A stretch of 64,000 bases of DNA from a virus: the IMG/VR virus record IMGVR_UViG_3300031954_000001, positions 32,001-96,000 of that record, one strand, 5' to 3'. How positions within the stretch are numbered: position 1 is the stretch's first letter; every line of letters starts with the position of its first letter. Below the pieces are notes generated by a model, which was not told the origin of the DNA, did no database searches, and was given only the letters and a program-made list of their open reading frames with translations. The position numbers and the translations under genes were made by a program. Positions 1 through 64,000 of this stretch are shown one piece after another.

Positions 1-574
1 AGCCGCCGAGGCGTTCCAGCACCGCGCCCAGGGGGACGTCGGTTTCTTCCAGCTCCCGCAGCGCTTCGCGGTCCCACACCCGGCTGGGGATGATCATGGA
101 CGTGACCCGGGCGCACAGCTTGTCGGTCTGCGCAGTGCGCAGCTCACCGCGGCGTCGCATGGCCAGGCGGCTGCCGTCCAGGATGGTCATCAGCTGATCC
201 CGCTCGGCTGAGGTCATCGCCGTCCGGCCGTCGCGGACCACCCGCGCCGAGATCGGCTCGCCGGCCAGCTTCGCGGCCAGGGACGTGAACAGGTTCCCGG
301 CCGCCAGCTTGCGGGCCAGCACGGCTACCGGGTGGGTGTCAGTCTCATCCGGGACATAGCTCGGCAAGCCGTCAGGCGGCCCCGGGATGCGCTCATCAAG
401 GAACCCGCCGACCGCAGCGCACCCCGGGCATCGCTCCCGGGCCTCGGGCGTCAGCGTCTGGCGGATGTCAGCGATCACGTCGAACATGACGCCCATCAGG
501 GTCAGGTCGGCGGGCAGGTCAAGCCCTGCAGGCTGCGCGGAAGCCTTCATAACGGCACGTAACCACGCAGTCAT
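1..574 (-). CDS. Partial ORF (runs off left edge); chorismate pyruvate-lyase (UbiC/UTRA-fold)-like protein
   Basis: Not in the ORF track. Hand translation from ATG 574 stays open to base 1: ...LFTSLAAKLAGEPISARVVRDG...RRRGELR...ARVTSMII...DVPLGAVL, which resembles the UbiC pattern. Confidence 0.5.
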   Translation of the reverse strand, partial: MTAWLRAVMKASAQPAGLDLPADLTLMGVMFDVIADIRQTLTPEARERCPGCAAVGGFLDERIPGPPDGLPSYVPDETDTHPVAVLARKLAAGNLFTSLAAKLAGEPISARVVRDGRTAMTSAERDQLMTILDGSRLAMRRRGELRTAQTDKLCARVTSMIIPSRVWDREALRELEETDVPLGAVLERLGG

Positions 575-716
575 CGAGGGTGTCAATCAACGGAGCGTAG
601 TTTTGTAACTGTTCACTCACGGATTGCGAACAGGCCCCGGACGCCGTGACCGGCGAGCACAGACGGCACAGACCCCGGGGGCTAGCTCATCACACCAGGA
701 CGGCCTGAAAACGGCT

Positions 717-932
717 CTACGACGACCCACCGCGGTCGGAAGCAGCCTTCAGGCGGGCGATGGCTGCGTCATCCCGGGGCCGGTCCTCACCCCAGGCGCC
801 GTCAGGCCGCTGCACGAGCCCGGGGATCTGGGACGGATGCACGTGCCGCAGCCCGTTGTCTCGCAGGTGCAGGTCGAACGCGGTAACTCCGGTGAACACG
901 ATCTTGCACGGGGCACACTCACTCCTGGCCAT
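717..932 (-). CDS. Small zinc-binding phage protein (CxxC...FDxH type)
   Basis: MARSECAPCKIVFTGVTAFDLHLR; TATCAT -10-like hexamer 6 nt before the ATG suggests a leaderless start. Confidence 0.6.
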   Translation of the reverse strand: MARSECAPCKIVFTGVTAFDLHLRDNGLRHVHPSQIPGLVQRPDGAWGEDRPRDDAAIARLKAASDRGGSS

Positions 933-973
933 ATGTCCATGATACCGGGTGGGACCGTCAGTTCTTGCCGGAG

Positions 974-1882
974 CTATCTTGCGTTGATGTCGCCGATGCC
1001 GGACCAGGCCCAGCTGCCCTGCAGCCACTTCTTGCGGTACTTGCAAGGCTTCCTGGACCCGTTCGTGTAGGTGAGCTCTACCCACCAGTCCCTGCTGATC
1101 GAGATGCCTGTACCGCTTACCGCGCCGGACTGGCCAGGGTCGATACGACCCCAGTTTCCCCATCCTGGCGGGAAGTAGATAACCGACCCGTTCTCATCCA
1201 GGCCCGCGTAATGCACGCCGCCGTCCGGGTCTACCGCTGATGAGATGCACACGTCTGCTCCTGTTCCTGGCGGCGCGGGCTGGGCGGACGCGGGCCTGGG
1301 CCACTGGCCGTAGTCCGAAGCGTGCGCCTCGTCCCAGTCGATGGCGCCGCCGCACACGGTCACGTCGTTCTTCACCTGGCGGAGCTGAGCCCGGGGTTCC
1401 CACATGCCCTCGCTCCAGGCGTACGTCTGCCAGCCGTAGGTGATCCGGCCGGTGCCGAACATCCGCTGGCAGAACGTGTCGTCGCCGTACCCGCCCGTCC
1501 TGGCCAGCCCGATGACGGACTTGACCCCGTCAAAGTAGGCATCAGCCGCGGACTTTGCCGAGGAGGACATCGCCTCGTAATCCTGGTCGCACGGGAAGTA
1601 CACGGGCAGCCCGGCCATCCCCAGGCCCGCCACGAAGCTGTCCGCCTTGCGGGCGTCGGCCTGCCCCGCGGAGTAACCGCCGGCCATCTGCGTCTTGGAG
1701 TACTGGTAGACGACGCAGACCGTCATGCCGCGACTCAGGATCTTATCCAGCTCGGACTTGGACAGGTCCTTGGACGGGTCGCCGGAGCCGTAGCGGCACA
1801 GGAACCGCACGCCGTTGTTCCACAGGCAGTCCAGGTCAGGGCGATCCCACGAATAGTCCGCGCCCTTCGCCACCATCGCCAT
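974..1882 (-). CDS. Endolysin 1: DUF1906 (GH25-like) glycoside hydrolase plus C-terminal putative cell-wall-binding domain
   Basis: GADYS..., RY...K.LS..E, VYFPCD, WQTYAWS motifs; GGAGGAG RBS before ATG 1882; C-terminal ~92 aa shared with 38198..39025. Confidence 0.85.
   Translation of the reverse strand: MAMVAKGADYSWDRPDLDCLWNNGVRFLCRYGSGDPSKDLSKSELDKILSRGMTVCVVYQYSKTQMAGGYSAGQADARKADSFVAGLGMAGLPVYFPCDQDYEAMSSSAKSAADAYFDGVKSVIGLARTGGYGDDTFCQRMFGTGRITYGWQTYAWSEGMWEPRAQLRQVKNDVTVCGGAIDWDEAHASDYGQWPRPASAQPAPPGTGADVCISSAVDPDGGVHYAGLDENGSVIYFPPGWGNWGRIDPGQSGAVSGTGISISRDWWVELTYTNGSRKPCKYRKKWLQGSWAWSGIGDINAR
976..1252 (-). repeat. Duplicated C-terminal lysin domain, copy 1 (copy 2 at 38200..38473)
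   Basis: 47-nt exact match 999..1045 = 38223..38269; strong protein similarity across the domain. Confidence 0.95.
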
Positions 1883-1927
1883 GCCCGGGCTCCTCCGCAC
1901 GAGGGGGGTTTCGGGACCAGCCTACGC

Positions 1928-2242
1928 TCACCCGTAATCGCCGGCTTCAGTGTACCCGTACGGGAGCAGCGGGACCGGCGGCGGCGCAGGCGGCAGGGGC
2001 ACCTGCGCCGCGGCCTCGTTCCACACCCATTCCGGCCATTGCCAGACCCAGAACGGATCTTCCCACACCTTGGCCTGCCCGAGACCGTGACAGCGGGCGA
2101 TCCGCGCAGCAAACAACCCTAGCTGTTGCCTGAAGCCGAGGTCGGCGGGCAGGCCGCGGTGTGTTACGTACCAGAGTGCCGTGCAGACCCAGCCGTCAGG
2201 CAACAGTCTGCGATTGTCTGTAACCGGAGTGTAAGGGTTCAC
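1928..2242 (-). CDS. Hypothetical protein (Trp-rich)
   Basis: GTG start overlaps upstream TGA; GGGAG RBS. Confidence 0.6.
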   Translation of the reverse strand: MNPYTPVTDNRRLLPDGWVCTALWYVTHRGLPADLGFRQQLGLFAARIARCHGLGQAKVWEDPFWVWQWPEWVWNEAAAQVPLPPAPPPVPLLPYGYTEAGDYG

Positions 2243-2520
2243 GTGATGCTCCCACCGATGGGAAGGTTGCGGCCCATCGTGCCCGGCCCGCCCGTCGCGC
2301 CGTGCCCGGCCAGCCACCCGGCGCAGAACAGCGCCTCGCCGATCGCCATGTCGGCCTCCCGGTCCCGCTCGGGCAGCTCGGACCAGAACACCGTCCAGGA
2401 CGGGTAGTCCGCGACGTCGGGCTGGCACAGCGCCCAGCCGATCCACTTGCGGCGGACGCGCTCGCCCAGCTCCTCGCGGGTCACCCCGGCCAGGGCCATG
2501 ATCGTCTCGTTCACCGTCAT
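2239..2520 (-). CDS. Hypothetical protein, RyR-domain-like
   Basis: W...W....P.W...W.EL.E.DRE.D pattern; ATGA coupling. Confidence 0.55.
   Translation of the reverse strand: MTVNETIMALAGVTREELGERVRRKWIGWALCQPDVADYPSWTVFWSELPERDREADMAIGEALFCAGWLAGHGATGGPGTMGRNLPIGGSIT
2250..2263. promoter_or_regulatory. Dyad site TCCCACCGATGGGA (copy 1 of 6)
   Basis: Palindromic 14-mer overlapping the RBS of 1928..2242. Confidence 0.75.
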
Positions 2521-3821
2521 GGTCTCGTCTCCTCACAGGCTGCGAACTCGCCCAGGCCCAGGCGCTTGCGGGCCAGCGTGCACGCATCCGGGTCGTTCTC
2601 GGCGCCGACAGCCCGGAAGCCTTCCAGCCCGGCGGCCTGCAGCGTGGTCCCGGTACCGGCGAACGGGTCGATGAGCAGTCCGTCCGGGGGCGTGACCAGC
2701 CGGGCCAGCCAGCGCATCACCGCCAGCGGCTTCACCGCGATATGCGGGTTCACCCCGTCCACCGCGGGGCGCTCGGACTTCGGCGCCTTCGCCGCGTACA
2801 GGAACGGGGCATCCTGCGGCCCCCATTCCGTCTGCGGGAAGAACCGGGCATGCTCTCCCGCCAGGGCGACCGGGCAGCCGGGCTCGCACGACCCGTCGCA
2901 CCCGGGGAAATGGGTGAGGATCAGGTCCGGGGGCCAGCGTCCGGCCGAGCCGTCATAGTCCGTACGCTGCGCCCCGGCCTCCCAGGTGCCGTACGTGCCA
3001 TTCGCGCCCATCCGGTCCGAAGCATTCGAATACCTGGTGTGCTGGTTCTTGCCCTGCGATTCGGCCAGGTCCGCCGCGCTGGCGTGCGCGACCAGGCACC
3101 CGGCGATGTTCAGCGCCCCGGTCCCGTGCGCTAGCACGTTCGCGGCGACGGTGCCGTCCAGTGGCTTACGGGCGACGAGCACCGGCTCGATCGCGGGCTT
3201 GAGCGTGGTACCCCAGCCGTTCCAGCGGGCCGCCTCCGGCGTGGCGGGAACAGTGAGACTGCGACCGGCCGGCCGGACGTAGGCATCATCTGCGAACGTC
3301 AGTCCCTGCGTCGAGTGATCGGCTCGCGGCCTGCGGCTGGCGAACCGCCCCTGGCCGACGACCTCGCGCACCGCCCCCGCCGCCTTGTCGATCGCCTTGG
3401 ACACATCCAGCGATTTCGGGAACCCGCTCCCGTAAATCCAGGCGATGCTGTCCCGGATCTCAAACCCGGCCAGCCGGATGGACAGCCCCATCAGGTCCTG
3501 GGTGCGGGGGGCGGCGAACGCGAGCAGCCACGAGCCCGGCTTCAGCACCCGGTACACCTCGTCCCAGGCGCCGGGCGGCGGCACGAAGGCGTCCCACCCC
3601 CGGCCCATGAATCCCTTGCCGTCCGGGACGTGCAGCCGGTCCCCGGCCAGCCACGCGGCCAGCGCCTGCTCGGTCCGCTTGCGCGGATGCTCCGCCAGCC
3701 CGTACGGCGGGTCTGTGCAGCAGGCGTCCGCGCTGGCATCCGGCAGCGACCCGAGCACGGCCAGCATGTCCGTGCCGAACAGGGCGACCCGCCCGTCCTC
3801 GCTTGCCCAGCTACTTGCCAC
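2517..3821 (-). CDS. DNA methyltransferase (N4-C/N6-A, beta class)
   Basis: TDPPY near the N-terminus, DPFAGTGTT near the C-terminus; likely GTG start at 3821 overlapping the polymerase end. Confidence 0.9.
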   Translation of the reverse strand: MASSWASEDGRVALFGTDMLAVLGSLPDASADACCTDPPYGLAEHPRKRTEQALAAWLAGDRLHVPDGKGFMGRGWDAFVPPPGAWDEVYRVLKPGSWLLAFAAPRTQDLMGLSIRLAGFEIRDSIAWIYGSGFPKSLDVSKAIDKAAGAVREVVGQGRFASRRPRADHSTQGLTFADDAYVRPAGRSLTVPATPEAARWNGWGTTLKPAIEPVLVARKPLDGTVAANVLAHGTGALNIAGCLVAHASAADLAESQGKNQHTRYSNASDRMGANGTYGTWEAGAQRTDYDGSAGRWPPDLILTHFPGCDGSCEPGCPVALAGEHARFFPQTEWGPQDAPFLYAAKAPKSERPAVDGVNPHIAVKPLAVMRWLARLVTPPDGLLIDPFAGTGTTLQAAGLEGFRAVGAENDPDACTLARKRLGLGEFAACEETRP

Positions 3822-6800
3822 CGGAAATCTCCCCCCAGGTGCGGCCGGGGCCGGCCTTGTCGCAGATAACCGGGACACCACGGAAGTCACCGGTCATGGC
3901 CGCCTCGATCACGGGCACGGCCTCGTCCGCCTCGGCGTCGGGGAGCTCGAATACGAGCTCGTCGTGCACCTGCATCAGCAGGTACTTGTAGAGTGCCGGG
4001 TCCAGCCGGATCATGCACTCGCCCAGGATGTCCCGAGCCCCGCCCTGGCCCATCAGCGCCGGGGCGACGGTGTAGGCGTACCGCGGGTCGGCTTTCATCC
4101 GGCGGCCGAACCCGTTGTCCAGGATGCCGCCGCCGGCCGCGATGGCGCGGACCTGCTCGCGCCAGTCGCACAGCACCGGGAACTGCTCGGTCATCCCGTT
4201 GTCGAACCCGTAGGCCATGTCCGGGTCGACGCCGTCGCGGATCATCCGCTCCGGCCCCATGCCGTAATTCCAGCCGTGGCCCCGGGCCTTGGCGTCCTGG
4301 CGGCGCGGGTGGTGGCCGTCCTTGTCCCGCGGTGCCTCGCCGAACACCCGGGCGGCGATCTCGTCGTGCGCGTCGCGGCCGGGCTCGAACAGGGCCATGT
4401 AGGCGTGGTCCTGGCAGTGCCCGGCGATGGCCCGCATGTCCACCTGGGCCAGGTCGAATGACCACAGCGAGTACCCGGGCCGGGCGACGAAGATGTCCCG
4501 CTCCACGTGCCGGCCCTCGTGCTTGCCGAACACGGTCAGCCCCGGCTCGGTTACCGACCAGCGGCCGGACGCCTGCCGGAAGCTGATCGACGGGTGCACC
4601 CGCCCGTCCGGGCACATCCATGCCCTGGCGGTCTGGTAGACCGTCCGGGTGGTGGTCACGATATTCATGAACGTGATCATCGTGCGCAGCTCGGCCGGGC
4701 AGTCCTTGCGCGCGGTGATCGCCTCCAGCTCATCGGACCCGATGGCCAGCTTGCCGGTGTCGGTCTTCGGCGGATTGACGACGCCGAACCGGTCCCACTG
4801 CGCGGCCAGCCACGCCTGACCGTCCCCGGTAGTCAGCGGCGAGTCGAAATCGGTGTCTACGAAGTGTTCCTTGCCGCGGCCCCGGCCCTTGATCTCCGAA
4901 CGGCTCAGTGGCAGGTCCCACTGCTCGTGCAGGATCTGCATCGCCGCCCGCTTGCGGTCCTCGCCGGCCTGGTAGCGCTCCTCCAGCAGGACCTCATCGA
5001 CCCCCAGGCCGTTCAGCCGCATGTGCCCGGCGATCCGGGCCAGCTTGTGCTCGCGCGGCAGGTACTCATCGGAGTCATAGCACGCGCTCAGGAACGCGTA
5101 CACGGCCCGGGTGGCGTCCAGGTCGCCGTTCAGGTAGGCGCGGAACTCCTCGTCATCGACGGGAATCTTGTCGGCGTCGCCCCATTTCTTGGCCAGGTCC
5201 TTGAAGCTGTCGGTCTTGCCGGGCACGCCGATCCGCGCGGCCACCGCGTCCAGCCCGTACTTGTCCTCGCTGTGCCCCTTCTCCCGGGACCGCGGCGGCC
5301 AGTACTGCCGGGCGATCAGCTCGGTGTCGCGGGCCTTGGCGCAGAACGCGTCCCAGTCCATGCCCTCGTGCCAGGCCAGCGCCAGCCCGTCGAAGCCGAG
5401 GATGTTGTGGCCGTACACCTGGTCCGCCGCTCCCAGCATCGCCAGCAGCTGGCTCACGGGCACGATCAGGTCGGTCCCGGTCGGGCCGGTGATCCCGCAC
5501 AGCCGGACGAACCCGGTGCCGTCCGCCATGTGGTAGCCAGGCTCGCGGCGGAACATCTGGTCCGCCCAGCCGGTCTCCAGGTCGAATCCGAGCGTAAGCC
5601 CGGAAGCGACGACGGGAGGGATGGAGGGACATGCGGGATAGTTTCCGCCCGCGTCTTCTCGTGTGCGCACCCGCGCGTCCGCGCCCGCACGTACCGGACT
5701 GGGTATAGCTGAAACCTCCATTCCCTCCGTCCCCTCCTCACGTACGCGTACAGGCGCGTGCGGACGTGCGTACGCGCGTGCGCGCGAGGGTGATCCCTCC
5801 GTATCCCTCCCGCCCAGGTCAGGTACCGTTTCCGTTTCCGGTCCGGCGGGAGGGATCGGGAGGGATGAAATCTGCGACCCGTCGTCGTCGCGGGTCTGGA
5901 CGAACCACTTCTGGACCTTGCGGTGCCCGATACCCATCTTGATGAGCCGGAACTGCCCGAACCAGCGGGACGCGACCCGGCTGTAGGCCGCGCCCATGCT
6001 CCGGGCGAAACCGCGCTCGGCCGGGTCGTCCAGGCCGGGCGGGCTGTCCCAGGTCCCGCCCGATTCGGCGGCTCGCTGCGCGACATCCAGCACGGTGAAC
6101 TCCCCGCTCCGGAAATGACCGGACAGCCAGGCCAGGTGCTCGGACCAATAGCCGCCGGAGCTGTCGGACTCGCGCCGCCGCTCGGTCAGCCCGGCCAGGA
6201 ACCCGGGTACGCCGGCGTGGTGCAGGATCCCGGACATCATCCGGTCCCACCCCTCGAAACTGCCGAGCGAAGCGCCCCGCTTATGCTCCGGGCACCCGGC
6301 CGCCCACCAGGACCGGAGCACGATCAGCGCGGCGGTGACCAGCTCGGGCCGGTTGTCCAGCGTCCAGGTGCGCAGCTCGGAGTGAGTGAACGACTCAGCG
6401 AGCCGGTCCTCGGGTTCCGGCACGTCCGGGCGCAGGTCGATGAAGTACGACCGCCGGGACATGTCCGCCGGGACGTCGATGTTGTTGCCCAGCGCGATCC
6501 AGGTGACCCGGTTCGGGAAGCTGGCCAGCTTGGATACGCCGAGGATCCGGTCGGTGTAGGTGAGCGAGGTGATCGCCCGGGTCAGCGCGGACCCCGACAG
6601 CTTGACCACTTCATCGAAGACCAGGAACGGCGCGCCGGCCCGGAACGCCGAGGTGATCTGCTTGCGGTTCTCCTCATCGCCTGCCTTGTCCGAGGCCCAG
6701 GGCAGTGGCGGGATCGCCTCCCCGGTGACCATCAGCGAGATGCAGTCGGCCAGCAGGTTCTTGCCGACACCGGGCTGCAGGCCCGACACCACGGCGAGCG

Positions 6801-8115
6801 GAACCAGCGGGACCAGGCCGCGGATGAACGAGGTGAGCACCAGCGCCAGCGCGTTGGCCCGGCTGGACTGCTCGGGAAACGGCATGTCTCCCAGCCAGTT
6901 ACCGAGCAGGAACTGCACGGCCCAGGCGACCTGCTCGGGCGTCGGCGCATCCGGGATGTCCAGCCGGTCCATGCCGGAGTTGCCGATGGCCAGGAAGGTG
7001 CGGCTGGACTCGTCGTAGCCGTTCTTGAAGCACACCGACCCGTCCGAGCGGATGAACGGGGTGCGGCTGATCCGGTCCAGCGGCACGAAGTCATCGCCCG
7101 AGGACAGCACCGCGCCCATCGTCTGCACTTCCGGCCAGGCCGGCTCGAACGTGCCCGGGCTGTTCGCGCCCGGCGGCTTGTACTTGCAGGTGAACGCGGC
7201 CTCAGCGATCCAGCGGGCGAGTGAGTCCCGGTCCAGCGGCTCGGTGGATACGCTGAACGTTCTCGGGTCAGGGGCCGTGTAACGCAGCCTGGTCATCGCC
7301 CCGCCGAAATTGAACAGGTCGCGGCCATCCCACAGCTCCCGCATCCGGGCCAGGATCGAGTGGACGACGACGACCCGGTCCTCGTTGACCACGATCACCG
7401 GCCGCCCGTTCGTCTCCGGCTCCTGGTCGCCCAGCTTCCGGTGCGACGGCCGGCGCTCGGCCGGCTTCGGCTGCGCCCTGGCGAGCAGCTTAGCCATCTT
7501 GTCGGTCCGCCGGCCCTCATCGAACCGGGCCAGGTAATCGTCAATGCCGTCCGTGCCCCACGCGAGCGACGGGACGAATCCGGGAACCGCGTCCTCGGAT
7601 TCCAGCTCGGCGGCCATGCCTTCGGCGGACTCGTAGACGTTCAGGTTGTCGCCGGCGTCGGCGTCGATCAAGATGATCACCGGGTGCCCGGCGAACCGGT
7701 GGAACGCCATCGCGGACAGGTCACGCCAGCCGTCCACGCCGGCGATCCCGTAGACCGCGTACTCGGACGGCGCGTAGCTGGCCACGGCGAGGGACTGCTT
7801 AGTGCCCTCGGCGATGATCACCGGCCCGGCCTTGCTGTCAGCCGGGAGCGGCCGGAGCGCCCACATGTGCAGCGGGTGCCCGGCTTCCCACAGGTACTTA
7901 GGCGTGCCCTGCGGCAGGCCGCCCTCGGGTTCGGGCCACTGGCGGGTCTGCCTGGTCAGCATGTTGTTGTCGCGCCACGGGAAAACGACCCGGTCGCCGT
8001 CCGAGCTGACATCCGCTGCCGCCAGGACCTTGTCGGTGATGGCGTGGGCGCGCAGGTATGCCAGGTGAGTCTCCGAGAGACGGGATTGCACCAGCTGCGT
8101 GTCGTCGTTGCTCAT
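3811..8115 (-). CDS. Fused Toprim primase / P-loop (SF3-like) helicase / family-A DNA polymerase with 3'-5' exonuclease
   Basis: IIAEGTK, DADAG..N, GIDDYL (Toprim); GLQPGVGKN, LVFDEV, GNN, DMSRR (NTPase); FDLETG, HNILGFD, YLNGD (ExoI-III); DLAQVDMR, RQDAKARGHGWNYG, QVHDEL (Pol motifs A/B/C). Confidence 0.92.
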   Translation of the reverse strand: MSNDDTQLVQSRLSETHLAYLRAHAITDKVLAAADVSSDGDRVVFPWRDNNMLTRQTRQWPEPEGGLPQGTPKYLWEAGHPLHMWALRPLPADSKAGPVIIAEGTKQSLAVASYAPSEYAVYGIAGVDGWRDLSAMAFHRFAGHPVIILIDADAGDNLNVYESAEGMAAELESEDAVPGFVPSLAWGTDGIDDYLARFDEGRRTDKMAKLLARAQPKPAERRPSHRKLGDQEPETNGRPVIVVNEDRVVVVHSILARMRELWDGRDLFNFGGAMTRLRYTAPDPRTFSVSTEPLDRDSLARWIAEAAFTCKYKPPGANSPGTFEPAWPEVQTMGAVLSSGDDFVPLDRISRTPFIRSDGSVCFKNGYDESSRTFLAIGNSGMDRLDIPDAPTPEQVAWAVQFLLGNWLGDMPFPEQSSRANALALVLTSFIRGLVPLVPLAVVSGLQPGVGKNLLADCISLMVTGEAIPPLPWASDKAGDEENRKQITSAFRAGAPFLVFDEVVKLSGSALTRAITSLTYTDRILGVSKLASFPNRVTWIALGNNIDVPADMSRRSYFIDLRPDVPEPEDRLAESFTHSELRTWTLDNRPELVTAALIVLRSWWAAGCPEHKRGASLGSFEGWDRMMSGILHHAGVPGFLAGLTERRRESDSSGGYWSEHLAWLSGHFRSGEFTVLDVAQRAAESGGTWDSPPGLDDPAERGFARSMGAAYSRVASRWFGQFRLIKMGIGHRKVQKWFVQTRDDDGSQISSLPIPPAGPETETVPDLGGRDTEGSPSRARAYARPHAPVRVREEGTEGMEVSAIPSPVRAGADARVRTREDAGGNYPACPSIPPVVASGLTLGFDLETGWADQMFRREPGYHMADGTGFVRLCGITGPTGTDLIVPVSQLLAMLGAADQVYGHNILGFDGLALAWHEGMDWDAFCAKARDTELIARQYWPPRSREKGHSEDKYGLDAVAARIGVPGKTDSFKDLAKKWGDADKIPVDDEEFRAYLNGDLDATRAVYAFLSACYDSDEYLPREHKLARIAGHMRLNGLGVDEVLLEERYQAGEDRKRAAMQILHEQWDLPLSRSEIKGRGRGKEHFVDTDFDSPLTTGDGQAWLAAQWDRFGVVNPPKTDTGKLAIGSDELEAITARKDCPAELRTMITFMNIVTTTRTVYQTARAWMCPDGRVHPSISFRQASGRWSVTEPGLTVFGKHEGRHVERDIFVARPGYSLWSFDLAQVDMRAIAGHCQDHAYMALFEPGRDAHDEIAARVFGEAPRDKDGHHPRRQDAKARGHGWNYGMGPERMIRDGVDPDMAYGFDNGMTEQFPVLCDWREQVRAIAAGGGILDNGFGRRMKADPRYAYTVAPALMGQGGARDILGECMIRLDPALYKYLLMQVHDELVFELPDAEADEAVPVIEAAMTGDFRGVPVICDKAGPGRTWGEISGGK
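5614..5867. repeat. Four paired GGAGGGA-type repeats around purine/pyrimidine-alternating tracts; candidate replication origin
   Basis: Pairs at 5614-5630 (fwd), 5722-5737 (rev), 5793-5811 (rev), 5848-5867 (fwd). Confidence 0.6.
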
Positions 8116-8226
8116 CAGCGGTCCCTAGCGGATATAATCGAGTCGGACGTTGACGTGGCTGTCGGCGTGGTCATGCAGGTGGCGATCGGACCGGCTTCGG
8201 GCAGTGGAGCCGGTCCCCGCTGCGTT

Positions 8227-8823
8227 TCAGGCGGCAGGCGCATCGCTCACCACCACCACCTCGTCGTAGTTCTGCGCGAAGTTTCGTACACAACAGCGCA
8301 CCGCGTCAGCTCTTGATTGAGCTGTACCAGCCGCCACCAGGGCGTCGATCACGCTCAGCTCGCGGTAGCCGAGCCAGACCATGACGCGGCCGGTGTCGCC
8401 CTCGTTTGCGTTCCCGTGGCTCAGGCGGCAGGCTTTACCGCCTTGCTTACTTGAGTTGCAAGAAACGCACAGGACCTGGTATCCGTCCGGGAACCCCTGG
8501 GCGATGAGCCAGCGGTAGAACCCCGTACCGGCGCGCTTGTAACCAAACAACTCGATCCGGTGAATGCGGCCGTCGCCGTTTTCGTGATCAATCGACAGGT
8601 CTTCCGTCGCACCGCAGCAGGCGCAAGCGCGCCCGTAGTGATCGAGTACCCGGTCCCGGACTCGTGCCGTTTCAAGGATCCCACGGCGTCTCATGCATTC
8701 CCGGCATGCGGGCTTCAGCCCGGTTCGCCTGCTCCTGTCTTTGTTGAACTCAGTGACCGGGAGCGGGTTCGGTCCGGTATGCCCTGGATCGGAACATAGC
8801 TTCATCTGCTCAGCCGGTGGCAT
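8227..8823 (-). CDS. HNH endonuclease with N-terminal Zn motif and C-terminal ribbon-helix-helix-like domain
   Basis: CACCG...LSIDH...LCVSCNSSK; C-terminus RVMVWL...IDALVAAG..SRADAVR. Confidence 0.8.
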   Translation of the reverse strand: MPPAEQMKLCSDPGHTGPNPLPVTEFNKDRSRRTGLKPACRECMRRRGILETARVRDRVLDHYGRACACCGATEDLSIDHENGDGRIHRIELFGYKRAGTGFYRWLIAQGFPDGYQVLCVSCNSSKQGGKACRLSHGNANEGDTGRVMVWLGYRELSVIDALVAAGTAQSRADAVRCCVRNFAQNYDEVVVVSDAPAA

Positions 8824-9349
8824 CGCGCACCGCCCGGGACCTGGTCAGCGGGTCGGGCAGCCCGCAGTTACGCACCGCGCAGTACAGGCAGTGCCAGGCC
8901 GCGCTCTTGGCGTGGCGCATCGGCGCGGCCGAGCACACGTCCAGGAGCCCGGACGCGGCCAGCCGCGCGTCGCCCGCGTCCACCCAGGGCTTGACCTCGG
9001 ACGCCCGGCGGACGAAGACGGGAATGCCATCGCCGCGGCAGGCCGCTTCCATGCCCTGCACCTGGCGCTGGATCCGGCCCGGGCTGGTACCGTGCAGCCC
9101 GGACGCCTTGGGCCGGTTGTCGAACGCCTCGATCTGAACGGCACTGATCGCCGACGCGAGGCAGACACCGGGCCGGCCCGTGGTGTAGGAGCGGATGAGC
9201 ATGGCCAGCAGCTCGGTGGCGCCGCCGTAGCCATCCGCCTGCCAGGCCCGCGCCCACCGGCACTTGCGCGTGCCAGGTTCCCAGCCGGCCATCAGGAACC
9301 CGGCCACGTCTCCGGGGTCGATGCCGAGCACGATGATCTGGTTGCTCAT
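8810..9349 (-). CDS. RuvC-like Holliday junction resolvase
   Basis: VLGIDPG, VQIEAF, H...A..H motifs; ATGA-coupled start at 9349. Confidence 0.75.
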   Translation of the reverse strand: MSNQIIVLGIDPGDVAGFLMAGWEPGTRKCRWARAWQADGYGGATELLAMLIRSYTTGRPGVCLASAISAVQIEAFDNRPKASGLHGTSPGRIQRQVQGMEAACRGDGIPVFVRRASEVKPWVDAGDARLAASGLLDVCSAAPMRHAKSAAWHCLYCAVRNCGLPDPLTRSRAVRDATG

Positions 9350-9831
9350 GACCGCCTCCCGGCCCCGGCGTGGGCCGCCATCAGGAACAGCAGCGCGCCC
9401 GGGAACGCCATCGGCCAGGTCACCGGGTAGGACGCGATCAGGGCCACCAGGGCGCATACGGTGAGCACCGCAGCCAGCACGAGCGCCCGGTCCCGCCGCA
9501 GCTGGCGGATCCGGTCCGCGTCCTCCCCCGTGGCGTACGTGACCTCGCGCAGCCGCCCGAGACGGTCCCGGCGCCGGACGGTCATCAGGCCCGGCACCGG
9601 CAGCGGGAACGGCACCGAGCCGGTCAGAGCGCGCAGCTCCAGGCAGTACACGCACAGCTTCTGCCCCTGGGCCAGCGGCGGGCGGTGGCACGACGCGCAG
9701 CACCCGGCCGGGGCCTGGTCCTGCTCCTGTTCCTGCGCCCGGTCCGGGATCTCGCTCAGCTCGGCGAGGAACGCGGCGGTGATGTCCATGGCCCGCGCGG
9801 TCTCGTCGCTGTACAGCCAGAACTCGCTCAT
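9346..9831 (-). CDS. Membrane protein with CxxC...CxxC motif
   Basis: Two hydrophobic C-terminal segments; coupled start/stop. Confidence 0.6.
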   Translation of the reverse strand: MSEFWLYSDETARAMDITAAFLAELSEIPDRAQEQEQDQAPAGCCASCHRPPLAQGQKLCVYCLELRALTGSVPFPLPVPGLMTVRRRDRLGRLREVTYATGEDADRIRQLRRDRALVLAAVLTVCALVALIASYPVTWPMAFPGALLFLMAAHAGAGRRS

Positions 9832-10031
9832 ACGATCACCCCCTTCGTGGCGTGCCAGCGGTGGTAGGCCGTGATCGCGTCGCGGGCCGGGAACAGCTCG
9901 CGGATCTCGATCCAGTCATGCCGGGGCTGGCCGCGCGTGGCGATCCGGCGGCAGGAACATGACAGGCCGATCTTGTGATCGGTGAACCGGAGCACGATGT
10001 GGTGCCCGGTGACGCCTATGAGCGCGGTCAT
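9828..10031 (-). CDS. Hypothetical protein
   Basis: Coupled small ORF with CSC motif. Confidence 0.55.
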   Translation of the reverse strand: MTALIGVTGHHIVLRFTDHKIGLSCSCRRIATRGQPRHDWIEIRELFPARDAITAYHRWHATKGVIV

Positions 10032-10699
10032 CAGTCCTCCGGTTCCGGGCGCTCGCGCGGCACCCGGCCGAGCGCCTTGGCCAGCCCGGCGATGAAGTAG
10101 CCCCAGGTGCGGTCGGGGTCCTTGGTCCGGTGCTGGATGGCGAGCAGCCCGGTGATGACCACGTCGGCCAGCTCGCAGAGCATCCGGTGGCCCGCGTCCG
10201 GGTCGTGGCCCTTGCGCGGGTTCTGCCCGGTGGCCAGGATCAGCTCGGCGATCGCCTGGCCGTGGGCGCGCTCGATGAGCGCGAGCATCCGCTCCTCCCG
10301 GGCCTCGGCGATCTCCTCGCTGACCTTGGCGGTCCGTGCCCAGTCCTGGGCGAGCGGGTGATCCTTGTACTCCTGGCTGCAGGCCGCGTCCAGCCAGGTA
10401 TCGACCTCGCGCAGCGCGGCCAGGATCTCGCGCACGTCGTCACCTTCGCGCAGCTCGGGCCAGCGCGGCCGGCGCGCGATCACGTAGCCGCCGTCCTCGA
10501 TGAGGATCTCGTGCGAGGCCAGCTGTGATGTTTCTCCCGGCACGGTCCGGCCGACCGCCGCTCTGGCCAGGTCGGGCGGGTAGCCGAGCCCGGTCAGGAC
10601 GGTGACCGCCTGGGCCATGGTCAGCGGGGTGTCCAGCAGGTCGTCCGGTCCGGCGTCCTCCCAGCTGATACCGTGCATCTCTCCCCATGCGCTGCCCAT
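10031..10699 (-). CDS. MazG-like nucleotide pyrophosphohydrolase with N-terminal extension
   Basis: KVSEE...GQNPRKG...ELADV motifs; TGATG-coupled start at 10699. Confidence 0.75.
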   Translation of the reverse strand: MGSAWGEMHGISWEDAGPDDLLDTPLTMAQAVTVLTGLGYPPDLARAAVGRTVPGETSQLASHEILIEDGGYVIARRPRWPELREGDDVREILAALREVDTWLDAACSQEYKDHPLAQDWARTAKVSEEIAEAREERMLALIERAHGQAIAELILATGQNPRKGHDPDAGHRMLCELADVVITGLLAIQHRTKDPDRTWGYFIAGLAKALGRVPRERPEPED

Positions 10700-11184
10700 C
10701 AGTGCACCCCGCCTTCCCGGGCGTGCCAGCGCATCAGCTCGTCGTAGTTCGCCGCGGCCACGTACAGCCAGCTCGCTTCGGCGCACAGCGTGTCCCAGTC
10801 CGGGTACCACTCGGTGCCCGGCGCGGTCTGGAACACGTGCTCGCGCGGCCCGACGACGACGATCCGGATCGGCTTGCCGTACCGGCGCGCGGCCAGCGCG
10901 TAGCCCAGCTCGGCGTGCCGGCCGCCCTTGCCGCCGCCGTCCTGTTCGGTGAAGCAGATCAGCATCCCGGCGGCGTCGATGTCCTCCAGGTCGCGCAGCG
11001 CGACGCCGGCGCAGTACCCGGGGTCGGCGTCCAGCTGTTCGCGGGTGAACGACCCGCGGCCGTACTTGCCTTCGGGCGCCTCGATCCACCGCGAGGTGAC
11101 CGTGTGGCCCTTCATCTGCAGCGAGGTACGGATGGCCCGCATGTACTCGTGCCGGCTGTACCTGGCGGCCAGGTAGATGATCAC
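10699..11184 (-). CDS. Nucleoside 2-deoxyribosyltransferase / nucleotide N-glycosidase-like protein
   Basis: IYLAA, DLEDIDAA, GGRHAELGYALA motifs; GTG start at 11184. Confidence 0.8.
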   Translation of the reverse strand: MIIYLAARYSRHEYMRAIRTSLQMKGHTVTSRWIEAPEGKYGRGSFTREQLDADPGYCAGVALRDLEDIDAAGMLICFTEQDGGGKGGRHAELGYALAARRYGKPIRIVVVGPREHVFQTAPGTEWYPDWDTLCAEASWLYVAAANYDELMRWHAREGGVH

Positions 11185-11384
11185 GGCGTTGCCTCCTCGC
11201 GGGCCGGCGTCTTGACGGCCGGTCCCTGGATCTCCAGGGTGACGTCGCCGATCTCCAGCCGCAGGGCCTTGTGGTAGAAGCCGTCCACGGTGGTGTGGGA
11301 GGTCTCGATGCCGTCCCACGCCCGCAGCTGGTCTTCCAGGTGCTTGTACTGCCTGTAGTTCAGGCTGAGGTAGATGTCGGTCAC
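11181..11384 (-). CDS. Hypothetical protein
   Basis: GAACAGGAGCAGGAGAC before GTG 11384. Confidence 0.6.
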   Translation of the reverse strand: MTDIYLSLNYRQYKHLEDQLRAWDGIETSHTTVDGFYHKALRLEIGDVTLEIQGPAVKTPAREEATP

Positions 11385-11408
11385 GTCTCCTGCTCCTGTT
11401 CTCGTTGC

Positions 11409-11422
11409 TCCCATCAGTGGGA
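11409..11422. promoter_or_regulatory. Dyad site TCCCATCAGTGGGA (copy 2)
   Basis: Overlaps the stop of 11414..11704. Confidence 0.75.
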
Positions 11423-11704
11423 AGTTCTGGCCCGCTCGCCCTCGCGGAGCGTTTCCCGGATCGCCTGCTCGGTGCTGACGGATTCGCGGCCCGGCTCGTC
11501 CAGGCCCAGGCCGCTGCGCAGCGCTGCGTACGGGCCGCACAGCAGATCGGCCACTACCCGGATCAGCGGCTCGGCTCCGCCCTCGCCGGCCAGGGCGCAG
11601 GCGTGCAGCCCGTCGATCAGCGCCGCCAGGTCAGGGACCGGGTCGTACCCTCGCCTGGGTGTGAAAGGAATCCGCAGCTCTCCGCCGTCTAGTCTGATGC
11701 TCAC
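11414..11704 (-). CDS. Hypothetical protein
   Basis: AGGAGG RBS, GTG start. Confidence 0.55.
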   Translation of the reverse strand: MSIRLDGGELRIPFTPRRGYDPVPDLAALIDGLHACALAGEGGAEPLIRVVADLLCGPYAALRSGLGLDEPGRESVSTEQAIRETLREGERARTSH

Positions 11705-11722
11705 CTGATGCCTCCTGCTCTC

Positions 11723-12244
11723 TTACCAGTTCTCCGGTCCGTGTTTCCACGTTTTCCCTAGCTTGATAGCACTTATAGCCTGATCACCAACACCGAATAG
11801 TTTTCCTATAGCTCGCTGCGACATCTTATTTTCCGTAAACATGCGCCTTATCTCGCATACTTCCACCCAGGTCAGTTGTGCATTCCCGTTTCGCGCACCT
11901 CTATTTGTTACGTGGTCCCTGACTTTATCCGCACAATTCTGTTCCGGGGTCCCCCAGTAAAGGTTCTCTGGCCACCGGTTATCCAGGCTGCCTCCCGGCC
12001 CGTGGCAGGCTTGCTGACCAGCAGGCCGCGGACCAGCAAACGCGAGTAGCACCAAGGTATGGACAGCTATACTTCCCCTGTTCCCCGGGCCTGCGTTCAG
12101 GCACACTTGATAGTAACCATCATGGATAACAGGCCGGAGTATGCGTCCCGGAGTCCCGCGCCTGCGTGAAGACCTTATAAGACCCTTATTGCTCGCCTCG
12201 TAAAATCCTTCATATCCTGGGACAGGAAGCCACATTTCGTTCAT
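11723..12244 (-). CDS. NUMOD4-HNH homing endonuclease with C-terminal HTH
   Basis: W.PVPGYEG.YEASN.G.IRS; H.LVLLAF.G...H...DNR..NL.W; visibly lower GC than neighbours. Confidence 0.9.
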   Translation of the reverse strand: MNEMWLPVPGYEGFYEASNKGLIRSSRRRGTPGRILRPVIHDGYYQVCLNAGPGNRGSIAVHTLVLLAFAGPRPAGQQACHGPGGSLDNRWPENLYWGTPEQNCADKVRDHVTNRGARNGNAQLTWVEVCEIRRMFTENKMSQRAIGKLFGVGDQAISAIKLGKTWKHGPENW

Positions 12245-12249
12245 GACAG

Positions 12250-14055
12250 CTATTTTATCCCTCCTAGCAACTCTCGTACCACACGTACATCTCGTACCAA
12301 TTGGCCTAGCTGTCCAGCTTTTTCACGAAGAACATCTCTGCGACGCTGGTCCACTGTTCCCCTGGTCACGACGTCCACGATTTCGAGGTGGTCGTGGATT
12401 TCCGCGCCGATCCGGTCGATCCGTCCTTCCGGCTGGATGGCCAGGTCCAGCTGCCAGGATCGCTGCAGCATGACCGCGCAGTTCCCGGCGGTCAGCGTGA
12501 TGCCGACGCCGCCCGCGCCAGCGGTGCACATGATGACGTCCAGCCGGCCTGCCTGGAAGTCCGTGACGGCCTGCTGGCGGGTCGCGCGGGTGATACCGTC
12601 CGCGCCGGTCCCCACGATATAACCGGTCCGGTAGCCAGCCTGCTCGCAGTGCTCCCCGGTGAGCATGGCCAGCTGCCGGGACTCGGTGAACACCGCAGTC
12701 GGCTGCCCGGGCCGCTCGGTCAGGATGCCCAGCAGCGTCTCGGCCTTCCAGCACGGCCGCTTGAGCCGCACGTGGTAATGCTTGACCAGCAGCCCGGTGT
12801 CCGGGTCGATTTCCTCGGTGACCGTGACGTCGGCCGCGCTGGACGCGAGCTGGGACAGCCGGGTGAGTTGCGCAAGCGTGGACATGACCGGGAGCTCGCC
12901 GCCGTCCGGGAGCTCGGCGAGCATTTCCCGTTCCATGCCGTCGTACGCGCGCCGCCACTCATCCGGCATCTCCGGGCGGCGCACCGAGTAGATCTTCGGC
13001 GGCAGCTGATCCAGCACGTCGGCCTTGGCCCGGCGCAGGATCTGGCCGTCCAGGCAGGCGAAGAACTCGGCCTCCATCTCCGGGCGCAGGCCCAGGATGA
13101 CGTCCTCGCCCTGGCCGGACGGATCTTTCCGGATAGCGATGTAACGACCTTTGGCCCGGTCCCAAGACGGCCAGCTCGCGTGGTCCAGGCAGGCCAGCGC
13201 CGGGTAGACGTTCTTCATGGAGTGCGTGACCAGGGTGCCGGACGCGGCGATGAAGGCATCCGCATGGCGCGCGATCCGCTGCACCGCCTGGGACTGCTGT
13301 GACCGGTCATTGCCGCACATGTGTGCCTCGTCAGCGATCACGGTGGTCGGCTTCAGCCCCGGCAGCAGGTCGCGGGCGTCCTTCGCGTCTCGTCTTGCGG
13401 TCGCGTAGGTAGTGATCAGGATCCAGTTCCGGTCCCGCCAGCCCCTGACGCGGGCGCGGCTGGCGCCCTGGTGCATGACCGGTTCCGGCCAGCGGGGCAT
13501 CCACTCGCGGATATGGCTATCCCAGACATCACCGACATCCCAGCCTGGGACCACGATGATCATGGGGAAGATCTCGTGCCCGGCCTGGCGCCGGGCTTCC
13601 AGGCCCAGCAGCGAGATGACCGTTTTACCGGTCCCTACTTCGTGCAGCAGCAGCACCTTGCCGGCCGCGGCCAGCGCGGCGGCGTCTTGCGCCTGGAAGT
13701 CGTACGGCTTGAGCCAGGGCGGGCAGACGTCGGGGGGCAGCGGCGGCGGCGGCGTCATCCGGCGGATCGCCTCGGCCATGATCCACTCAGCCAGCTTCGG
13801 CTGCGGATTCCACGTCGCGCGTGACCCGTTGCCGCTGAACATGCGGCCGATCTGCGTGACGGTAGCCCAGGTGGCCGGGACGAGCAGCACGTCCATGTTC
13901 CGGCTGCCGTCGTCGTTGCGGGGGTGCTCGCCGAGCGCAGTCAGGTACTGCAGCCGGGTTGCGGCCAGCTTCAGGCCGAAGTCGTCAGCCGCCGCTGCGA
14001 CCAGGGCGATCTGATCTCCGGCTACGTTAAGTTCGCCAAAAAGTGCTGCGGTCAT
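12250..14055 (-). CDS. SNF2-family (SF2) DNA helicase
   Basis: HEVGTGKT, DEAH, SGT, QPEGRIDRIG; ATGA-coupled start at 14055. Confidence 0.9.
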   Translation of the reverse strand: MTAALFGELNVAGDQIALVAAAADDFGLKLAATRLQYLTALGEHPRNDDGSRNMDVLLVPATWATVTQIGRMFSGNGSRATWNPQPKLAEWIMAEAIRRMTPPPPLPPDVCPPWLKPYDFQAQDAAALAAAGKVLLLHEVGTGKTVISLLGLEARRQAGHEIFPMIIVVPGWDVGDVWDSHIREWMPRWPEPVMHQGASRARVRGWRDRNWILITTYATARRDAKDARDLLPGLKPTTVIADEAHMCGNDRSQQSQAVQRIARHADAFIAASGTLVTHSMKNVYPALACLDHASWPSWDRAKGRYIAIRKDPSGQGEDVILGLRPEMEAEFFACLDGQILRRAKADVLDQLPPKIYSVRRPEMPDEWRRAYDGMEREMLAELPDGGELPVMSTLAQLTRLSQLASSAADVTVTEEIDPDTGLLVKHYHVRLKRPCWKAETLLGILTERPGQPTAVFTESRQLAMLTGEHCEQAGYRTGYIVGTGADGITRATRQQAVTDFQAGRLDVIMCTAGAGGVGITLTAGNCAVMLQRSWQLDLAIQPEGRIDRIGAEIHDHLEIVDVVTRGTVDQRRRDVLREKAGQLGQLVRDVRVVRELLGGIK

Positions 14056-14282
14056 CTTGTTCCCGCGTCCCCGGGCAGCCCGCACATGGGCACAAGCATC
14101 AGCTCCGGAAGCGGGATGCCGATGGTCTCGTCCAGGACGCAACAGCACTCCGGGCAGCGGCAGTGGGCCTGCCACGAGTGGCCGCCCTCGGCGCTGGAGC
14201 GGATCCCGCAGTGATGACCACGCTCGCCGTGGCTGGCCACGGCAGCGCACTCGGCGGGGAGGCCGGTGGTGACGTCGCTCAT
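14052..14282 (-). CDS. Small Cys/His-rich protein
   Basis: Multiple C/H pairs; GGAGG RBS. Confidence 0.55.
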   Translation of the reverse strand: MSDVTTGLPAECAAVASHGERGHHCGIRSSAEGGHSWQAHCRCPECCCVLDETIGIPLPELMLVPMCGLPGDAGTR

Positions 14283-14311
14283 GAAGCCCTCCGGGCAGTG
14301 GAGGGGCCGCA

Positions 14312-14345
14312 GCCGGGCCGCTCGCGCGAGCGCGGGCGGCCCGGC
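14312..14345 (-). terminator. GC-rich hairpin after the SSB-like gene
   Basis: GCCGGGCCGC...GCGGCCCGGC inverted repeat. Confidence 0.4.
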
Positions 14346-14361
14346 CGGACCGTTCGGGTGG

Positions 14362-15555
14362 TTACTGCGTGATCGTGCCGTCAGGCAGCACGATGCGGCC
14401 GTCGCCCAGGGCGATGGGCTGGCCGCTGACCTTCGCCAGGTTGGCCGCGCCGGCTTCGTCCATGCCCTGCGGAGCGGCGAGCGCCTGGACCGGGGCGGGC
14501 TGCACCGGGGCGGGCTGGGCGTACTGTGCCATGACGGGCTGCACCGGGGCGGGCTGCGCGTACTGCTGCGCCGGCTGGGCGTACTGCTGCTGGTCGGCTG
14601 GCTGGACGGCCGGCTGGCCGGGAGCGACCGCGCCGTAGACGGGCTGCGGCGGCGGGGCCGGGGCCTGGTACGCGGCGGGCTGGACCGGGGCAGGCTGAGC
14701 GTACTGCTGCGCCGGCTGGCCGGGCAGCTGCTGCGTGGCCGGCTGCGCGTACTGCGTGACCGGTGCCTGCTGCGGGAGCTGGGTGACCGTGGCCATGGCG
14801 GGCTGCGGGGCCGCAGCGGGGACGGCCTGCTGGGTGACGGGGACCTGGCCGTTCTGGCCGGGGCGCCGGTAGACGACCGAGTGCACGCACTGGTCGTTCA
14901 GCCCGGGCACCGGCCGCCGACTCTCGAACCGGATGGTGACCTGGGCGCCGCCCTCGGGGATGCGGGCCTGCTGCAGCGGCTGACCCGGCGCGCTGATGGT
15001 GGTGAGCGGCACGCCGGCCATTTCCATCGCCCGGTTCAGCTCGTCCCGGTCCGCGCCCATGACGTGCCAGACTGCCATGCCGTCGCCGAACTCCAGGCTC
15101 TGCTGGACCGCGAGCGGCAGGATCATCTTCATCATCGGCGTGTGGCCGTCGCCGAAGAACTTCGGCTGCTTGGTCCGCATGTCCGTCTGCTGTTCCAGGT
15201 CGTTGGACGTGATCGTCCACCGGATCGTGCCGGTGAGCGCCTGACCGGGCGGCTTGGGCATCTGGTAGGTGCCGTGCAGGAAGGTGTTGATCGACTTGCC
15301 CTTGCCGCCGCCGGGCTGGCTGTAGTAGCCGCCGAGGGTGCCGGTTACCCGCTGCACCGGCTGCTGGGCCTGCTGCGGGTAGCCGCCCTGCGGCTGCTGC
15401 GGGTACGGCTGCTGCGGGTAGCCCTGGCCGGGCTGCTGCGGGTACGGCTGGGCGGGCTGCGGCTGGGCGGGCTGCTGCGGGTACGGCTGCTGCGGGTACG
15501 GCTGCTGCGGGTACGGCTGCTGCTGGTCGGGGTACGGCTGGTTCGGGTAGCCCAT
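14362..15555 (-). CDS. Probable ssDNA-binding protein with Q/P/Y-rich disordered arms
   Basis: QQPYP and QQYAQPA repeats flank a beta-rich core; lies between exonuclease and helicase; AAAGGA RBS. Confidence 0.6.
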
Positions 15556-15695
15556 GACGGGTCCTTTCGGTGGTCGCAGCGGCTGCGGTGTGCAGGCTGG
15601 CAGGGTGTTCCGGTGGCGTTTCCGTTACCGTGGTGAGAATACTGTATCGCATACCGCGTCGGGTGCGCGAGATACCGGGTAAGCCAGATATTCAG

Positions 15696-16544
15696 TTATG
15701 CGGCCGGCGGGTACGGGACACCCGCAGGCCAGTCAGCGGGGGCGCTGTGCCCCGGGCAGCCGTGCTCGTGGTCGCCGTCCCTGGCCGCCTCGGCTCTGAA
15801 ATAGCCGCAAAAGTAACACTCGTCGCCCCCGGGTGTGCGGGGCACCATGCCGATGGTCATCGTCCGGTTGAGGATCTGCTGGGCGACCCAGCGGCGGGCC
15901 TCGGTCTGCTGCAGGATCTCGATGACCTTCGCGTCGTCTTCCGGGGTAATCCAGTGATCCCACAGGTACATCTCGGACAGCCGCGAGGCGGTCCGCGGCA
16001 TCGACGCCAGCGCCACCCGCTCCACCTCGAACCCGGCGTTGCGCCAGCCCCAGGCGTACAGCAGGAGCTGGATCACGTAGCGCTGCGGCGGGCCTTCCGG
16101 GCGGCGCGTCTTGGCCTGGCTCGTCGGTCCCTGCAGCTTCCAGTCCACGACGGTTTTCTCGGCCACGTCATACACGTCCGAGGTGCCCGGGTAATCCGGG
16201 TGCGGGCTGACCCGCTTCTCAGTCAGCCACCGCAGCTCCCCGTTCAGCGCGTTCTCGTTCTCGAAAAACTGGGCGAGGATCGCGTGCACCCCGGTCCCGA
16301 CCACCGAGGCCCACGGGTCGGCGGTGTGGTTGGTGACCGGCTCCTCGATCAGCTTGGACACCACCTGCCTATCGCACACCGCGCCCAGCTCGGACGGCCC
16401 GAGCCGGCGCTGCACGGTGCGCGGCATCCGGTGCGCTTGCCGGACGATCACCTCGCGCAGGTCCATGGCGTAGCGGGCGCCCCAGTCGGTGGCCGCTCCG
16501 GGCGGCGTCGGGCTGCGGCCGAAGTAGTCCGTCATCTGCGTCAT
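15696..16544 (-). CDS. Cas4-like PD-(D/E)xK exonuclease
   Basis: PSELG.C.R, GT.VH, GTSD, DWK, Q...Y, C.FC...C. Confidence 0.85.
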   Translation of the reverse strand: MTQMTDYFGRSPTPPGAATDWGARYAMDLREVIVRQAHRMPRTVQRRLGPSELGAVCDRQVVSKLIEEPVTNHTADPWASVVGTGVHAILAQFFENENALNGELRWLTEKRVSPHPDYPGTSDVYDVAEKTVVDWKLQGPTSQAKTRRPEGPPQRYVIQLLLYAWGWRNAGFEVERVALASMPRTASRLSEMYLWDHWITPEDDAKVIEILQQTEARRWVAQQILNRTMTIGMVPRTPGGDECYFCGYFRAEAARDGDHEHGCPGHSAPADWPAGVPYPPAA

Positions 16545-16556
16545 GAGCCCACCTTG

Positions 16557-16778
16557 TCACCCGGTACTGTCATTCCGGTGCCGGGCGCGCCGGCGGATCC
16601 CGGTGAGGGCCAGCGCGCGCTCGTACGCTCGCCTGCTCATGTGCCGGGCCGGGTTCGGGTGATCCTTCGGCCGCCAGCACACCGGGAACGGGTCCAGCTC
16701 GGCCGGGTCCAGCGCGTCGCGCGGCCGGGCCAGCTCGTAGTACTCCACGGGCTCCAGGCAGCGAGGCGTGCTGATCAT
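16557..16778 (-). CDS. Hypothetical protein
   Basis: ATGA-coupled start at 16778. Confidence 0.5.
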   Translation of the reverse strand: MISTPRCLEPVEYYELARPRDALDPAELDPFPVCWRPKDHPNPARHMSRRAYERALALTGIRRRARHRNDSTG

Positions 16779-17197
16779 CGTGGCGGTCCCAGCACCCAGC
16801 CGCCCTTTGCGTCGCGGTAGGACTCGTAGACGCCCGGGTGGTCGGCGTCGAACCGGTCCCGGTTGAACCGGCGCTCGATCTTCCAGTCCAGGTTCCACGG
16901 CGGCCGGGCCGACGTGCCGGCGAACCGGATGTGCGCGGGGATCGTGCCGCCGTTGATCGCGGTGGCGGCGGCGACGCCCTGCGCCTTGATGTCGGCGATC
17001 AGCTGATCGCGTGCCTTCTCGGCGTCGGTGACGGCGGCCTTGGCCAGCTCCAGCTCGTCCAGCATCCGCGCGAGCTCGGTGCCCGGCTGCGGGTTCAGCG
17101 TGACCGGCGGCGGGGCCGGCGGGCGGGCGTAGGTGGTGGCGGCCTGCGGCTGCGCAGGGTCGTACGGCAGCGCAGGACTGTATTGCGGGACTCCCAT
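16775..17197 (-). CDS. Coiled-coil protein resembling YqaJ C-terminal/Gp157-like recombination accessory
   Basis: Coiled-coil then RF....F..DHP.VY..Y motif. Confidence 0.55.
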   Translation of the reverse strand: MGVPQYSPALPYDPAQPQAATTYARPPAPPPVTLNPQPGTELARMLDELELAKAAVTDAEKARDQLIADIKAQGVAAATAINGGTIPAHIRFAGTSARPPWNLDWKIERRFNRDRFDADHPGVYESYRDAKGGWVLGPPR

Positions 17198-17338
17198 CAC
17201 GGCTCTCCCTGGTCTCCTGATCGTCTTCGTCCGTCTACCGTACCTCCGCCCGCTGACATTTTCACGGGCTCCGGCGTGTCCGGGCATATGCTCGCCTCAG
17301 AGCACGCGCACGATCAGGAGAGCGACGAGGAGACCGGC

Positions 17339-17893
17339 ATGGCCGTGGTCAGGATCGAGGACGAGCACGCGGTTTACGAGTTCGAGGGCGAGGTGATCGC
17401 GGGCGGCCCGGACAGCCCGGTGAGCACCGCCCTGGACGCCCGGCAGCGGCACCGGGCACGGTGGATGGAAGCCGTCCTCTATATCAAGCCGGACAAGATG
17501 TACGTGCTGTGGGAAGCGAACTACAGCCTCGTCTGGCATCAGATCGACGGCGGCGGCCACGTCCGCAAACCGCAGGAGGTGCCGTGGAGCCAGCTGGACC
17601 GCAACGCCGTCTACTGCGGCGCGCTGCCAGCCCGGGAAGGCCGCGAATCCTGCCCGCCGGGTCCGCGCCGCGGCCCGAAGGGCATCGGCCGGATCGTGCT
17701 GGCCGAGCTGCCCCAGCACCGGGTGTCCTCCTACCCGGACCACCACGCGGTGATCCGGCGGATGACCCTGGCCCAGCGCGGTGACGGGTCCATGTCCGCC
17801 GCGCTGAGCGAGCCGATGAGCGAGCTGCTGCGCCAGGCCCGGCTGAACGACCCGGCGTTCCGCGGCGGCGCCAAGCCGGTGGTGCGTATGTAG
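17339..17893 (+). CDS. Hypothetical protein (first gene of the rightward arm)
   Basis: GAGGAG RBS before ATG 17339. Confidence 0.7.
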   Translation: MAVVRIEDEHAVYEFEGEVIAGGPDSPVSTALDARQRHRARWMEAVLYIKPDKMYVLWEANYSLVWHQIDGGGHVRKPQEVPWSQLDRNAVYCGALPAREGRESCPPGPRRGPKGIGRIVLAELPQHRVSSYPDHHAVIRRMTLAQRGDGSMSAALSEPMSELLRQARLNDPAFRGGAKPVVRM

Positions 17894-18039
17894 ATGCCCG
17901 CGAGGGTGACGAGGAGTTGCACGACAACAGAAGACAGGACATGATCAGCCTGTACGCACACAGGGGAATTAACAGAGCATCAGACTTGTCATGTATACTG
18001 AGTGCAGACCCCTAGAGCTAGGAAGGGGAGGTCGATCAC

Positions 18040-19209
18040 ATGGCGCAGAAGAAATACGCCAGGGTGGTCAAGGCAGCAACTGCCGAGACCGCCAGCAAGT
18101 TCAGGCTAGCCGAGGCGCTGGCCCTGGACATCCCGCCGCGCAACCCCGGGCCGTCAGGCGACGAGGAGCCGGTGGACGTTTACCTGAACCAGGCCCGCGA
18201 GGCCATCGTCGCCGCCGGCGGCGAGGAGCGGACCATCGAGACCCTGAAGCGCTACCGGTGCACGGCGCTGTGGGTCAGCGGCGGAGTCCGTGTGGAAACC
18301 CACACCAACTTCGCCTGGGTGGCCGGGGCATCGTTCAGTTCCCACGACGAGGCGAGGGCGAACGGCCTGACCCTGGAGAAGTTCACCGCGCTGGATGACA
18401 AGCGCGTGGACGCCGTCCGGGCTGCCGCCGGGAACCAGCCGAAGTCCGGTTCGGTGTCCCGCATCGCCGGGTGGACCGGCACCCAGCGGGTAGACATCGC
18501 CCGCGAGCTGCTAGCCGACCCGGATGTCACGACGGCGCTTGCCCTGGACGGGCTGGAGACCCCGGAGCTGTACTGCAAGTCCTGCCGCACGGTCCGGCCG
18601 GTTCGCCCGGGTGGCGAGGACTGGGAGTGCATGGTCTGCGGCAGCGGGCTCGTCCCGCTGGAGTCCGAGTCGATCCCGTCCTCCGTGCGGCACGCGCTCG
18701 GCATCCCGGTTAGCGAGGGACCGCTCGCCCCGCCCGTCTTCCCGGCCGGCCTGACCGAGGAGGACGCCCGCGAGGCGGTGGAGAAGATGTCTGCCGAGGA
18801 CCGGGCGCTGCTCGCCAGGCAGGCACTCGCCGACGAGGGCGCGGCCGAGCTGGCCATGGCCGACCCGGACACCCGCGAGGACACGCTCCGCGCAGCCATG
18901 CGGGTGTCGGAGCAGGCTAACGCCGGGCGTACCCGGCCGCAGCCGTCCGGCCCGACTCCCGCCGAGCGCTCCGAGGACGAGCACTGGGCGTCCCTGGGCA
19001 ACTGGCAGCAGGTCAGCGACGCTCTCAAGGCCGAGGCTGTGCACCTGCAGTCCTCCGAGCTGCTGGCCGCGGACAACGGGCAGTTCCGCAACGTCATCCT
19101 CGGGTACATCGCCCGGACTCGTTCCCAGCTGGACCTGATCGAGTCGATCACCTCCGGCGGCGGCGTGTCCGACGAAGCCCTGGCGAAGCTGCTGGAGGGC
19201 GACGAGTGA
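18040..19209 (+). CDS. Hypothetical protein with internal Zn ribbon
   Basis: GGAGG RBS; CKSC...CMVC. Confidence 0.75.
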   Translation: MAQKKYARVVKAATAETASKFRLAEALALDIPPRNPGPSGDEEPVDVYLNQAREAIVAAGGEERTIETLKRYRCTALWVSGGVRVETHTNFAWVAGASFSSHDEARANGLTLEKFTALDDKRVDAVRAAAGNQPKSGSVSRIAGWTGTQRVDIARELLADPDVTTALALDGLETPELYCKSCRTVRPVRPGGEDWECMVCGSGLVPLESESIPSSVRHALGIPVSEGPLAPPVFPAGLTEEDAREAVEKMSAEDRALLARQALADEGAAELAMADPDTREDTLRAAMRVSEQANAGRTRPQPSGPTPAERSEDEHWASLGNWQQVSDALKAEAVHLQSSELLAADNGQFRNVILGYIARTRSQLDLIESITSGGGVSDEALAKLLEGDE

Positions 19210-19673
19210 GCAAGGTAGACGACAGGGCGCAGGTGATCCTGGACTACCTGAGCACGCACCTCGGGCAGCGGGTCACCCGCCCGCAGCTGCTGGCCGCCAC
19301 CGGGCTGTCGAACAGCGCCGGGACCGACGCCGCCATCCGGCGCGCCCGGGACATGGCGTCCGCGCAGGGCCTGCATTTCCCGCCCGCCATCCGGCGCAGG
19401 GGCGATCTGATGCCGCTGTACCTGGTCACCGACCAGGCTGCCGACGCGATCCTGCCCACGCGCAGGATGCACGCCATCGCCAACGGCGTGCGGCGGCGGG
19501 AGGAGGTCGGGCTGGACTTCATGGCTGCTCATGCGGACCAGCTCGATGACACCGCCCGCGGTCAGCTGGAGATGCTGGCGCAGGCCCGGACGGCCCGTGC
19601 CGCCGTGCAGGTGCTGGAGGACATGGCGATGACCCGCCTGGCCGCCACGGTGAACGGTCAGCCGGCGGCCTGA
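19206..19673 (+). CDS. Winged-helix-like DNA-binding protein
   Basis: ILDYL...VTRPQLLAATGLS pattern; GTGA coupling. Confidence 0.6.
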   Translation: MSKVDDRAQVILDYLSTHLGQRVTRPQLLAATGLSNSAGTDAAIRRARDMASAQGLHFPPAIRRRGDLMPLYLVTDQAADAILPTRRMHAIANGVRRREEVGLDFMAAHADQLDDTARGQLEMLAQARTARAAVQVLEDMAMTRLAATVNGQPAA

Positions 19674-19676
19674 TCC

Positions 19677-19690
19677 TCCCATCAGTGGGA
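19677..19690. promoter_or_regulatory. Dyad site TCCCATCAGTGGGA (copy 3)
   Basis: Starts just after the TGA of 19206..19673. Confidence 0.75.
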
Positions 19691-19695
19691 ACAAC

Positions 19696-19733
19696 CCCTG
19701 CCGGGCACCGGGCCAACTCGGTGCCCGGCAGGG
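19696..19733 (+). terminator. Perfect 15-bp hairpin
   Basis: CCCTGCCGGGCACCG / CGGTGCCCGGCAGGG. Confidence 0.6.
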
Positions 19734-19774
19734 TGACCATAGAACAAGGCCGCGAACACGATCAGGAGATCGAG

Positions 19775-20413
19775 ATGGCGAAACCTGCCGCGACGGCGCA
19801 ACTGGTGACCGAGGTTACTGAGTACGTGCCCGCCCCCGGCCCGCAAGACGACTACGAGGAGTACCGCCGGGACCTGCTGCGTGCCCGGCTGATCGCGGTC
19901 GGCGAACCGCTGTTCGAGAGCCCGGGCTTCGGGCCGGACGGCGTCAAGCTGCCCGAGCGCGACATCCTGTCCGATCTCGCGTATGAGATCGAGTGGTACC
20001 TGCGCAGCCTGTCCATCCCCCAGCTGGTCTGCCTGACTTACGGGCACCGCTGGCCGGAACTGATCCCGGTCCCGGGCATGAAGCTGCCGCGCGGCTTCCG
20101 GGCCGTCCGCGACCCGCAGGTGAGGACCGTGTTCCTGGTCACCGAAGACTGCACCCGCAAGATCGTCATCGGGAAGGGCGAGCGCAGGCGGGCCGACGCC
20201 CAGTACTGCGGCACCACGCGCAGCAGCCGGACGCTGCCTGGCCAGATCTCCGGATTGTTCGACCGCGCCCACATGCGGCAGTACACCTACGACAAGGACG
20301 CCTGGGCCAAGCGCCCGCCGGCGTCCCGGCTGACCAGGATCGACTTCCTGGACGAGATCTACCGCCGGATGGGCCGCGACCTGTTCCCCGCCGAGATGGA
20401 GGAGGGCCAGTGA
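19775..20413 (+). CDS. Hypothetical protein
   Basis: AGGAG RBS before ATG 19775. Confidence 0.7.
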   Translation: MAKPAATAQLVTEVTEYVPAPGPQDDYEEYRRDLLRARLIAVGEPLFESPGFGPDGVKLPERDILSDLAYEIEWYLRSLSIPQLVCLTYGHRWPELIPVPGMKLPRGFRAVRDPQVRTVFLVTEDCTRKIVIGKGERRRADAQYCGTTRSSRTLPGQISGLFDRAHMRQYTYDKDAWAKRPPASRLTRIDFLDEIYRRMGRDLFPAEMEEGQ

Positions 20414-20616
20414 ACGCGAACGTGAGCCTGGCTGACGGCGGCACTTTCCTGGTCGACAGGATCACCGACGCCGCGGTCGTGCTGGTCTTCGGCACCAAGG
20501 TCGTCATCGTGCGGGAGAACGGCGCCGTGCTGGAAGTCCCCCGGCACCCGGTGACCGCCGCCCAGAGTGACCGCGACCACCTCGCCGCCCGGGTCACCGC
20601 GGAGGGCAAGTCATGA
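20410..20616 (+). CDS. Hypothetical protein
   Basis: GTGA coupling, GGAGG RBS. Confidence 0.6.
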   Translation: MNANVSLADGGTFLVDRITDAAVVLVFGTKVVIVRENGAVLEVPRHPVTAAQSDRDHLAARVTAEGKS

Positions 20617-20840
20617 GCGCCCGCGTCCTGAAACTGTTCCGCGACGTGCCCGGCCCGGATGAGCTGACCGCCAAGCGCGGCATCGTCGCCGAGGCGGTCG
20701 TGTTCAGCGACGGCAAGGCCGTACTGCACTGGCTGACCGGGATCGACGTCACCGAGACCTACCCGTCCGAAGACGACATGCGCCTGGTCCGCGAGCGCAG
20801 CGGCCGGTCCCGCTTTATCGAGGCAGGCGGGTCAGCGTGA
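20613..20840 (+). CDS. Small phage protein (G.VAE.V.FSDG...L.W motif)
   Basis: Motif typical of small phage proteins; coupled. Confidence 0.65.
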   Translation: MSARVLKLFRDVPGPDELTAKRGIVAEAVVFSDGKAVLHWLTGIDVTETYPSEDDMRLVRERSGRSRFIEAGGSA

Positions 20841-21256
20841 GCGGCGGGAAACTGGGCGAGCTGCAGACCCGTGCCGCCCGGCTGGTCGCCGCTCCCGGCA
20901 TCGACCGGGGAACGCTGGCCGTCAAGATCCGCGAGCTGATCACCGCCGCGCACGAGCTCGGCCGCGAAGAACGCGAGCGCGAGCTGGCCGTCATGAGCAG
21001 TGACAAGCGGGCCGGGGTCCTCAGCAGGACCCGGCACCCGTCCGCGCTGGCGCTGTCCGACGACGACTCCGAGCCCGAGGCGGATGCCGCGGAGCAGCGG
21101 GCGCAGTTCACAGGCGGCCCGGACATCGGCCCGGAAGTCCTGGCCGACTACCTGAGCGGGCGGGCGTCACAGCCGGGCTGGCCGGTGGAGACCGGCGAGC
21201 CGTTCCGCGGTGCCGCCGAGCGCGAGTGGGACGACTCAAGAGGCGGCGAGCCGTGA
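20837..21256 (+). CDS. Hypothetical protein
   Basis: Coupled ORF with high GC at third positions. Confidence 0.6.
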   Translation: MSGGKLGELQTRAARLVAAPGIDRGTLAVKIRELITAAHELGREERERELAVMSSDKRAGVLSRTRHPSALALSDDDSEPEADAAEQRAQFTGGPDIGPEVLADYLSGRASQPGWPVETGEPFRGAAEREWDDSRGGEP

Positions 21257-21570
21257 GCGGCCCGGGCAACGGCGGCGCAGGGCGCACCGTGCACTGCCGG
21301 CACTGCCTCGGCACCGCGCCGCGCCCGGACACGAGTATCCCGGTCGGCTGGCTGGCGCTGACCGTGTCCGTTCCGCCGGAGTACTGCGCGGACGGCAGCG
21401 GCCGGACGCACATCTGGCTGGGCTTGTTCTGCTGCGCCGCCTGCCTGGTCGCGCACGGCCCGGAGATCGAGCGGCAGCAGGACCTGGCCCGCCAGGCGTA
21501 CCAGGCCGTGGTACCGGACCCGCCGGTTATCAGCAGTCAGACGAGGATAGGAAGGCCGGTGCCGCGATGA
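21253..21570 (+). CDS. Zn-finger-like protein
   Basis: CRHC...FCCAAC; GTGA coupling. Confidence 0.6.
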   Translation: MSGPGNGGAGRTVHCRHCLGTAPRPDTSIPVGWLALTVSVPPEYCADGSGRTHIWLGLFCCAACLVAHGPEIERQQDLARQAYQAVVPDPPVISSQTRIGRPVPR

Positions 21571-21821
21571 GGTTCTGGCGCGAGAACAAGACCGACCAGG
21601 AGTTCGACTGGCCGGTGGACGCCGTCGCTGACGCGTTCATGGTCCATTACTGGCGGGAGAGGCTGCAGTACGCGCCGTTCCCGCTGGAGCGGATGCTGCG
21701 CAGCTGGCTGACCGCCGCTGACGGCTTCAACAGCGTCTGGGAGGCCGAGACCGGTCCGGACAGTTTCGAGGAGCTGTTCGACCAGGTGCGGGAGCGCACC
21801 AGGACCGAGGCGCCGGCATGA
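21567..21821 (+). CDS. Hypothetical protein
   Basis: ATGA coupling. Confidence 0.6.
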   Translation: MRFWRENKTDQEFDWPVDAVADAFMVHYWRERLQYAPFPLERMLRSWLTAADGFNSVWEAETGPDSFEELFDQVRERTRTEAPA

Positions 21822-22423
21822 CCACCCGGATGCAGTTCGTCGTCACCGACGACCTGGACGAGTTCGAGAAGCGCGAGTTCAACGACACCGGCCCGGACGG
21901 CGTCAAGGACATCGTCTCCCTCAACGGCGTGGCCGTGGAGCTGGACCTGACCGCTGCGCATTCCGCTGAGCTGCACGCGCTGCTGAAGCGGTACCTGGAG
22001 GCCGGGCACCGGCCCGGTGAGGAGCCGCAGCCGCCGGTCCCGCGTATCCCGGACAAGCGGCCCGGCCAGGGCGTCCGCCGTGAGATTCCCGGGACGCGTG
22101 ACTTCTACCGGGAACTTCGCGAGTGGGCTACCGCGAACGACCTGGAGGTCCCGACCGCCGGCCGCGAAGACAGCAAGAGAAACTACGTGTACGACAAGCT
22201 GCTCCCGTCGTACATCGCGTACCTGCAGGAGCAGGCGCGCAGCGGGAAGGACGGCGGGGTGGCCGTGGCCAGGCTCGCAATGGCTGCACTGCTGCGCCTG
22301 CCTGGAACAGAAGGGGGGCAGCCGGCTGTTAACTTAGCTAACGATTTCGGTATCATGCGAGCAGGACGCGGTATACCGATACACAGACAACGGAGATACC
22401 ATGACGACCATGACGAAGGATAG
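21818..22423 (+). CDS. lsr2: Lsr2-like nucleoid-associated protein
   Basis: TDDLD...LNG...ELDLT...L...L.RYLEAG (dimerisation domain) and LREWA.AN...V...GR (DNA-binding domain). Confidence 0.75.
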   Translation: MTTRMQFVVTDDLDEFEKREFNDTGPDGVKDIVSLNGVAVELDLTAAHSAELHALLKRYLEAGHRPGEEPQPPVPRIPDKRPGQGVRREIPGTRDFYRELREWATANDLEVPTAGREDSKRNYVYDKLLPSYIAYLQEQARSGKDGGVAVARLAMAALLRLPGTEGGQPAVNLANDFGIMRAGRGIPIHRQRRYHDDHDEG

Positions 22424-23060
22424 ACCCGTCGCGCGGCCCGGACGGCGTGCACGGACATCCATCAGGCGCCCGGCCGCGGGTATCGCCATCGAGCCCGCCC
22501 GTCTCACCTGGTGGCGGGACTTTCGGGCGATGTCGCGGCAGGACCTGTCAAGGAAGCTAGCCGCTCTCTGGCTGGCCGAAGACCCGGACGCGATCCCGTT
22601 CATTCACCTTACGACGATCCCGGAAGACGGGCACCGGGCCTCGCCGTCGCTGCTAGACCTTCGCCACTGCACTGTGTGCGGGGGAAAGATCCGCGGCGGG
22701 CTGACCCGTGACGCGATCGCCAAGTTCGAGAATCCCGACCCGGAACAGCGGCGCCGGCCCAAGGCGAGCACCGTGCGCGCGCTGTGCGCCGCGCTATCCA
22801 GCCCGGACCGGGTAGTGCGACCCGGCGACCTGCTGCCTGGCGGGCCGCCGCTCGTGCTGTCCGCCGAGGCCCGAGACCGGCAGTCCCGGCTGGATTACAA
22901 CGACGGGATGCGCGAGTTCGCCGACGCGCTCGGCCGGCCGGAACTGTACCGGAACCCGGCCGGGCGTATCTTCTACACCAGGGAACTGAAGGACATGTAC
23001 GACCGCTGGCTGACCGAGTCCGGGACCGGGACCGGTGAGCCAGCCGCGATGGCTAGCTAG
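22401..23060 (+). CDS. XRE-family HTH regulator with inserted Zn motif and C-terminal Lsr2-DBD-like segment
   Basis: L..WR...MSRQDL...AIAKFEN...P...V.ALC.AL...P.DLL; HCTVC insert; MREFADA...AGRI. Confidence 0.65.
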   Translation: MTTMTKDRPVARPGRRARTSIRRPAAGIAIEPARLTWWRDFRAMSRQDLSRKLAALWLAEDPDAIPFIHLTTIPEDGHRASPSLLDLRHCTVCGGKIRGGLTRDAIAKFENPDPEQRRRPKASTVRALCAALSSPDRVVRPGDLLPGGPPLVLSAEARDRQSRLDYNDGMREFADALGRPELYRNPAGRIFYTRELKDMYDRWLTESGTGTGEPAAMAS

Positions 23061-23078
23061 CCTGCTCGGGGAGGCTTC

Positions 23079-23192
23079 GTGGGTAACATCGAGGAGACCG
23101 GCGAGGAGATCATCCTGGAGCCGCTGGACGAGCCCGCGGAGATCCCGGTCACCCCGGTCCTGGTGCCGGAACGCCAGCCCGTGCCCGTATAG
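23079..23192 (+). CDS. 37-aa acidic Pro/Glu-rich peptide
   Basis: Below the track's size cutoff; GGGGAGG RBS; MGNIEETGEEIILEPLDEPAEIPVTPVLVPERQPVPV. Confidence 0.65.
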   Translation: MGNIEETGEEIILEPLDEPAEIPVTPVLVPERQPVPV

Positions 23193-23201
23193 AGCTTCAT
23201 T

Positions 23202-24290
23202 ATGGATAAAGACGACGCGGACCGGGAGCTGAGCGACGCCCAGCGTCAGATCGAGACGATGGGCCAGTACATCCAGGACACCTACGCCCGCGGCAGCCTG
23301 GTCCACCCGCCCGGCGGCTCCGGGTCCGCGTACAGCATCCATTACAGCGGCGGGGGCGGTGCCGGCGGCGGCGGGTACGCGCCTGGCGGCCTGAACCTGG
23401 GCGGCGGGGGCGGAGGATCCAGCTCGGGCATCCCGCAGTTCCTGCCCGGCGGAGGCGCGGGCGGGGGAGGCTTCTATGGCGGGCGAGCCGGGAGCATCAG
23501 CACCGTTATCCGGAACACGGGCGAGACCGGGTTCGGTGAGACCGGCTCGGATGACGTACCCACCGCGGCCGGGTCTGTCACCGGGTACCGGTGGTGGAAA
23601 CTGCCTGTCCCGGATTTCCGGCACTCCCCGGTGCACGCCGAGCAGCACTGGCCGCACAACCCGCTGGCTGGCATGCGGGCGCCATGGGAAATCAAGGGCG
23701 GCGTCTACACCGCGGCCTGCCTGGCTCCGGGCGGAGGTCAGCACGATCCGGACCGCATCCCGAATGCGAGCTGTGGTTGCGGGTTCTGGGCCTACTGGCA
23801 CCCCGAGGACCGCAAGTTCCACGACGCCGGGACCGTTCCGGTGTTCGGCGTGATCAAAGGCTTCGGCCGGTTCCGCAACGGCCGCAAGGGCTTCCGGGTG
23901 CACAAGGCCCGCATCCTGGCCCTGCACCTGGCGTTCACCCTCATGCCGTACATCGACACGCTCGGCAGGCCGTTTGATCCGCGCCTGACCACCCGCACCA
24001 TGGACGACGGCCGCCAGGTCCTGCTGCCCTCCTCGGTCAGCTACGCCGAGGCCGCGGCGGCGATGGCGCACGCCGACGCCTGGGTCGCGGTCATGGGCGA
24101 CCGGCTGGAGCAGGACTACCCCGGCGTGACCATCTGCGAGACTCGCGACCGGCTGCTGGCCAGCTTCCCGCCGGACCCCAGCGGGAGCCTGCCGGAGCCG
24201 AGGGGCTGCGTGTGGTGCGGTGACGTGACCCCGTCCTACGGCCACGAGCTGTACTGCCCTGGCCGGCACTGGTTCCGGGTCGATGGCTAG
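23202..24290 (+). CDS. Gly-rich protein with CxCGFWAY domain
   Basis: GYRWW...AAC...H...P...CGCGFWAY...GFR motif. Confidence 0.7.
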   Translation: MDKDDADRELSDAQRQIETMGQYIQDTYARGSLVHPPGGSGSAYSIHYSGGGGAGGGGYAPGGLNLGGGGGGSSSGIPQFLPGGGAGGGGFYGGRAGSISTVIRNTGETGFGETGSDDVPTAAGSVTGYRWWKLPVPDFRHSPVHAEQHWPHNPLAGMRAPWEIKGGVYTAACLAPGGGQHDPDRIPNASCGCGFWAYWHPEDRKFHDAGTVPVFGVIKGFGRFRNGRKGFRVHKARILALHLAFTLMPYIDTLGRPFDPRLTTRTMDDGRQVLLPSSVSYAEAAAAMAHADAWVAVMGDRLEQDYPGVTICETRDRLLASFPPDPSGSLPEPRGCVWCGDVTPSYGHELYCPGRHWFRVDG

Positions 24291-24417
24291 CTGGGATGCC
24301 TGGGCCTTTACTCTTACCGCGCGCTCGGTCGCGCTTGTTGCGGACATGTTCTGGACATGGCTGATCGCATTCAGCATCTGGTGCTCTCGCGACCAGGGCC
24401 GCCACCGCAAGCGTTAA
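24283..24417 (+). CDS. Possible small membrane peptide
   Basis: 44-aa hydrophobic ORF overlapping the upstream stop. Confidence 0.35.
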   Translation: MASWDAWAFTLTARSVALVADMFWTWLIAFSIWCSRDQGRHRKR

Positions 24418-24485
24418 CCCCCATAATCTCCTGACCTGGGTTATCTCTGCCCAGGACCAGGTGAAACCAGCTGCAGGAGCCGGAT

Positions 24486-24514
24486 TTGGCCTGTGCAGCT
24501 GTCTGCGCTATACT
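24486..24514 (+). promoter_or_regulatory. Sigma70/SigA-like promoter
   Basis: TTGGCC-N17-TATACT upstream of the DUF932 gene. Confidence 0.55.
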
Positions 24515-24587
24515 AGCTGTATACGCAGAACAGACCAAGAGATCCGATCAAGGTCACCGAATCCCCGAAAGGAAGGGCATCGGAAAC

Positions 24588-25892
24588 ATGCACCAGCAAA
24601 CCATCGAGGCCAGGAACGCGGAACTGGAAGACGTTCTGGTGATCCTGCAGGAGCAGCGGGCGCGACGGCTTGACGTCGTGGTCCGCCACCACATGATCGA
24701 CGCCCACGGCGGTCAGATCCTCGTCCGCGCCGGAGACTCCACCCAGTGGGTCAGCGCCGAGGGAGTCACCTCCGCGGCCGGCGTCTACCGGCCCACCGCG
24801 GTCGCCGACGAGGGCCTGGCCGGCCTGCTCGGCGTGGACGGCGGGTTCCTGAAGAAACTGCGCCGGCTCGACCCTGGCCGCACCGACCTGTGGGACGCCA
24901 TCGTCGGCGGCTTCCTGCACGGCGGTCACGAGGTCATCGACGGCGAAGACCGCAACTACCCGCCCTACGACGGCGCGATCCTGCTCCGCCTGCTCAAGGG
25001 CGACGAGGAGACGGACGGCGTGCTGCGCGCCGCGCTGTCTCCCCGGTACAAGATCATCGACAACCTGGACGTCCTGCTCGCCGTGATGGCCGGGCTCCGC
25101 GACGCCGGGGTGGACGCCTACCCGGACGTCTCCGACCTGACCGAGCGCCGGATGCACGTCCGGTTCGCGGTCCCCGGGATCGCCGCGCTCGCGCCGCTCC
25201 TGCTGGAAGGCTACCGGTCTCCGTTCGACGGACCCGGCGGCATCAAGCGGGCCGGGAACATGCGGCTGGACGTCGGCCGCTTCGGCCGCGACTCCGAGGG
25301 CCTGCAGCGGGTCCTGGCCGCCGCTCGCCATGAGGGCAAGGAATACCCGCCCGGCCAGGAGCCCATCGTGTTCGCCGGGATCAAGGTCACCAACTCCGAC
25401 GTGGGCGAGGGTGCCCGGTCGATCGCGCCGGAGATCATCATCCAGATCTGCGGCAACCGGTTCACCCTGGCCGCCTCGGCCGACCGCGCGGTGCACCTGG
25501 GCTCGTCCAAGGACGAGGGCGTCATCCAGTGGTCCGCCGAGACCATGGAGCGCGAGCTGCAGCTGATCACCAGCCAGGCCAGCGACGCGGTCAGGACCTT
25601 CCTGACTCCCGAGTGGTTCGCCGGCAAGGTCGCCGAGATCGAGGCTGAGGCCGGCGCTCCGGTGGACAAGGCCGAGGAGGTCATCCGGGACGTCTCCCGG
25701 CAGGCCGGCTTCACCCAGGGCGAGGAGGCCGACATCCTGGCGCACTTCCTGCGCGGCGGCAAGTACACCTCCGGTGGCGTGGCCAACGCGATCACCTCGG
25801 TGAGCCAGACGCTGGAGTCCGCGGACCGAGCGGCCGAGCTGGACGCCAAGGCCATCCCGGCCATGGCCCACGCGGCACGGCTGGCCGGCTAA
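24588..25892 (+). CDS. DUF932 (DUF945)-like protein
   Basis: S.RY..IDN.DV, G....NSDVG.G, IC.N motifs. Confidence 0.75.
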   Translation: MHQQTIEARNAELEDVLVILQEQRARRLDVVVRHHMIDAHGGQILVRAGDSTQWVSAEGVTSAAGVYRPTAVADEGLAGLLGVDGGFLKKLRRLDPGRTDLWDAIVGGFLHGGHEVIDGEDRNYPPYDGAILLRLLKGDEETDGVLRAALSPRYKIIDNLDVLLAVMAGLRDAGVDAYPDVSDLTERRMHVRFAVPGIAALAPLLLEGYRSPFDGPGGIKRAGNMRLDVGRFGRDSEGLQRVLAAARHEGKEYPPGQEPIVFAGIKVTNSDVGEGARSIAPEIIIQICGNRFTLAASADRAVHLGSSKDEGVIQWSAETMERELQLITSQASDAVRTFLTPEWFAGKVAEIEAEAGAPVDKAEEVIRDVSRQAGFTQGEEADILAHFLRGGKYTSGGVANAITSVSQTLESADRAAELDAKAIPAMAHAARLAG

Positions 25893-25896
25893 GCCC

Positions 25897-26490
25897 ATGC
25901 AGGACATCCGGATCGGCGAGCTGATGAACGGCCCGCAGGTGCTGTACGACCTGCTGGCCGCCATCCAGCTCGCCGGGCCGGAGCCGGACCCCGGCCTGGC
26001 CGCCGGACCGGACCCGGTCAGCGAGCAGGTCACCTTCGTCACCGACGAGCGGGACGAGAAGCGGGTCGCCGCCATCGTCCCGGTCTGGGTCGGCGAGGCA
26101 CACCTGGAAGACACCGTAGGCGCCATCCTCGGCGCCGTTGGGAGCGATATGCCCGAAACCGGCCAGCCCGAGTCCGGAGAGCACGGGCACGAGCTGCATG
26201 CGCGGAACATCGGCCGCGTCTTCACCGCCGACGATGACGAGATCGCCGTCGATCACCTGTACGACCACGACTCCGAGCCGTGCCCCAACTGCGGCGGCAA
26301 GTGCATCACCGCCGGGCTCGTCGGCCTGGTGCTCAACACCGAGTCGGCGATGCTGACCCCGGACGAGGCGCTGCTGCTGGCCGACCGGCTCAAGCGCGCC
26401 GCCGACCTCGTCCTGGAGACCCTGGAAGACCCGCCCGACCTGGAGCGCGAAGCCGCCCGGTTCGGGATGGGAGAAGGCTCGCCCGGATAA
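25897..26490 (+). CDS. Hypothetical acidic protein
   Basis: Codon bias; CPNC motif. Confidence 0.6.
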   Translation: MQDIRIGELMNGPQVLYDLLAAIQLAGPEPDPGLAAGPDPVSEQVTFVTDERDEKRVAAIVPVWVGEAHLEDTVGAILGAVGSDMPETGQPESGEHGHELHARNIGRVFTADDDEIAVDHLYDHDSEPCPNCGGKCITAGLVGLVLNTESAMLTPDEALLLADRLKRAADLVLETLEDPPDLEREAARFGMGEGSPG

Positions 26491-26498
26491 CACGACGT

Positions 26499-26539
26499 GC
26501 GCCCGCGCCGGGCAGAGCTAGGCTCCCCGGCGCGGGTGC
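26499..26539 (+). terminator. GC-rich hairpin
   Basis: GCCCGCGCCGGG...CCCGGCGCGGGT. Confidence 0.5.
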
Positions 26540-26547
26540 CACCACCC

Positions 26548-26561
26548 TCCCACCGATGGGA
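26548..26561. promoter_or_regulatory. Dyad site TCCCACCGATGGGA (copy 4)
   Basis: Intergenic, between hairpin and GAACAGGAG RBS. Confidence 0.75.
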
Positions 26562-26597
26562 AGGTTCGCAGAAGAACAGGAACAGGAGACAGTACCT

Positions 26598-27773
26598 ATG
26601 CAAGACATCACCACCGCCGGCTTCGACGGCAACCCCGCCGCGGAGACCGGCACCGAACACCTCACCGGCCCGGAGACCCCGGTTTCGGCAGAGGCAGTCC
26701 CCGAGGGCCTGCGCCCGCCCGGCACCGGCCCCGACTACGTACCGGACTCGATCCCCGTCCTCGTGACGGCCAAGCCCTGGTACCTGCGCCGCCTTCCGTG
26801 GCCGTGGCGCATCGTCACCGCCCTGGCGAGCGTCGCCGCTGGCTGGCTCATCGCCGCAGCCATCATGAGCGCTTTCCCGTTCGCCAGCCATCCGGCCAGC
26901 GGCGCGGACGCCATCCTGGCGCACGACGGCTACTCCGGCTCCATCACGATCTCCGGGTCGCTGTGGCAGCAGGCCCTCGGCGCCCAGGGCGGCAACGCCG
27001 GCGACATCGCCGCGGCCCGCGCCATGCTCAGCTCGGGCACGATCGGCTTCAAGGGCGCCAACGCCGAGATCGTCTTCGGCCTCACCCAGGCCGGCCAGGC
27101 GCTGATCCCGGCTGAGCTGCCGACCGCCAAGCCCGGCGACTTCGGTCCGGGCGTCACCGCGCACATGGACCACGGCTACTTCGTGATGGACGGCCCGACG
27201 TCCACGCTGGGCAGCCCGTCCCAGTACCGGACCCAGTCGTCGGTCAGCCTTACCGCGGCGGTTACCCCGGCCCAGGTCACCTGGCACGTGCACGAGCACA
27301 ACGTGCCCGACACGACCGACGTCACCGGCCCCGCCACCGTCGCTACCCCGGACGGTCCCGTGTGGGCGCAGGACAACCTGGAGCGCACTGTCACCGCGGT
27401 CCAGGACCAGGGCAACCCGCAGCTGTGGCACGTCACCGTGGCCAGCACCGGGTCGTTCTCCGCGTTCGCCAACCCCATCGACGGCAACGCATGGGCCGGC
27501 AGCGGATCGGTCAAGGGCTCCATCGAGTTCGACGTGACCTCACCGGTCGCGCCGACCGCGGCGGGTCTGCCCGCGCAGCTGAACGACGGCGAGCACAGCA
27601 CCGCGCTGGCGCTGGACCTGTTCGGCGGCCAGGGCTCGGTGACCGGCGGCGGCCACTACCAGTTCGACTACAACCCGGTCCCCGTGCCCGGTGACGCCGT
27701 GTACCCCTCGGGTACTTTCGGCATCTTCTACGGCCAGGGTCCGGACGGCCTGCACTACACCCAGGCCGGCTAG
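26598..27773 (+). CDS. Membrane-anchored exported protein
   Basis: GAACAGGAG RBS; one TM segment then a beta-rich domain. Confidence 0.7.
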   Translation: MQDITTAGFDGNPAAETGTEHLTGPETPVSAEAVPEGLRPPGTGPDYVPDSIPVLVTAKPWYLRRLPWPWRIVTALASVAAGWLIAAAIMSAFPFASHPASGADAILAHDGYSGSITISGSLWQQALGAQGGNAGDIAAARAMLSSGTIGFKGANAEIVFGLTQAGQALIPAELPTAKPGDFGPGVTAHMDHGYFVMDGPTSTLGSPSQYRTQSSVSLTAAVTPAQVTWHVHEHNVPDTTDVTGPATVATPDGPVWAQDNLERTVTAVQDQGNPQLWHVTVASTGSFSAFANPIDGNAWAGSGSVKGSIEFDVTSPVAPTAAGLPAQLNDGEHSTALALDLFGGQGSVTGGGHYQFDYNPVPVPGDAVYPSGTFGIFYGQGPDGLHYTQAG

Positions 27774-27780
27774 CCCCGGC

Positions 27781-27815
27781 GGCCCGCGCCTGCAGGCGGA
27801 ACGCAGGCGCGGGCC
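27781..27815 (+). terminator. Perfect 13-bp hairpin
   Basis: GGCCCGCGCCTGC / GCAGGCGCGGGCC. Confidence 0.6.
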
Positions 27816-27850
27816 TTCCGGCCCAACATCCCAGAACAGGAGACTAGACC

Positions 27851-28399
27851 ATGACCAAGACACTCGACGGCATCGCGATCGCCATCCTCGCCACGTGCCT
27901 GCTACTCGCCGGCTGCGGGCACAGCAAGTCCTCGTCGGCGAACCCGACCACGCTCGTCCCGACCGGCGCGGCCAGCTCGGCACATAGCGCGATCAGCTCG
28001 ATAGAGGCGAACCCAACCACGTCCGCTGAGGCCGCCCAGGCCAAGGCCCTGGTGAAGTCCTGCTTCGCCGGCACGCCGCTGCAGCAGATCCACCAGATCC
28101 ACCTGGTGTTCCTGTCCAGCGCCAGCGGCAAGAACGGCGCCGCGGTCACTCAGGCCCGGGACACGACGTTCACCTGCCTCGGCATCCCGGCTGACAAGCG
28201 GCAGGCGTTCATCAACGACGCGCTCACCGCGGCCGAGCACGCGAACCCGAAGCTGACCACGCACGCCGGCCGGGTGAACTACCTGGAGGTCACGCTGCCG
28301 CAGCTGGTTCTCAAGTACAAGGGCCAGGCCGGCTACACCCCGCCTGCCAGCCCCGGCGCGGGCACCGTTCCCGGCACCGCACCGAGCCCGAGCGCATAG
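27851..28399 (+). CDS. Lipoprotein
   Basis: Signal peptide with lipobox LLAGC. Confidence 0.8.
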   Translation: MTKTLDGIAIAILATCLLLAGCGHSKSSSANPTTLVPTGAASSAHSAISSIEANPTTSAEAAQAKALVKSCFAGTPLQQIHQIHLVFLSSASGKNGAAVTQARDTTFTCLGIPADKRQAFINDALTAAEHANPKLTTHAGRVNYLEVTLPQLVLKYKGQAGYTPPASPGAGTVPGTAPSPSA

Positions 28400-28408
28400 G
28401 AGCACCCT

Positions 28409-29308
28409 ATGACCGCAGAAACCGTACCCGCCCACCGCAAGCCGCAGCCGGTGCTGTGGAACGGCGAGCACGTCAAAGGCCGCTGGCTCCAGACCCGCGT
28501 CTGGGGCGCGATCCTCGGCGTGCTCGTCGTCGGCCTGATCGCCGGGATCTACTTCGCCCTGTGGCAGGTCAACTGGTACGTCCACGTCGGGCCGGTGCAC
28601 TTCGGGCTGTTCAACCTCAAGCGGAGCTGGGACGGCGGGACCTGGTGGCCGAGCTGGCTCGGGCACTGGGCGGACTACCGGCACTACGCGTTCCGCGACG
28701 AGCTGGAACCCGCGGTCGCCACCTTGATCGTGCTGTCCCTGCTCGCCGGCGAGAAGTACTGGAAGTACCGGCTGCCCGCCTGGCAGGTCGCCGTGCGCGT
28801 CGTCGCGGTGCTCGTCCTGGCGATCGGCCTGGGCGTCCTCGGCGTGTACCTGCGGGACTTCGGCCTGCCGGGCGCCTGGGCGCACTCCGCCACGGCTGCC
28901 GGCCACCCCGGGTACAACCTGCGCAGCGGATTCGGCTGGGCCGGCAAGATCAGCCTGTTCACCCTGGCGTGGGGCGCCCTGATGGGCTTCGTCCTGCACC
29001 GGCTGTGGGCACCCGCCGGAGCGACTATCCAGGGCTACTGGACGGACCGGCTGGCCGACCGCGGCCGGGGCCGCAAGCACCCCGCCTGGTACATCCGCTG
29101 GCCGTTCTCCCCGCCGGTCGTCCGCGAGCGGTACTCCGAGCTGTACCTGCACCCGGAGATCACCATCGCCAAGCCCGGCAAGGCCAGCCGCTGGCTGATC
29201 GGCATCATCACGTTCGTCGTGGTGCTGCTCGTCCCGCTGGGGCTGCTGGCCAAGTGGGGCATCGGCGCGCATCACGTCCACGTCCCGTACCTGGCCCCGA
29301 AGGGCTGA
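28409..29308 (+). CDS. Multi-pass membrane protein
   Basis: About five hydrophobic helices; AGGAG RBS. Confidence 0.8.
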   Translation: MTAETVPAHRKPQPVLWNGEHVKGRWLQTRVWGAILGVLVVGLIAGIYFALWQVNWYVHVGPVHFGLFNLKRSWDGGTWWPSWLGHWADYRHYAFRDELEPAVATLIVLSLLAGEKYWKYRLPAWQVAVRVVAVLVLAIGLGVLGVYLRDFGLPGAWAHSATAAGHPGYNLRSGFGWAGKISLFTLAWGALMGFVLHRLWAPAGATIQGYWTDRLADRGRGRKHPAWYIRWPFSPPVVRERYSELYLHPEITIAKPGKASRWLIGIITFVVVLLVPLGLLAKWGIGAHHVHVPYLAPKG

Positions 29309-29321
29309 GAGGAGCCACATC

Positions 29322-30200
29322 ATGTGCGTAACCCTGTACGACGCCAAGCTGGGGCAGACCCGCATCGCGGGCTGGCGGATCCCCGGCGACCAGGAGCACG
29401 CGATCATGTACGGAAACCAGCCGCAGAACCTGGTCTCCGTGCCGAACGCGATGATCCTGCACATCCCGCTCGCGCCCGGCGCGGTCCTGACCATGGCCAA
29501 CTTCCTGCCCACTGAAGGGCTGCGGCACGTCCTCGCGGACATGTGGGCCGCCGCGCCGAAGTGGCAGGAGGAGGGCATGAGCCGCAGCTTCGGCGGGCGG
29601 CTCACCCGCGGCACCGTGGTCACATTCGACATGGGCAGCTACACCTGGGTCGCAGCCACCAACGCCGACGCGGACGAGATCATCACCGCGCTAGAGCAGG
29701 TGCACCCTGACCGCCGACCGCACCTCAGTGCAGGACTGATCCGTTTCTACCAGCAGACCTGGCCGGACGACGCGCTGGCCATCGGCTGCTTCGCCCGGGC
29801 GGACGGCGACGACACCGAGCCGGTCTGCGTGAAGTATCCGCCGCGCAGCTACCGCGTCCTGCGCTACCCGGCGACCGACGCGCACGGCCACATCCCCGCC
29901 TGGGGCGAGCCGGTGTTCGTCAACCACCAGATCATCGCCGGCACCGACGAGTTCGGGATCGGCGGCCGGGTCACCTACCAGGAGGAGGCCCGGATGGGTG
30001 ACCGCCTGGCCGGTATCATCCCGCGGCTGGTCATCGGCGCGGAACTGCTCCGCATCCCGATGATCCAGGGCGATTTCTACATCGACTTCGGCCAGGACTT
30101 CACCCTGCCTGCCGGGTCGGTCGATCTGCAGCGCGCGAACGGACCCGAGCTGGACAGCCGCGCGAAGGCGGTCCCGATGCTGCTGTCCAGCCGCAGCTGA
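29322..30200 (+). CDS. Hypothetical protein (MC...Y.N...NAMILHIP motif)
   Basis: GAGGAG RBS; codon bias. Confidence 0.75.
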   Translation: MCVTLYDAKLGQTRIAGWRIPGDQEHAIMYGNQPQNLVSVPNAMILHIPLAPGAVLTMANFLPTEGLRHVLADMWAAAPKWQEEGMSRSFGGRLTRGTVVTFDMGSYTWVAATNADADEIITALEQVHPDRRPHLSAGLIRFYQQTWPDDALAIGCFARADGDDTEPVCVKYPPRSYRVLRYPATDAHGHIPAWGEPVFVNHQIIAGTDEFGIGGRVTYQEEARMGDRLAGIIPRLVIGAELLRIPMIQGDFYIDFGQDFTLPAGSVDLQRANGPELDSRAKAVPMLLSSRS

Positions 30201-30212
30201 GAGGAGGCAGTC

Positions 30213-30545
30213 ATGGCTAACCAGGGCAACCTGCCGGGTGAGGACTACCAGTCGCAGCCCGGCTACCTGCGCCGCGACGACGGTACCCTCATGCCGGTCG
30301 GGGAGCACCTGCCGCCCGTGCGCGACTCGTGGACTGGCGTCCCGCACCGCTACCTGGTGACCTACCCAGGCCAGCCCGAGACCGAGGTAGACGTACGCAC
30401 CTGGCAGGCCGCCGAGCGCGCGGCCGGGTTCAGCGCCCCGGAAGGGCACAACGCCACCGCCGGGTTCACCGGACGCGGCATCGAGGGACGGATCGAGTTC
30501 GGCCCGCTGGACGGCATGCTGAGCGACCCGGAGGAGGACGCATGA
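30213..30545 (+). CDS. Hypothetical protein
   Basis: GAGGAGG RBS. Confidence 0.65.
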   Translation: MANQGNLPGEDYQSQPGYLRRDDGTLMPVGEHLPPVRDSWTGVPHRYLVTYPGQPETEVDVRTWQAAERAAGFSAPEGHNATAGFTGRGIEGRIEFGPLDGMLSDPEEDA

Positions 30546-30817
30546 GCCACAGTAAGCGGCCGGGTCTGGCGGTCCCGACCCCGGACCGTCCGGTGTTCGC
30601 CGACGACGGCGGGTTCGCTGACCCGGAGATGGCCGCGTTCCATGCCACCTACATCCAGGGCGGGTACTCCTGCCCGGAGCGCGAGTGCGCCCGGATGCTG
30701 CTAGACGGCGGCGCAGGCGAACGGCGCGCGGCGGCGTGGATGATCGAGCGGGGCCTGGGCCTGGAGGACCTGCAGTGGGACTCCGGGATGCTGGAGCATT
30801 ACCGGTCCCGGGCATGA
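30542..30817 (+). CDS. Hypothetical protein
   Basis: ATGA coupling. Confidence 0.55.
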   Translation: MSHSKRPGLAVPTPDRPVFADDGGFADPEMAAFHATYIQGGYSCPERECARMLLDGGAGERRAAAWMIERGLGLEDLQWDSGMLEHYRSRA

Positions 30818-30879
30818 GAACGACCCGGTGTCGGTCCCGCTGCGGCCGGCGTCGGGCGCTAAAGGAACAGGAGACAGAC

Positions 30880-31164
30880 ATGGAACTGGCAGAAGTGATC
30901 GAGGGGATGCACGTCCGGCTGCTCGGCCCGGAAGACCACCCGCTGCACGGCGTGACCGGCGTTGTCGGCCGGGTCATGGGCGCGGCGTGGATGTGGCGCA
31001 ATCGCCCGTCCGACATGATGGACGCTCCGTTCGCCTGGACGGATGGGCAGGTGCTGGTCAGCCTGGACAACAGGCCCCGGCTGCCGGACCGCGGAGACGG
31101 GCGTCACTGCCCGCCGTGGTGCCCGCTGGTCATCGTGCGCCCGGAGGAGATCGAGGCGATATGA
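30880..31164 (+). CDS. Hypothetical SH3/KOW-like small protein
   Basis: GAACAGGAG RBS; G..VR...G..G.V pattern. Confidence 0.6.
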   Translation: MELAEVIEGMHVRLLGPEDHPLHGVTGVVGRVMGAAWMWRNRPSDMMDAPFAWTDGQVLVSLDNRPRLPDRGDGRHCPPWCPLVIVRPEEIEAI

Positions 31165-33350
31165 GCAAGGCGAACAGGCGTAAGCGAGCCAGGAAACGCA
31201 ATCCGGCGCAGCGCTCCGGCCGCCGGGTAGCCGATCCGCGCCCGGCCCGCCGCGACGGCGGGTACGGGCTGACCGTCCACGGTACCGCCGAACCGTACGA
31301 CACGGGGAACCTGCACCCGTCGCTGCGCGGGCTGGGACCGGACGACGAGATCGACGTGATCATCACGCCGGACGATGACGCTGCCCCGCCGCCGGGCGGG
31401 GGCGAGCTGCTGGGCACGCTGCGCAGGCCGATGACGGGCGACGACGGCCGGATCCTGTCCGAGGGCGCCCGGGTCTGGCGGGATCTCCGCACGCCCGCGG
31501 AGCGCCGCGCAGCCGGTGCCACGAAGTTCGGCGAGTTCACCGACGACCCCGGCGAGCTCATCAACCCGGCAGGCGTTCAGCTGCAGGCCCCGGAGGACGT
31601 GATCCTGGACATCGGACGGCCCGGACCAGGGTCGCGCACCGCGATCGCCGGCGGCCCGCACGACGAGCCGCGCGTGGTCGCGGACTACCGGCAGCAGCTG
31701 GAGCAGGACGCGGTCCCGGCCGCGTTCCGGGCCAGGCGCAAGGCGGCGGGCGGCTCGGCGGCCGACCTGGTGCAGGCACTGGAGGAGGAGTCCGAGGGCC
31801 TGGCTGCGCGGCTGGCCCGGGGCCTGTCCGCTGAGGAGCTGGCCGAGCTGGCACCGCAGATCGCCCGGGCCGCGTCGATCGGCGGCGTGGCACCCGGCAA
31901 GTACTCGTTCACCACCGGACAGCCTGAGCCCGGCGGCGAGATCGTCGTCTCCGGCCCGCCGCCCGGTCCCGGACTGGCAACCGAGTCCGTCCCGGCGACC
32001 CTCGTAACCGGCGGCGACGCCCCGGCCCTGGAGCATGCCGGCCTGCAGCCCGGTGACATCATCGCGCCCGCCCAGCCGATCGGCTACATGTCCGCCGGCA
32101 TCCCCGTGCCCGAGGGCGCCGGCCGGTCCCCGGATGACCAGGTGTGGCGCCCGCGCGTGACTACGCAGCCGCGCGAGGAGATGAGCCTGGGTCCGGTCAC
32201 CGCCGCGGTACTGGACCGGGTCCGGCACATCGAGGCCGGCGACCCGGCGATCCTGGACCTGCGCCCGTCCGAGGTGCTGGCCATGCACACCGACCTGGCC
32301 GACCTGATGGCCAACCCGCACGAGAAGGTCTTGCGGTACTACCACTGGTTCATGGAGCGGACCATCGGCGAGGCGCACACCGCCGGCGGGGCCGAGCGCG
32401 CCCGGGAGTACTGGGAAGGCATGTTCTGGCCGGCGACCACGGCCCGGGAGTGGACCACGATCCTGGCCCGGCTGCTGCGCTCGGCGCGCACCTACAAGGT
32501 CACCGCCGAGATGGTCGACAAGGTCACCGAGCAGTATGCCGAGGACCTGGCGTCCGGCTGGTACGCGGTCGATGAGGACGACCTGCCCTGGCCGGCCGGG
32601 TTCGCGTGGCTGGACGCGCCGCTCACCTTCACCGACAAGTTCGGCAAGGAAGGCTGGAACCGGGCGGTGTCCTGGGGCCAGGAGTACCTGGCGCTCGGCA
32701 GCATGAACCCGCGTGACTCCCGCCGGGTGCCCGGCGCCCGGATCGTGTCGTGGTCCTGGCACGACGACCGCGACTCCTACTGGACCCCGGATACCGGCAC
32801 GAGCATCCAGGAAATGGGCGGGCTGGCGATGGCGCACGCGATCAGCTTCCCGTACCGCGCCCGGCTGAACGTCAAGCGGGACGCGCAGGGCCGGGCCACC
32901 CAGGACGACACGATCCGCTGGGTCCGCACGCTGTGGAAGGTGCTCAGCTCGGAGATCTCCGCGACCCGGTCAGACGTCCACATCGAGCGGCACGTCCGCA
33001 AGCGCGCGCTCCGCTCGCTGCGCCACGGCGAGGTCCACGTGGTCACGCTACGCCGCAAGCACTACGTCAGCGACGGCGAAGGCGGCCACCAGGCCAGGAT
33101 CTACACCTGCCGGTGGCCGGTCAACGGCTTCTGGCGGCATTCCCGCCGCGACGCGGACTGGGAGGACGCTCACCACACCTACGACGAGCACGGCCGCCGC
33201 ACCCGGCACCACGCCACCCCGGACGAGACCAGGGAATACTGCGCGATCTGCGGCGCCCCGGTGTCGTGGATCGGAACTTTCGTTAAGGGGCCTCCGGGCG
33301 CACCCTGGAAAGACGACGCCAACCGCACTGTGTTCGTGTTGCGGCGCTAG
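31161..33350 (+). CDS. Large hypothetical protein with C-terminal W.V.G.WR...FVKGP motif
   Basis: ATGA-coupled start at 31161. Confidence 0.75.
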   Translation: MSKANRRKRARKRNPAQRSGRRVADPRPARRDGGYGLTVHGTAEPYDTGNLHPSLRGLGPDDEIDVIITPDDDAAPPPGGGELLGTLRRPMTGDDGRILSEGARVWRDLRTPAERRAAGATKFGEFTDDPGELINPAGVQLQAPEDVILDIGRPGPGSRTAIAGGPHDEPRVVADYRQQLEQDAVPAAFRARRKAAGGSAADLVQALEEESEGLAARLARGLSAEELAELAPQIARAASIGGVAPGKYSFTTGQPEPGGEIVVSGPPPGPGLATESVPATLVTGGDAPALEHAGLQPGDIIAPAQPIGYMSAGIPVPEGAGRSPDDQVWRPRVTTQPREEMSLGPVTAAVLDRVRHIEAGDPAILDLRPSEVLAMHTDLADLMANPHEKVLRYYHWFMERTIGEAHTAGGAERAREYWEGMFWPATTAREWTTILARLLRSARTYKVTAEMVDKVTEQYAEDLASGWYAVDEDDLPWPAGFAWLDAPLTFTDKFGKEGWNRAVSWGQEYLALGSMNPRDSRRVPGARIVSWSWHDDRDSYWTPDTGTSIQEMGGLAMAHAISFPYRARLNVKRDAQGRATQDDTIRWVRTLWKVLSSEISATRSDVHIERHVRKRALRSLRHGEVHVVTLRRKHYVSDGEGGHQARIYTCRWPVNGFWRHSRRDADWEDAHHTYDEHGRRTRHHATPDETREYCAICGAPVSWIGTFVKGPPGAPWKDDANRTVFVLRR

Positions 33351-33377
33351 CAAAAGAAACAGGAGATAGGAGGAGAC

Positions 33378-33602
33378 ATGGGATACCCCGATGATCGCGG
33401 GAACCAGAGCGGGCACAAGAACGCGCGCAGCGCGCACGGCCAGGAGACTGAACAGGGAGACAGCATCATGAAGTACCTGCAAGCAATCGGCATCACCGCC
33501 AATGCCCTGGGCCGGTGGGTCTTCGGTTCCTGGACCGAACAGCAGGCCCGCGACGAGGTCAACCGCGCCCGCGCGCTGATCGGCCGTCAGGCGATGCCAT
33601 GA
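33378..33602 (+). CDS. Hypothetical protein (alternative start 33468)
   Basis: AGGAGGAG RBS. Confidence 0.5.
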   Translation: MGYPDDRGNQSGHKNARSAHGQETEQGDSIMKYLQAIGITANALGRWVFGSWTEQQARDEVNRARALIGRQAMP

Positions 33603-33829
33603 GCCCGCTGGCTAACGAGATCGTCAAAGCGACCGGGTGCCCGGACTGGATCGCCGAAGGTATCGCCCACCTGCCCCCGGGCGGCGCCGGCAACTGGTAC
33701 GAGCCGGACGCCACCTACGAACGCGGCACCGACTGGCGTGCCGAGGCGAGCCACTTCGGCGTGCGGGTCGTGCGGACCACCCGCTGGCACATCGGCTCGC
33801 CGGAGCAGGACCACCAGGAGCAGCCGTGA
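33599..33829 (+). CDS. Hypothetical protein
   Basis: ATGA coupling. Confidence 0.55.
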   Translation: MSPLANEIVKATGCPDWIAEGIAHLPPGGAGNWYEPDATYERGTDWRAEASHFGVRVVRTTRWHIGSPEQDHQEQP

Positions 33830-34104
33830 TCCCGCGTTACGATGACCCGGCCGAGACCGCCCGGCAGATCGCCGCGGAGGTCATCACCTGGCGCAGGCGG
33901 CTGGACAAAGAGACCGAAGCTGGCGTCCAGGCGCGTATCGCCGGCGCCAGGCGGGCTCCCGGCCGCGGGGTCAAGCAGCTCATGGACGACCGCCGCGTGG
34001 TCGAGGGCATGGTCCGCGCGCTCGCGTACGTCATCGGCCACCCGGGCGAGTACTGGGCCGCCGAGCAGTTCATCAGGGAACAAGAACAGGAGAACGCGAC
34101 ATGA
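33826..34104 (+). CDS. Hypothetical protein
   Basis: GTGA coupling, AGGAG RBS. Confidence 0.6.
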   Translation: MIPRYDDPAETARQIAAEVITWRRRLDKETEAGVQARIAGARRAPGRGVKQLMDDRRVVEGMVRALAYVIGHPGEYWAAEQFIREQEQENAT

Positions 34105-34745
34105 ACACCACCAACACGGCACGCGCCGCACAGCGGAACAAGGCAGCCGCGACCCGCCGCCGGACCGCGGCGATCAAGGAACTCGGGCTGATCATCGACG
34201 TGGCCACCCAGCACAAGGGCCTGCTGGAAAGCGACCCGCCGCAGGTCCCGGAGTCCACCTTCATCAACCGGGCGGTCAAGTACGAGGGCCTGCTCGGGGA
34301 GATGCAGCTGCTGGCCCTGCTGGCCGAGGGCGCGGAGATGCCCGGAGATGACGCGGACGCCGACGACGGCAAGGTCACCGTGGGCCGGGACGACCTGCTG
34401 CCGCTGCTGCAGGCGATCCGCTCCATGTTCCCCGCCACGGACGGTAACCAGCCGCTGGACCGGCTGGAGGCCGCGGCCGGCATCGAGACATCCGGACTGC
34501 AGGCCGTGCCCGCGGCACCTGCACCCGCACCCGAGTCCCCGGCTGTGCCCGAGCCCGAGGCGGCACCTGTGCCCGAGCCCCAGGCGGCGGTCACCAGCTG
34601 CCCGACGTGCGGTTCGCCGGACCCGGACCTGCACCCGTCCACGGGTGAGGGCGGTGAGGTTTCCAGCCTCTGCCCCGACCCGTTCCACAGCCCGGTCCCG
34701 GAGACCGTCCAGGCGGCCTACGCGAAGCCGGTGCAGCCGTCGTGA
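34101..34745 (+). CDS. Hypothetical protein with C-terminal CxxC...C...H motif
   Basis: GAACAGGAG RBS. Confidence 0.7.
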   Translation: MNTTNTARAAQRNKAAATRRRTAAIKELGLIIDVATQHKGLLESDPPQVPESTFINRAVKYEGLLGEMQLLALLAEGAEMPGDDADADDGKVTVGRDDLLPLLQAIRSMFPATDGNQPLDRLEAAAGIETSGLQAVPAAPAPAPESPAVPEPEAAPVPEPQAAVTSCPTCGSPDPDLHPSTGEGGEVSSLCPDPFHSPVPETVQAAYAKPVQPS

Positions 34746-35038
34746 CCGGGGTCAGCCTGCACTACGGGCCGGGCGCCTGGACCGACGAGCACGGCGTCAT
34801 GCGGTGGAAGAAACGGTACCGGACCGAGGACGGCCGCGACTGGAACGAGCCGGCGACCGGCCAGGAGATCGCGGACCTGCCAGGCGACGCGCTGGTCATC
34901 GTCGGCCCGAACGGCAGCCCGAAACCCAAGAGGGAGTACGACGGCCTGGTCATCGCCGGGTCGCCGTTCCTGCCGGCGATCGCGCACCTGATCCCGGTCT
35001 ACATCGAGGGGGAGGACCCGGCTTATGCCGAGCATTGA
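34742..35038 (+). CDS. Hypothetical protein
   Basis: GTGA coupling. Confidence 0.6.
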   Translation: MTGVSLHYGPGAWTDEHGVMRWKKRYRTEDGRDWNEPATGQEIADLPGDALVIVGPNGSPKPKREYDGLVIAGSPFLPAIAHLIPVYIEGEDPAYAEH

Positions 35039-35312
35039 GGTAATCCCGCACTACGAGGCCGGACACGGCATCCGCCCGCCGAACAGGCGCGGGCGCTATC
35101 GTGCGGTCGCCTGGGAGCTCGTCCCGGGTGGCGGCATGGAGCTGTGGCACTGCGACCACGACCACGCGCCCGGTGTCCGGAAGGTTCAGGACGCCAGCGA
35201 AACCGAACGCGAGGCTGCCGAGCAGTGCGCGAGAGACTGGCTGGCCGGGCGAATCCGCGACGGGCACCTGCACCCGCTGCCGGTGATCCGGGAAGGGGAG
35301 TGGGACCAGTGA
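35025..35312 (+). CDS. Hypothetical protein (C.H.H motif)
   Basis: GGAGG RBS. Confidence 0.6.
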   Translation: MPSIEVIPHYEAGHGIRPPNRRGRYRAVAWELVPGGGMELWHCDHDHAPGVRKVQDASETEREAAEQCARDWLAGRIRDGHLHPLPVIREGEWDQ

Positions 35313-35560
35313 GCTGGACGACGACCGACGTGGAAGCGTGGCCGGACGAATTCCCGCACGACCACCTCTCCGGGCCACTGTGCGCCGGGGCGGCCGGCTG
35401 GGAGAACGCGGACTATTGCGGCCACGACACGTGCGAGGCCATCGACTTCGGCGGCTGCATGGGCTGCCGGGCCGAGGAGGCCAGCTGGCTGGACTTCGCA
35501 GCCCGCGCCGAGCGCCTGATGGCGGAGCGGAGCGGCGTGATCAAGGTGAGCGTGCCGTGA
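35309..35560 (+). CDS. Cys-rich hypothetical protein
   Basis: GTGA coupling. Confidence 0.55.
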   Translation: MSWTTTDVEAWPDEFPHDHLSGPLCAGAAGWENADYCGHDTCEAIDFGGCMGCRAEEASWLDFAARAERLMAERSGVIKVSVP

Positions 35561-35739
35561 GGGAGACCGAGCATGACGAGCCGCCCCCGCCGGGCACGAT
35601 CACGCGGTGGTTCATGCCGATCGGCCGGGAAGGCCGGGCGATTACCGGGCCCGAGGCGGACGACGGCATGACGGCCGGGCAGATTGCCTTGTGCAATCAG
35701 TGTTCGCGGCCGGACCGGCTCGTCTACCATGACTGCTAG
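35557..35739 (+). CDS. Hypothetical protein
   Basis: GTGA coupling. Confidence 0.45.
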   Translation: MRETEHDEPPPPGTITRWFMPIGREGRAITGPEADDGMTAGQIALCNQCSRPDRLVYHDC

Positions 35740-35845
35740 TGCTGGCGGGATCAGCGGCCTGGCGCTGGCCATCCTGGGAGGGATCGCCGTGCTCGTCATC
35801 CTCGCCGGCCTGGCGCTGGCCCTGTGGGACACCCGGCGCCCGTAG
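35729..35845 (+). CDS. 38-aa single-TM peptide
   Basis: MTASAGGISGLALAILGGIAVLVILAGLALALWDTRRP. Confidence 0.5.
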   Translation: MTASAGGISGLALAILGGIAVLVILAGLALALWDTRRP

Positions 35846-35850
35846 CAGGC

Positions 35851-35935
35851 ACGCCCTGGCCGGCTGACGCGGCCCGCGCGGCATCGTGGTGATGGGATCA
35901 CGACTTCCGGCGCGCGGGCCGCCCGCCAGGGGCGT
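35851..35935. terminator. Long hairpin where the rightward and leftward arms converge
   Basis: GCGGCCCGCGCG/CGCGCGGGCCGC core with nested outer and inner stems. Confidence 0.6.
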
Positions 35936-36124
35936 CCGTCCGTCAGGCGCGCTCTCCCTTCAGCTGCCGGCTACGGGCACTGATGCGCGGGCTGGTCCGA
36001 GCCCGGCCCGGGGCCTGCGCCGTCGCAGGACTGATCCCCCGGCAAGATTCGTCAACCGTGAGCGAAGCATACCGCCTGCCCGGTGCATCGCATAGCGAGA
36101 GCACGTGAACGCTGCCTGTCAGTT

Positions 36125-36277
36125 TCAGCTCGCGCAGGTGGCGCACGGCCGGGCGATCTTACGGGCCGCCCGTACCGTGACCTGCTCGGGCTCGGACCGC
36201 CGGCCCGCGCACCACCGGTTCAGGTGGTAGACGCGGGGACATCCGCGCCGCCGCGGGGACAGCCAGACGGGCCTCAT
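36125..36277 (-). CDS. 50-aa Zn-binding peptide (YH...C...PCxxC, Ada-metal-binding-like)
   Basis: Not in track; GGGGAG RBS; MRPVWLSPRRRGCPRVYHLNRWCAG...RPCATCAS. Confidence 0.65.
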   Translation of the reverse strand: MRPVWLSPRRRGCPRVYHLNRWCAGRRSEPEQVTVRAARKIARPCATCAS

Positions 36278-36278
36278 G

Positions 36279-36755
36279 TCAGCTCCCCTGCTGCTGAGCC
36301 CGCCAGCGTTTCACCCGGCAGGTATTTCCGCAGACTGTGGCGTCGATACGCAACGCAGTGATGTCCGCGCCGCATACCTCGCAGCCGCGCTTGCCCAGAG
36401 CTGCGCGCCGATCGGCGCATTCCTTGTGGTATCCCGTTCCGATTACCCATTCGCCGTGCTGGTTGCGGATCGTCGCACCGGGGACTGCGTGCCTGAGCTG
36501 GTGGTCTCGCGCTGACAGTGCTTCCAGGTTGTCCGCGTTGTTCTGTGTCTTGTCGCCATCGACTTGATGGTGAACATGTTTGGACGGATCGGTAAGAAGG
36601 CCGGCTTCCCAGGCTATGACGCGGTGCTCGAACACGTATCCGTCTTTGCGGGCGAGTGGGTGATCCGGTAGGTACAAGTCCACGTACCCATCTGAACGAA
36701 CCCGGCGTTTGGAGCCGTAGCCAGGGCGTTTCCCGCCCTTTCCCCCGATTGCCAT
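36279..36755 (-). CDS. HNH endonuclease
   Basis: GYV.EHR...VHH...DKTQN..DNLE.L...H...H; C-terminal CxxC...CxxxC. Confidence 0.85.
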   Translation of the reverse strand: MAIGGKGGKRPGYGSKRRVRSDGYVDLYLPDHPLARKDGYVFEHRVIAWEAGLLTDPSKHVHHQVDGDKTQNNADNLEALSARDHQLRHAVPGATIRNQHGEWVIGTGYHKECADRRAALGKRGCEVCGADITALRIDATVCGNTCRVKRWRAQQQGS

Positions 36756-36772
36756 ACATGCAGTTTACCGTT

Positions 36773-37612
36773 TCAGCAGCCATCGTAGGGCGCCCAGTCT
36801 GAGTACCCGCGAGAAGCGACCGCGTTGGCGAAAACCTGGTTCTGCTCGGCTGCGCTGGCGTGCCCGTAGTCTGCCGGGTTACCGCCGCTCGCGGCCCAGG
36901 TTGAGGCCGAGAACTGGTAGAGCCCGTAATGCCCGTTCGGGTTCCATGCCTGCGCGTTGCCTCCCGATTCGCGAGCGATAATGCACGCCTGCCGGGAGCC
37001 GGACATCCCGCCGCCTCCGCCGCCGGAGCTGGCCGGCGCGGCCTGCTGGACGGGAGCTGAAGCCGGGGCCTGGCTGACCGGGGCTGCGGAAGACCGGGTG
37101 CCGCAGGCCACGTCCCAGCCGTCGCCGTCACCGTCACCGCAGAAGTTCGGGAATCCGTAGCTGACGCCCCACACCTTCCCGCCGGATCCGCCGCTGACCC
37201 GCACCGCAGACACCGTGCCGGCTGACCGGTAGCAGGAGACGTGCCACAGCGTGGCCCCGGCGAGGATGAGGTCAGGATCGGCGATGCCGTTGGCGGCGGC
37301 CAGCCCGGTGTAGTCGGCGGGGTTCCCGCACAGCCGGGCCGCGATCCCGGACAGGGTGTCGCCGAGCCGGATCCGGTACGCCGACGCGGCCTGGGCCGCG
37401 GATGGCCGGGTGACCGCGGTCAGGACGGCGGCGCCGCGGGGCGTCCCGGCGGGGCGGGGCGGTGCCGTCACCGCGGTCGCCGTGAGGGCGGCGGGAAGGG
37501 CCGCGGCGATCAGGGCCGGGACGGCGGCCAGCCAGGCCAGCCGCAGGTGCCCGCGCCGGGAAAAAAGCCTGCCGGCAGGCAGCGCGCGATGATGCGCGGA
37601 GGCGGTATTCAT
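36773..37612 (-). CDS. Secreted LysM + resuscitation-promoting-factor-like transglycosylase
   Basis: Signal-like N-terminus; LysM GDTLSGIA...N.I.DPDLI; Rpf CIIARESGGN...GLYQF...TW...EQ. Confidence 0.88.
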   Translation of the reverse strand: MNTASAHHRALPAGRLFSRRGHLRLAWLAAVPALIAAALPAALTATAVTAPPRPAGTPRGAAVLTAVTRPSAAQAASAYRIRLGDTLSGIAARLCGNPADYTGLAAANGIADPDLILAGATLWHVSCYRSAGTVSAVRVSGGSGGKVWGVSYGFPNFCGDGDGDGWDVACGTRSSAAPVSQAPASAPVQQAAPASSGGGGGGMSGSRQACIIARESGGNAQAWNPNGHYGLYQFSASTWAASGGNPADYGHASAAEQNQVFANAVASRGYSDWAPYDGC

Positions 37613-37731
37613 CTGTATCCTCATGGCAGAGATGGCCGCCAGGCGGGGTGATTCTCAAGGTCGGCCCCGCGAGGCGCTTGTCCTCACCGACGCTAGCAGG
37701 ATGGCTTCGGCTGCTCTAGCTTTCGCGGTGT

Positions 37732-37773
37732 AAAAGAGGGAGCCCTGGGCCTCTGCTGGCCCTGGGCTCTCTC
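37732..37773 (-). terminator. Intrinsic terminator-like hairpin with U-tract
   Basis: GAGAGAGCCCAGGGCC-loop-GGCCCAGGGCTCCCTC-TTTT on the minus strand. Confidence 0.65.
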
Positions 37774-37869
37774 GCTGCCACAGGCGTTACGGCTGAGATG
37801 GCTCGTATCCGGCCCGGCTGGCTGCCGCGGGCATGGTCTTACGGTACCGCTGGGGCGCAGGAGGCGGCG

Positions 37870-38172
37870 TCAGCGGGACCCGGGCCATGCCCCGCCGACC
37901 GCGCCGGGGATCCGGAACCCGGGCAGGATCACGCAGTCATCCGGCATGTGCCCGTCCGGCGGGTCCCGCACGAACAGCTCGAACCCCTGGCCGCGGCGCA
38001 GCAGGAAGTCCTCGGCGGGCACGGCGAGCCACGCCACGCAGCCGGGCTCGTCCTGGTCCTCGTCGCGCAGCGCGATGCAGCGGATATCCCGGCCCCCGGT
38101 GCGCAGGACGATGCCCGAGGGCGGCTCCGGGTTCTCCGGCACCTGCGGTCGCCTGAACAGCCGCCACCTCAT
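37870..38172 (-). CDS. Hypothetical protein
   Basis: TACCAT-N7-ATG, probably leaderless. Confidence 0.55.
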   Translation of the reverse strand: MRWRLFRRPQVPENPEPPSGIVLRTGGRDIRCIALRDEDQDEPGCVAWLAVPAEDFLLRRGQGFELFVRDPPDGHMPDDCVILPGFRIPGAVGGAWPGSR

Positions 38173-38197
38173 ACTGCCGATGGTAGCTCCCGGGATG

Positions 38198-39025
38198 TCA
38201 CCGCGCGTTGACGTCCCCGATCCCGGACCAGGCCCAGCTGCCCTGCAGCCACTTCTTGCGGTACTTGCAGGGCTTCTTGGACCCGTTGGTGTAGGTAATC
38301 TCAACCCACCAGTCGGAGCTGATGGAGATGCCGGCGCCGCTCAGGGCACCGTTCTGGCCCGGGTCTATGGCTCCCCAGTTTGCCCACCCGGGCGGGAAGT
38401 ACAGGACCTGCCCGCTCTCGGACAGGCAGGCGTAATGCGTAACGCCATCGGGGTCATTCGCTCCTGATACCACGTTGTCTCCTATCGCTTGCGGTGCCGG
38501 GGCCGAGCCTCCGCCGCCGCCCCAATTCTTGGCCTTGTCGATGACGACATCCATCGGGAACCCGGACCCGCAGTCGCTGTGACCCGACCCCCAGGAGCCG
38601 AAGTTGACGTGCTGGCAGATCCCGCGCACATCGGGGTTCTGTGCCTGGGTGCTGCTCAGCAGGGTCCACGGAACGCTGTACTTGTCCACCATGTAGCGGC
38701 ACCACTCCGCCGCGTTGTCCAGCAGGACCGGCTTGGACAGCCAGGTGTCCCGCGACCACGAGGCGTACGCGCACATCTCCAGGGACAGGCAGTACGGGTT
38801 GGCGTTGCCCTGGGTCCACGCCTTGTAGTTCTCGTAGACGTACGCGCCGAGGGTCCGCTTGTACTGGTCGGCGCCATGATGGCTTGAGCACTGCGCGGAC
38901 GGGTTGGCGAACCAGCTGCCCAGCGACTCGATCGTCATCGCGCCTTCGGTGGTGTGGAAGACGATCTTGTTGTACGGCCCGCGCGTGGTGGAGTAGTGCT
39001 GAGACGGGTACCACAGCTCGTCCAT
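38198..39025 (-). CDS. Endolysin 2: Zn-dependent N-acetylmuramoyl-L-alanine amidase plus shared C-terminal domain
   Basis: IVFHTTEG, SSH, LE.C, QH...HSDCG; adjacent to holin. Confidence 0.9.
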   Translation of the reverse strand: MDELWYPSQHYSTTRGPYNKIVFHTTEGAMTIESLGSWFANPSAQCSSHHGADQYKRTLGAYVYENYKAWTQGNANPYCLSLEMCAYASWSRDTWLSKPVLLDNAAEWCRYMVDKYSVPWTLLSSTQAQNPDVRGICQHVNFGSWGSGHSDCGSGFPMDVVIDKAKNWGGGGGSAPAPQAIGDNVVSGANDPDGVTHYACLSESGQVLYFPPGWANWGAIDPGQNGALSGAGISISSDWWVEITYTNGSKKPCKYRKKWLQGSWAWSGIGDVNAR

Positions 39026-39298
39026 CTACCGCTCGCCTCCCGGGTCCTCATCCGGGTGATCCCGCGCCCAGCTTTCCAGGAACGCCCGGTAGGCCCGGTC
39101 CCGCCCGGCGAACCGGTCATCGCCGCGGGCCGTCCCCCACGGCTCGGCCTGCTGGTCCGGCGGCGGTTCCCGGGACGGCCGGGGCAGCTCCAGCTCCACC
39201 TCGCCGGCGTCCAGCTCCTCGCTGGTGAACGTCTCGCCGGACCGGACGATCCTGCGGTCCCGGTGGTGCCGCCGGCGGATCCTGTCTCCTATCGGCAT
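39026..39298 (-). CDS. Hypothetical protein in the lysis cassette
   Basis: High GC3 frame; stop abuts the lysin ATG. Confidence 0.55.
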   Translation of the reverse strand: MPIGDRIRRRHHRDRRIVRSGETFTSEELDAGEVELELPRPSREPPPDQQAEPWGTARGDDRFAGRDRAYRAFLESWARDHPDEDPGGER

Positions 39299-39301
39299 CG
39301 G

Positions 39302-39568
39302 TCATCTCCCCTCTCCGTGTTTCCCGTTGCCATTATCGCCGTTCCGGTTCTTGACCCGTGCTCCGATGTAGCTGCCCAGCACGCCGATCAGGCCGCCGAT
39401 GAGCGCGATGATCACCTGCGTGGCGTTCTCGCCGAGGGTCTGGGTCGGGGTCTGGTGCGAGATGACGTTGACGAGCACGACGACCATGAGCAGAACGACC
39501 GCGAGTCCCAGCGCGACCGCGAGGATCAGCGCGACCAGGTCGACGGTTACCCGGCGACGCTCGCTCAT
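39302..39568 (-). CDS. Holin (2 TM)
   Basis: Two hydrophobic helices, charged C-terminus, next to the lysin. Confidence 0.7.
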   Translation of the reverse strand: MSERRRVTVDLVALILAVALGLAVVLLMVVVLVNVISHQTPTQTLGENATQVIIALIGGLIGVLGSYIGARVKNRNGDNGNGKHGEGR

Positions 39569-40998
39569 CAGCCGAACCCCGGGTACATCGCGGTGATCAG
39601 CGTGGCCATGTCGAACCGGGCGCCCTGCAGCGGGGTCACCGTGGCCGTGTAGGTGTCGTCATCGAACTCGTACTGCCCGGTCATGAACGTGATCGGGGCC
39701 ATCGCCACCTCGCCGCCGTACGGCGCGTCGGTGACCATCAGCTGCATGAGCGTGCCGGCCTTCTCGCAGCCCAGGTCAACCGGCGTGCCCCCGGCGTTGA
39801 GCAGCTGCCCGGGGCCGACCGTGAACGGGCCCGCGAACGAGGCGCGCACGTACTTGGCCAGGATGTTCTGCCCGATCTGGGTCACCTGGGCCTGGGTCAG
39901 CACGCCGGCCGAGCTAGTGTCCAGGTAGTATTCCATGACCCCGTGGGCCGCGACCGACGCCGCCTGCTGCACCGTGACCGTGCCGTAGGTAGCCGGCTGG
40001 GCCTGGGCGGTGGACGTGGACTGCACGTCGGGGCTGGACTGGTAGCGGATGATCAGCGTGTTGATGTCGGCGGCGATGGTCCGCGGCACGGGCGTGTGGC
40101 TAATCAGGATCCGCCCGGGCGGGTACTGCGGCTGGCCGTAGACGTTCTGCGGCAGGCCGAACACCGCCAGCTGCCACGGCCCGGCCGGGACCCCGGTCAC
40201 CCCGGGCGGGATCACCATCCAGGTCAGCGCGCCCCCGGTGCAGGCCAGGTGCAGGAACGCGGTGATCGTCTGCGCGCCGGAATCGACGGCCTGGGAGTAG
40301 TAGATGCCGGCCGGGGAGCCCACCCCCGGGTTGGCCCAGCGCAGCCCGCGCCCGATCGCGGCGTTGATCGCGTTGTCCAGGGTGTACGCGGTCCAGACGG
40401 CGGTGAAGTCGGCGCCGTACTGCCCGGCCCCGTGCGCGGTGATCGTCCAGCCGTCCGTGCCGGGCTGCGGCTCGTCCAGCTTGCCCTCCCAGACGCAGTT
40501 GGCGCCGCGGAACACCTGCACGACGCGGCCGGGGTTGACCGCGTCGGTCCGGAAGTCGGGCGGCAGCCGCAGCAGGCAGCTCATCGTATCCGGGCCGCCC
40601 GGGCAGGTGAAACCGTACTTCAGCGCGCTGACGTGGCCGATCGCGCCGAGCCATTTCGCCGCGTACGGGACCGGGATACTCGTGGCGACGTCCCCGCTGG
40701 CCGGCTGGACCTGCGGCAGCGGCAGGAAGACCACGTTGACGTAGCCCGCGTACGGGGCGGGGACCTGCTGGACGGTGAACAGCGTCGGCTCCTTCAGCGT
40801 GCCCCCGGACCACAGCTGGAAGGTATCGCCCTGCTGCACCGAGGCGGCCTGGGCCGTGGTGAGGACGACGTACGCGGTGTCCGCGTCGGCGTCGGCATCC
40901 GGGTCGGCGAAGCCGCCGCCGGCCGCGCTGAACGACCAGGCGGGCCGCTGCGGTGCGAACGTTACCACCTGGCTGGCAGACGTGCGTTCGAGTGCCAT
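39568..40998 (-). CDS. Minor tail / baseplate hub-like protein
   Basis: Position; G..V.VF.G...VWEG motif. Confidence 0.7.
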   Translation of the reverse strand: MALERTSASQVVTFAPQRPAWSFSAAGGGFADPDADADADTAYVVLTTAQAASVQQGDTFQLWSGGTLKEPTLFTVQQVPAPYAGYVNVVFLPLPQVQPASGDVATSIPVPYAAKWLGAIGHVSALKYGFTCPGGPDTMSCLLRLPPDFRTDAVNPGRVVQVFRGANCVWEGKLDEPQPGTDGWTITAHGAGQYGADFTAVWTAYTLDNAINAAIGRGLRWANPGVGSPAGIYYSQAVDSGAQTITAFLHLACTGGALTWMVIPPGVTGVPAGPWQLAVFGLPQNVYGQPQYPPGRILISHTPVPRTIAADINTLIIRYQSSPDVQSTSTAQAQPATYGTVTVQQAASVAAHGVMEYYLDTSSAGVLTQAQVTQIGQNILAKYVRASFAGPFTVGPGQLLNAGGTPVDLGCEKAGTLMQLMVTDAPYGGEVAMAPITFMTGQYEFDDDTYTATVTPLQGARFDMATLITAMYPGFG

Positions 40999-41013
40999 AA
41001 GCTACTTCCCACC

Positions 41014-41313
41014 TCAGCGTCCGCCCCAATAAGCGGCGCCGTTCTGCTCGTAATTGAGCAACGGGGCTGCGGTGACACCCGTGTAGTGCTGGTCCAGGTC
41101 GTGGTGCTGGTCCAGCGTGGCGATCAGCGCGTCGGCGTCGGCCGTGGTCATGCCGAGGCCGTCCGGGGCGGCGGCGGTCAGGAACGTCACGCCGCCCATC
41201 GCGGTGATGTAGTCGCGCTTGTTCTCCAGGGCGCCGAAGCTGTCCCGGACCCCGGTGAGGAACGTGGCGATGTCGCCGAGGAACTGGCCCTGGTTGGGCA
41301 CGTTGGTGGCCAT
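41014..41313 (-). CDS. Small tail-associated protein
   Basis: AGGAGG RBS; position. Confidence 0.65.
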   Translation of the reverse strand: MATNVPNQGQFLGDIATFLTGVRDSFGALENKRDYITAMGGVTFLTAAAPDGLGMTTADADALIATLDQHHDLDQHYTGVTAAPLLNYEQNGAAYWGGR

Positions 41314-41320
41314 GAGCCTC

Positions 41321-43207
41321 CTAGCTCTGGATGAGTCCGGTACTGTCCAGCGGGAACCGGCCGAAGATGCCGATGACGGTCTGCGCGAGCGAGGTCGGCA
41401 GGAAGTTGAGTGTCAGCGTCCCGTTCGGGTTGATCGTGAGCACGGGGGTGGCCGCGCCGTCCGCCACGGCCGTGAGCACGAGCTGGACGGCGTGGTTCGG
41501 CCGGTAGCCGGCGGGCAGCGTGTAGAAGATCGTGCCGTTGTAGTTGCCGGTCGTCCCGGGGGACTGCACCTTTCCGGCGAACTCGACGCAGCCGTCCGCG
41601 GTGAGCCGGTACTGCGGCGGCAGCTGGCCGCTGATCGTGCCGACGAACGAACCGGACAGCGGGCGCATGTCGTGCCAGGTCTCCACGACAGACGGGCTTG
41701 ACCCGGGCTGGATCGCCTGGACGTTGCCGGTGTAGCCGGAGCCGAACGCGTTGCCGGCCGCGTCGGTGCCGGCCGCGGGCTGCAGCGCGGCGGTGAGCAC
41801 GCCGGCGACGGTGTAGGTGATGATGACCCGGCCGTCGCAGCCCGCGCCCGCCTGGACCGGCGCGGTCCCGGTGTGCCAGTTGACGGTGATCAGCGGGTTC
41901 TGGGCGTTGTCGCCGCCGGCGCCGTACATGTAGCCGTAGTTGTTCAGGTTGTACGCGCTGCCCGGGCCGAGGCTGATCGACTGGGCCGCCCCGGAGGCCA
42001 GGGCGGTGCCCAGCCCGGCGCCGGTCAGGTCGGTGGTGACCGGGTTGCCGCCCTGCCACCAGGTCTTGACCGCGGTGATGCCGCCGCCGTTCCAGCTCAG
42101 CGGGGTGGACGTGCGGCCGGTGTAGCCGAGGATGACGTAGGCGCCGCTGCCGTACCAGGTGTGCAGCCACTCCAGCCGGATGGTGACCTGGTCGATCGTC
42201 TTGCCGGACAGGTCGGACTGGGCGTTGCCGCCGATGATGCCGAGAGATTTCATGGTGCCGTTGTAGGAGCCGCCGGAGGCCGTCTCGCCGCCCTGGTACA
42301 TGCTCCCGCCGACCCCGGACCGCCAGGCGTTGGCGTTACCGCCCGTGGCGTCGGAACCGTAGTAGGTGGCCGAGTTGTTCAGCCGGTACTGGTTCTGCCC
42401 GGTGGCCGCCGAGGTGGACGCGCCGGCGCCCCCGCCCCCGCCGCCCGACTGCACGGACGCGGAGCCGCTGGCCGCGCTGTTGCCGCCCGCGCCGCCGGCG
42501 CCGCCGGGAGGGTTGCCCGCGCCGCCGGCCGCGCCCGTCGCCGATCCCGAGGTGGACCCGCCGGTCCCGCCCGCGGTCGCGCCGCCCGCGCCGCCGCCGC
42601 CGCAGCCCCCGGTGCCCTGGTTGTTCGCGCCGCCGCCCGGTGCGCCCGGCCGCGCGACGCTGTTGGGGCTGTGCTGGTTGCCCGAGGGGCTGTTGTTGGC
42701 GTTGCCGAACCCGGTGCCGCCGCCCGGCCCCCCGGTGAACCCCGTCCCGGCCAGGCCGCCGTTGGCGAACACCCCGGCGGGCAGGCCCAGGCCAGCCGTG
42801 TCGAAAATGGTGTCAGACCCGTTCTGGCCGCCGTAGCCCGTGGTCCCGCCGTTGCCGCCGTTGCCGACCACGTACGTGTAGACCTGGCCGGGCACCACCG
42901 GGTAGGCGGGCTCGGCCGCGTACTCACCGCCCCCGCCGCCCTCGCCGCCCTTCGCGGAGCTGCCGCCCCCGCCGCCCGCCCCCGCCCCGACGCACTCGAC
43001 CTTGGCCGTGGTCACGCCGGCCGGGCAGGTCCACGTGTACGTGCCGTTCGCGGCCTGGGAGACCTGCCCGGGGTTCTGGCCGTAGACCAGGGACGGCGGG
43101 ACGGCGGGGTGGGTGGCGATGTGCTGGATCAGCCGGGCCTCAACGTCCTTGCCCTTGGCCGCCGTGGAGTTGGGCAGCAGGTTGGGGTTCTGGCCCGGGG
43201 TGGTCAT
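41321..43207 (-). CDS. Glycine-rich minor tail/fibre protein
   Basis: T.T.PAGV....VEC.GAG.GG repeats; C-terminal TLPAGYRP fibre motif. Confidence 0.8.
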   Translation of the reverse strand: MTTPGQNPNLLPNSTAAKGKDVEARLIQHIATHPAVPPSLVYGQNPGQVSQAANGTYTWTCPAGVTTAKVECVGAGAGGGGGSSAKGGEGGGGGEYAAEPAYPVVPGQVYTYVVGNGGNGGTTGYGGQNGSDTIFDTAGLGLPAGVFANGGLAGTGFTGGPGGGTGFGNANNSPSGNQHSPNSVARPGAPGGGANNQGTGGCGGGGAGGATAGGTGGSTSGSATGAAGGAGNPPGGAGGAGGNSAASGSASVQSGGGGGGAGASTSAATGQNQYRLNNSATYYGSDATGGNANAWRSGVGGSMYQGGETASGGSYNGTMKSLGIIGGNAQSDLSGKTIDQVTIRLEWLHTWYGSGAYVILGYTGRTSTPLSWNGGGITAVKTWWQGGNPVTTDLTGAGLGTALASGAAQSISLGPGSAYNLNNYGYMYGAGGDNAQNPLITVNWHTGTAPVQAGAGCDGRVIITYTVAGVLTAALQPAAGTDAAGNAFGSGYTGNVQAIQPGSSPSVVETWHDMRPLSGSFVGTISGQLPPQYRLTADGCVEFAGKVQSPGTTGNYNGTIFYTLPAGYRPNHAVQLVLTAVADGAATPVLTINPNGTLTLNFLPTSLAQTVIGIFGRFPLDSTGLIQS

Positions 43208-43249
43208 GGCCGCCCGCCCGGGCTCGCGTAAACTGATGTGGTACTCATG

Positions 43250-46200
43250 TTACACAAGGCGATCGGAATACCAGCGCGGCAAATATGAGACTGCCAAGTT
43301 TGGTGCGCCTGACGGTGAATAACACAAGAATGTATTATCACCGGGGTTCAGGTATAGTGGCCCGCCCGAGACGATGCAGGAGTCCAGGCAGCTGATCGCC
43401 TGGGAACGGTCCAGGTTGGATCCCATGATCCGGCCCAGGTCCCGGTCGGATGTCGGCTCGTCCACGAGGAAGTTGACGTACGCGTTGCCGGGCGGGATGT
43501 TGACGATGACGGTCTGCCCCTGGGTGTCGAGGAACAGGACATCCAGGAACTGGTCGGCCTGGTCGGTGTCGGTGACCGAGACGGCGTAGTACGCGCTGGT
43601 GTTGGAGGGGTCCATGTCCTTGACCGGGAGGGTGACCTCGCCCATCACGATCAGCCCGTTGGTGATGTCGGTGGAGGGCGTGATCGACCGGGTCAGCTGC
43701 GTGGTCCAGACCGGGCCGTTGGCGTACTCGTACTGGTAGACCGACAGGGTGACCTGCCGGACGGCGGAAGGGTTGTCCCAGGTGAAGTTCATCAGGACGA
43801 CGCTGTAGGTGCCGCGGTACAGCGAGTTGACCCCGGAGATCACCTGCGGCACGGTGTACTGCCGGCCGTCCGGGTTGTCCGCCGGGTAGACCGGCACGCA
43901 CGGGTTCAGGTTCTCCGGGGCGTCCGGGCCGGGCCGGTGGGCGATCAGCGTGCCGAACGGGGCCAGTGGCGGGGTCCAGGTCAGCACGATGCTGCCGGCC
44001 CCGCCTGTCCCGCCGGGCTGCGCGGCCGTGTTCATGTACGCGCCCCCGCCCCCGCCGCCGGGCGGGGAATTGCTCTGGCCCGGCGTATCGGCCGCCGTGG
44101 CGCCGTTAGCGCCCTTGCCGCCGCCGGCCACGGCCGCTGCTCCCGCGCCGCCGGACGCGCCGGCCGCGCCGTTGTTCCCGATGGCGGCCGACCCGCCCGA
44201 TCCGGCCCCGCCGCCGCCGGCCGGCGACCCGCCCAGGCCGCCGTTGCCCCCGGTGAAGTGCGCCGAGTTGGTGCTGCCGCCCGCCCCGGTCCCGTTCGTG
44301 GCGGAGTTCAGCGGAGCCGACCCGCCGCCGTGCGCGGTGACCACGGTCCCGGTGGTCCCGGCTGACCCGAACGTGGTGCTCCCGCCGTTCACCGGGTTCC
44401 CGGACGCGACGATGTAGGTGACCCGGACCTGCCCGGTGGCCCCGTTGCCGCCGCCGCCGTTGTAGCTGGTGCTGAAACCTCCGCCGCCGCCTCCGCCCGG
44501 GGCGCTGGCGTACCCGGGCCAGCCATTGGCCGGAGAGCCCGCGCCGCCCGCGCCGCCGCCGGCTACCGCGCTGGCCCCGGTGCCGCCCGTGTTCCCCGAG
44601 GCCGCGCCGCCCGTGTTGCCGGCTGCCGCGGTGCCGCCGGAGCCGCCGCCCCCGCCGCCGCCGGCGTTCGGCGCGGTGCCGCCCGTGCCGCCGTTGCTGT
44701 GGGTGGTGTTCGCGGACCCGGACCCGCCGGCGCCGCCCGTGGTCCCGCCCAGCAGGCCGGTGAGGCCGCCGTGCGCGACGACGGCCACCGTGGTGGTCAG
44801 CGGCGAGCCGAACGTCGTGGTGTTGCCGTTGCGCTGCTGGATCGTGCCGTAGCCGGGCAGGTTCCCGGCCCCGGAACCGGGGCTGCCGATGGTGAACGGG
44901 ATCCGGTTACCGGGCACGACGGTCAGCGAGGCCTCGGTGGCGTACTCGCCGCCGCCCCCGCCGCCCCCGCCCGGCGCGCCGCCGGCCCCGGAGCCCCAGC
45001 ATTCGGCCTTGACCGTGGTGACGCCCGCGGGCACCAGCCAGGACCCGGCGCCGGGCGAGGTGAACACCACGACGTGCTGGGTGTCGCCGGGCGAGCCGCC
45101 CGCGCCGCAGGAGAACGGGACCGGGGTGCCGGCCGCGACGGCCAGCGAGGGTTCCCGCGCGTACTCCCCGCCGCCGCCGCCGCCGCCCTGGCCCGCGGTG
45201 GTGCGGCTGGATCCGGCGCCGCCGCCGCCGATCGCCTCGGCCTGCACGGTGGTCACTCCGAGCGGCGGCCACCAGGCCCCGGCGCCGGTCAGCTCGGTCT
45301 GCACCGGCCCGGCCTGCGGCAGCTGAAACTGGCAGGAGAACGGGGTCCGGGCGGTGCCGGCCGCGCCCATGATCGTGTAGATGGTGCCGCGCTGGGAGGC
45401 CGGGACGGACAGCGACGGCGGGTTGGCGACGATGTTGTCCAGCCAGGCGTGCAGCCGGATCAGCACCGTGGTGCCCTTGTAGGTGAAGTTGGAGATCCGG
45501 ACCGAGTAGGACGAGATCGCGTTGTAGTTGAAGCCGGGCACGCCCTGCGGGATGTTGGCGGTATGCCGGACCCAGGACGGGTTGGCCGCGTTGTTCGCCC
45601 AGCGCTGCCGGTTGTACGTGCGGGAGAAGTCGATGGTGTGGCCGCCGTTGTCGGTCAGCACCCAGGCCAGGGTCAGGTTGACGGTCATCGCCGGCCAGGG
45701 ACCGAAATGGGCCGTGTCGTAGGTCAGCCCGGCCCAGACCGACAGCACCGGCAGGCCGCTGATGTTCAGCGAGCCCAGGCCGCCCCTGGAGTAGGTGCAG
45801 GCCGAGCCCCAGGCCGCGGCCGGCGGGGTCCAGTGCGCGGAGGTGGGGCCGGTGACGTACTTCTGGGTGCTCGCGGTCCAGTTGGCGCCCGATACCGTGC
45901 CGAAGTTGTCAAGCACGACCGGGGCCGGCGGGGCCGCGATGCCGCCCAGCAGCGGGGAGGCGAACGCGACCTGCTGCAGCCCGTTCGGGTCGGACCGGCC
46001 GTACGGCAGCGCCTGGAAGTGCAGCGTGATCACCGTGACCGGCTGCTGGTTCATCAGGAAGCCGTAGGTGATGACCGTGGGCAGCGCCCGGAAGCAGTCG
46101 AACACGAGCGGCAGCCCGGTGGTGACCGGGGTCCAGGCCAGCTCCCAGGCCTGCTTGTCCACGGTGGCCATCAGGAACTCGCGGGCCGCGTTCATGGTCG

Positions 46201-46513
46201 GGATGTCCGGCGCGGTGATCTTGACGGGCAGGTGGATCTCGCGGTTGGACGCGCGGTACCCGAACGGGCGTTCGCCGTCCAGCAGCAGGGACTGGACGAT
46301 GTCGGTGGTCGGCTGCGGCGCGCCCAGGTCGTAGCTCATCCCGTAGGACAGCCCGGACCCGCCGCCCTGCGGCGGAGCAAGCAACTGGAAGACGGCGGCC
46401 TGCCCGGCGGCGTTAACCAGCTCGGGGATCATCGACGGGGTGCCGCCGGGCTGGCCCAATAGTTCGATCGCAGTGCCGATCGTCATCGAGTCGTACAAGC
46501 CGGGAGTCGTCAC
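43250..46513 (-). CDS. Distal-tail-like protein with glycine-rich inserts
   Basis: Directly after the TMP; NREI.LPV.I N-terminus, L.PG.N C-terminus. Confidence 0.75.
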   Translation of the reverse strand: MTTPGLYDSMTIGTAIELLGQPGGTPSMIPELVNAAGQAAVFQLLAPPQGGGSGLSYGMSYDLGAPQPTTDIVQSLLLDGERPFGYRASNREIHLPVKITAPDIPTMNAAREFLMATVDKQAWELAWTPVTTGLPLVFDCFRALPTVITYGFLMNQQPVTVITLHFQALPYGRSDPNGLQQVAFASPLLGGIAAPPAPVVLDNFGTVSGANWTASTQKYVTGPTSAHWTPPAAAWGSACTYSRGGLGSLNISGLPVLSVWAGLTYDTAHFGPWPAMTVNLTLAWVLTDNGGHTIDFSRTYNRQRWANNAANPSWVRHTANIPQGVPGFNYNAISSYSVRISNFTYKGTTVLIRLHAWLDNIVANPPSLSVPASQRGTIYTIMGAAGTARTPFSCQFQLPQAGPVQTELTGAGAWWPPLGVTTVQAEAIGGGGAGSSRTTAGQGGGGGGGEYAREPSLAVAAGTPVPFSCGAGGSPGDTQHVVVFTSPGAGSWLVPAGVTTVKAECWGSGAGGAPGGGGGGGGEYATEASLTVVPGNRIPFTIGSPGSGAGNLPGYGTIQQRNGNTTTFGSPLTTTVAVVAHGGLTGLLGGTTGGAGGSGSANTTHSNGGTGGTAPNAGGGGGGGSGGTAAAGNTGGAASGNTGGTGASAVAGGGAGGAGSPANGWPGYASAPGGGGGGGFSTSYNGGGGNGATGQVRVTYIVASGNPVNGGSTTFGSAGTTGTVVTAHGGGSAPLNSATNGTGAGGSTNSAHFTGGNGGLGGSPAGGGGAGSGGSAAIGNNGAAGASGGAGAAAVAGGGKGANGATAADTPGQSNSPPGGGGGGAYMNTAAQPGGTGGAGSIVLTWTPPLAPFGTLIAHRPGPDAPENLNPCVPVYPADNPDGRQYTVPQVISGVNSLYRGTYSVVLMNFTWDNPSAVRQVTLSVYQYEYANGPVWTTQLTRSITPSTDITNGLIVMGEVTLPVKDMDPSNTSAYYAVSVTDTDQADQFLDVLFLDTQGQTVIVNIPPGNAYVNFLVDEPTSDRDLGRIMGSNLDRSQAISCLDSCIVSGGPLYLNPGDNTFLCYSPSGAPNLAVSYLPRWYSDRLV

Positions 46514-46625
46514 GGGCCGCGGGTTCCTTTCCTGCTAGGACACCCGGCTCCGTGAACCGTCCGACTGGTCAGACGATGGCCGCGGGCTTTACGCTGCTGG
46601 TTAATCGCCGGTTAATCGCGCATAA

Positions 46626-49600
46626 TCACCTCACCGAGCCATAATAGCCCCTGTTAGCAGCGCGCCCGGCGACGTTATTGAGAGCGGCAGAATAAGCCGC
46701 CGGGGCCGCGCCCATTATCGCGATCAATTTATCCATTCTGTTAATAAGCTGCATTTCCCCGGGGGTCATCCCGCCCGGGCCGATGACGCCGCCCGGCGGG
46801 ACGGGGGAGATAACTTCATTGCGTCCTGTCCCGTTCCAGGCTGCCGTAAGTCCGGGCGGGAGCACGCCGCCGCGGTCGAAACCGACAATGCCTCCCCTGG
46901 CCATCCAGCCGTAGATGCCGGCCAGCGTGATCCAGGCCGGGGTCCCCCGCTTGGGCAGCGCGGGGGCGGCCAGGTCAGTGCCGAACGGGGTGACCGGGTC
47001 ACCGATCCGGCTGCCGACCAGCTGGTACAGGTTGCCCAGCTCGGCGTACAGGCCCTGCATCAGCGCGGGGTGGCCGCCGGGCACGTGCGACAGGTCGGCG
47101 TCCCGGGTGGTGGCGGCCTCGGATTTCAGCGTGGCGGTGAAGTGGTCCAGGACCGTCTTGACCGGGGGGTAGGGCTTGCGCGTCATCAGCGCCGTGTAGG
47201 CGGCCAGCTCGTTGTTCTGTCCCTTGGCCAGGGTCGCCAGCTCGCTGCGGATGACGGCCCGGTGGGCGTAGTCCCAGGCGCCCGGCTTGGCCTTGGCCAG
47301 GCTGGCCCTGAACCCGTCCGCGACGTGCTTGTAGTACAGCGCCTCGGTCTTCTGCTCGGCGGCGACCTGCGCATAGAAGTTGCCGAGCGCGATGGTCCCG
47401 GAGGGGGTCTTCCAGGCCGGGAACGGGCCGCCGCCCGCGCTGCCCGGCAGGGACGGCTCCTGCGCGGCGGCGGTCGCCATCGCCTCCAGCTTGGCCCGGA
47501 GCAGCCCCAGCGCGGTGCCGGGCACCTTGCCCAGTCCAACGTCCTGGGTGGTCTTGATCTCCTCTTTCATCATCGAGATGAAATGGCTGATCTCCGCGGC
47601 GGTAACGTGCGCGCCCACCACGGGCTTGTACGCGGCGGCCTCGCTGCCCTGCCGGCCGGCCAGGGTGCCCAGCTCGTTGATGATCGAGGTGTGGTAGCGG
47701 GCCACGGCGCTGCCAGCGGCGGCGTGCGCGAGGGCGGACAGCGCCGCGGCGCGGAACGCGTTGTAGTCCAGGATCTCCCGGTACTGGTCGCCGCCCAGCT
47801 TCTGCTGGTACCCGGCCAGCCCGCCGGCGGCGTACCCCATGACCTCGTGCGGGGTGTGCGGGAGGATCGTCTCGTCGTGCCCGGTCCCGTTCATGACCAG
47901 GGTCAGGCCCGGCTTGAGCACGCCGCCCTGGTCGTACCAGTGGCTGGCCAGCTCATGGGCTTCCGCGCCGGCCGGCGAGCCGTAGACGCTCTTGATGTAG
48001 TTCAGGCCCCAGTCGATCTGGGCCGACGCGGAGCTGGTCGGCGGGTTGGCGAGCGGCCCCATCTTGGACGCGGGAAGGGCCTGCGGGATGCCATACGCGC
48101 CGGAAGACGGGTTGCGCGCCAGCCGGTTCCAGCCGGACTCCTGGGTCCAGAGTGCCTGAAGGGGACCGAACTGATTCGCCTGCCACCCGAACGCGCCGAG
48201 GCGGGATCTGGCATATGCCTGCGCGGCAGCGGCATCTGCCGAGGTCGGCCCCATCCCGGCCGGGACGCCGGATGTCGCGGCAGCCTGCTGCTGGGCGCTC
48301 TGGTCCTTCTGCTTCATGTAGCCGCTGATGCCCTTGTCCAGCAGGCCGGCGAGAGACTGGATGAAGGCCCCGGGCATCGTGCCCTTCGGCAGCCGGGCGA
48401 CAGCCGGCGCGATATCTTCCTTCCAGATGGCATCGAAGATCGCCTGCGCGCCCTTGCTGGCCAGGGCCAGCAGGGCCTTGGAGCCGCCCTGGACGTACTG
48501 GGCCAGTTTCGCGGTCGTGCCGGACAGCGCGGTGCCCGATGACGTGGTCAGTCCTTCCAGGTCCTGCCACATCTGGGTCACGCCGCCCCATCCGGACGGC
48601 CCGGCAGCCGGCAGTATCCCCTTGCCCTGCACCCCGCCCAGCCGGATGCCGACGACGAACCCGCCGGTCCCGATGGGCGAGGTGGTGACGCCGTACTGGG
48701 TACCGAGCGCGGAGATCAGCGTGCTCGGGCTGGCTGCCATGCCGACGTGCCCGATGCCCCCGTAGCTGGACGGCCCCGGCGCCGCCCCGGAGGAGAAGAC
48801 GATGTCGCCGGTCTGGATCTGGCTGAGCTGCTTATAGGCGTAGTCACCTGACCAGGCGCCGAACCAGTCGGCCTCGGATGCGGCGATAGCGGCGGACTGG
48901 GGGATCGGCACGCCGGATGAGGAGGCAGCCGTCCACAGCAGGGACGAGCAGTCCCAGGGCGGCTTGCCCCACCGGTTCGCCTCGGAGTAAGCCTGCCCCT
49001 GCTTGCTCATCATGAAGTTGAGCATGGACTGCTCAACCGCGCCGCCCGCGGCAAAGTGGGGCATCCTCCGGTTGAGGTCGATGGGGGCATCGCCTCTGCC
49101 GGGGTGGTGCACCCACCTGCCGCCGGAAACGTCGCGGGGGTCCACGTACGGGGCTCTGCCGGGAATCACGGGGCTCTGGTTAACTGCACCGCCGGCCGCG
49201 TAGCCGACGTACCCGCCGCCGGCGAACCCGGGCAGCTTGCCCCGCAGGTGATCGACCGCGCCGGCGCTGACCATGGATGTGGGCACGACCACCTCGCCCT
49301 TGCTGAGCAGCGCGTGCACGTCGTCGGCGGCCGGGCCGGATCCCAGGTGCACCATGCCGCCGCCGGCGAACTGCGGGATCGGCTGGATGGACAGGCTGCC
49401 CGGCAGGTTCTTCAGGATGTTGGCGTTGATCCAGCCGACAACGCTGTTGTTGAACGTGCCGGCCGCGGAGTTCCAGCCGTTCTTGAAGGCGGTGACGATG
49501 TCACCGGACCAGGCGCTGATCGCCGAGCTGACCGGCTTGTCCACGTGCCCGGAGAAGTACTGCGCGACGTCATCGAAAGTCGAGTGGGCCTTGCCGGTGA

Positions 49601-52600
49601 GGCTGGCGAACCCGGCCGGGATCGTGGTGCCGAAGAAGGCCTGGACCGGGCTGACGAAGGTGCCCTGGAAGGTGCCCGCGATGACCTGCCAGGACCGCTT
49701 GAACCCGTTTTCCAGGCCGGCGAGCCAGCCCGGGACGGTACTGGCGAAGAACGCGGCCAGCGCGGACTGCAGGCCGGAGACGAAGTCGGCGGCGGCCTTG
49801 TTCCACAGCTTGCGGAACCCGCCCTCGGCCGCGATGAGCCAGGCCGGCAGCTTCGCCGTGAACATGGCGGTCAGCACGGTGGCGAATGTCGTCTGCAGCG
49901 AGTTCGCCAGCTTGAGGAACGTGACATTCCCGAGGGAGGCGAACTGCTGCATCCAGGCGGGGATCCGCTGGGCGAACAGCACCTCCAGCGCCCCGCTCAG
50001 GACGTTGATCGCCCCGGCCAGTGACTGAGCCCCGCCCCCGCCGGCCGGGCCGCCCGCCGCCATCCTGGCCGGCCCGCCGGCCGCGTAGCCGATGATCCCG
50101 CCGGAGGCCCGGAACCCGGCCACGGCGCCGACCGCGCCGGGGTGCACGTCGCCCTTGTTGAGCGCGTTCATGATGCCGAGCCCGTACCGGCTGACCGAGG
50201 CGGCCCGGATGACGTACTCGCCGCGGGATGCCAGGATGTGCACGTCGTCGGCGGTCGGCCCGGTCCCGGCGGTGATCAGCCCGCCGTGCTGCTTGTAGGC
50301 CGCCGCGGGGGCCACGCCGAGCCGCCCGGTGACCGCCTGGGCGACCTGGCTCAGCCGGGTCTGGACGTTGCTGATGGCGTTGTTGGCGGACGTGGTGTCC
50401 ACGTTCAGCTTGATGGTTTTGCCGGCCGGCAGCTGGTCAATGGCGCCTTTCAGGCCGCCCTTGCCGCCGCCGCCCAGCGCCGTGTAGAGCTCGTCGGCCT
50501 GTTTCTTGGTCAGCGACATGCCGCTCTTGCCGCCAGACCCGGCCCACGCCTCGAAGTTCGCCTTGGACTTCAGCGCGTCGGACTGCGGGCCGCCCAGGCT
50601 GCCCAGTTCCTTGCCCAGGTTGCCGTGCAGCGAGTTCCACAGCTTGTCGGCCCGGTCCTTGGTCAGGCCCAGGCCGTGGGTCGGGTCACCGGCCAGCTTC
50701 TCGAACTCCGCCTTGGCACCGGGGGCCTTGGACTTGGCCAGGTCAGACAGGGTAGCGCCGAGGTTTCCATCCAGTTTCTTCCACAGCTCGTCGGCCTTCT
50801 TGGTGGTCAGCCCGAGTCCCTGGTTGCCGCTCTGGCCGGCGAACGCCTCGAAGTCCTTCTTGGCCTGCGCGGCGGTGTCGCCGGACTTCTTGACCGCCGG
50901 GGTCAGCTTGGGCGAGATCTCGTCCCACAGCTGGGTGGCCTCGTCCTTGGTCAGGTGCAGGGCGCCCAGCGCGAACGACATGAACTGGGTCTTGGCGTCG
51001 TTGACGTTACCGGTGGCCAGCAGCAGCGACTGGGCGAGCTCCAGCGCCGAGGTCTTCTGCTGATCGCTGTTGAACTTGCTGTGCATGACCGCGTTGGCGA
51101 AGTCGTTCATGGCCTTCTGGCCGCCGCTGGCCATGACGACGGCGCTGGCCATGGCCTGGGTCAGGTTCTGGCCGAGGGCGATCGACAGGTTCTTGACGTC
51201 ATCGGCCAGGTTGCCGGCCTTAGTCGTCATCGTGGTGACGATGCCCTGCAGGTCGGCCATCCCGGGCTTAGCGTTCTTGACCGACCCGGAGTTCGTGTCG
51301 ATCCAGTGGGACAGTTCCTTAAACGAGTCGGCGCCCTTGTACCCGCCGCGCTGGGCCAGGGCGTACAGCACATCGGTCATCTGCTGGCTGCCCTGAGCGG
51401 CCGGCAGCATCTGGCTCAGCATGTCCTTGGTGGCCTGCTGCAGCAGGTCCATGCCGTGCTGCCCGAGCCCGGCCGCGGCCGACAGCGACGTCAGCGAGTC
51501 CATCTGGGTGTTGGCCGCCGAGGCGGTCTGCAGCAAGGTCTGCTGAGCGGCGATCGACGCGTCGTTCAGCCCGGTCATCGTCGCCTTGCCCTGCTGAGCA
51601 GAGCCGGCCGCGTTCCGGATGGACTCGCTGACCTTGCCGTTGGCGATGGTCAGGGCCACGGTTCCCTGGGTCGCCCCGCCGAACGCCTCGTTCATCCCGT
51701 TGACTTGCTTGGCAAAGCCCAGGAAGTCCGATGACCCGCCGGAGACCAGCTTGAAGAACGCGTCCCAGCCCTGGTTCAGCTCGGAGACCTTGGAGTCCTG
51801 CATCTCGGTGGCGAACGTGACCGCGTTGATCGACGCCTGCAGCTGCGTCCCGCCCGCGCCCATCTCCGCGTAGCCCTTGACCAGGTTGTCGACCTTCTGG
51901 CTCATTACCGCGAGACTGTCGGTGGACCGGACCCCGGCCAGGTTCATCAGCGTGAGAGCCTGGGTGTAGTTCATCGTGCCGAGCTTCAGCTTGTCCTGGT
52001 TGAACATCAGGGCGCCGGTCTCGGCGAACAGGTTCCGGTCCTGGCCTAGCCAGTTGTTGATCTGCTGGTTGAGCAGCGAGATGTTCCGCGCCATCTCGGC
52101 CGGCGCGCCCGGGTGCCCGAAGAAATCGTGGAAGGCGTGCCCGAAGTCCATGACGGTGTTCTTCAGGTTCGGCCAGGAGGCCAGCGACTGGGGGATGTCA
52201 CCGAGGGCCTTGCCGAACGCGCCGGCGGTGGACATCACTTCCGCTGAAATGTTCTGCCAGGTGCCGCCGAAGGTGTGCCAGTTCTGGTTGAACGTCGCGA
52301 CCCCGCCGCCGGAGTTGATCTCGTTGATCTTGGCGTTCGCCTGGCCGATGGCGTCGCTGATGTCCGTCATCGCCTGCGACGCCTGATCCGAGTTGATCTT
52401 CTGGTTCAGGGTGTCGATCAGCTTGGCGACATCCGGGGTTGCCTTGCGGGCCTCGATGGCCATCGCGATGATCGCGGCGGTGGCGAGCAGGAACCAGGTC
52501 AGCGGGTTGGCCAGCAGCGCCAGCAGCCCGCGCCCGAAGGCGGCCAGCCCGGCGCCGGCGGTCCGCAGCGCGCCACCCAGGGCGACCAGGCCCTTCTCCG

Positions 52601-54596
52601 CGATGTTGGCGACGAGCGTGCCGAAGCCCCGCAGGAACCCGAGCGCCCCGCTGAACGCCCGGCCCAGCAGGCTGGTCTCGTTGGCGGCGTTGGCCGCGGC
52701 GTCGGCCTCGGTGGCCAGCGCGTCGGCGGCCTGCGTGGCGGTATCCGCAACCGCCCCCTCCGCCACCGCCGTCTCGGCGACGGCTTCCCCGGTCAGCGCG
52801 GCGGTCAGCGCGGTGACCGCCCCGGTCTGCTCGGCGATCGCCACGGTCAGCGCTTCGGTGGCCGTGGCATGCGCCTCGGTGGCCGTGGCGGCAGCCGTGC
52901 TGGCCGTGCCCTGCTTGACGATCCAGGTGACCGCGCCCACGATCGGGGCGGTCAGCTTGCCGAACACGCCGCCGAGCACCGAGACCCAGACCCACAGCCC
53001 GTGGAACATCAGGGTCGCCGTTACGATCGGGCCGGGCAGCTTGGAGAACAGGTTGAGCACTTCGGCGAAGCCCTGGATCATGTCCAGCAGGTAGTGCGCG
53101 ACCCCGGGATCCTTGGTCAGCAAGTTGTCGATGGCCTGGGCCAGGATGCCGATCGCCTTGCCCATCTGGGACAGGAACCCGACCCCGGATTGCAGCAGGC
53201 CGCCTACGTTCTTCTGGCTGTTCGCCCAGATGTCCAGCTTGGCGATCCAGGTGTCGAACAGGTCAACTACCTGGTGAGCCGCCCGGTACAGCGCGTTGGT
53301 CTGGCCAGAGGCCAGGTTGAGCGCGCCGCCGAACGCCTCGATCACCTGCGGGGCCAGCGATTTCTGCAGGTTGTCCAGCGCCCCGGCCAGCGTGCCTGCG
53401 TCCACGCCGTACGCGGTCATCACGTTCAGCGACGCCTTGGTGTGGTAAGCCAGCTCGTCCACTGCCCGGTAGACCCCGGCGAACCCGGCGCCGAGCGCCA
53501 GCAGCGACGTGGTCGCGATGATGATGGCCTCGATCGCGGCGTCCAGCACGATGTGCCAGCCGGCGATGCCGCCGATCATCGCGCCCCAGCCGATCTTCTG
53601 GTTGGCTGCGGCGAACCGGCCCAGCCAGCCGGTAAGGGTCGCCCATATCCCGGTGGAGGCCGCCGTGTCAGTGGTCAGCTTCTGCATCCGGGCGTCGATG
53701 CCCGCGATCTCGGCCGCTGACCTGGCCAGCCCCACCGGGTCGATGCCGCCCATGCGGACATCGGCCGCCTCCTGTCTCAGCTTGGTGATCAGGCCGATCT
53801 CGGCCGCGGTCTGGGCCATCACCTTGTCGATCTGGGCCGAGTTCATCAGCGGGATGTCGCGCGCCTGGGCCTGCAGGCCGGTGAGCTCGGCCTTGGCCAC
53901 GGCGACCGCGCGCATGAGCGAGAAGTAGTTGGCAACCAGCTCGATCTTGCGGGCCTCGGAGTTGATGAGCTCGATCTCGGCCAGGACGACGTCCAGTTTG
54001 GCCCGGACCTCGGCCGTGTCGATGTCGGCTTCCTCGTCGTCCAGCTTGGCCTGCAGCCGGTCTGCCTGGTTCTCCAGCTCGATCAGGTGCAGCGCGGCCC
54101 GCTTGGTGTCCAGGTCCACCTGGAACTCCGACGCCTGCCGCTGCAGGGTCTTCAGCTTCGCCTGCGCGTCAAGGACCTTGGCGTCGAATTTCTTGGAGTC
54201 CAGGTTCATCGACAGCTGAGTCAGCTGCTGACTGAACGCGCGCAGCTTGACCATGGAGGACGCGATCTTGAGGTCGATCTTGGTCGTATCGACGTCCATC
54301 GGCAGGTTCTGCAGGTTCTTGGCCGCGACGGCGACCTTGGCCTTCAGATCGAGGAGCTGGGCGTTCAGCTTCTTATCATCGGCGCTGATCGGGATGGAGG
54401 TCAGCGTCTTGGACAGCGCGGACAGCTTGGCCGCGAGCGCGGTGAACGTCGCCTCGGCCTGCCTGGCGTCGGCGGTGAGCGGGATCGACGCCCGCATGCC
54501 CGCCAGCGCCGCCTTGATCCCGGCGTCGGCTTCGGGCCGGAACCGGGTGGTGTCCGGGTAGACGACAAATGCCACATCTCCGAGGACCTTGGGCAT
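46626..54596 (-). CDS. Tape measure protein with NlpC/P60 and lytic transglycosylase (SLT) domains
   Basis: 2656 aa, Ala-rich helical; WDCSSL...GHVG; LWTQESGWN...GAYGIPQALP. Confidence 0.92.
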   Translation of the reverse strand: MPKVLGDVAFVVYPDTTRFRPEADAGIKAALAGMRASIPLTADARQAEATFTALAAKLSALSKTLTSIPISADDKKLNAQLLDLKAKVAVAAKNLQNLPMDVDTTKIDLKIASSMVKLRAFSQQLTQLSMNLDSKKFDAKVLDAQAKLKTLQRQASEFQVDLDTKRAALHLIELENQADRLQAKLDDEEADIDTAEVRAKLDVVLAEIELINSEARKIELVANYFSLMRAVAVAKAELTGLQAQARDIPLMNSAQIDKVMAQTAAEIGLITKLRQEAADVRMGGIDPVGLARSAAEIAGIDARMQKLTTDTAASTGIWATLTGWLGRFAAANQKIGWGAMIGGIAGWHIVLDAAIEAIIIATTSLLALGAGFAGVYRAVDELAYHTKASLNVMTAYGVDAGTLAGALDNLQKSLAPQVIEAFGGALNLASGQTNALYRAAHQVVDLFDTWIAKLDIWANSQKNVGGLLQSGVGFLSQMGKAIGILAQAIDNLLTKDPGVAHYLLDMIQGFAEVLNLFSKLPGPIVTATLMFHGLWVWVSVLGGVFGKLTAPIVGAVTWIVKQGTASTAAATATEAHATATEALTVAIAEQTGAVTALTAALTGEAVAETAVAEGAVADTATQAADALATEADAAANAANETSLLGRAFSGALGFLRGFGTLVANIAEKGLVALGGALRTAGAGLAAFGRGLLALLANPLTWFLLATAAIIAMAIEARKATPDVAKLIDTLNQKINSDQASQAMTDISDAIGQANAKINEINSGGGVATFNQNWHTFGGTWQNISAEVMSTAGAFGKALGDIPQSLASWPNLKNTVMDFGHAFHDFFGHPGAPAEMARNISLLNQQINNWLGQDRNLFAETGALMFNQDKLKLGTMNYTQALTLMNLAGVRSTDSLAVMSQKVDNLVKGYAEMGAGGTQLQASINAVTFATEMQDSKVSELNQGWDAFFKLVSGGSSDFLGFAKQVNGMNEAFGGATQGTVALTIANGKVSESIRNAAGSAQQGKATMTGLNDASIAAQQTLLQTASAANTQMDSLTSLSAAAGLGQHGMDLLQQATKDMLSQMLPAAQGSQQMTDVLYALAQRGGYKGADSFKELSHWIDTNSGSVKNAKPGMADLQGIVTTMTTKAGNLADDVKNLSIALGQNLTQAMASAVVMASGGQKAMNDFANAVMHSKFNSDQQKTSALELAQSLLLATGNVNDAKTQFMSFALGALHLTKDEATQLWDEISPKLTPAVKKSGDTAAQAKKDFEAFAGQSGNQGLGLTTKKADELWKKLDGNLGATLSDLAKSKAPGAKAEFEKLAGDPTHGLGLTKDRADKLWNSLHGNLGKELGSLGGPQSDALKSKANFEAWAGSGGKSGMSLTKKQADELYTALGGGGKGGLKGAIDQLPAGKTIKLNVDTTSANNAISNVQTRLSQVAQAVTGRLGVAPAAAYKQHGGLITAGTGPTADDVHILASRGEYVIRAASVSRYGLGIMNALNKGDVHPGAVGAVAGFRASGGIIGYAAGGPARMAAGGPAGGGGAQSLAGAINVLSGALEVLFAQRIPAWMQQFASLGNVTFLKLANSLQTTFATVLTAMFTAKLPAWLIAAEGGFRKLWNKAAADFVSGLQSALAAFFASTVPGWLAGLENGFKRSWQVIAGTFQGTFVSPVQAFFGTTIPAGFASLTGKAHSTFDDVAQYFSGHVDKPVSSAISAWSGDIVTAFKNGWNSAAGTFNNSVVGWINANILKNLPGSLSIQPIPQFAGGGMVHLGSGPAADDVHALLSKGEVVVPTSMVSAGAVDHLRGKLPGFAGGGYVGYAAGGAVNQSPVIPGRAPYVDPRDVSGGRWVHHPGRGDAPIDLNRRMPHFAAGGAVEQSMLNFMMSKQGQAYSEANRWGKPPWDCSSLLWTAASSSGVPIPQSAAIAASEADWFGAWSGDYAYKQLSQIQTGDIVFSSGAAPGPSSYGGIGHVGMAASPSTLISALGTQYGVTTSPIGTGGFVVGIRLGGVQGKGILPAAGPSGWGGVTQMWQDLEGLTTSSGTALSGTTAKLAQYVQGGSKALLALASKGAQAIFDAIWKEDIAPAVARLPKGTMPGAFIQSLAGLLDKGISGYMKQKDQSAQQQAAATSGVPAGMGPTSADAAAAQAYARSRLGAFGWQANQFGPLQALWTQESGWNRLARNPSSGAYGIPQALPASKMGPLANPPTSSASAQIDWGLNYIKSVYGSPAGAEAHELASHWYDQGGVLKPGLTLVMNGTGHDETILPHTPHEVMGYAAGGLAGYQQKLGGDQYREILDYNAFRAAALSALAHAAAGSAVARYHTSIINELGTLAGRQGSEAAAYKPVVGAHVTAAEISHFISMMKEEIKTTQDVGLGKVPGTALGLLRAKLEAMATAAAQEPSLPGSAGGGPFPAWKTPSGTIALGNFYAQVAAEQKTEALYYKHVADGFRASLAKAKPGAWDYAHRAVIRSELATLAKGQNNELAAYTALMTRKPYPPVKTVLDHFTATLKSEAATTRDADLSHVPGGHPALMQGLYAELGNLYQLVGSRIGDPVTPFGTDLAAPALPKRGTPAWITLAGIYGWMARGGIVGFDRGGVLPPGLTAAWNGTGRNEVISPVPPGGVIGPGGMTPGEMQLINRMDKLIAIMGAAPAAYSAALNNVAGRAANRGYYGSVR

Positions 54597-54988
54597 CAGC
54601 CGAACTCGGCTTCCAGGGACTCAAGCCCGGTGGTCATGAACGGGTACCGGTCGTACATCTGCTCGGTGTGCGGCTTGTCGTACTCCAGGAAGATGCCGGT
54701 ATACATCGCGTTGCCGCCGCCGTACAGGCCGCCGCGGCTGCCGATCACCGGGCCGTGGGTCCGGATCGTGCCCCTGGTCGTGCCCGGCGGCCGGACGGCG
54801 GTGCTGGACGGGAACCAGTAGCCGCTGCGCTTAGTGCCCGGCAGGACGTGCACGACCGATTTGGCGACGGCGACGGCCTTCTCGTCCAGGTACATGATGA
54901 ACACCCCGACCGGCCCGGCCGGGTCGTTCAGCACCTCATAAAGGGCGGCCTCGTCCCACTCGATCTGGCCCGGGATGATTATCGCCAT
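54596..54988 (-). CDS. Tail completion / HK97 gp10-like protein
   Basis: Y..FLEY...YPFM motif; position. Confidence 0.6.
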   Translation of the reverse strand: MAIIIPGQIEWDEAALYEVLNDPAGPVGVFIMYLDEKAVAVAKSVVHVLPGTKRSGYWFPSSTAVRPPGTTRGTIRTHGPVIGSRGGLYGGGNAMYTGIFLEYDKPHTEQMYDRYPFMTTGLESLEAEFG

Positions 54989-55068
54989 GGCAGGTCGCCC
55001 TCCGGGTCGAACTTGCCGTCGCTCGCGACCGGGGCATCCGGGTCCTCGAACGTCATTACCTTCTCACC

Positions 55069-55077
55069 TGATAGAAT
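55069..55077 (+). promoter_or_regulatory. Extended -10 promoter for the leaderless endonuclease mRNA
   Basis: TGaTAGAAT then 6 nt then ATG 55084. Confidence 0.6.
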
Positions 55078-55083
55078 CGAGCT

Positions 55084-55626
55084 ATGCCCGCTAGAACGAT
55101 TCACGGCCTCACCAGGAAGAATGCGGTTGACAGGCAGCTCTACAGTCTTTGGACAAACATGATGCGGCGGTGTTATAACCCGAGTAGCGGGAAGTACCGG
55201 TATTACGGTGCCAGGGGCGTCACAGTCTGTGATCGCTGGCATGACGTCAGCCTGTTCGCTGAAGACATCAAGCGCCTGCTCGGACCCAGGCCACCAGGCG
55301 CTTCGCTCGATCGCTGGCCGGATCCTGCTGGCAATTACGATCCGGATAACGTTCGCTGGGCCAGCGACGTTGAACAATCGCATAACTCGCGTCGGTACCT
55401 TGACGGGCGCAGTTCGCATCCGATGTACCGGAGCTGGTCTATGATCATGTGGCGAAATCCAGGCGCAATGTGCGAACAGTGGCACGAGTTCCCTGCGTTC
55501 GCTGGATACGTGGCTGCCGTACTTGGTTTGCGACCGGAAGGTTTGCGTTTCCGCCGGATAGACCCCGCTGGCTTGTTCGAGCCAGGCAACGTTTGTTGGG
55601 GCCGCCCGTACGGACGCCCTCGCTAG
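55084..55626 (+). CDS. HNH-like free-standing endonuclease (tandem domains), antisense within the tail operon
   Basis: Y..W..M..RC...YG.RG..VC..W...SLDR...G.Y.P.N.RWA; second degenerate copy follows. Confidence 0.8.
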   Translation: MPARTIHGLTRKNAVDRQLYSLWTNMMRRCYNPSSGKYRYYGARGVTVCDRWHDVSLFAEDIKRLLGPRPPGASLDRWPDPAGNYDPDNVRWASDVEQSHNSRRYLDGRSSHPMYRSWSMIMWRNPGAMCEQWHEFPAFAGYVAAVLGLRPEGLRFRRIDPAGLFEPGNVCWGRPYGRPR

Positions 55627-55640
55627 CATCGGTACGCCTG

Positions 55641-55988
55641 TCATCTGAACTCCTCGTCGTGCTGCATCCAGGCAGGTAGCCCGTCATCGCCCGACACGGC
55701 AACCGGGGCATCCGGATCGTCAAACTTAAGGCCCATCTCCTCCTGGTGGGCGCGCAGCGCCTTCAGGGCCTCCTCGTCCGGGTTGGCCACCATGCCGATC
55801 TGGACGTCTAGCTGCTCCAGCTCCTCCTCGCTCTGGCAGCGGTCGGCGAGCGTTGCGTATGCGACATTGCAGGCTTGCCGCGGCGTCAGCGCTTGGAGGC
55901 CCGGCGACCCCTGGCGGATGAGCGAGCCATCGACGCGTCCCGCGTGGACTGCCGTCCAGCAGAGGAGGGCGATGGCTGCCCGGTAGGG
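55641..55988 (-). CDS. Tail assembly chaperone, -1 frameshift extension (gpGT-like)
   Basis: Open -1 frame from CGC CCT ACC (55990-55982) to TGA 55641; no independent start/RBS seen. Confidence 0.7.
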   Translation of the reverse strand, partial: PYRAAIALLCWTAVHAGRVDGSLIRQGSPGLQALTPRQACNVAYATLADRCQSEEELEQLDVQIGMVANPDEEALKALRAHQEEMGLKFDDPDAPVAVSGDDGLPAWMQHDEEFR

Positions 55989-56452
55989 CGGCCGGCCACG
56001 ATCTCGATGACCTTGGTTACCACTTCCATGAGCTGGTCCGCGTCCGCCTTGGTCTCGCAGGCGTGGTCCTCGAACGCGCGCCAGTCACCCGGGTCGTATT
56101 CCTTGCAGGACAGCTCGTTGCCTCCTCTGCAGTCCTCGCACTTGCCGCATTCCGGGTGGCCGGGGTGAATGCAATCGCGCAGCATGGCGTACAGCGCGCC
56201 CAGTGCCCTGGGGTCCTGGACCGCCACGTCGGCGAACGCCGAGAACTTGAGCAACGGCATCAGGCCGATCTTGTCCGCGACCCTGAACCGCTTGCCCATG
56301 AACTCGATCGTCCGGTCGGACGTGACCACCTGGCCGGTGACCAGCTCCACCTTGGCGGCGGGCACCGGCTCCATCCCGGACGACGTTGCCTGGATGCCGG
56401 CGAGCTCGGCGTCGAAGTCGATGTCCAGCCCGGCTTCCTCGATGTCGGACAC
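55886..56452 (-). CDS. Tail assembly chaperone (gpG-like)
   Basis: Follows the major tail gene; ends GRPT...S-rich tail. Confidence 0.75.
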   Translation of the reverse strand: MSDIEEAGLDIDFDAELAGIQATSSGMEPVPAAKVELVTGQVVTSDRTIEFMGKRFRVADKIGLMPLLKFSAFADVAVQDPRALGALYAMLRDCIHPGHPECGKCEDCRGGNELSCKEYDPGDWRAFEDHACETKADADQLMEVVTKVIEIVAGRPTGQPSPSSAGRQSTRDASMARSSARGRRASKR

Positions 56453-56526
56453 GGTCTGCTCCTCTCGTGTGCAGGTGAGGGCAGCTCCCCCGCAGTGGCG
56501 CGGGGGCCGTGCGCGACGACGGTTTC

Positions 56527-56540
56527 TCCCACCAGTGGGA
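56527..56540. promoter_or_regulatory. Dyad site TCCCACCAGTGGGA (copy 5)
   Basis: Just downstream of the major tail stop, beside a hairpin at 56487-56506. Confidence 0.75.
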
Positions 56541-56548
56541 GGGTCCGG

Positions 56549-56986
56549 TTAGGTACCCGGGAGTCCGTAGGTGGGGTAGCGCTGGATGCGACTGGCAGCG
56601 TTCCAGGTGCTCTTGAGTGACACAGCTGCCGTGACTCCACCAGTGATGCTGTAGTCAGGTAGAATGAGCCCGAAGAAATACTGGCCCTGGAGTGCTGCGA
56701 TGGACGACGGGTACAGGTAGAAGTTGCGTGGTTGGCCGTCTGTGGCTGCGACGTACGTCTGAGCGGTTGCGGTGTCGAAGAATCCCGTGAAGTCGCCCGA
56801 GGCGTCCGGGAGTCCTGCGACCCAGATCAGGTTCTGGTCGCCCATAGCCGTGACGTCTACCTTGGCCACAGTGAAGTTCATAGACCAGGCGGACAGGAAT
56901 GCCATGGGTGCCGCAGTGGGGCTAGCACCGCCTGATGCGTCGATTGAGACGTAAGCGATCCCATTGCGCCCGTGGATGCGCGACAC
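56549..56986 (-). CDS. Major tail tube protein
   Basis: GAGGAG RBS; W.....DVTA.GD.....GL.D..G...G motif. Confidence 0.8.
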   Translation of the reverse strand: MSRIHGRNGIAYVSIDASGGASPTAAPMAFLSAWSMNFTVAKVDVTAMGDQNLIWVAGLPDASGDFTGFFDTATAQTYVAATDGQPRNFYLYPSSIAALQGQYFFGLILPDYSITGGVTAAVSLKSTWNAASRIQRYPTYGLPGT

Positions 56987-57129
56987 TAGTCGACTCCTCA
57001 CTATGAGTGATTGGGAGCCGGCTCCGCCATCCGTGCAGGACCCTGGACCGGGGGCAGCTACGGGGCCTCGGCGCTATCAGGAGCCACGATACGCTGGCTG
57101 GTTTATGAAGTCCCGTCTACCCTGGTGAC

Positions 57130-57434
57130 ATGGGCCGGTCCAGCCCGAGCGATGGCTGCCAGTTCCCGGGTACGCGGGCTTCTACGAGGTCTCCGACCAT
57201 GGGAACGTCTACAGCCTGCCCCGGGCATCGACCGCGGGCGGCCTGCTCAACGTCGGTGTCAATTCCGCTGGATACCGGATGGCCGGGCTGTCTAAGTACG
57301 GCCGGGTCCGGTTCGTCCCGGTCGGCCGCCTGGTGCTGCTCGCCTTCCGCGGGCGCCCCGATCCAGGCCAGCGCGCTAAGCACGGGCCGGGCGGGAAGAC
57401 CGACGACAGCCTGGCAAACTTGCACTGGGGCTAG
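57130..57434 (+). pseudogene. Frameshifted, truncated NUMOD4-HNH gene
   Basis: Frame ERWLPVPGYAGFYEVSDHG...RLVLLAF...HGPGG...NLHWG* has no in-frame start; ATG 57130 is out of frame. Confidence 0.7.
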
Positions 57435-57454
57435 GACTAGATACGGAGCCGCTG

Positions 57455-57961
57455 ATGGACAGCGAGGCCGTCCGGGCATCGGCGCTGGCAGCCGCCGCCA
57501 TAGTTTATGAAGGGCAGGCGGTGCTGCCCGGAGTACTGACCAGCTACGCCGATCAGCTGGTCCCGTGGATCACCCAGCTACCAACCGTCCGGCTGGACTG
57601 CACCTTGCAGCTCCTGCCACATATCAGCGTTCACAACCCTAACGGAGGAGCAGTCATGGCCACCGGAACCGCTGGCGTCAGCACCGCTGTCGCGATTACC
57701 GCGACGCCCAAGGATGCCTCGGATAACACCAACACCGCCGACAGCATCGGCTACACGATCTCCGACCCGTCCGGCGTGCTCGGTACGCCGACGATCAGCG
57801 CCGACACGTTCGCCTGGAATTGCTCGCTGTCCGGCGTCGTAGGCTCGGCAACCGTCACCGCCAGGTCGAACCTGGTCCCCGCCGTGACCGCCTACGTCGC
57901 GCAGATCGACATCTCGGCCGGCGCGACCACCCACATCGTCGGCTCGGTAACGATAACCTGA
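57455..57961 (+). CDS. Protein with C-terminal Ig-like domain; second in-frame start at 57656
   Basis: Thr/Ser-rich beta pattern; GGAGGAG RBS before ATG 57656. Confidence 0.65.
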   Translation: MDSEAVRASALAAAAIVYEGQAVLPGVLTSYADQLVPWITQLPTVRLDCTLQLLPHISVHNPNGGAVMATGTAGVSTAVAITATPKDASDNTNTADSIGYTISDPSGVLGTPTISADTFAWNCSLSGVVGSATVTARSNLVPAVTAYVAQIDISAGATTHIVGSVTIT

Positions 57962-57964
57962 TAC

Positions 57965-58116
57965 CGCTCCCAGGGCGCGGAAGCGAGTCGGACGGCCTCA
58001 CACCCGGCCGGGCGAGCAGGAGGCGCGGCGGAGCCAACGGGGAACCGGGCGGTGACCGCGGGAGAGCGCACCCGCGGGACATCCGCGCAGGCCCTCAGTA
58101 GCCGACCCTGGGAGCG
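57965..58116 (+). ncRNA. Candidate ~150-nt structured RNA/leader
   Basis: 11-bp closing stem plus nested stems. Confidence 0.5.
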
Positions 58117-58118
58117 TC

Positions 58119-58238
58119 GTGAACCTGGGCGAGATGCCTCTGGACAGCAAGGAACACGTCCGGGCGCTGGCCATGATCCGGCTGGCCGCCGAGCAGCTGG
58201 GCATGTCCTTCACCGAGGACGGGCGGCCCGTCGCCTGA
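58119..58238 (+). CDS. 39-aa hypothetical peptide
   Basis: GGGAG RBS, GTG start, high GC3. Confidence 0.55.
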   Translation: MNLGEMPLDSKEHVRALAMIRLAAEQLGMSFTEDGRPVA

Positions 58239-58241
58239 TCC

Positions 58242-58255
58242 TCCCACCGATGGGA
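58242..58255. promoter_or_regulatory. Dyad site TCCCACCGATGGGA (copy 6)
   Basis: Between convergent stop codons at 58238 and 58259. Confidence 0.75.
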
Positions 58256-58258
58256 GTA

Positions 58259-59335
58259 TCACAGCTTCTCAGCCAGGGTCAGGAACCGCTTCGCGTTGGC
58301 CTCGAACGTGCGGTCGGCGATGGCAGACCGGGCCTGGCGCGCGGCCTCCTCCCGTTTCGCGTCGTGAGCTAGCATCCAGCGCAGCTTGTCGCTGGCGTCC
58401 TTCGGGTCACCGAAAGTAGGCAGCATCGGGAACACTGCGTCACCTTCGGGTCTCGGGTCGCGGATGAAGGGCAGCTGAACCGCCGCCATCTCCACCTCGC
58501 GCGGCCCCATGGCGTACGCCTGGCCGTTCCAGTGCTCGTACGGGCTGGTCTCCCGCCGGTAGAAGTTGATTCCCATCTTCGCGTGCTGGTACAGCCCGAT
58601 CGCTTGCTCGTTGTCGACGCAGTCGGGCTGCCCGAGCTCGGATCCGACGAACCGGGCCACGGTGGAGGCCGGGTCCAGCTTGCCCCACTCGTTGCCGCCG
58701 AGCAGTACGTCGATGCCGTCCAGGTCCATGAGCTCGAAAAACGAGACCCGGCTGGGGAACGCGGTGCCGATGAAGCACAGGTCGCTGGCCAGTTCCGGGT
58801 TACGCGGGCCTTGCCGGGGCCGGTGCAACGACGGCCGGTAGGCGTGCGGCATGTACTCGGCGCGCACGTGCTCCCGGAACATCTCTATGTTGACCGGGTC
58901 ATTGAGCAGCACCAGGTCGGCCATCTGGGCGCGCGTCATCTGCTCGTCGTCCTGATACGGGCTCTCGGTCGTGAGCATGATGATCTTGAAGTTACGCATC
59001 CGCATCAGCTGCATGGTCCCGGCGTTCATGTAGAACCCGCTGATGCACAGCACGACGTCCGGCCAGAAGGTCAGCAGCGCGTGGCTGAGCCCTTCCATGG
59101 CGGCGTGGAAGATACCATCCTCGGTGAACATGTTCTTCACGATCGGGTGGCCGCTCTCATCAACCTGGTGCGTATCGACCAGCGCGCTGCCGAACGCTAC
59201 CAACCTGTCATTCATGTTAAAAGGGGCGACGTTGCCCGGGCCGAGCAAGCCGGTCAGCGCCTCCATCCAGCCAGCAAAGACGTCATGCACACTGAAGTCG
59301 GGTAAAGGCCCAGGATGAAGAACTAGAACACGCAT
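58259..59335 (-). CDS. GT-B glycosyltransferase, CgeB-like
   Basis: E.PY, DLCFIGT.F..R, Y..AK..IN..R, PR.VE.AA motifs. Confidence 0.8.
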   Translation of the reverse strand: MRVLVLHPGPLPDFSVHDVFAGWMEALTGLLGPGNVAPFNMNDRLVAFGSALVDTHQVDESGHPIVKNMFTEDGIFHAAMEGLSHALLTFWPDVVLCISGFYMNAGTMQLMRMRNFKIIMLTTESPYQDDEQMTRAQMADLVLLNDPVNIEMFREHVRAEYMPHAYRPSLHRPRQGPRNPELASDLCFIGTAFPSRVSFFELMDLDGIDVLLGGNEWGKLDPASTVARFVGSELGQPDCVDNEQAIGLYQHAKMGINFYRRETSPYEHWNGQAYAMGPREVEMAAVQLPFIRDPRPEGDAVFPMLPTFGDPKDASDKLRWMLAHDAKREEAARQARSAIADRTFEANAKRFLTLAEKL

Positions 59336-59384
59336 GGGCTCTGACCACCCCCTTTCGCCGGCTTCCTCGTCCAGGTATCCGGCA

Positions 59385-59810
59385 TCAGTGCGCTCCGCCC
59401 TGCAGGTTTAGCCTGGCCCCGAAATAGGTTACGCCAGCATATTCTATTCTGCCGTAGTTCGAGATGGTCATGGGCTCGCACCATTCCGCGGTGCCCATGA
59501 GCGTCGGGTCTTTCAGGACCGCAGCCGGGACCGACTCGGTTTCCCCCGGGCCGATGCCCAGGTAGGCGTCCAGCGCGCGCTGGGTGATCTCTACCTGAGC
59601 GGAGTCGCTGATGATGAGCAGCACGACCAGAGTGAATCCGGCCGCCTCGTCAATGGTCTGCCCGTAGGTGATGAACGGCGTGCCGGGCACGACCACCGCG
59701 CACGGCGGGTTAACGTGGTCCCGGGCCTGCCCGTCGCAGCGCAGCCCGGTGTACTGCGTGATCTGGACGGCCAGCTGGTTGCGAATCGCGGTCATGTCAA
59801 CTTTGACCAC
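59385..59810 (-). CDS. Tail terminator-like protein
   Basis: IR..LA..I...GL...PP.AVV...Q..LD.YL pattern; position. Confidence 0.65.
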   Translation of the reverse strand: MVKVDMTAIRNQLAVQITQYTGLRCDGQARDHVNPPCAVVVPGTPFITYGQTIDEAAGFTLVVLLIISDSAQVEITQRALDAYLGIGPGETESVPAAVLKDPTLMGTAEWCEPMTISNYGRIEYAGVTYFGARLNLQGGAH

Positions 59811-60165
59811 CCCCTGGCGGTTGCTCCTGCTCGCCGGGCCGCAGCCAGCCGGGCGGCGGGTCGGTCACCCAGTCAGCCGGGTCCTTGCCGGCGTTCGGGC
59901 AGCCGCCGCCATGCCCGCCGCCGCCGTAGGCGAAGCAGACCGGGCACTCACCGATCTCGGTCATGCTGCCGGACCCGCCCTGGCCGATCTGCCCGATGTC
60001 CGGGTCGGTGTACTCATAGACGGTCACGATGGCTGCGCCGACCCCGATGTCCACCGCGTCATCGGTCTTGGCCACGGACATGGCATCGCCCGCCACCGCA
60101 GTGTCGGGCAGCGCCTTGCTGCTGCGCCTGCGGGGTGCGGGCAGCTTGTCGCCCGCCGGGCTCAC
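59797..60165 (-). CDS. Hypothetical protein (CxxC...H...C)
   Basis: GTGA coupling. Confidence 0.55.
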   Translation of the reverse strand: MSPAGDKLPAPRRRSSKALPDTAVAGDAMSVAKTDDAVDIGVGAAIVTVYEYTDPDIGQIGQGGSGSMTEIGECPVCFAYGGGGHGGGCPNAGKDPADWVTDPPPGWLRPGEQEQPPGGGQS

Positions 60166-60401
60166 TTCCCGGCGCCCTTGCCGGCCGGCTTGGCGGGCGC
60201 CTTCGCGGGCGCCTTTGCCTTGCCCTTGCCGCCGAACGGCGGGGCCTGCTTGCCGCCGAACGGCTTGCCGGCGCCCTGGGCGCTCGCGGGTCCTCCGGTG
60301 GTCCCGGTGGTTCCGCTCGCGGCCGGGCCGGTACTGCCGGCGGTCCCGGGCTTGGCGGGCGCCTTCCCCTTGGGCTTGGCTGGTGGCTTGGCTGGTGGCA
60401 T
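60162..60401 (-). CDS. Basic K/P/A/G-rich small protein
   Basis: AACAGGAGGAG RBS before ATG 60401; PFGGK repeats. Confidence 0.6.
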   Translation of the reverse strand: MPPAKPPAKPKGKAPAKPGTAGSTGPAASGTTGTTGGPASAQGAGKPFGGKQAPPFGGKGKAKAPAKAPAKPAGKGAGK

Positions 60402-60415
60402 GGCTCCTCCTGTTG

Positions 60416-60523
60416 TTACTGGGGTGCTCCCTCGCAGCAGTTCTCTTTCAGCCCGCAGGCCGGGCAGCGCCACCGGCAGCCCACCGGGTCATAGCGGTGC
60501 CCGCAGCCGTCGCAGATCTTCAC
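60416..60523 (-). CDS. 35-aa Zn-finger peptide
   Basis: CDGC...CRWRCPACG...CC; GTGA coupling. Confidence 0.6.
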   Translation of the reverse strand: MKICDGCGHRYDPVGCRWRCPACGLKENCCEGAPQ

Positions 60524-61164
60524 TCGCCCTCCCACTCCAGCCACCACGCCTCCTCGGGCGTGCCGTCGCGGGGCAGTGCCCGGCACCAGCTGATCATCCC
60601 GTCGTCGGTGGCCAGCGCCGCGTGGTAGCCGCTGCCGAGCTGTACCCCGTAGATCAGGCCGGGTGAGCCGCAGTCCGGGTCGCACTGCTCGAAGTAGGCC
60701 AGATGCTCGCCGCCCAGGCCGTGCTCGCGGGCGGCCTCGAACAGCTCGCCGAGCGGCACGTTCCCGGCCAGCTGCCAGAACTCGATGATGTCCGAGGGCT
60801 GGACGCAGGCCCCGGTGTGGATCAGCAGATGCTCCGACAGCGCGACCGGCCCGCACACCGGCAGCAGCTGAAGATCCAGCCAGAGCGCTCCCGGACTTGG
60901 AACCAGGCCCGGGACATCCAGCCGCTGGACCGCCATCACCCAGCCGGGAAGCGCCGCCGCTGGTTTCTTCCGCACCGCCGGGGCCTTGCCGCTGGCGCGG
61001 GCTCGCTGCGCGGCGCGGGCTACGGCCAGGTTCCGGCGCGAGGCCGCCTTCTGCTTGGCGGTCCGCGCCCGGCCTTTCAGCGCGGCCCTGGCCTTGACCA
61101 GGTTGGCCCGGTCCGCGGCGGCCTGCTTTGGGGAGATCGCGCTGACCCGCTTGGCCGCCGTCAT
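60520..61164 (-). CDS. Basic repeat N-terminus plus possible papain/C39-like domain
   Basis: KQ.AA.R.NL..ARAA twice; CGPVAL...YHAA...ISW. Confidence 0.55.
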   Translation of the reverse strand: MTAAKRVSAISPKQAAADRANLVKARAALKGRARTAKQKAASRRNLAVARAAQRARASGKAPAVRKKPAAALPGWVMAVQRLDVPGLVPSPGALWLDLQLLPVCGPVALSEHLLIHTGACVQPSDIIEFWQLAGNVPLGELFEAAREHGLGGEHLAYFEQCDPDCGSPGLIYGVQLGSGYHAALATDDGMISWCRALPRDGTPEEAWWLEWEGE

Positions 61165-61273
61165 AACCGGCCGCGTCCTCCGCAGCCGCCCCGGCTCCCG
61201 GCGCAGGCCGCCGGCATGACGGTCGGCACCAGGGCGGGGCAGTTGACGGTGGTCAGGACGAACACCGGTCTCC

Positions 61274-61444
61274 CTAAACCGGCTGGACTGTCGGCGGCGG
61301 CGGGTGCTCTACCGCATTATGGGCGTCCTGCGCCTCCATCGGGATGATCGCCTGGCAGGTATCGCAGGGCTTGAGGTGAACCGCGTCGGTGACCGGGCCT
61401 TCTGCCGTGTCCGGCACCCACAGCAGGACGGGAACGTACGTCAT
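61274..61444 (-). CDS. Small CxxC...H...H protein
   Basis: AGGAGGAG RBS; 56 aa. Confidence 0.6.
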   Translation of the reverse strand: MTYVPVLLWVPDTAEGPVTDAVHLKPCDTCQAIIPMEAQDAHNAVEHPPPPTVQPV

Positions 61445-61455
61445 TTCTCCTCCTA

Positions 61456-62415
61456 TCAGATTCCGACTTTATGTCTCGGATTGACGAATGCCTGCAAATT
61501 CTCCACTACAGAAGTATTGCTCTGAATGCGGATCACGCCGATGTCGGAAACGCCGGCCACGCCGAAAGGCGCGTCCTTGGTCTTATAGATGTCAGACGCG
61601 AGAATCCGGTTCGACTCCGAAATCTGCCACGGGACAGATTTCCATCCCCACGGGCCGACGATCTTGACCCGGTCCATGTGGCTGTAGGGCCAGGTGAACG
61701 GCAGCCACTTACCCGACTGGACGACCTGGATCTGGCGGAACGGCCGGGATGCACCGGTCCCGGTGTAGTTCGGGTTGAACCGCCCCGGCCCGTAGCGCAG
61801 CACGAAATCGGTGCCCCGGACCCAGGTCTGCTCGTAAATGCCGTCGCCGTCGTAATCGACTGTCATCACGATGGACGGGTCATCGACCAGGTCGTCAATA
61901 TCCAATGTCCACACATTCGTCGGCTGGTATGTGCGGGCTTCTACGATGCGATTGAAATGTCTACCGCACCATTCATTAATCCACCCCGCCGCCGTGGCGA
62001 TCGCGTTAAGCAGCAGGGAATCGTCGCTGGTGTCGGTGATCCCGAGCCGGTCGTGCATCTCTTCCAGGCTGGTGTACCACAACTGGCTGACCGCGGAGGG
62101 CATGACGCGCCAGGTGCCGGGCTGGACGTCGCTGACGACCCCGCTGCCGACCCACTCATACCCCCACAGCCCGTCGATCCCGGCGACGGACGGTGAGCAC
62201 GGCACGGACAAGGTGTACTTGCCGGTCATCACCTTGACGATGTCGGCGGGCGCGGTGCCGAGGTAGGTGTGGGTGACCGATACCCCGGCCGGCTCGGTGA
62301 TCACGCAGTACACCGAGGTCGGGTCGGCGGGGGTGCCGTTGCCGTCCGCGAAGCCGGCTGACAGCACGGCGATCTCGGACTGGTTGTCGTAGAAGACCTG
62401 CGCGGTCACACTCAC
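61456..62415 (-). CDS. Head-to-tail adaptor with extra N-terminal beta domain
   Basis: Y.SL.E....LGITD..DD..L...I..A...I...CGR.F; WGW..VP; APFGVAG. Confidence 0.8.
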   Translation of the reverse strand: MSVTAQVFYDNQSEIAVLSAGFADGNGTPADPTSVYCVITEPAGVSVTHTYLGTAPADIVKVMTGKYTLSVPCSPSVAGIDGLWGYEWVGSGVVSDVQPGTWRVMPSAVSQLWYTSLEEMHDRLGITDTSDDSLLLNAIATAAGWINEWCGRHFNRIVEARTYQPTNVWTLDIDDLVDDPSIVMTVDYDGDGIYEQTWVRGTDFVLRYGPGRFNPNYTGTGASRPFRQIQVVQSGKWLPFTWPYSHMDRVKIVGPWGWKSVPWQISESNRILASDIYKTKDAPFGVAGVSDIGVIRIQSNTSVVENLQAFVNPRHKVGI

Positions 62416-62477
62416 CTCCGGTGGTCCCGCACGAGGTGAGGTGGCTGACCAGCTTCCAGCTTAGGCCCCGGCGGCCC

Positions 62478-62696
62478 TTACGGCCAGGTGCCTGTCACCC
62501 GGCCGTTGACCCGCAGCATCACCATGGCCGGGACCGGGCCGTCCCAGCGGATCTGCGCGACCCGGCCGGCCTCGTCCCAGTCCAGGAACGCGGGCTGCCA
62601 CCCGGTGCCGGGGGCTTCCATCTCGATGACAGCCAGCTCGGGTCCGTCGAAGGCGACGCGCAGCCATCCGTCACCGGTAACGTACGGTTTCACCAC
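62478..62696 (-). CDS. Hypothetical virion-region protein
   Basis: AGGAG RBS. Confidence 0.55.
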   Translation of the reverse strand: MVKPYVTGDGWLRVAFDGPELAVIEMEAPGTGWQPAFLDWDEAGRVAQIRWDGPVPAMVMLRVNGRVTGTWP

Positions 62697-62706
62697 GGCT
62701 CCTAGC

Positions 62707-63063
62707 CTAGGTCACGGTCAGCGTATCCACTTTCCGAATAATGGCTTCCGAGGCGGTGACCACCAGGACCCACACCTGGTAGCTGCCCGGGGTCAGCGTT
62801 GACAGGTCCCCGGCCGGCACGCCCGCGCTGCCCGGGCCGACCTTGGTCACCACGTCCACCTGCCCGGTCACAGCGAGCGGCGGCAGCGGCAGGATGGTGC
62901 CATCGACCAGGGTGACGGTGGTGAAGTCGGTTACGGCCGGGATCTGGTTGGGGTTGGTGTTGACGTAGATCCCGACCCGGGTGATGTCGCTGACGTGCCC
63001 GCGGGTGATGGTCAGGGTGTTGGCGATGTACTCGGTGGCGGTGTTGTAGATGGACGTGCTCAT
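62707..63063 (-). CDS. Virion structural protein (beta-sandwich)
   Basis: L.PG.Y.VWV.V....E pattern; TGATG coupling. Confidence 0.65.
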   Translation of the reverse strand: MSTSIYNTATEYIANTLTITRGHVSDITRVGIYVNTNPNQIPAVTDFTTVTLVDGTILPLPPLAVTGQVDVVTKVGPGSAGVPAGDLSTLTPGSYQVWVLVVTASEAIIRKVDTLTVT

Positions 63064-64000
63064 CAGCTGCTCCTGTTCAGGGTGACCGGCCCGGCGGACT
63101 TGCCGTCACCCGCGGTCGGCCCTGCGGCGGCGATCTGCGCCCGGGACGCGGTGGGGCTGACGGCCACGGTGATGTCAATCTGGCCGGTGACCGGCTCCAG
63201 CGAGACCGCCTTCGCGGTCGCGGCCGGCGGCGACGGCGTAACCCTGGGGAACGGCGGCGACGGAGCGCGGGCCGCCGCGACCGCCGCCCCCGCCACCACC
63301 GGCTGCACTTCCAGGTCCACCCAGTAGCACTGGTAGTAGCCGTCCACGTAGAGGTACGGGTACTGGTTGGGCGGCCCGACCGCGAACGTGGCCTGGCCCG
63401 GCTCGGTCAGCCCGTTGGAGTACGGCGGGGTGGTGGCCGCGGAGTTCAGGAACTCATACGACTGCTGGCCCGCCGTGGTGGGCGGCGCGTACAGCGGCCC
63501 CTCGGTGATCCCGCTGATGCCGCAGGCGTTGGCCGTGTTCCCGGAGTAGACGCCGAAGTAGCCGAACGTCATGGCGCTCCAGCTGTCCGGGGTGGCGGCG
63601 CCGTTGTAGATGCTGACCTTGTACGTGCCAATCGGCAGGGTCAGCGTGACCGGGGCCGAGATCCACCCGGACCCGGCCGCGCCGGACCAGGACGGGCTGG
63701 TGTTCCCGTAGATCCTGGTGCCGGTTGTCCCGGTCCCGGTGGGCACCCAGATATCGACGGACGTGGCCAGCTGCGCGGTGCCGGGCGGGCTGAAGTACCA
63801 GATCTTCTGCACGTAGCAGGCTTGGCTCAGCCGGATCTCGGTGGCGACGACGTAGTTGAGAGGGCTGTCGCCGCCGGTCCCGCTGACCGCGTCGGCCTTG
63901 TTCGGCCACAGCCGGTACGTGCCCGTATAGCTGGCCGGCGTGACGTCGGTGACCTGGACGTCGGCCCAGAAGTTGTCGGCCAGGGACTGGGACTGCGGCA
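63063..64000 (-). CDS. Partial virion protein with repeated DUF4082-like domains (runs off right edge)
   Basis: NFWADVQV and YWVDLEV repeat ends; SGW....L...Y.VS motif. Confidence 0.6.
   Translation of the reverse strand, partial: PQSQSLADNFWADVQVTDVTPASYTGTYRLWPNKADAVSGTGGDSPLNYVVATEIRLSQACYVQKIWYFSPPGTAQLATSVDIWVPTGTGTTGTRIYGNTSPSWSGAAGSGWISAPVTLTLPIGTYKVSIYNGAATPDSWSAMTFGYFGVYSGNTANACGISGITEGPLYAPPTTAGQQSYEFLNSAATTPPYSNGLTEPGQATFAVGPPNQYPYLYVDGYYQCYWVDLEVQPVVAGAAVAAARAPSPPFPRVTPSPPAATAKAVSLEPVTGQIDITVAVSPTASRAQIAAAGPTAGDGKSAGPVTLNRSS

What the first reader, a model, noticed from the sequence alone, without database searches (positions are those of the whole stretch)
974..39025. Two distant endolysins share a C-terminal domain, each with an identical internal translation start: a possible mix-and-match multimeric lysin
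Seen: the DUF1906 lysin (974..1882) and the amidase lysin (38198..39025) end in a homologous 91-92-aa domain. In both, the domain begins at an in-frame GTG (1252 and 38473) preceded by AGGAG and a 5-nt spacer (1262-1258 and 38483-38479). These RBS-like stretches use A-ending codons (GGA ACA GGA GCA; ATA GGA) that are rare in these GC-rich genes, while the surrounding linkers differ. The domain reads as two ~45-aa beta-blade-like repeats rich in Trp. Knowledge: some Firmicutes phage lysins (CTP1L, Lys170) make their binding domain from an internal start and form hetero-oligomers; two-blade lectins such as RSL trimerise into six-bladed propellers. Inference: free two-blade subunits could complete a propeller, and the shared domain could let glycosidase and amidase chains co-assemble.
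Basis: partly seen in the sequence, partly recalled or inferred. Interest (0 to 1): 0.82.

Follow-up and report, generated by a model that had tools for sequence, protein, structure and literature searches.

The report
Two lysins share split-propeller anchor
Two different cell-wall-cutting enzymes of a large uncultured soil phage end in the same small two-blade sugar-binding-like domain, and a conserved internal ribosome site and start codon probably also make that domain as a free 10-kDa piece, a new variant of the known two-products-from-one-gene endolysins.

Summary
Lysin 1 (974..1882, minus strand; Rv2525c/DUF1906 glycosidase-like) and lysin 2 (38198..39025, minus strand; Amidase_2-type) share a 91-92-aa C-terminal domain (CTD), 79% identical. 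Each CTD is preceded by AGGAG, 5 nt and an in-frame GTG, built from codons used 3-6% of the time.

Comparison supports a real internal start. All 10 amidase-CTD lineages with DNA carry a Shine-Dalgarno (SD) site plus ATG or GTG there, with a local GC3 dip. Two glycosidase-CTD lineages lack the start codon, and there the SD and the dip are gone too. The motif matches this phage's own ribosome-site consensus, A[CT]AGGAG: 34 copies, about 30 at gene starts.

AlphaFold gives two four-stranded blades (pLDDT 93). The best structural matches are propeller lectins: PLL Z 10.7, BambL 8.7, RSL 8.6. No Pfam or PHROG family matches.

In relatives the two enzymes are adjacent genes or one fused amidase-CTD-glycosidase protein, and CTDs cluster by genome. 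Where the glycosidase gene lacks the start, the same genome's amidase gene keeps it. This fits shared subunits but does not prove them.

Oligomerisation and co-assembly could not be tested, because the complex predictor was closed. The scan noted a similar case (single blade) on another phage.

The parts
974..1882 (-). Lysin 1, 302 aa: Rv2525c/DUF1906 glycoside-hydrolase-like domain, Pro/Ala-rich linker, then the CTD
   Evidence: Pfam PF08924 at E 1.2e-21, 78 bits against a cutoff of 27. PHROG endolysin phrog_13480 at 9e-31. The true start, ATG 1882, has a GGAGGAG SD.
1337..1828 (-). Catalytic (glycosidase-like) domain of lysin 1
   Evidence: Extent of the Pfam PF08924 match, converted to window coordinates.
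1258..1264 (-). Internal ribosome-binding site ACAGGAG of lysin 1 (core AGGAG at 1262-1258)
   Evidence: Read. Duplex with the anti-SD is -6.9 kcal/mol. It matches the phage-wide consensus A[CT]AGGAG.
1250..1252 (-). Internal in-frame GTG start of lysin 1; its product would be 92 aa, about 10 kDa
   Evidence: A gene caller on another contig called exactly this 92-aa protein (P0069).
974..1252 (-). CTD of lysin 1: two-blade beta-propeller-like domain (stop codon included)
   Evidence: AlphaFold pLDDT 93.3 with eight strands in two blades. Structural matches to PLL, BambL and RSL lectins.
38198..39025 (-). Lysin 2, 275 aa: Amidase_2-type N-acetylmuramoyl-L-alanine amidase, Gly-rich linker, then the CTD
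   Evidence: PHROG endolysin families at 3e-22. The family profile hits the PlyL and XlyA amidases at E 2e-8. Twelve homologues hit PF01510. The start ATG has a GGGAGG SD, -10.3 kcal/mol.
38528..39025 (-). Amidase catalytic domain of lysin 2 (residues 1-166)
   Evidence: Full-length AlphaFold model: residues 1-166 are ordered and the linker at 170-181 has pLDDT below 50.
38479..38485 (-). Internal ribosome-binding site ATAGGAG of lysin 2 (core AGGAG at 38483-38479)
   Evidence: Read. Duplex -8.5 kcal/mol, ranked 8 of 258 positions in the gene. Matches the consensus.
38471..38473 (-). Internal in-frame GTG start of lysin 2; its product would be 91 aa
38198..38473 (-). CTD of lysin 2 (stop codon included)
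   Evidence: 79% identical to the lysin 1 CTD. Folds as two blades in the full-length model.
39302..39568 (-). Holin-like 88-aa protein with two hydrophobic helices, two genes upstream of lysin 2
   Evidence: Translation, read directly. No family search was run.
39026..39298 (-). 90-aa protein between the holin-like gene and lysin 2. Its charged tail motif recurs in the membrane protein that precedes the amidase in locus L003.
   Evidence: Translations, compared by eye.

Best explanation
Each lysin gene probably gives two products. One is the full-length enzyme. The other is a 10-kDa copy of the CTD, started at the internal SD+GTG.

The CTD is a wall-binding module made of only two propeller blades. 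It most likely has to associate with further copies to close a propeller. By analogy with RSL and BambL that would be three chains giving six blades; four chains giving eight blades is not excluded. The active lysin would then be one catalytic chain plus free CTD subunits, as in LysIME-EF1 and CTP1L but with a different fold.

My odds for each step:
- the internal start is used in the amidase gene: about 0.8
- the internal start is used in the glycosidase gene: about 0.6
- the CTD works as an oligomeric propeller: about 0.55

What is shown: the sequence features, their conservation, and the predicted fold. What is inferred: that the short protein is made, its stoichiometry, and wall binding.
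For: 1. Geometry and strength. AGGAG, 5 nt, GTG sits in frame at the linker-CTD joint in both genes. SD duplex energies are -6.9 and -8.5 kcal/mol, in the top 4% and 2% of codon positions. The median best SD within the first 50 codons of this phage's genes is -7.75.

2. Phage-specific signal. A[CT]AGGAG occurs 34 times in the 108.8-kb record, and about 30 copies lie 5-9 nt before a start codon that opens a high-GC3 frame. The lysin 1 site ACAGGAGCAGACGTG nearly equals the stereotyped ACAGGAGACAGACATG.

3. Conservation.
- In 18 aligned amidase homologues down to 25% identity, the joint always has M or V.
- With DNA in hand, 10 of 10 amidase-CTD lineages have an SD plus ATG or GTG, at -6.9 to -10.8 kcal/mol and mostly the best SD in the gene. 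The linker amino acids that encode the SD differ between lineages.
- GC3 falls to 0.43-0.57 at the site.

4. Internal control. The glycosidase-CTD genes of L009/L010 and of the 190-kb relative G001 have no start codon at the joint. They also have no SD and no GC3 dip: 0.71 against 0.73 for the gene, and 0.93 against 0.92.

5. The same amidase clade carries SD+ATG before three other, unrelated C-terminal domains (L020/L021, L030, L023).

6. Five distant relatives in the protein library are 89-117-aa proteins that begin exactly at this position.

7. Fold.
- AlphaFold gives pLDDT 93.3.
- VIA-align gives PLL Z 10.7 (rmsd 1.8 over 86 residues), BP39L 10.4, Kordia fucose lectin 9.9, AofleA 9.5, BambL 8.7 and RSL 8.6.
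- Foldseek also finds the designed two-blade Pizza fragments.
- Language-model neighbours are PLL-like, DUF346 and fucose-lectin clusters, scoring 0.90-0.91.
- BambL is a six-bladed propeller made of three protomers (PMC5478714).

8. Precedent. LysIME-EF1 is one full-length chain plus three CBDs made from an internal RBS (PMC7098653). Internal starts are predicted in about half of the endolysins of Gram-positive phages (PMC9430671).
Against: - There is no protein-level evidence. Translation from the GTG is inferred only.
- The lysin 1 SD is of middling strength (-6.9), and GTG is a weaker start than ATG.
- The lysin 1 CTD is 87% identical to an amidase-borne CTD (P0024). Its internal start could therefore have arrived recently with the module and not yet decayed. 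Two of the four or five glycosidase lineages do without it.
- mRNA structure around the sites is only slightly weaker than average, at the 19th-25th percentile.
- The CTD matches no lectin family by sequence.
- Z scores of 8-10 for a 90-residue all-beta repeat lie only modestly above the generic propeller background of Z about 8.
- An isolated two-blade unit could instead pair through full-length chains, without any free subunits.
- The genomic context of the stand-alone relatives could not be inspected.
Confidence: 0.6

Rival explanations
1. Shared-subunit heteromer. Free CTD, made mainly from the amidase gene, completes propellers on both enzymes. Amidase and glycosidase chains can then sit in one complex, as the non-covalent equivalent of the fused amidase-CTD-glycosidase protein found in a relative. 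This extends the best explanation rather than replacing it.
For: - In L009/L010 the amidase-CTD gene (AGGAG, 5 nt, ATG) is followed directly by a glycosidase-CTD gene with no internal start.
- In the 190-kb relative G001 the amidase-CTD gene has AGGAGGG, 6 nt, ATG. Its glycosidase-CTD gene, 54 kb away, has Ala (GCC) in place of Met and no SD.
- P0030 is a natural 483-aa amidase-CTD-glycosidase fusion on a 68-kb contig.
- On the CTD tree, glycosidase- and amidase-borne CTDs pair by genome or lineage, with support of 100/100, 100/100 and 99/97.
- The two window CTDs share a 47-nt identical tract in blade 2.
Against: - Adaptation of both CTDs to the same host wall ligand, with module exchange by recombination, explains the clustering by genome without any co-assembly.
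- Glycosidase-CTD chains could form homo-oligomers on their own.
- In this window the glycosidase gene lies in the replication module, 37 kb from the lysis cassette, so its time of expression is unknown. No promoter was recognised.
- The within-genome CTD pairs are only 70-79% identical.
- No complex model could be made.
Confidence: 0.28
2. Hitch-hiking relic in lysin 1. The internal start works in amidase genes, but in the glycosidase gene it is a recently imported, unused leftover of module shuffling.
For: - The lysin 1 CTD is closest (87%) to an amidase-borne CTD.
- Glycosidase lineages L009/L010 and G001 have lost the start, SD and GC3 dip entirely, so selection on it is weaker or absent in glycosidase genes.
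- Homology between the two window genes begins at about the SD.
Against: - The site is intact in every member of the lysin 1 lineage seen (L008, P0022, P0023).
- It keeps rare A-ending codons against a GC3 of about 0.9.
- It matches the phage's own extended RBS consensus, not merely AGGAG.
Confidence: 0.15
3. No initiation at all. The rare codons and SD-like sequence act as a translational pause at the domain boundary, helping the catalytic domain fold before the CTD emerges.
For: Clusters of rare codons at domain linkers are a known phenomenon (general knowledge). The GC3 dip spans about 14 codons.
Against: - A pause does not need an in-frame ATG or GTG, yet M or V is kept at this position in all amidase homologues.
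- When the start codon is lost, the SD and the rare codons are lost with it.
- Stand-alone relatives begin exactly at this residue.
Confidence: 0.07

Closest known systems
Endolysins with an internal start before the wall-binding domain: LysIME-EF1 and Lys170 (Enterococcus phages), CTP1L, CD27L and CS74L (clostridial phages)
   Same: One catalytic domain, a linker, and then an in-frame SD plus start codon directly before the binding domain. The short product is the binding domain alone. In LysIME-EF1, one full-length chain carries three extra binding domains (PMC7098653; PMC4777826; PMC9430671).
   Different: The binding domain here is an unassigned two-blade propeller fragment rather than the folds of those enzymes. 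The host is probably an actinobacterium with a GC-rich genome. Two separate lysin genes with different catalytic domains carry the same binding domain, and in some relatives only one of them keeps the start. Nothing here has been shown at the protein level.
Mycobacteriophage Ms6 LysA (Lysin384/Lysin241) and phage 2638A endolysin
   Same: These are lysin genes, of an actinobacterial phage (Ms6) and a staphylococcal phage (2638A), with an in-frame internal start (PMC9430671). The fused relative P0030 (amidase-CTD-glycosidase) would give a short form that still carries a catalytic domain, as these do.
   Different: In Ms6 and 2638A the start lies between two catalytic domains. In the window genes it lies before the binding domain only.
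RSL (Ralstonia solanacearum) and BambL (Burkholderia ambifaria) fucose lectins
   Same: They are about 90-aa proteins made of two four-stranded blades. Structural match is Z 8.6-8.7 with rmsd 2.3-2.4 over 81-82 residues. Three protomers close a six-bladed propeller (PMC5478714).
   Different: There is no detectable sequence relationship. The ligand is unknown. Here the domain is tethered to enzymes. Trimerisation was not tested.
PLL-family seven-bladed propeller lectins of Photorhabdus (Pfam Beta-prop_PLL PF26607 / DUF346 PF03984)
   Same: This is the best structural match: 5c9o at Z 10.7, rmsd 1.8 over 86 residues, with Foldseek TM 0.74. The nearest language-model clusters also carry these families.
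   Different: PLL proteins are single chains of seven blades. The CTD has two blades and does not reach any Pfam threshold.
PlyC (streptococcal phage C1 lysin)
   Same: A multimeric lysin in which several copies of a small binding subunit carry the catalytic chain (general knowledge; PMC13560338 is listed).
   Different: PlyC uses two separate genes and an eight-membered ring of a different fold. Its catalytic chain has no binding domain of its own.

Membership tests
Two-polypeptide endolysins with an internal start before the binding domain (LysIME-EF1 / CTP1L type) | In-frame start codon with an SD in the linker between the catalytic and binding domains | tested here: met
Two-polypeptide endolysins with an internal start before the binding domain (LysIME-EF1 / CTP1L type) | Internal start conserved at the same position in homologues | tested here: met
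   Present in 10 of 10 amidase-CTD lineages with DNA. M or V is at the joint in all 18 aligned amidase homologues. Absent in two glycosidase-CTD lineages.
Two-polypeptide endolysins with an internal start before the binding domain (LysIME-EF1 / CTP1L type) | The short binding-domain polypeptide is actually produced | not testable with these tools
   Needs expression or initiation profiling.
Two-polypeptide endolysins with an internal start before the binding domain (LysIME-EF1 / CTP1L type) | The full-length chain and free binding domains form a defined oligomer | not testable with these tools
RSL/BambL two-blade fucose lectins (Pfam PF07938 Fungal_lectin) | Two four-stranded propeller blades in about 90 residues | tested here: met
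   AlphaFold model, pLDDT 93.3. BambL Z 8.7 and RSL Z 8.6.
RSL/BambL two-blade fucose lectins (Pfam PF07938 Fungal_lectin) | Sequence match to the family profile | tested here: not met
   No Pfam family at E up to 1 for the CTD or for any of the 30 homologues' CTDs. No sequence hit in the Protein Data Bank at E up to 10.
RSL/BambL two-blade fucose lectins (Pfam PF07938 Fungal_lectin) | Trimer closing a six-bladed propeller, with sugar sites within and between protomers | not testable with these tools
No ligand assay is available.
PLL-like beta-propeller (Pfam PF26607 / DUF346 PF03984) | Sequence match to the family profile | tested here: not met
   There are only fold-level and language-model resemblances.
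Amidase_2 (PF01510) N-acetylmuramoyl-L-alanine amidases, for lysin 2 | Sequence match to the family | tested here: met
   The window protein alone misses Pfam. Its family profile hits the PlyL and XlyA amidases at E 2e-8, and 12 homologues hit PF01510 at up to 4.9e-21. PHROG endolysin families hit at 3e-22.
Rv2525c_GlyHyd-like / DUF1906 (PF08924), for lysin 1 | Sequence match above the curated cutoff | tested here: met
   E 1.2e-21, 78.1 bits against a cutoff of 27.2.

The most novel reading that the evidence does not exclude
The two-blade CTD is a common currency subunit. Free copies made from the amidase gene's internal start assemble with the CTDs of both full-length enzymes into closed propellers. 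The result is a heteromeric lysin that carries amidase and glycosidase activities on one multivalent wall anchor. Fused, adjacent and 37-kb-separated gene layouts would then be interchangeable ways of building the same machine. More generally, incomplete propellers combined with internal starts would be a recurrent design rule for wall anchors of soil actinophage lysins.
Probability: 0.25. Interest if true: 0.8.

Novelty: new variant of a known kind. Interest (0 to 1): 0.62.

Why it matters
Endolysins that make a second product from an internal start are known, mostly from phages of Bacillota. Why extra binding domains are needed is often unclear. Here the fold itself supplies a reason: two blades cannot close a propeller, so several copies are required.

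The domain belongs to no curated family. It is rare, with 16 clusters among 1.8 billion representative proteins. It is shared by two enzymes that cut different bonds of the wall.

If the subunits really mix, one small gene product would tie two catalytic activities into one particle. That would be a new way to build multifunctional lysins and a ready-made scaffold for engineered ones.

The natural control is also useful. Start codon, ribosome site and rare codons are lost together in some lineages. This offers a clean comparative test for finding genuine internal starts in GC-rich genomes.

Tried and rejected
The genomic context of the five stand-alone CTD-like proteins (P0005, P0006, P0007, P0011, P0015) could therefore not be seen.
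- Scans for those stand-alone proteins in viral and genome contigs found nothing. Whether they are real separate genes remains open.
- A word-based search for close stand-alone CTDs found none.
- The first genome-contig scan with the CTD found nothing. No GenBank phage record carries the CTD.
- An alignment of distant CTDs was too diverse for the locus finder.
- Pfam, PHROG and Protein Data Bank sequence searches gave no family for the CTD.
- An internal promoter as the source of a short product was considered. No sigma-70-like promoter or terminator was found in or near either gene, though actinobacterial and phage promoters may escape that scan.
- mRNA unfolding at the internal starts is unremarkable and was not used as evidence.
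- Two adjacent prophages as the reason for two lysins was considered and set aside. The stretch between them holds replication genes (a primase-helicase-polymerase fusion, a helicase, a methyltransferase) on the strand of lysin 1 and tail genes next to lysin 2. A 190-kb, 90%-complete relative has the same two-lysin layout.
- Chance was rejected on the conservation data.
Full report
**What is there.** The window is bases 32001-96000 of a 108,794-bp IMG/VR virus record with 70% G+C. CheckV estimates the record at about half of a genome. A relative found later is 190 kb and 90% complete.

Lysin 1 (974..1882, minus strand, 302 aa) has an Rv2525c/DUF1906 glycoside-hydrolase-like domain: PF08924 at E 1.2e-21 and a PHROG endolysin family at 9e-31. 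Its real start is ATG 1882, behind a GGAGGAG site. The upstream GTG at 1900 has no SD.

Lysin 2 (38198..39025, minus strand, 275 aa) is an Amidase_2-type enzyme:
- PHROG endolysin families match at 3e-22.
- The family profile hits the PlyL and XlyA amidases at 2e-8.
- Twelve homologues hit PF01510.

Lysin 2 lies at the end of the tail-gene block, behind a holin-like 88-aa two-helix protein. Lysin 1 lies 37 kb away, at the end of a block with a DNA methyltransferase, a primase-helicase-polymerase fusion and a helicase. The record therefore looks like one large phage, not two prophages.

**The observation.** The two proteins are unrelated except for their last 91-92 residues, which are 79% identical. 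AGGAG, five bases and an in-frame GTG occur at 1262-1250 and at 38483-38471.

The codons that build the sites are rare in this record: GGA 6% of Gly, ACA 3% of Thr, GCA 5% of Ala, ATA 3% of Ile. Third-position G+C drops to 0.50 and 0.43 around the sites, against 0.87 and 0.89 for the genes. These are the lowest 1.7% and 0.4% of windows.

The two sites probably descend from one block, because DNA homology between the genes begins at about the SD. They are therefore not two independent events.

**Is it a real start?** Four lines of evidence say yes.

First, the sites match the phage's own ribosome-site style. The 7-mer A[CT]AGGAG occurs 34 times in the record, and about 30 copies sit 5-9 nt before a start codon that opens a high-GC3 frame. 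The usual form is ACAGGAGACAGAC followed by ATG. Lysin 1 has ACAGGAGCAGAC followed by GTG.

Second, the site is conserved.
- The CTD family is rare, with 16 clusters among 1.8 billion representatives.
- Every amidase homologue has Met or Val at the joint.
- Wherever DNA could be fetched, an SD precedes an ATG or GTG. The lineages are L003, L005, L011, the L010 amidase, L017, the G001 amidase, L029 and the window genes. Duplex energies run from -6.9 to -10.8 kcal/mol, usually the best in the gene, and GC3 dips to 0.43-0.57.
- The linker residues that encode the SD differ from lineage to lineage, so the nucleotides are being kept, not the amino acids.

Third, there is a natural control. The glycosidase-CTD genes of L009/L010 and of G001 have no start codon at the joint (one codon deleted, or Met replaced by Ala). 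There the SD and the GC3 dip are gone as well.

Fourth, related proteins begin exactly at this residue. Five distant relatives are stand-alone proteins of 89-117 aa. Gene callers elsewhere called the CTD alone from this start (P0069 and P0063).

The same amidase clade also has SD+ATG before three unrelated C-terminal domains. The internal start is therefore a habit of these lysins, not of this domain alone.

**What the domain is.** AlphaFold, given 30 homologues, predicts eight strands in two four-stranded blades with pLDDT 93.3. In the full-length amidase model the linker (residues 170-181) is disordered, and the CTD begins just after the GTG codon.

Full-library structural alignment puts propeller lectins on top:

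| Match | Z |
|---|---|
| PLL (rmsd 1.8 over 86 residues) | 10.7 |
| BP39L | 10.4 |
| Kordia fucose lectin | 9.9 |
| AofleA | 9.5 |
| BambL | 8.7 |
| RSL | 8.6 |

An eight-bladed propeller made of four two-blade pieces also appears, at Z 7.3. Foldseek agrees and adds the designed two-blade Pizza fragments. Language-model neighbours carry the PLL-like, DUF346 and fucose-lectin families.

By sequence the CTD belongs to none of these families. BambL closes a six-bladed propeller from three protomers (PMC5478714).

A two-blade unit cannot close a propeller alone. This gives a structural reason for making extra copies. Whether three or four chains assemble could not be tested, because the complex predictor was closed.

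**Two enzymes, one anchor.** The same modules occur in three layouts:
- 37 kb apart, in this window; G001 has a similar layout, 54 kb apart
- as adjacent genes, in L009/L010; in L023/L024 amidase and glycosidase genes are also adjacent but lack this CTD
- fused into one 483-aa amidase-CTD-glycosidase protein, P0030

The two enzymes are therefore functionally linked.

On a tree of CTDs, glycosidase- and amidase-borne copies pair by genome or lineage, with support of 100/100, 100/100 and 99/97. The window copies share a 47-nt identical tract. Where the glycosidase gene lacks its own start, the amidase gene of the same genome keeps a strong one.

This is what a shared subunit would predict. Common adaptation to one wall ligand would predict the clustering too. 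I give co-assembly about one chance in four.

**Comparison with what is known.** Internal starts in endolysin genes are established: LysIME-EF1, Lys170, CTP1L, CD27L, Ms6 LysA and 2638A. They are predicted in about half of the endolysins of Gram-positive phages (PMC7098653, PMC4777826, PMC9430671). The principle is therefore not new.

Three things are new:
- the anchor, an unassigned two-blade propeller fragment whose incompleteness explains the need for extra copies
- its use by two enzymes of one phage
- the pattern of starts kept in one gene and lost in the other

A text search found no paper describing a propeller-type wall-binding domain on an endolysin. The top match in the viral structure library is a CHAP-domain protein of an uncultured phage with a similar C-terminal fold.

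The scan has noted a parallel case on another phage (a single PLL-like blade with internal starts, e1-5935633) and a GYW-repeat propeller anchor (e1-2113730). I did not test either.

**Limits.**
- No protein-level data exist.
- The host is unknown. An actinobacterial host is inferred from lysin relatives and G+C content.
- The stand-alone relatives could not be inspected.
- The timing of lysin 1 expression is unknown.

Noticed in passing
window 36773-37624 (-): A 283-aa protein with a signal-peptide-like N-terminus, a LysM-like stretch and a C-terminal transglycosylase-like domain (PHROG transglycosylase 1.6e-11), just downstream of lysin 2. It is a possible third wall-active protein of the lysis region, resembling resuscitation-promoting factors.
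   Followed up: partly
whole record; examples at window 26582, 27836, 30867, 34086: The ribosome-binding sites are stereotyped. A[CT]AGGAG occurs 34 times in 108.8 kb and about 30 copies lie 5-9 nt before a gene start, often as ACAGGAGACAGAC then ATG. This makes a good start-codon marker for annotating this phage.
   Followed up: yes
L020:3001-3762 and L021:3001-3747: Related amidases carry a different C-terminal domain of about 80 aa, with two repeats containing GYW and AFGDA-like motifs. It is again preceded by a purine-rich SD and ATG. It may be two blades of the GYW propeller family noted elsewhere in the scan, which would be a second split-propeller anchor. Its fold was not predicted.
   Followed up: partly
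L023:3001-3651 and L024: The glycosidase gene ends six residues after an ATG at the position where the CTD would begin, so the CTD is lost. The amidase gene just upstream carries a third kind of C-terminal domain behind GAGGAGG, 5 nt, ATG.
   Followed up: partly
window 974-1100 versus 38198-38320: The second-blade halves of the two CTD coding regions are about 93% identical, with a 47-nt perfect tract. The first-blade halves are about 72% identical. This may be gene conversion between two genes 37 kb apart.
   Followed up: partly
window 3811-8115 (-): A single 1434-aa frame joins primase, helicase-like and family-A DNA polymerase parts (PHROG hits). Another reader of this scan has also noted it.
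   Followed up: no
protein P0012 (324 aa, metagenome): A longer protein with three weak matches to the CTD and a repeat pattern typical of propellers. It is a possible single-chain relative that would show the native blade number. It was not folded.
   Followed up: no

Follow-up and report, generated by a model that had tools for sequence, protein, structure and literature searches.

The analyzed DNA, a 64-kb window of a 108.8-kb phage contig from IMG/VR, belongs to a high-GC actinophage from soil, which encodes a replicase of 1434 residues by a single gene. The reading frame occupies positions 3811..8115 on the reverse strand, starts with an ATG at 8115 and is free of stop codons on translation; an AGGGA sequence resembling a Shine-Dalgarno motif is located 6 nt 5' of the start codon. 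A preliminary description of this DNA had proposed that primase, helicase and polymerase are combined in one polypeptide, which is borne out by the continuous frame of 1434 codons. The GC3 values range from 0.82 to 1.0 over both halves of the ORF, matching the expectation for a real coding sequence at 69% GC, and drop to 0.57–0.70 only in a linker at aa ~741–840. The encoded domains follow each other in the order Toprim primase-like domain, D5-like SF3 helicase, putative winged helix, linker of about 100 residues, exonuclease and family A polymerase (PolA), as detailed here together with the respective evidence:

7426..8115 (-), aa 1–230: DnaG-type Toprim primase-like domain (DUF3854 type) without zinc-binding module; PHROG, Foldseek, invariant residues
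6934..7425 (-), aa 231–394: beta-rich bridge domain from primase to ATPase core; model, PHROG, alignment with pWTY27 RepA
6316..6933 (-), aa 395–600: SF3 (D5-like) helicase ATPase core; invariant motifs, Foldseek
5896..6315 (-), aa 601–740: helical region, then putative winged-helix domain (aa ~650–740), putatively origin-binding; AF2, fold matches
5596..5895 (-), aa 741–840: disordered linker with origin-like repeats in its coding DNA; GC3 loss, repeats
4996..5595 (-), aa 841–1040: 3'-5' proofreading exonuclease domain; invariant residues, PHROG 17 and 403
3811..4995 (-), aa 1041–1434 and stop codon: family A DNA polymerase domain; Pfam DNA_pol_A, Taq/Klenow

Residue invariance was assessed in an alignment of 117 homologues, and an AF2 model of aa 1–740 (pLDDT 89.6) matched DnaG cores as well as D5-like helicases. 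The N-terminal domain is spanned by PHROG 16213 'DNA primase' (aa 13–225, E 3e-25), and Foldseek aligned it at a probability of 1.00 with the DnaG cores 2au3 (E 3.6e-5, 263 columns) and 1dd9 (E 7e-5, 265 columns, rmsd 5.7). The acidic Toprim residues E103, D151xD153 and D192D193 are invariant in all 117 homologues. Pfam DUF3854 is precomputed for many of the fused homologues and was matched weakly in the fused replicase itself (E 0.035, below the gathering score). Since aa 1–300 are entirely free of Cys, the protein does not contain an N-terminal zinc ribbon, and the Pfam search yielded no match to a Zn-ribbon family in this region. Both the Toprim primase-like domain and the missing Zn-binding domain of the preliminary description are supported by the PHROG assignment, the DnaG-core fold and the absence of Cys.

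The zinc module is required for priming by DnaG and T7 gp4, and its absence counts against a primase role. The Toprim domain may alternatively represent a metal-dependent nuclease, for instance a nicking enzyme, or serve a structural function, with priming performed by the host or another phage protein. The low Pfam score and the lack of any demonstrated activity of DUF3854 also fit such a role; the function of DUF3854 was stated to be unknown in the CyRepA paper on cyanobacteria, and it occurs in CyRepA within the Rep protein of plasmids thought to use rolling circle replication. We consider this alternative rather unlikely, since the matches to 2au3 and 1dd9 cover whole DnaG RNA-polymerase cores (~265 columns) and not the Toprim subdomain alone, the acidic metal ligands are invariant, and a primase is usually found in just this position, N-terminal to an SF3 helicase. 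A survey of primase-helicase fusions found the primase N-terminal in 94% of the cases, and the equivalent domain of the phage protein Pas55 was called a DnaG primase there (Kazlauskas et al., PMC4889955). From its sequence and fold, the Toprim domain is predicted to be active as a primase.

The following region (aa 215–740) is spanned by PHROG families of the helicase type. The bridge domain at aa 231–394 was modelled with pLDDT values mostly above 90 and is covered by PHROG 29234 and 10537, and no Pfam family was matched in it. The SF3 invariants among the 117 homologues are G445/G449/G451/K452 of Walker A, D501-E502 of Walker B, G543-N544 of motif C, which provides the sensor Asn, and R554-R555, which represents the arginine finger. 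The Walker A motif reads G-V-G-K-N (aa 449–453). The residue after the Lys is normally a Ser or Thr binding Mg; in the alignment, position 453 is Asn in 106 of 117 sequences and Gly in some relatives, and never Ser or Thr. Foldseek recovered the ASFV PrimPol (8wvz, E 9e-7), NrS-1 (6k9e), MPXV E5 (8wh6), vaccinia D5 (8hwg) and the SaPI5 primase-helicase (7ola), all at a probability of 1.00. The invariant motifs and these fold matches agree with the SF3-like NTPase with a GKN-type Walker A postulated earlier, and the SF3 part is predicted to form a ring. DnaB, gp4 or Twinkle helicases did not occur among the listed Foldseek matches, which consisted only of SF3 helicases and DnaG cores. The contrast drawn in the preliminary description to the apicoplast protein PREX also holds, with matches here to the SF3 helicases of the D5/E5, NrS-1 and ASFV PrimPol types: PREX is a primase-helicase-PolA polyprotein with a DnaB/Twinkle-type SF4 helicase and a zinc-binding primase. 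Its polymerase (5dku) is a detectable relative of the fused polymerase (E 4e-21). In T7, a primase-helicase ring of gp4 (SF4, with a zinc-binding primase) is coupled to the PolA gp5, the two being separate proteins.

The end of the helicase part was modelled separately as aa 575–740 (AF2, pLDDT 83.6). Its last ~90 residues matched winged-helix domains (ScpA C-WH, MarR, PadR, Z-alpha and others) with Z 5–6.3 and an rmsd of ~2.7–3 Å over 62–76 aligned residues, which is in the range of a common fold; the best match reached Z 6.3 (rmsd 2.7, 69 aligned), and Z 5–6 was attained by many winged-helix domains. The domain of P4 gp-alpha itself was not prominent among these structural matches. This protein has a comparable design, with a Toprim primase, an SF3 helicase and a C-terminal winged-helix origin-binding domain, and recognizes short iterons in both orientations (PMC4889955). 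It differs from the fused replicase in lacking a polymerase, in the zinc motif, which is absent from the fused replicase, and in its Pfam families: D5_N, DUF5906 and Primase_Cte were not matched in the fused replicase at E values up to 1. There is also a second fused-replicase family with a related PolA, in which the P4 families D5_N and DUF5906/Primase_Cte were matched.

The C-terminal part of the protein contains a Pfam DNA_pol_A domain at aa 1114–1428 (E 5e-34, 118 bits vs. a cutoff of 34), and the polymerase domain is matched by Taq and Klenow with E values of ~1e-42. Invariant polymerase residues are D1221 and D1226 of motif A, R1272/K1276/Y1284 of motif B and H1384-D1385 of motif C, where E1386 is nearly invariant among the homologues; the equivalents of Klenow E710 and F762 are Asp and His, respectively. 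The exonuclease domain shows invariant residues in Exo I (D845/E847), Exo II (D909) and Exo III (Y994/D998). These matches and motifs corroborate the reading as a proofreading exonuclease with a PolA, and the enzyme is predicted to be exonuclease-proficient.

More than 117 full-length fused homologues of 1300–1540 aa were found, which are 37–59% identical to the protein, and both halves are fused in one frame at 56–57 of 58 independently fetched loci containing them. The best 150 representatives (50% clusters) of the N-terminal 740 aa were compared by length: 34 have at least 1300 aa, all with a C-terminal HDE motif, and 86 are stand-alone forms of 700–1100 aa. The fusion is common in metagenomes. 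As to the linker check and homologue search proposed in the preliminary description, the translated sequence contains neither a stop codon nor a frameshift in the linker, and the close homologues are fused rather than split. The layout itself is not new, as it was first described in 2016 for Pas55 of Actinoplanes phage phiAsp2, a fusion of SF3 helicase, DnaG primase and PolA (Kazlauskas, Krupovic & Venclovas 2016, PMC4889955). In tblastn, Pas55 (annotated CDS pas55, 1415 aa, NC_005885) aligns with 99% of the query, the identity being 37.6% (E 0). Both proteins contain a DnaG-type Toprim domain, an SF3 helicase and a PolA with exonuclease in the same order in one polypeptide, and both lie in a similar gene neighborhood, where an SF2 DNA helicase is encoded a few genes upstream. 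By sequence, the fused gene at 3811–8115 is assigned to the Pas55 fusion type.

The DNA coding for the linker exhibits a repeat architecture consisting of four arrays and an alternating tract:

5849..5865 (-): array 1, a pair of TCCCTCC units at a distance of 10 bp; sense strand rich in pyrimidines
5794..5810 (+): array 2, a pair of TCCCTCC units, on the strand opposite to array 1
5764..5786 (no strand): perfect 23-nt tract of alternating purines and pyrimidines (CG/CA) between the arrays
5714..5738 (+): array 3, one exact TCCCTCC and two degenerate units, purine-rich on the sense strand and containing the ATG at 5721
5611..5629 (-): array 4, a pair of TCCCTCC units at a distance of 8 bp

Seven of the nine TCCCTCC copies of the 64-kb window are inside the linker (13.7 expected across the whole 64 kb), as are five of the eight copies of ATCCCTCC in the 108.8-kb contig, with 0 matches for a control pattern. 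Arrays 1 and 2 pair via arms of 22–24 nt (91% complementary, 30-nt spacer), arrays 3 and 4 via arms of 17 nt (82% complementary, 87-nt spacer), and the inverted repeats are nested, the outer pair being perfect over 10 nt (5607–5616/5878–5887). The longest alternating run elsewhere in the ORF is 11 nt, and alternating runs of at least 10 nt occur at 159 per kb in the linker vs. 5 per kb elsewhere. The GC content of the linker is 0.68 vs. 0.69 for the ORF, and the lowest value for any 30-mer is 0.50; no obvious AT-rich unwinding element was present in the linker.

The linkers of the homologues vary from 51 to 231 aa and cannot be aligned, and one of them (L115) contains a TGA at its start. About 20 relatives carry tandem units of 9–11 bp in inverted arrays, each with its own unit (ATCCATC, GTTCCCC, CTTCATC, GTCCCCC, TACCCCC, CCCTCCG and others), which occurs in up to 10 copies, compared to 3–5 in coding controls of equal length. 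Alternating tracts of 14–48 nt are present in 11 of 12 close relatives vs. a maximum of 9–12 nt elsewhere in the ORF. In the split relatives L029 and L049, the same arrays are located in a C-terminal extension of the stand-alone primase-helicase and, unlike those of the fused replicase, enclose an AT-rich center. The family does not share one uniform element, since a phiAsp2-like clade contains other linker motifs: the linker DNA of Pas55 shows two copies of CTGTGGAY at a distance of 12 bp as well as a TGACA-N6-TGTCA palindrome, without inverted arrays of 9-bp units and without an alternating tract. In 18 of 18 loci, the class of the unit (containing CTCC) corresponds to a motif in the wing (G-H-[RK]-[KS]), with 4 changes on the tree. 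The classes of this co-variation were set post hoc, and it cannot attain significance because only 2 (well-supported branches) to 4 (all branches) pairs are independent.

Repeats bound by an initiator inside the coding sequence of a replication protein, in an interdomain linker, are known from lambda ori in gene O and SPP1 oriL in gene 38. These initiators are neither helicases nor polymerases, and their origins contain AT-rich unwinding regions, which the linker lacks. RepA of the theta-type Streptomyces plasmid pWTY27 matches aa 294–726 (BLASTP E 1e-45, 29% identity; tblastn E 4e-35), and the homology extends from the bridge domain through the ATPase core to the putative C-terminal winged helix. 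Replication of the plasmid depends on a non-coding iteron of 300 bp directly 3' of repA, and a RepA footprint was mapped to the inverted repeat IR2 of this iteron (Wang et al. 2012, PMC3583192). Like the linker, the iteron contains arrays (GTGGGAAC / GTTCCCAC) of a 7–8-bp unit, which occur in either orientation and surround a central spacer, right after the part coding for the winged helix; the plasmid element additionally includes an AT-rich region. RepA differs from the fused replicase as a stand-alone protein of 538 aa without polymerase, its Walker motifs are a canonical GKS and D-N, and the primase is a separate AEP-type RepB. The loss of codon bias, the TCCCTCC arrays, the layout kept in relatives and the homology to pWTY27 RepA together suggest that the linker is probably an origin translated as protein. 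By analogy, we put the odds that this DNA serves as the origin, or as some other binding site of the winged helix, at somewhat better than even.

An in-frame ATG at 5721–5719 (Met799), preceded by a purine-rich stretch, had been interpreted in the preliminary description as a possible start of a free polymerase. Both sequence elements exist, but the start is inside one of the iteron arrays and is not conserved: the units of some relatives do not include an ATG, so these have no equivalent internal start. The purine-rich stretch, a supposed ribosome-binding site, forms one arm of the repeated inverted unit. A broader version of this proposal is that the repeats act in the mRNA, either by hairpins pausing the ribosomes or by masking and unmasking the ATG at 5721 to yield a free polymerase of ~70 kDa beside the fusion. 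Transcribed into RNA, the inverted repeats fold just as well (z-score -3.3 for the 301-nt linker), arrays 3 and 4 pair across the ATG, a GGAGG-like sequence is located 5' of it, and the polymerase gene of split relatives such as phiSAJS1 begins near the position of Met799. However, one short unit is repeated in tandem in all arms of both hairpins, as needed by binding sites but not by stems, and the layout is kept in many relatives with units lacking an ATG or a Shine-Dalgarno-like core (GTTCCCC, CTTCATC, GTCCCCC). The same arrays also occur in L029 and L049 without any in-frame polymerase downstream, and the equally arranged element of pWTY27 is non-coding and bound as DNA. Moreover, the spacing of 2 or 12 nt between the Shine-Dalgarno-like sequence and the ATG is poor in either case, and an Rfam search of the linker retrieved no family, which also counts against an RNA role. 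We therefore judge an action at the RNA level to be improbable.

Still less probable is a relic, i.e., formerly intergenic or slippage-prone low-complexity DNA which is tolerated as a tether and whose repeats have no present function. The lost codon bias, the high variability of the linkers in length and sequence and the TGA in L115 would fit this assumption, but slippage creates direct rather than inverted repeats, and the layout of four arrays and an alternating tract is kept among relatives of 42–62% identity, with the unit changing in all copies together. In addition, the probability of an unselected stretch of 100 codons remaining open at the GC content of the linker is only ~0.1 (estimated from base composition), yet 56–57 of 58 loci are open. 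Finally, an assembly or sequencing artefact joining two neighboring genes can practically be dismissed: although the contig originates from a metagenome assembly, the GC3 of the linker looks non-coding and the two genes are separate in the more distant phages phiSAJS1 and TP1604, the same continuous frame recurs in the more than 117 independent homologues from JGI, ENA and Logan assemblies and in the isolate phage phiAsp2, with linkers differing in length and sequence, and together with the 56–57 of 58 single-frame loci this argues against chance or artefact. The protein is almost certainly a real fused replicase.

The best overall explanation, to which we assign a probability of about 0.62, is a Pas55-type replicase with an origin coded in its linker and bound by its winged helix. 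The 300 bp coding for the linker would act in cis as the origin, consisting of four inverted arrays of a phage-specific unit of ~9–10 bp (TCCCTCC in this phage) which flank the alternating tract and would be bound by the adjacent winged helix. This region was probably once intergenic, 3' of a stand-alone primase-helicase, and brought into frame at the fusion with polA. The SF3 ring would double as an origin-recognizing initiator, as in the cases of P4 gp-alpha and pWTY27 RepA, and would carry its own primase and polymerase on each subunit; judging from the hexameric SF3 structures matched, it is reasonable to expect that several polymerases would be tethered to one helicase ring.

The replicase gene occupies window positions 3811-8115 on the minus strand as one ORF of 1434 codons beginning with ATG, with an AGGGA ribosome-binding sequence 6 nt ahead of its start. 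It originates from a 108.8-kb IMG/VR virus contig of ~69% GC and an estimated completeness of ~52%. The GC content at third codon positions (GC3) is 0.82-1.0 in both halves of the ORF and falls to 0.57-0.70 only at codons ~741 to ~840; at such a GC content, the high values indicate that both halves are real coding sequence. The neighbouring genes on the same strand belong to a phage replication and DNA-metabolism module:

Genes around the replicase gene (window coordinates)
12250-14250, minus strand, SF2 DNA helicase
11723-12244, minus strand, HNH endonuclease
8227-8823, minus strand, HNH endonuclease
2517-3890, minus strand, DNA methyltransferase
974-1900, minus strand, endolysin

With its listed GTG start, the methyltransferase ORF shares 80 nt (3811-3890) with the 3' end of the replicase gene, and the true start of the methyltransferase is probably located further downstream. 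Elsewhere in the window, a 2665-codon ORF (46626-54620, minus strand) shows a strong coding signal with a GC3 of 0.93.

The fusion of the primase-helicase and polymerase halves is real. A word-indexed search yielded more than 117 full-length homologues of 1300-1540 aa, originating from JGI, ENA and Logan assemblies, with 97-100% query coverage and 37-59% identity. While a locus scan with the single protein as query returned no relatives, scans of viral and metagenome contigs that started from an alignment retrieved 58 loci containing both halves, which share one frame in 56-57 cases, confirming the uninterrupted ORF proposed in the preliminary description. The apparent split in locus L092 is an artefact of the alignment edge. 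Locus L115 (metagenome contig Ga0210402_10146958, 340-370), a close relative, carries a TGA right at the start of the linker, immediately ahead of the first GGGGGAAC unit, where L107 reads GGC; the TGA could reflect a sequencing error, a pseudogene or a naturally occurring split gene. With the N-terminal 740 aa as query, an exhaustive phmmer search produced 17,864 relatives, and the best 150 cluster representatives included 34 fused proteins (at least 1300 aa, all with the C-terminal HDE motif) and 86 stand-alone primase-helicases. The architecture described initially was thus correct, but not its novelty: Pas55 of Actinoplanes phage phiAsp2, a fused SF3 helicase, DnaG primase and PolA (Kazlauskas et al. 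2016, PMC4889955), aligns with 99% of the protein (37.6% identity), and the replicase is an additional member of this known kind. In contrast, phiSAJS1, TP1604 and other more distant Streptomyces phages carry the primase-helicase and polymerase genes adjacent to each other, yet separate. In another distant relative (L053), the primase-helicase and PolA ORFs are in frame with one stop codon between them (8152-8154).

A second fused lineage combines a PolA belonging to the same clade (identity 47-56%) with a P4/D5-type primase-helicase consisting of DUF3854, D5_N and DUF5906, resulting in proteins of ~1450-1590 aa. Its members were verified by Pfam for loci L013 (for which DUF5906 alone matched), L015, L019, L038 and L002, the linear Streptomyces plasmid pS1D4-14.2 (3562-7902), and were assigned by ORF length and PolA similarity alone for L032, L033, L035, L037, L046 and L052.

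Analyzing the replicase with Pfam revealed a family A polymerase (aa 1114-1428, E 5e-34), a weak match to the Toprim-clan domain DUF3854 (aa 96-197, E 0.035) and no further families. The PHROGs database assigned aa 13-225 to a 'DNA primase' family, aa 215-740 to primase/helicase-type families and aa 840-1430 to a large polymerase family. We obtained a confident AlphaFold2 model of aa 1-740 from 49 homologues (mean pLDDT 89.6), whose N-terminal part resembled the DnaG RNA-polymerase cores 2au3 and 1dd9 in Foldseek searches, and whose central part resembled D5-like SF3 helicases (ASFV PrimPol, the phage NrS-1 helicase, MPXV E5/vaccinia D5 and the SaPI5 primase-helicase). When residue invariance was scored over 117 full-length homologues, the Toprim residues E103, D151xD153 and D192D193, Walker A residues G445, G449, G451 and K452, Walker B D501-E502, motif C G543-N544 and the arginines R554-R555 proved to be invariant. 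The reading of Walker A as GKN was correct and represents a family trait, since position 453 (window 6757-6759) is N in 106 and G in 10 of the 117 homologues, and likewise in stand-alone relatives; GK-N or GK-G therefore replaces GK-S/T across the helicase family, whether fused or not. As also noticed before, the zinc module is missing, because the primase part contains no cysteine, and we consider the zinc-less DUF3854 domain a putative, unproven primase. At its C-terminal end, the helicase half is modelled as a winged helix over ~90 residues (aa ~650-740) (best Z 6.3, rmsd 2.7 Å, 69 aligned residues). Many winged-helix DNA-binding domains matched at Z 5-6, and the search singled out neither P4 gp-alpha nor any origin-binding domain, which supports the fold and nothing more specific.

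The C-terminal half contains the full set of Exo I-III and Pol A/B/C residues and is similar to Taq and Klenow polymerases at E ~1e-42. In motif A (window 4438-4455), an Asp occupies the position of the Klenow steric-gate residue Glu710, and in motif B (window 4264-4290) a His occupies that of Phe762. Both are conserved in the family, Asp1226 being invariant and His1280 nearly so among 49 aligned homologues.

The linker that connects the winged helix to the exonuclease (aa 741-840, window 5596-5895) coincides with the loss of codon bias and is rich in a short repeat unit. Seven of the nine TCCCTCC copies in the 64-kb window fall within these 300 bp, where ~0.06 would be expected. In the whole 108.8-kb contig, five of eight ATCCCTCC matches lie in the linker, with no match for a control pattern; a second iteron cluster comparable to P4 crr was not found in this ~52% complete record, which contains only single ATCCCTCC matches outside the linker. 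The units are grouped in four arrays:

Repeat arrays in the linker (window coordinates)
5849-5865, two TCCCTCC units 10 bp apart
5794-5810, two units on the strand opposite to those at 5849-5865
5714-5738, one exact and two degenerate units
5611-5629, two further units

The arrays form two inverted-repeat pairs enclosed by a perfect 10-nt outer inverted repeat. Between them lies a 23-nt perfectly alternating purine/pyrimidine (CG/CA) tract (5764-5786), the longest elsewhere in the ORF being 11 nt. Such alternating tracts are prone to form Z-DNA. The winged-helix fold search also matched Z-alpha domains (Z ~5.3-5.9), which did not stand out from its other hits. An AT-rich unwinding element was looked for in the window's linker and is absent.

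The linkers of the homologues vary from 51 to 231 aa and cannot be aligned as protein, and their peptides appear as 'shadows' of DNA repeats which change jointly (IHPIHP/GMDGMD, LHPLHP/GMKGMK, IPPIPP/GRDGRD). About 20 relatives share the layout of inverted arrays of tandem 9-11-bp units, each with its own unit (ATCCATC, GTTCCCC, CTTCATC, GTCCCCC, TACCCCC, CCCTCCG or TACCTCC) in up to 10 copies, compared to 3-5 in coding controls of the same length. Alternating tracts of 14-48 nt occur in 11 of the 12 closest relatives, and perfect CG/CA tracts of this length are conserved in linkers of the window's clade, including those of L085, L098, L108 and L115. The same arrays, with an AT-rich centre, are present in the C-terminal extension of the stand-alone primase-helicase of the split relatives L029 and L049. 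In phiSAJS1, whose primase and polymerase genes are split, the intergenic DNA separating them has no comparable arrays. The linkers of the phiAsp2-like clade differ in motif and contain a forward CTGTGGAY pair exactly 12 bp apart (L006-L012, L018, L042, L101, L122 and L143, with L009 being phiAsp2), and 13 loci also carry a TGACA-N6-TGTCA palindrome; both motifs are rare in the remainder of each locus. CTGTGGAY resembles the actinobacterial DnaA box, and TGTGGAY pairs are restricted to this clade, with none in that of the window.

An experimental precedent for these arrays is the theta-type Streptomyces plasmid pWTY27, whose RepA is homologous to aa 294-726 of the replicase (E 1e-45), although its Walker A motif is a canonical GKS instead of GKN. 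As Wang et al. (2012, PMC3583192) reported, replication of pWTY27 requires repA, repB, which codes for an AEP primase, and the 300 bp of non-coding DNA that follow repA directly. This sequence contains five GTGGGAAC and five TTCCCAC repeats, and RepA footprints on the long inverted repeat of the iteron region (PMC3583192). Inspection of the pWTY27 arrays showed that they are laid out like those of the linkers, with a purine-rich pair, a central spacer and a pyrimidine-rich pair. Most simply, the fused genes would carry in their linker an origin of the pWTY27 kind, which was absorbed into the frame when polA joined. This would explain the lost codon bias, the conservation at the DNA level beside disorder at the protein level, and the leftover GGAGG-ATG as one arm of a repeat.

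As a less likely alternative, the hairpins of the linker may act at the RNA level, since the region folds well (z = −3.3). It matches no Rfam family: a scan of 5300-6200 (E up to 10) detected chance miRNA-like hairpins only, with no riboswitch. The preliminary description had proposed an internal start at the ATG at 5721, yielding a free polymerase. This now appears weak, as the site is not conserved, its spacing is poor, and relatives with units lacking an ATG keep the layout. Scanning 3600-8500 for promoter and terminator consensus sequences gave none in the linker. An intron was dismissed, as the Rfam scan detected neither group I nor group II introns.

Extending the absorbed-origin reading, we see about an even chance that a whole replicon is contained in one gene. 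The DNA of the tether would serve as origin, its inverted-array unit would co-evolve with the wing of the directly preceding winged-helix domain, and the Z-DNA-prone tract would take the place of the AT-rich unwinding element of other origins. The unit class (with or without CTCC) matched the wing motif G-H-[RK]-[KS] in all 18 loci, and a tree computed after removal of the wing-motif columns shows four changes. The motif reads G-H-R-K in the replicase of the window and G-H-G-T in phages with ATCCATC units. Because the classes were chosen post hoc and the 2-4 independent pairs are too few for significance, this co-variation is suggestive at most. In such a replicon, initiator, primase, helicase, polymerase and origin would be transferred and recombined together, which would account for the occurrence of one PolA clade in fusions with two different primase-helicase lineages.

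Taken alone, the fusion is a curiosity that has already been catalogued, and we mainly add how common it is in soil phage metagenomes. A literature search for an origin in the linker of Pas55-type fused replicases found nothing, and the origin-like linker appears to be the only part undescribed in the literature searched. For annotation, a stretch without codon bias within a long replicase ORF of a phage need not be an error. If the linker is an origin, the same 300 bp would be under both protein-coding and cis-acting constraints, and the differing units and wing motifs of the relatives would provide a natural series for reading initiator-iteron specificity. The gene would then provide everything needed in a small replication module of its own, which could serve as a vector tool in Gram-positive hosts of high GC content, such as Streptomyces and Actinoplanes.
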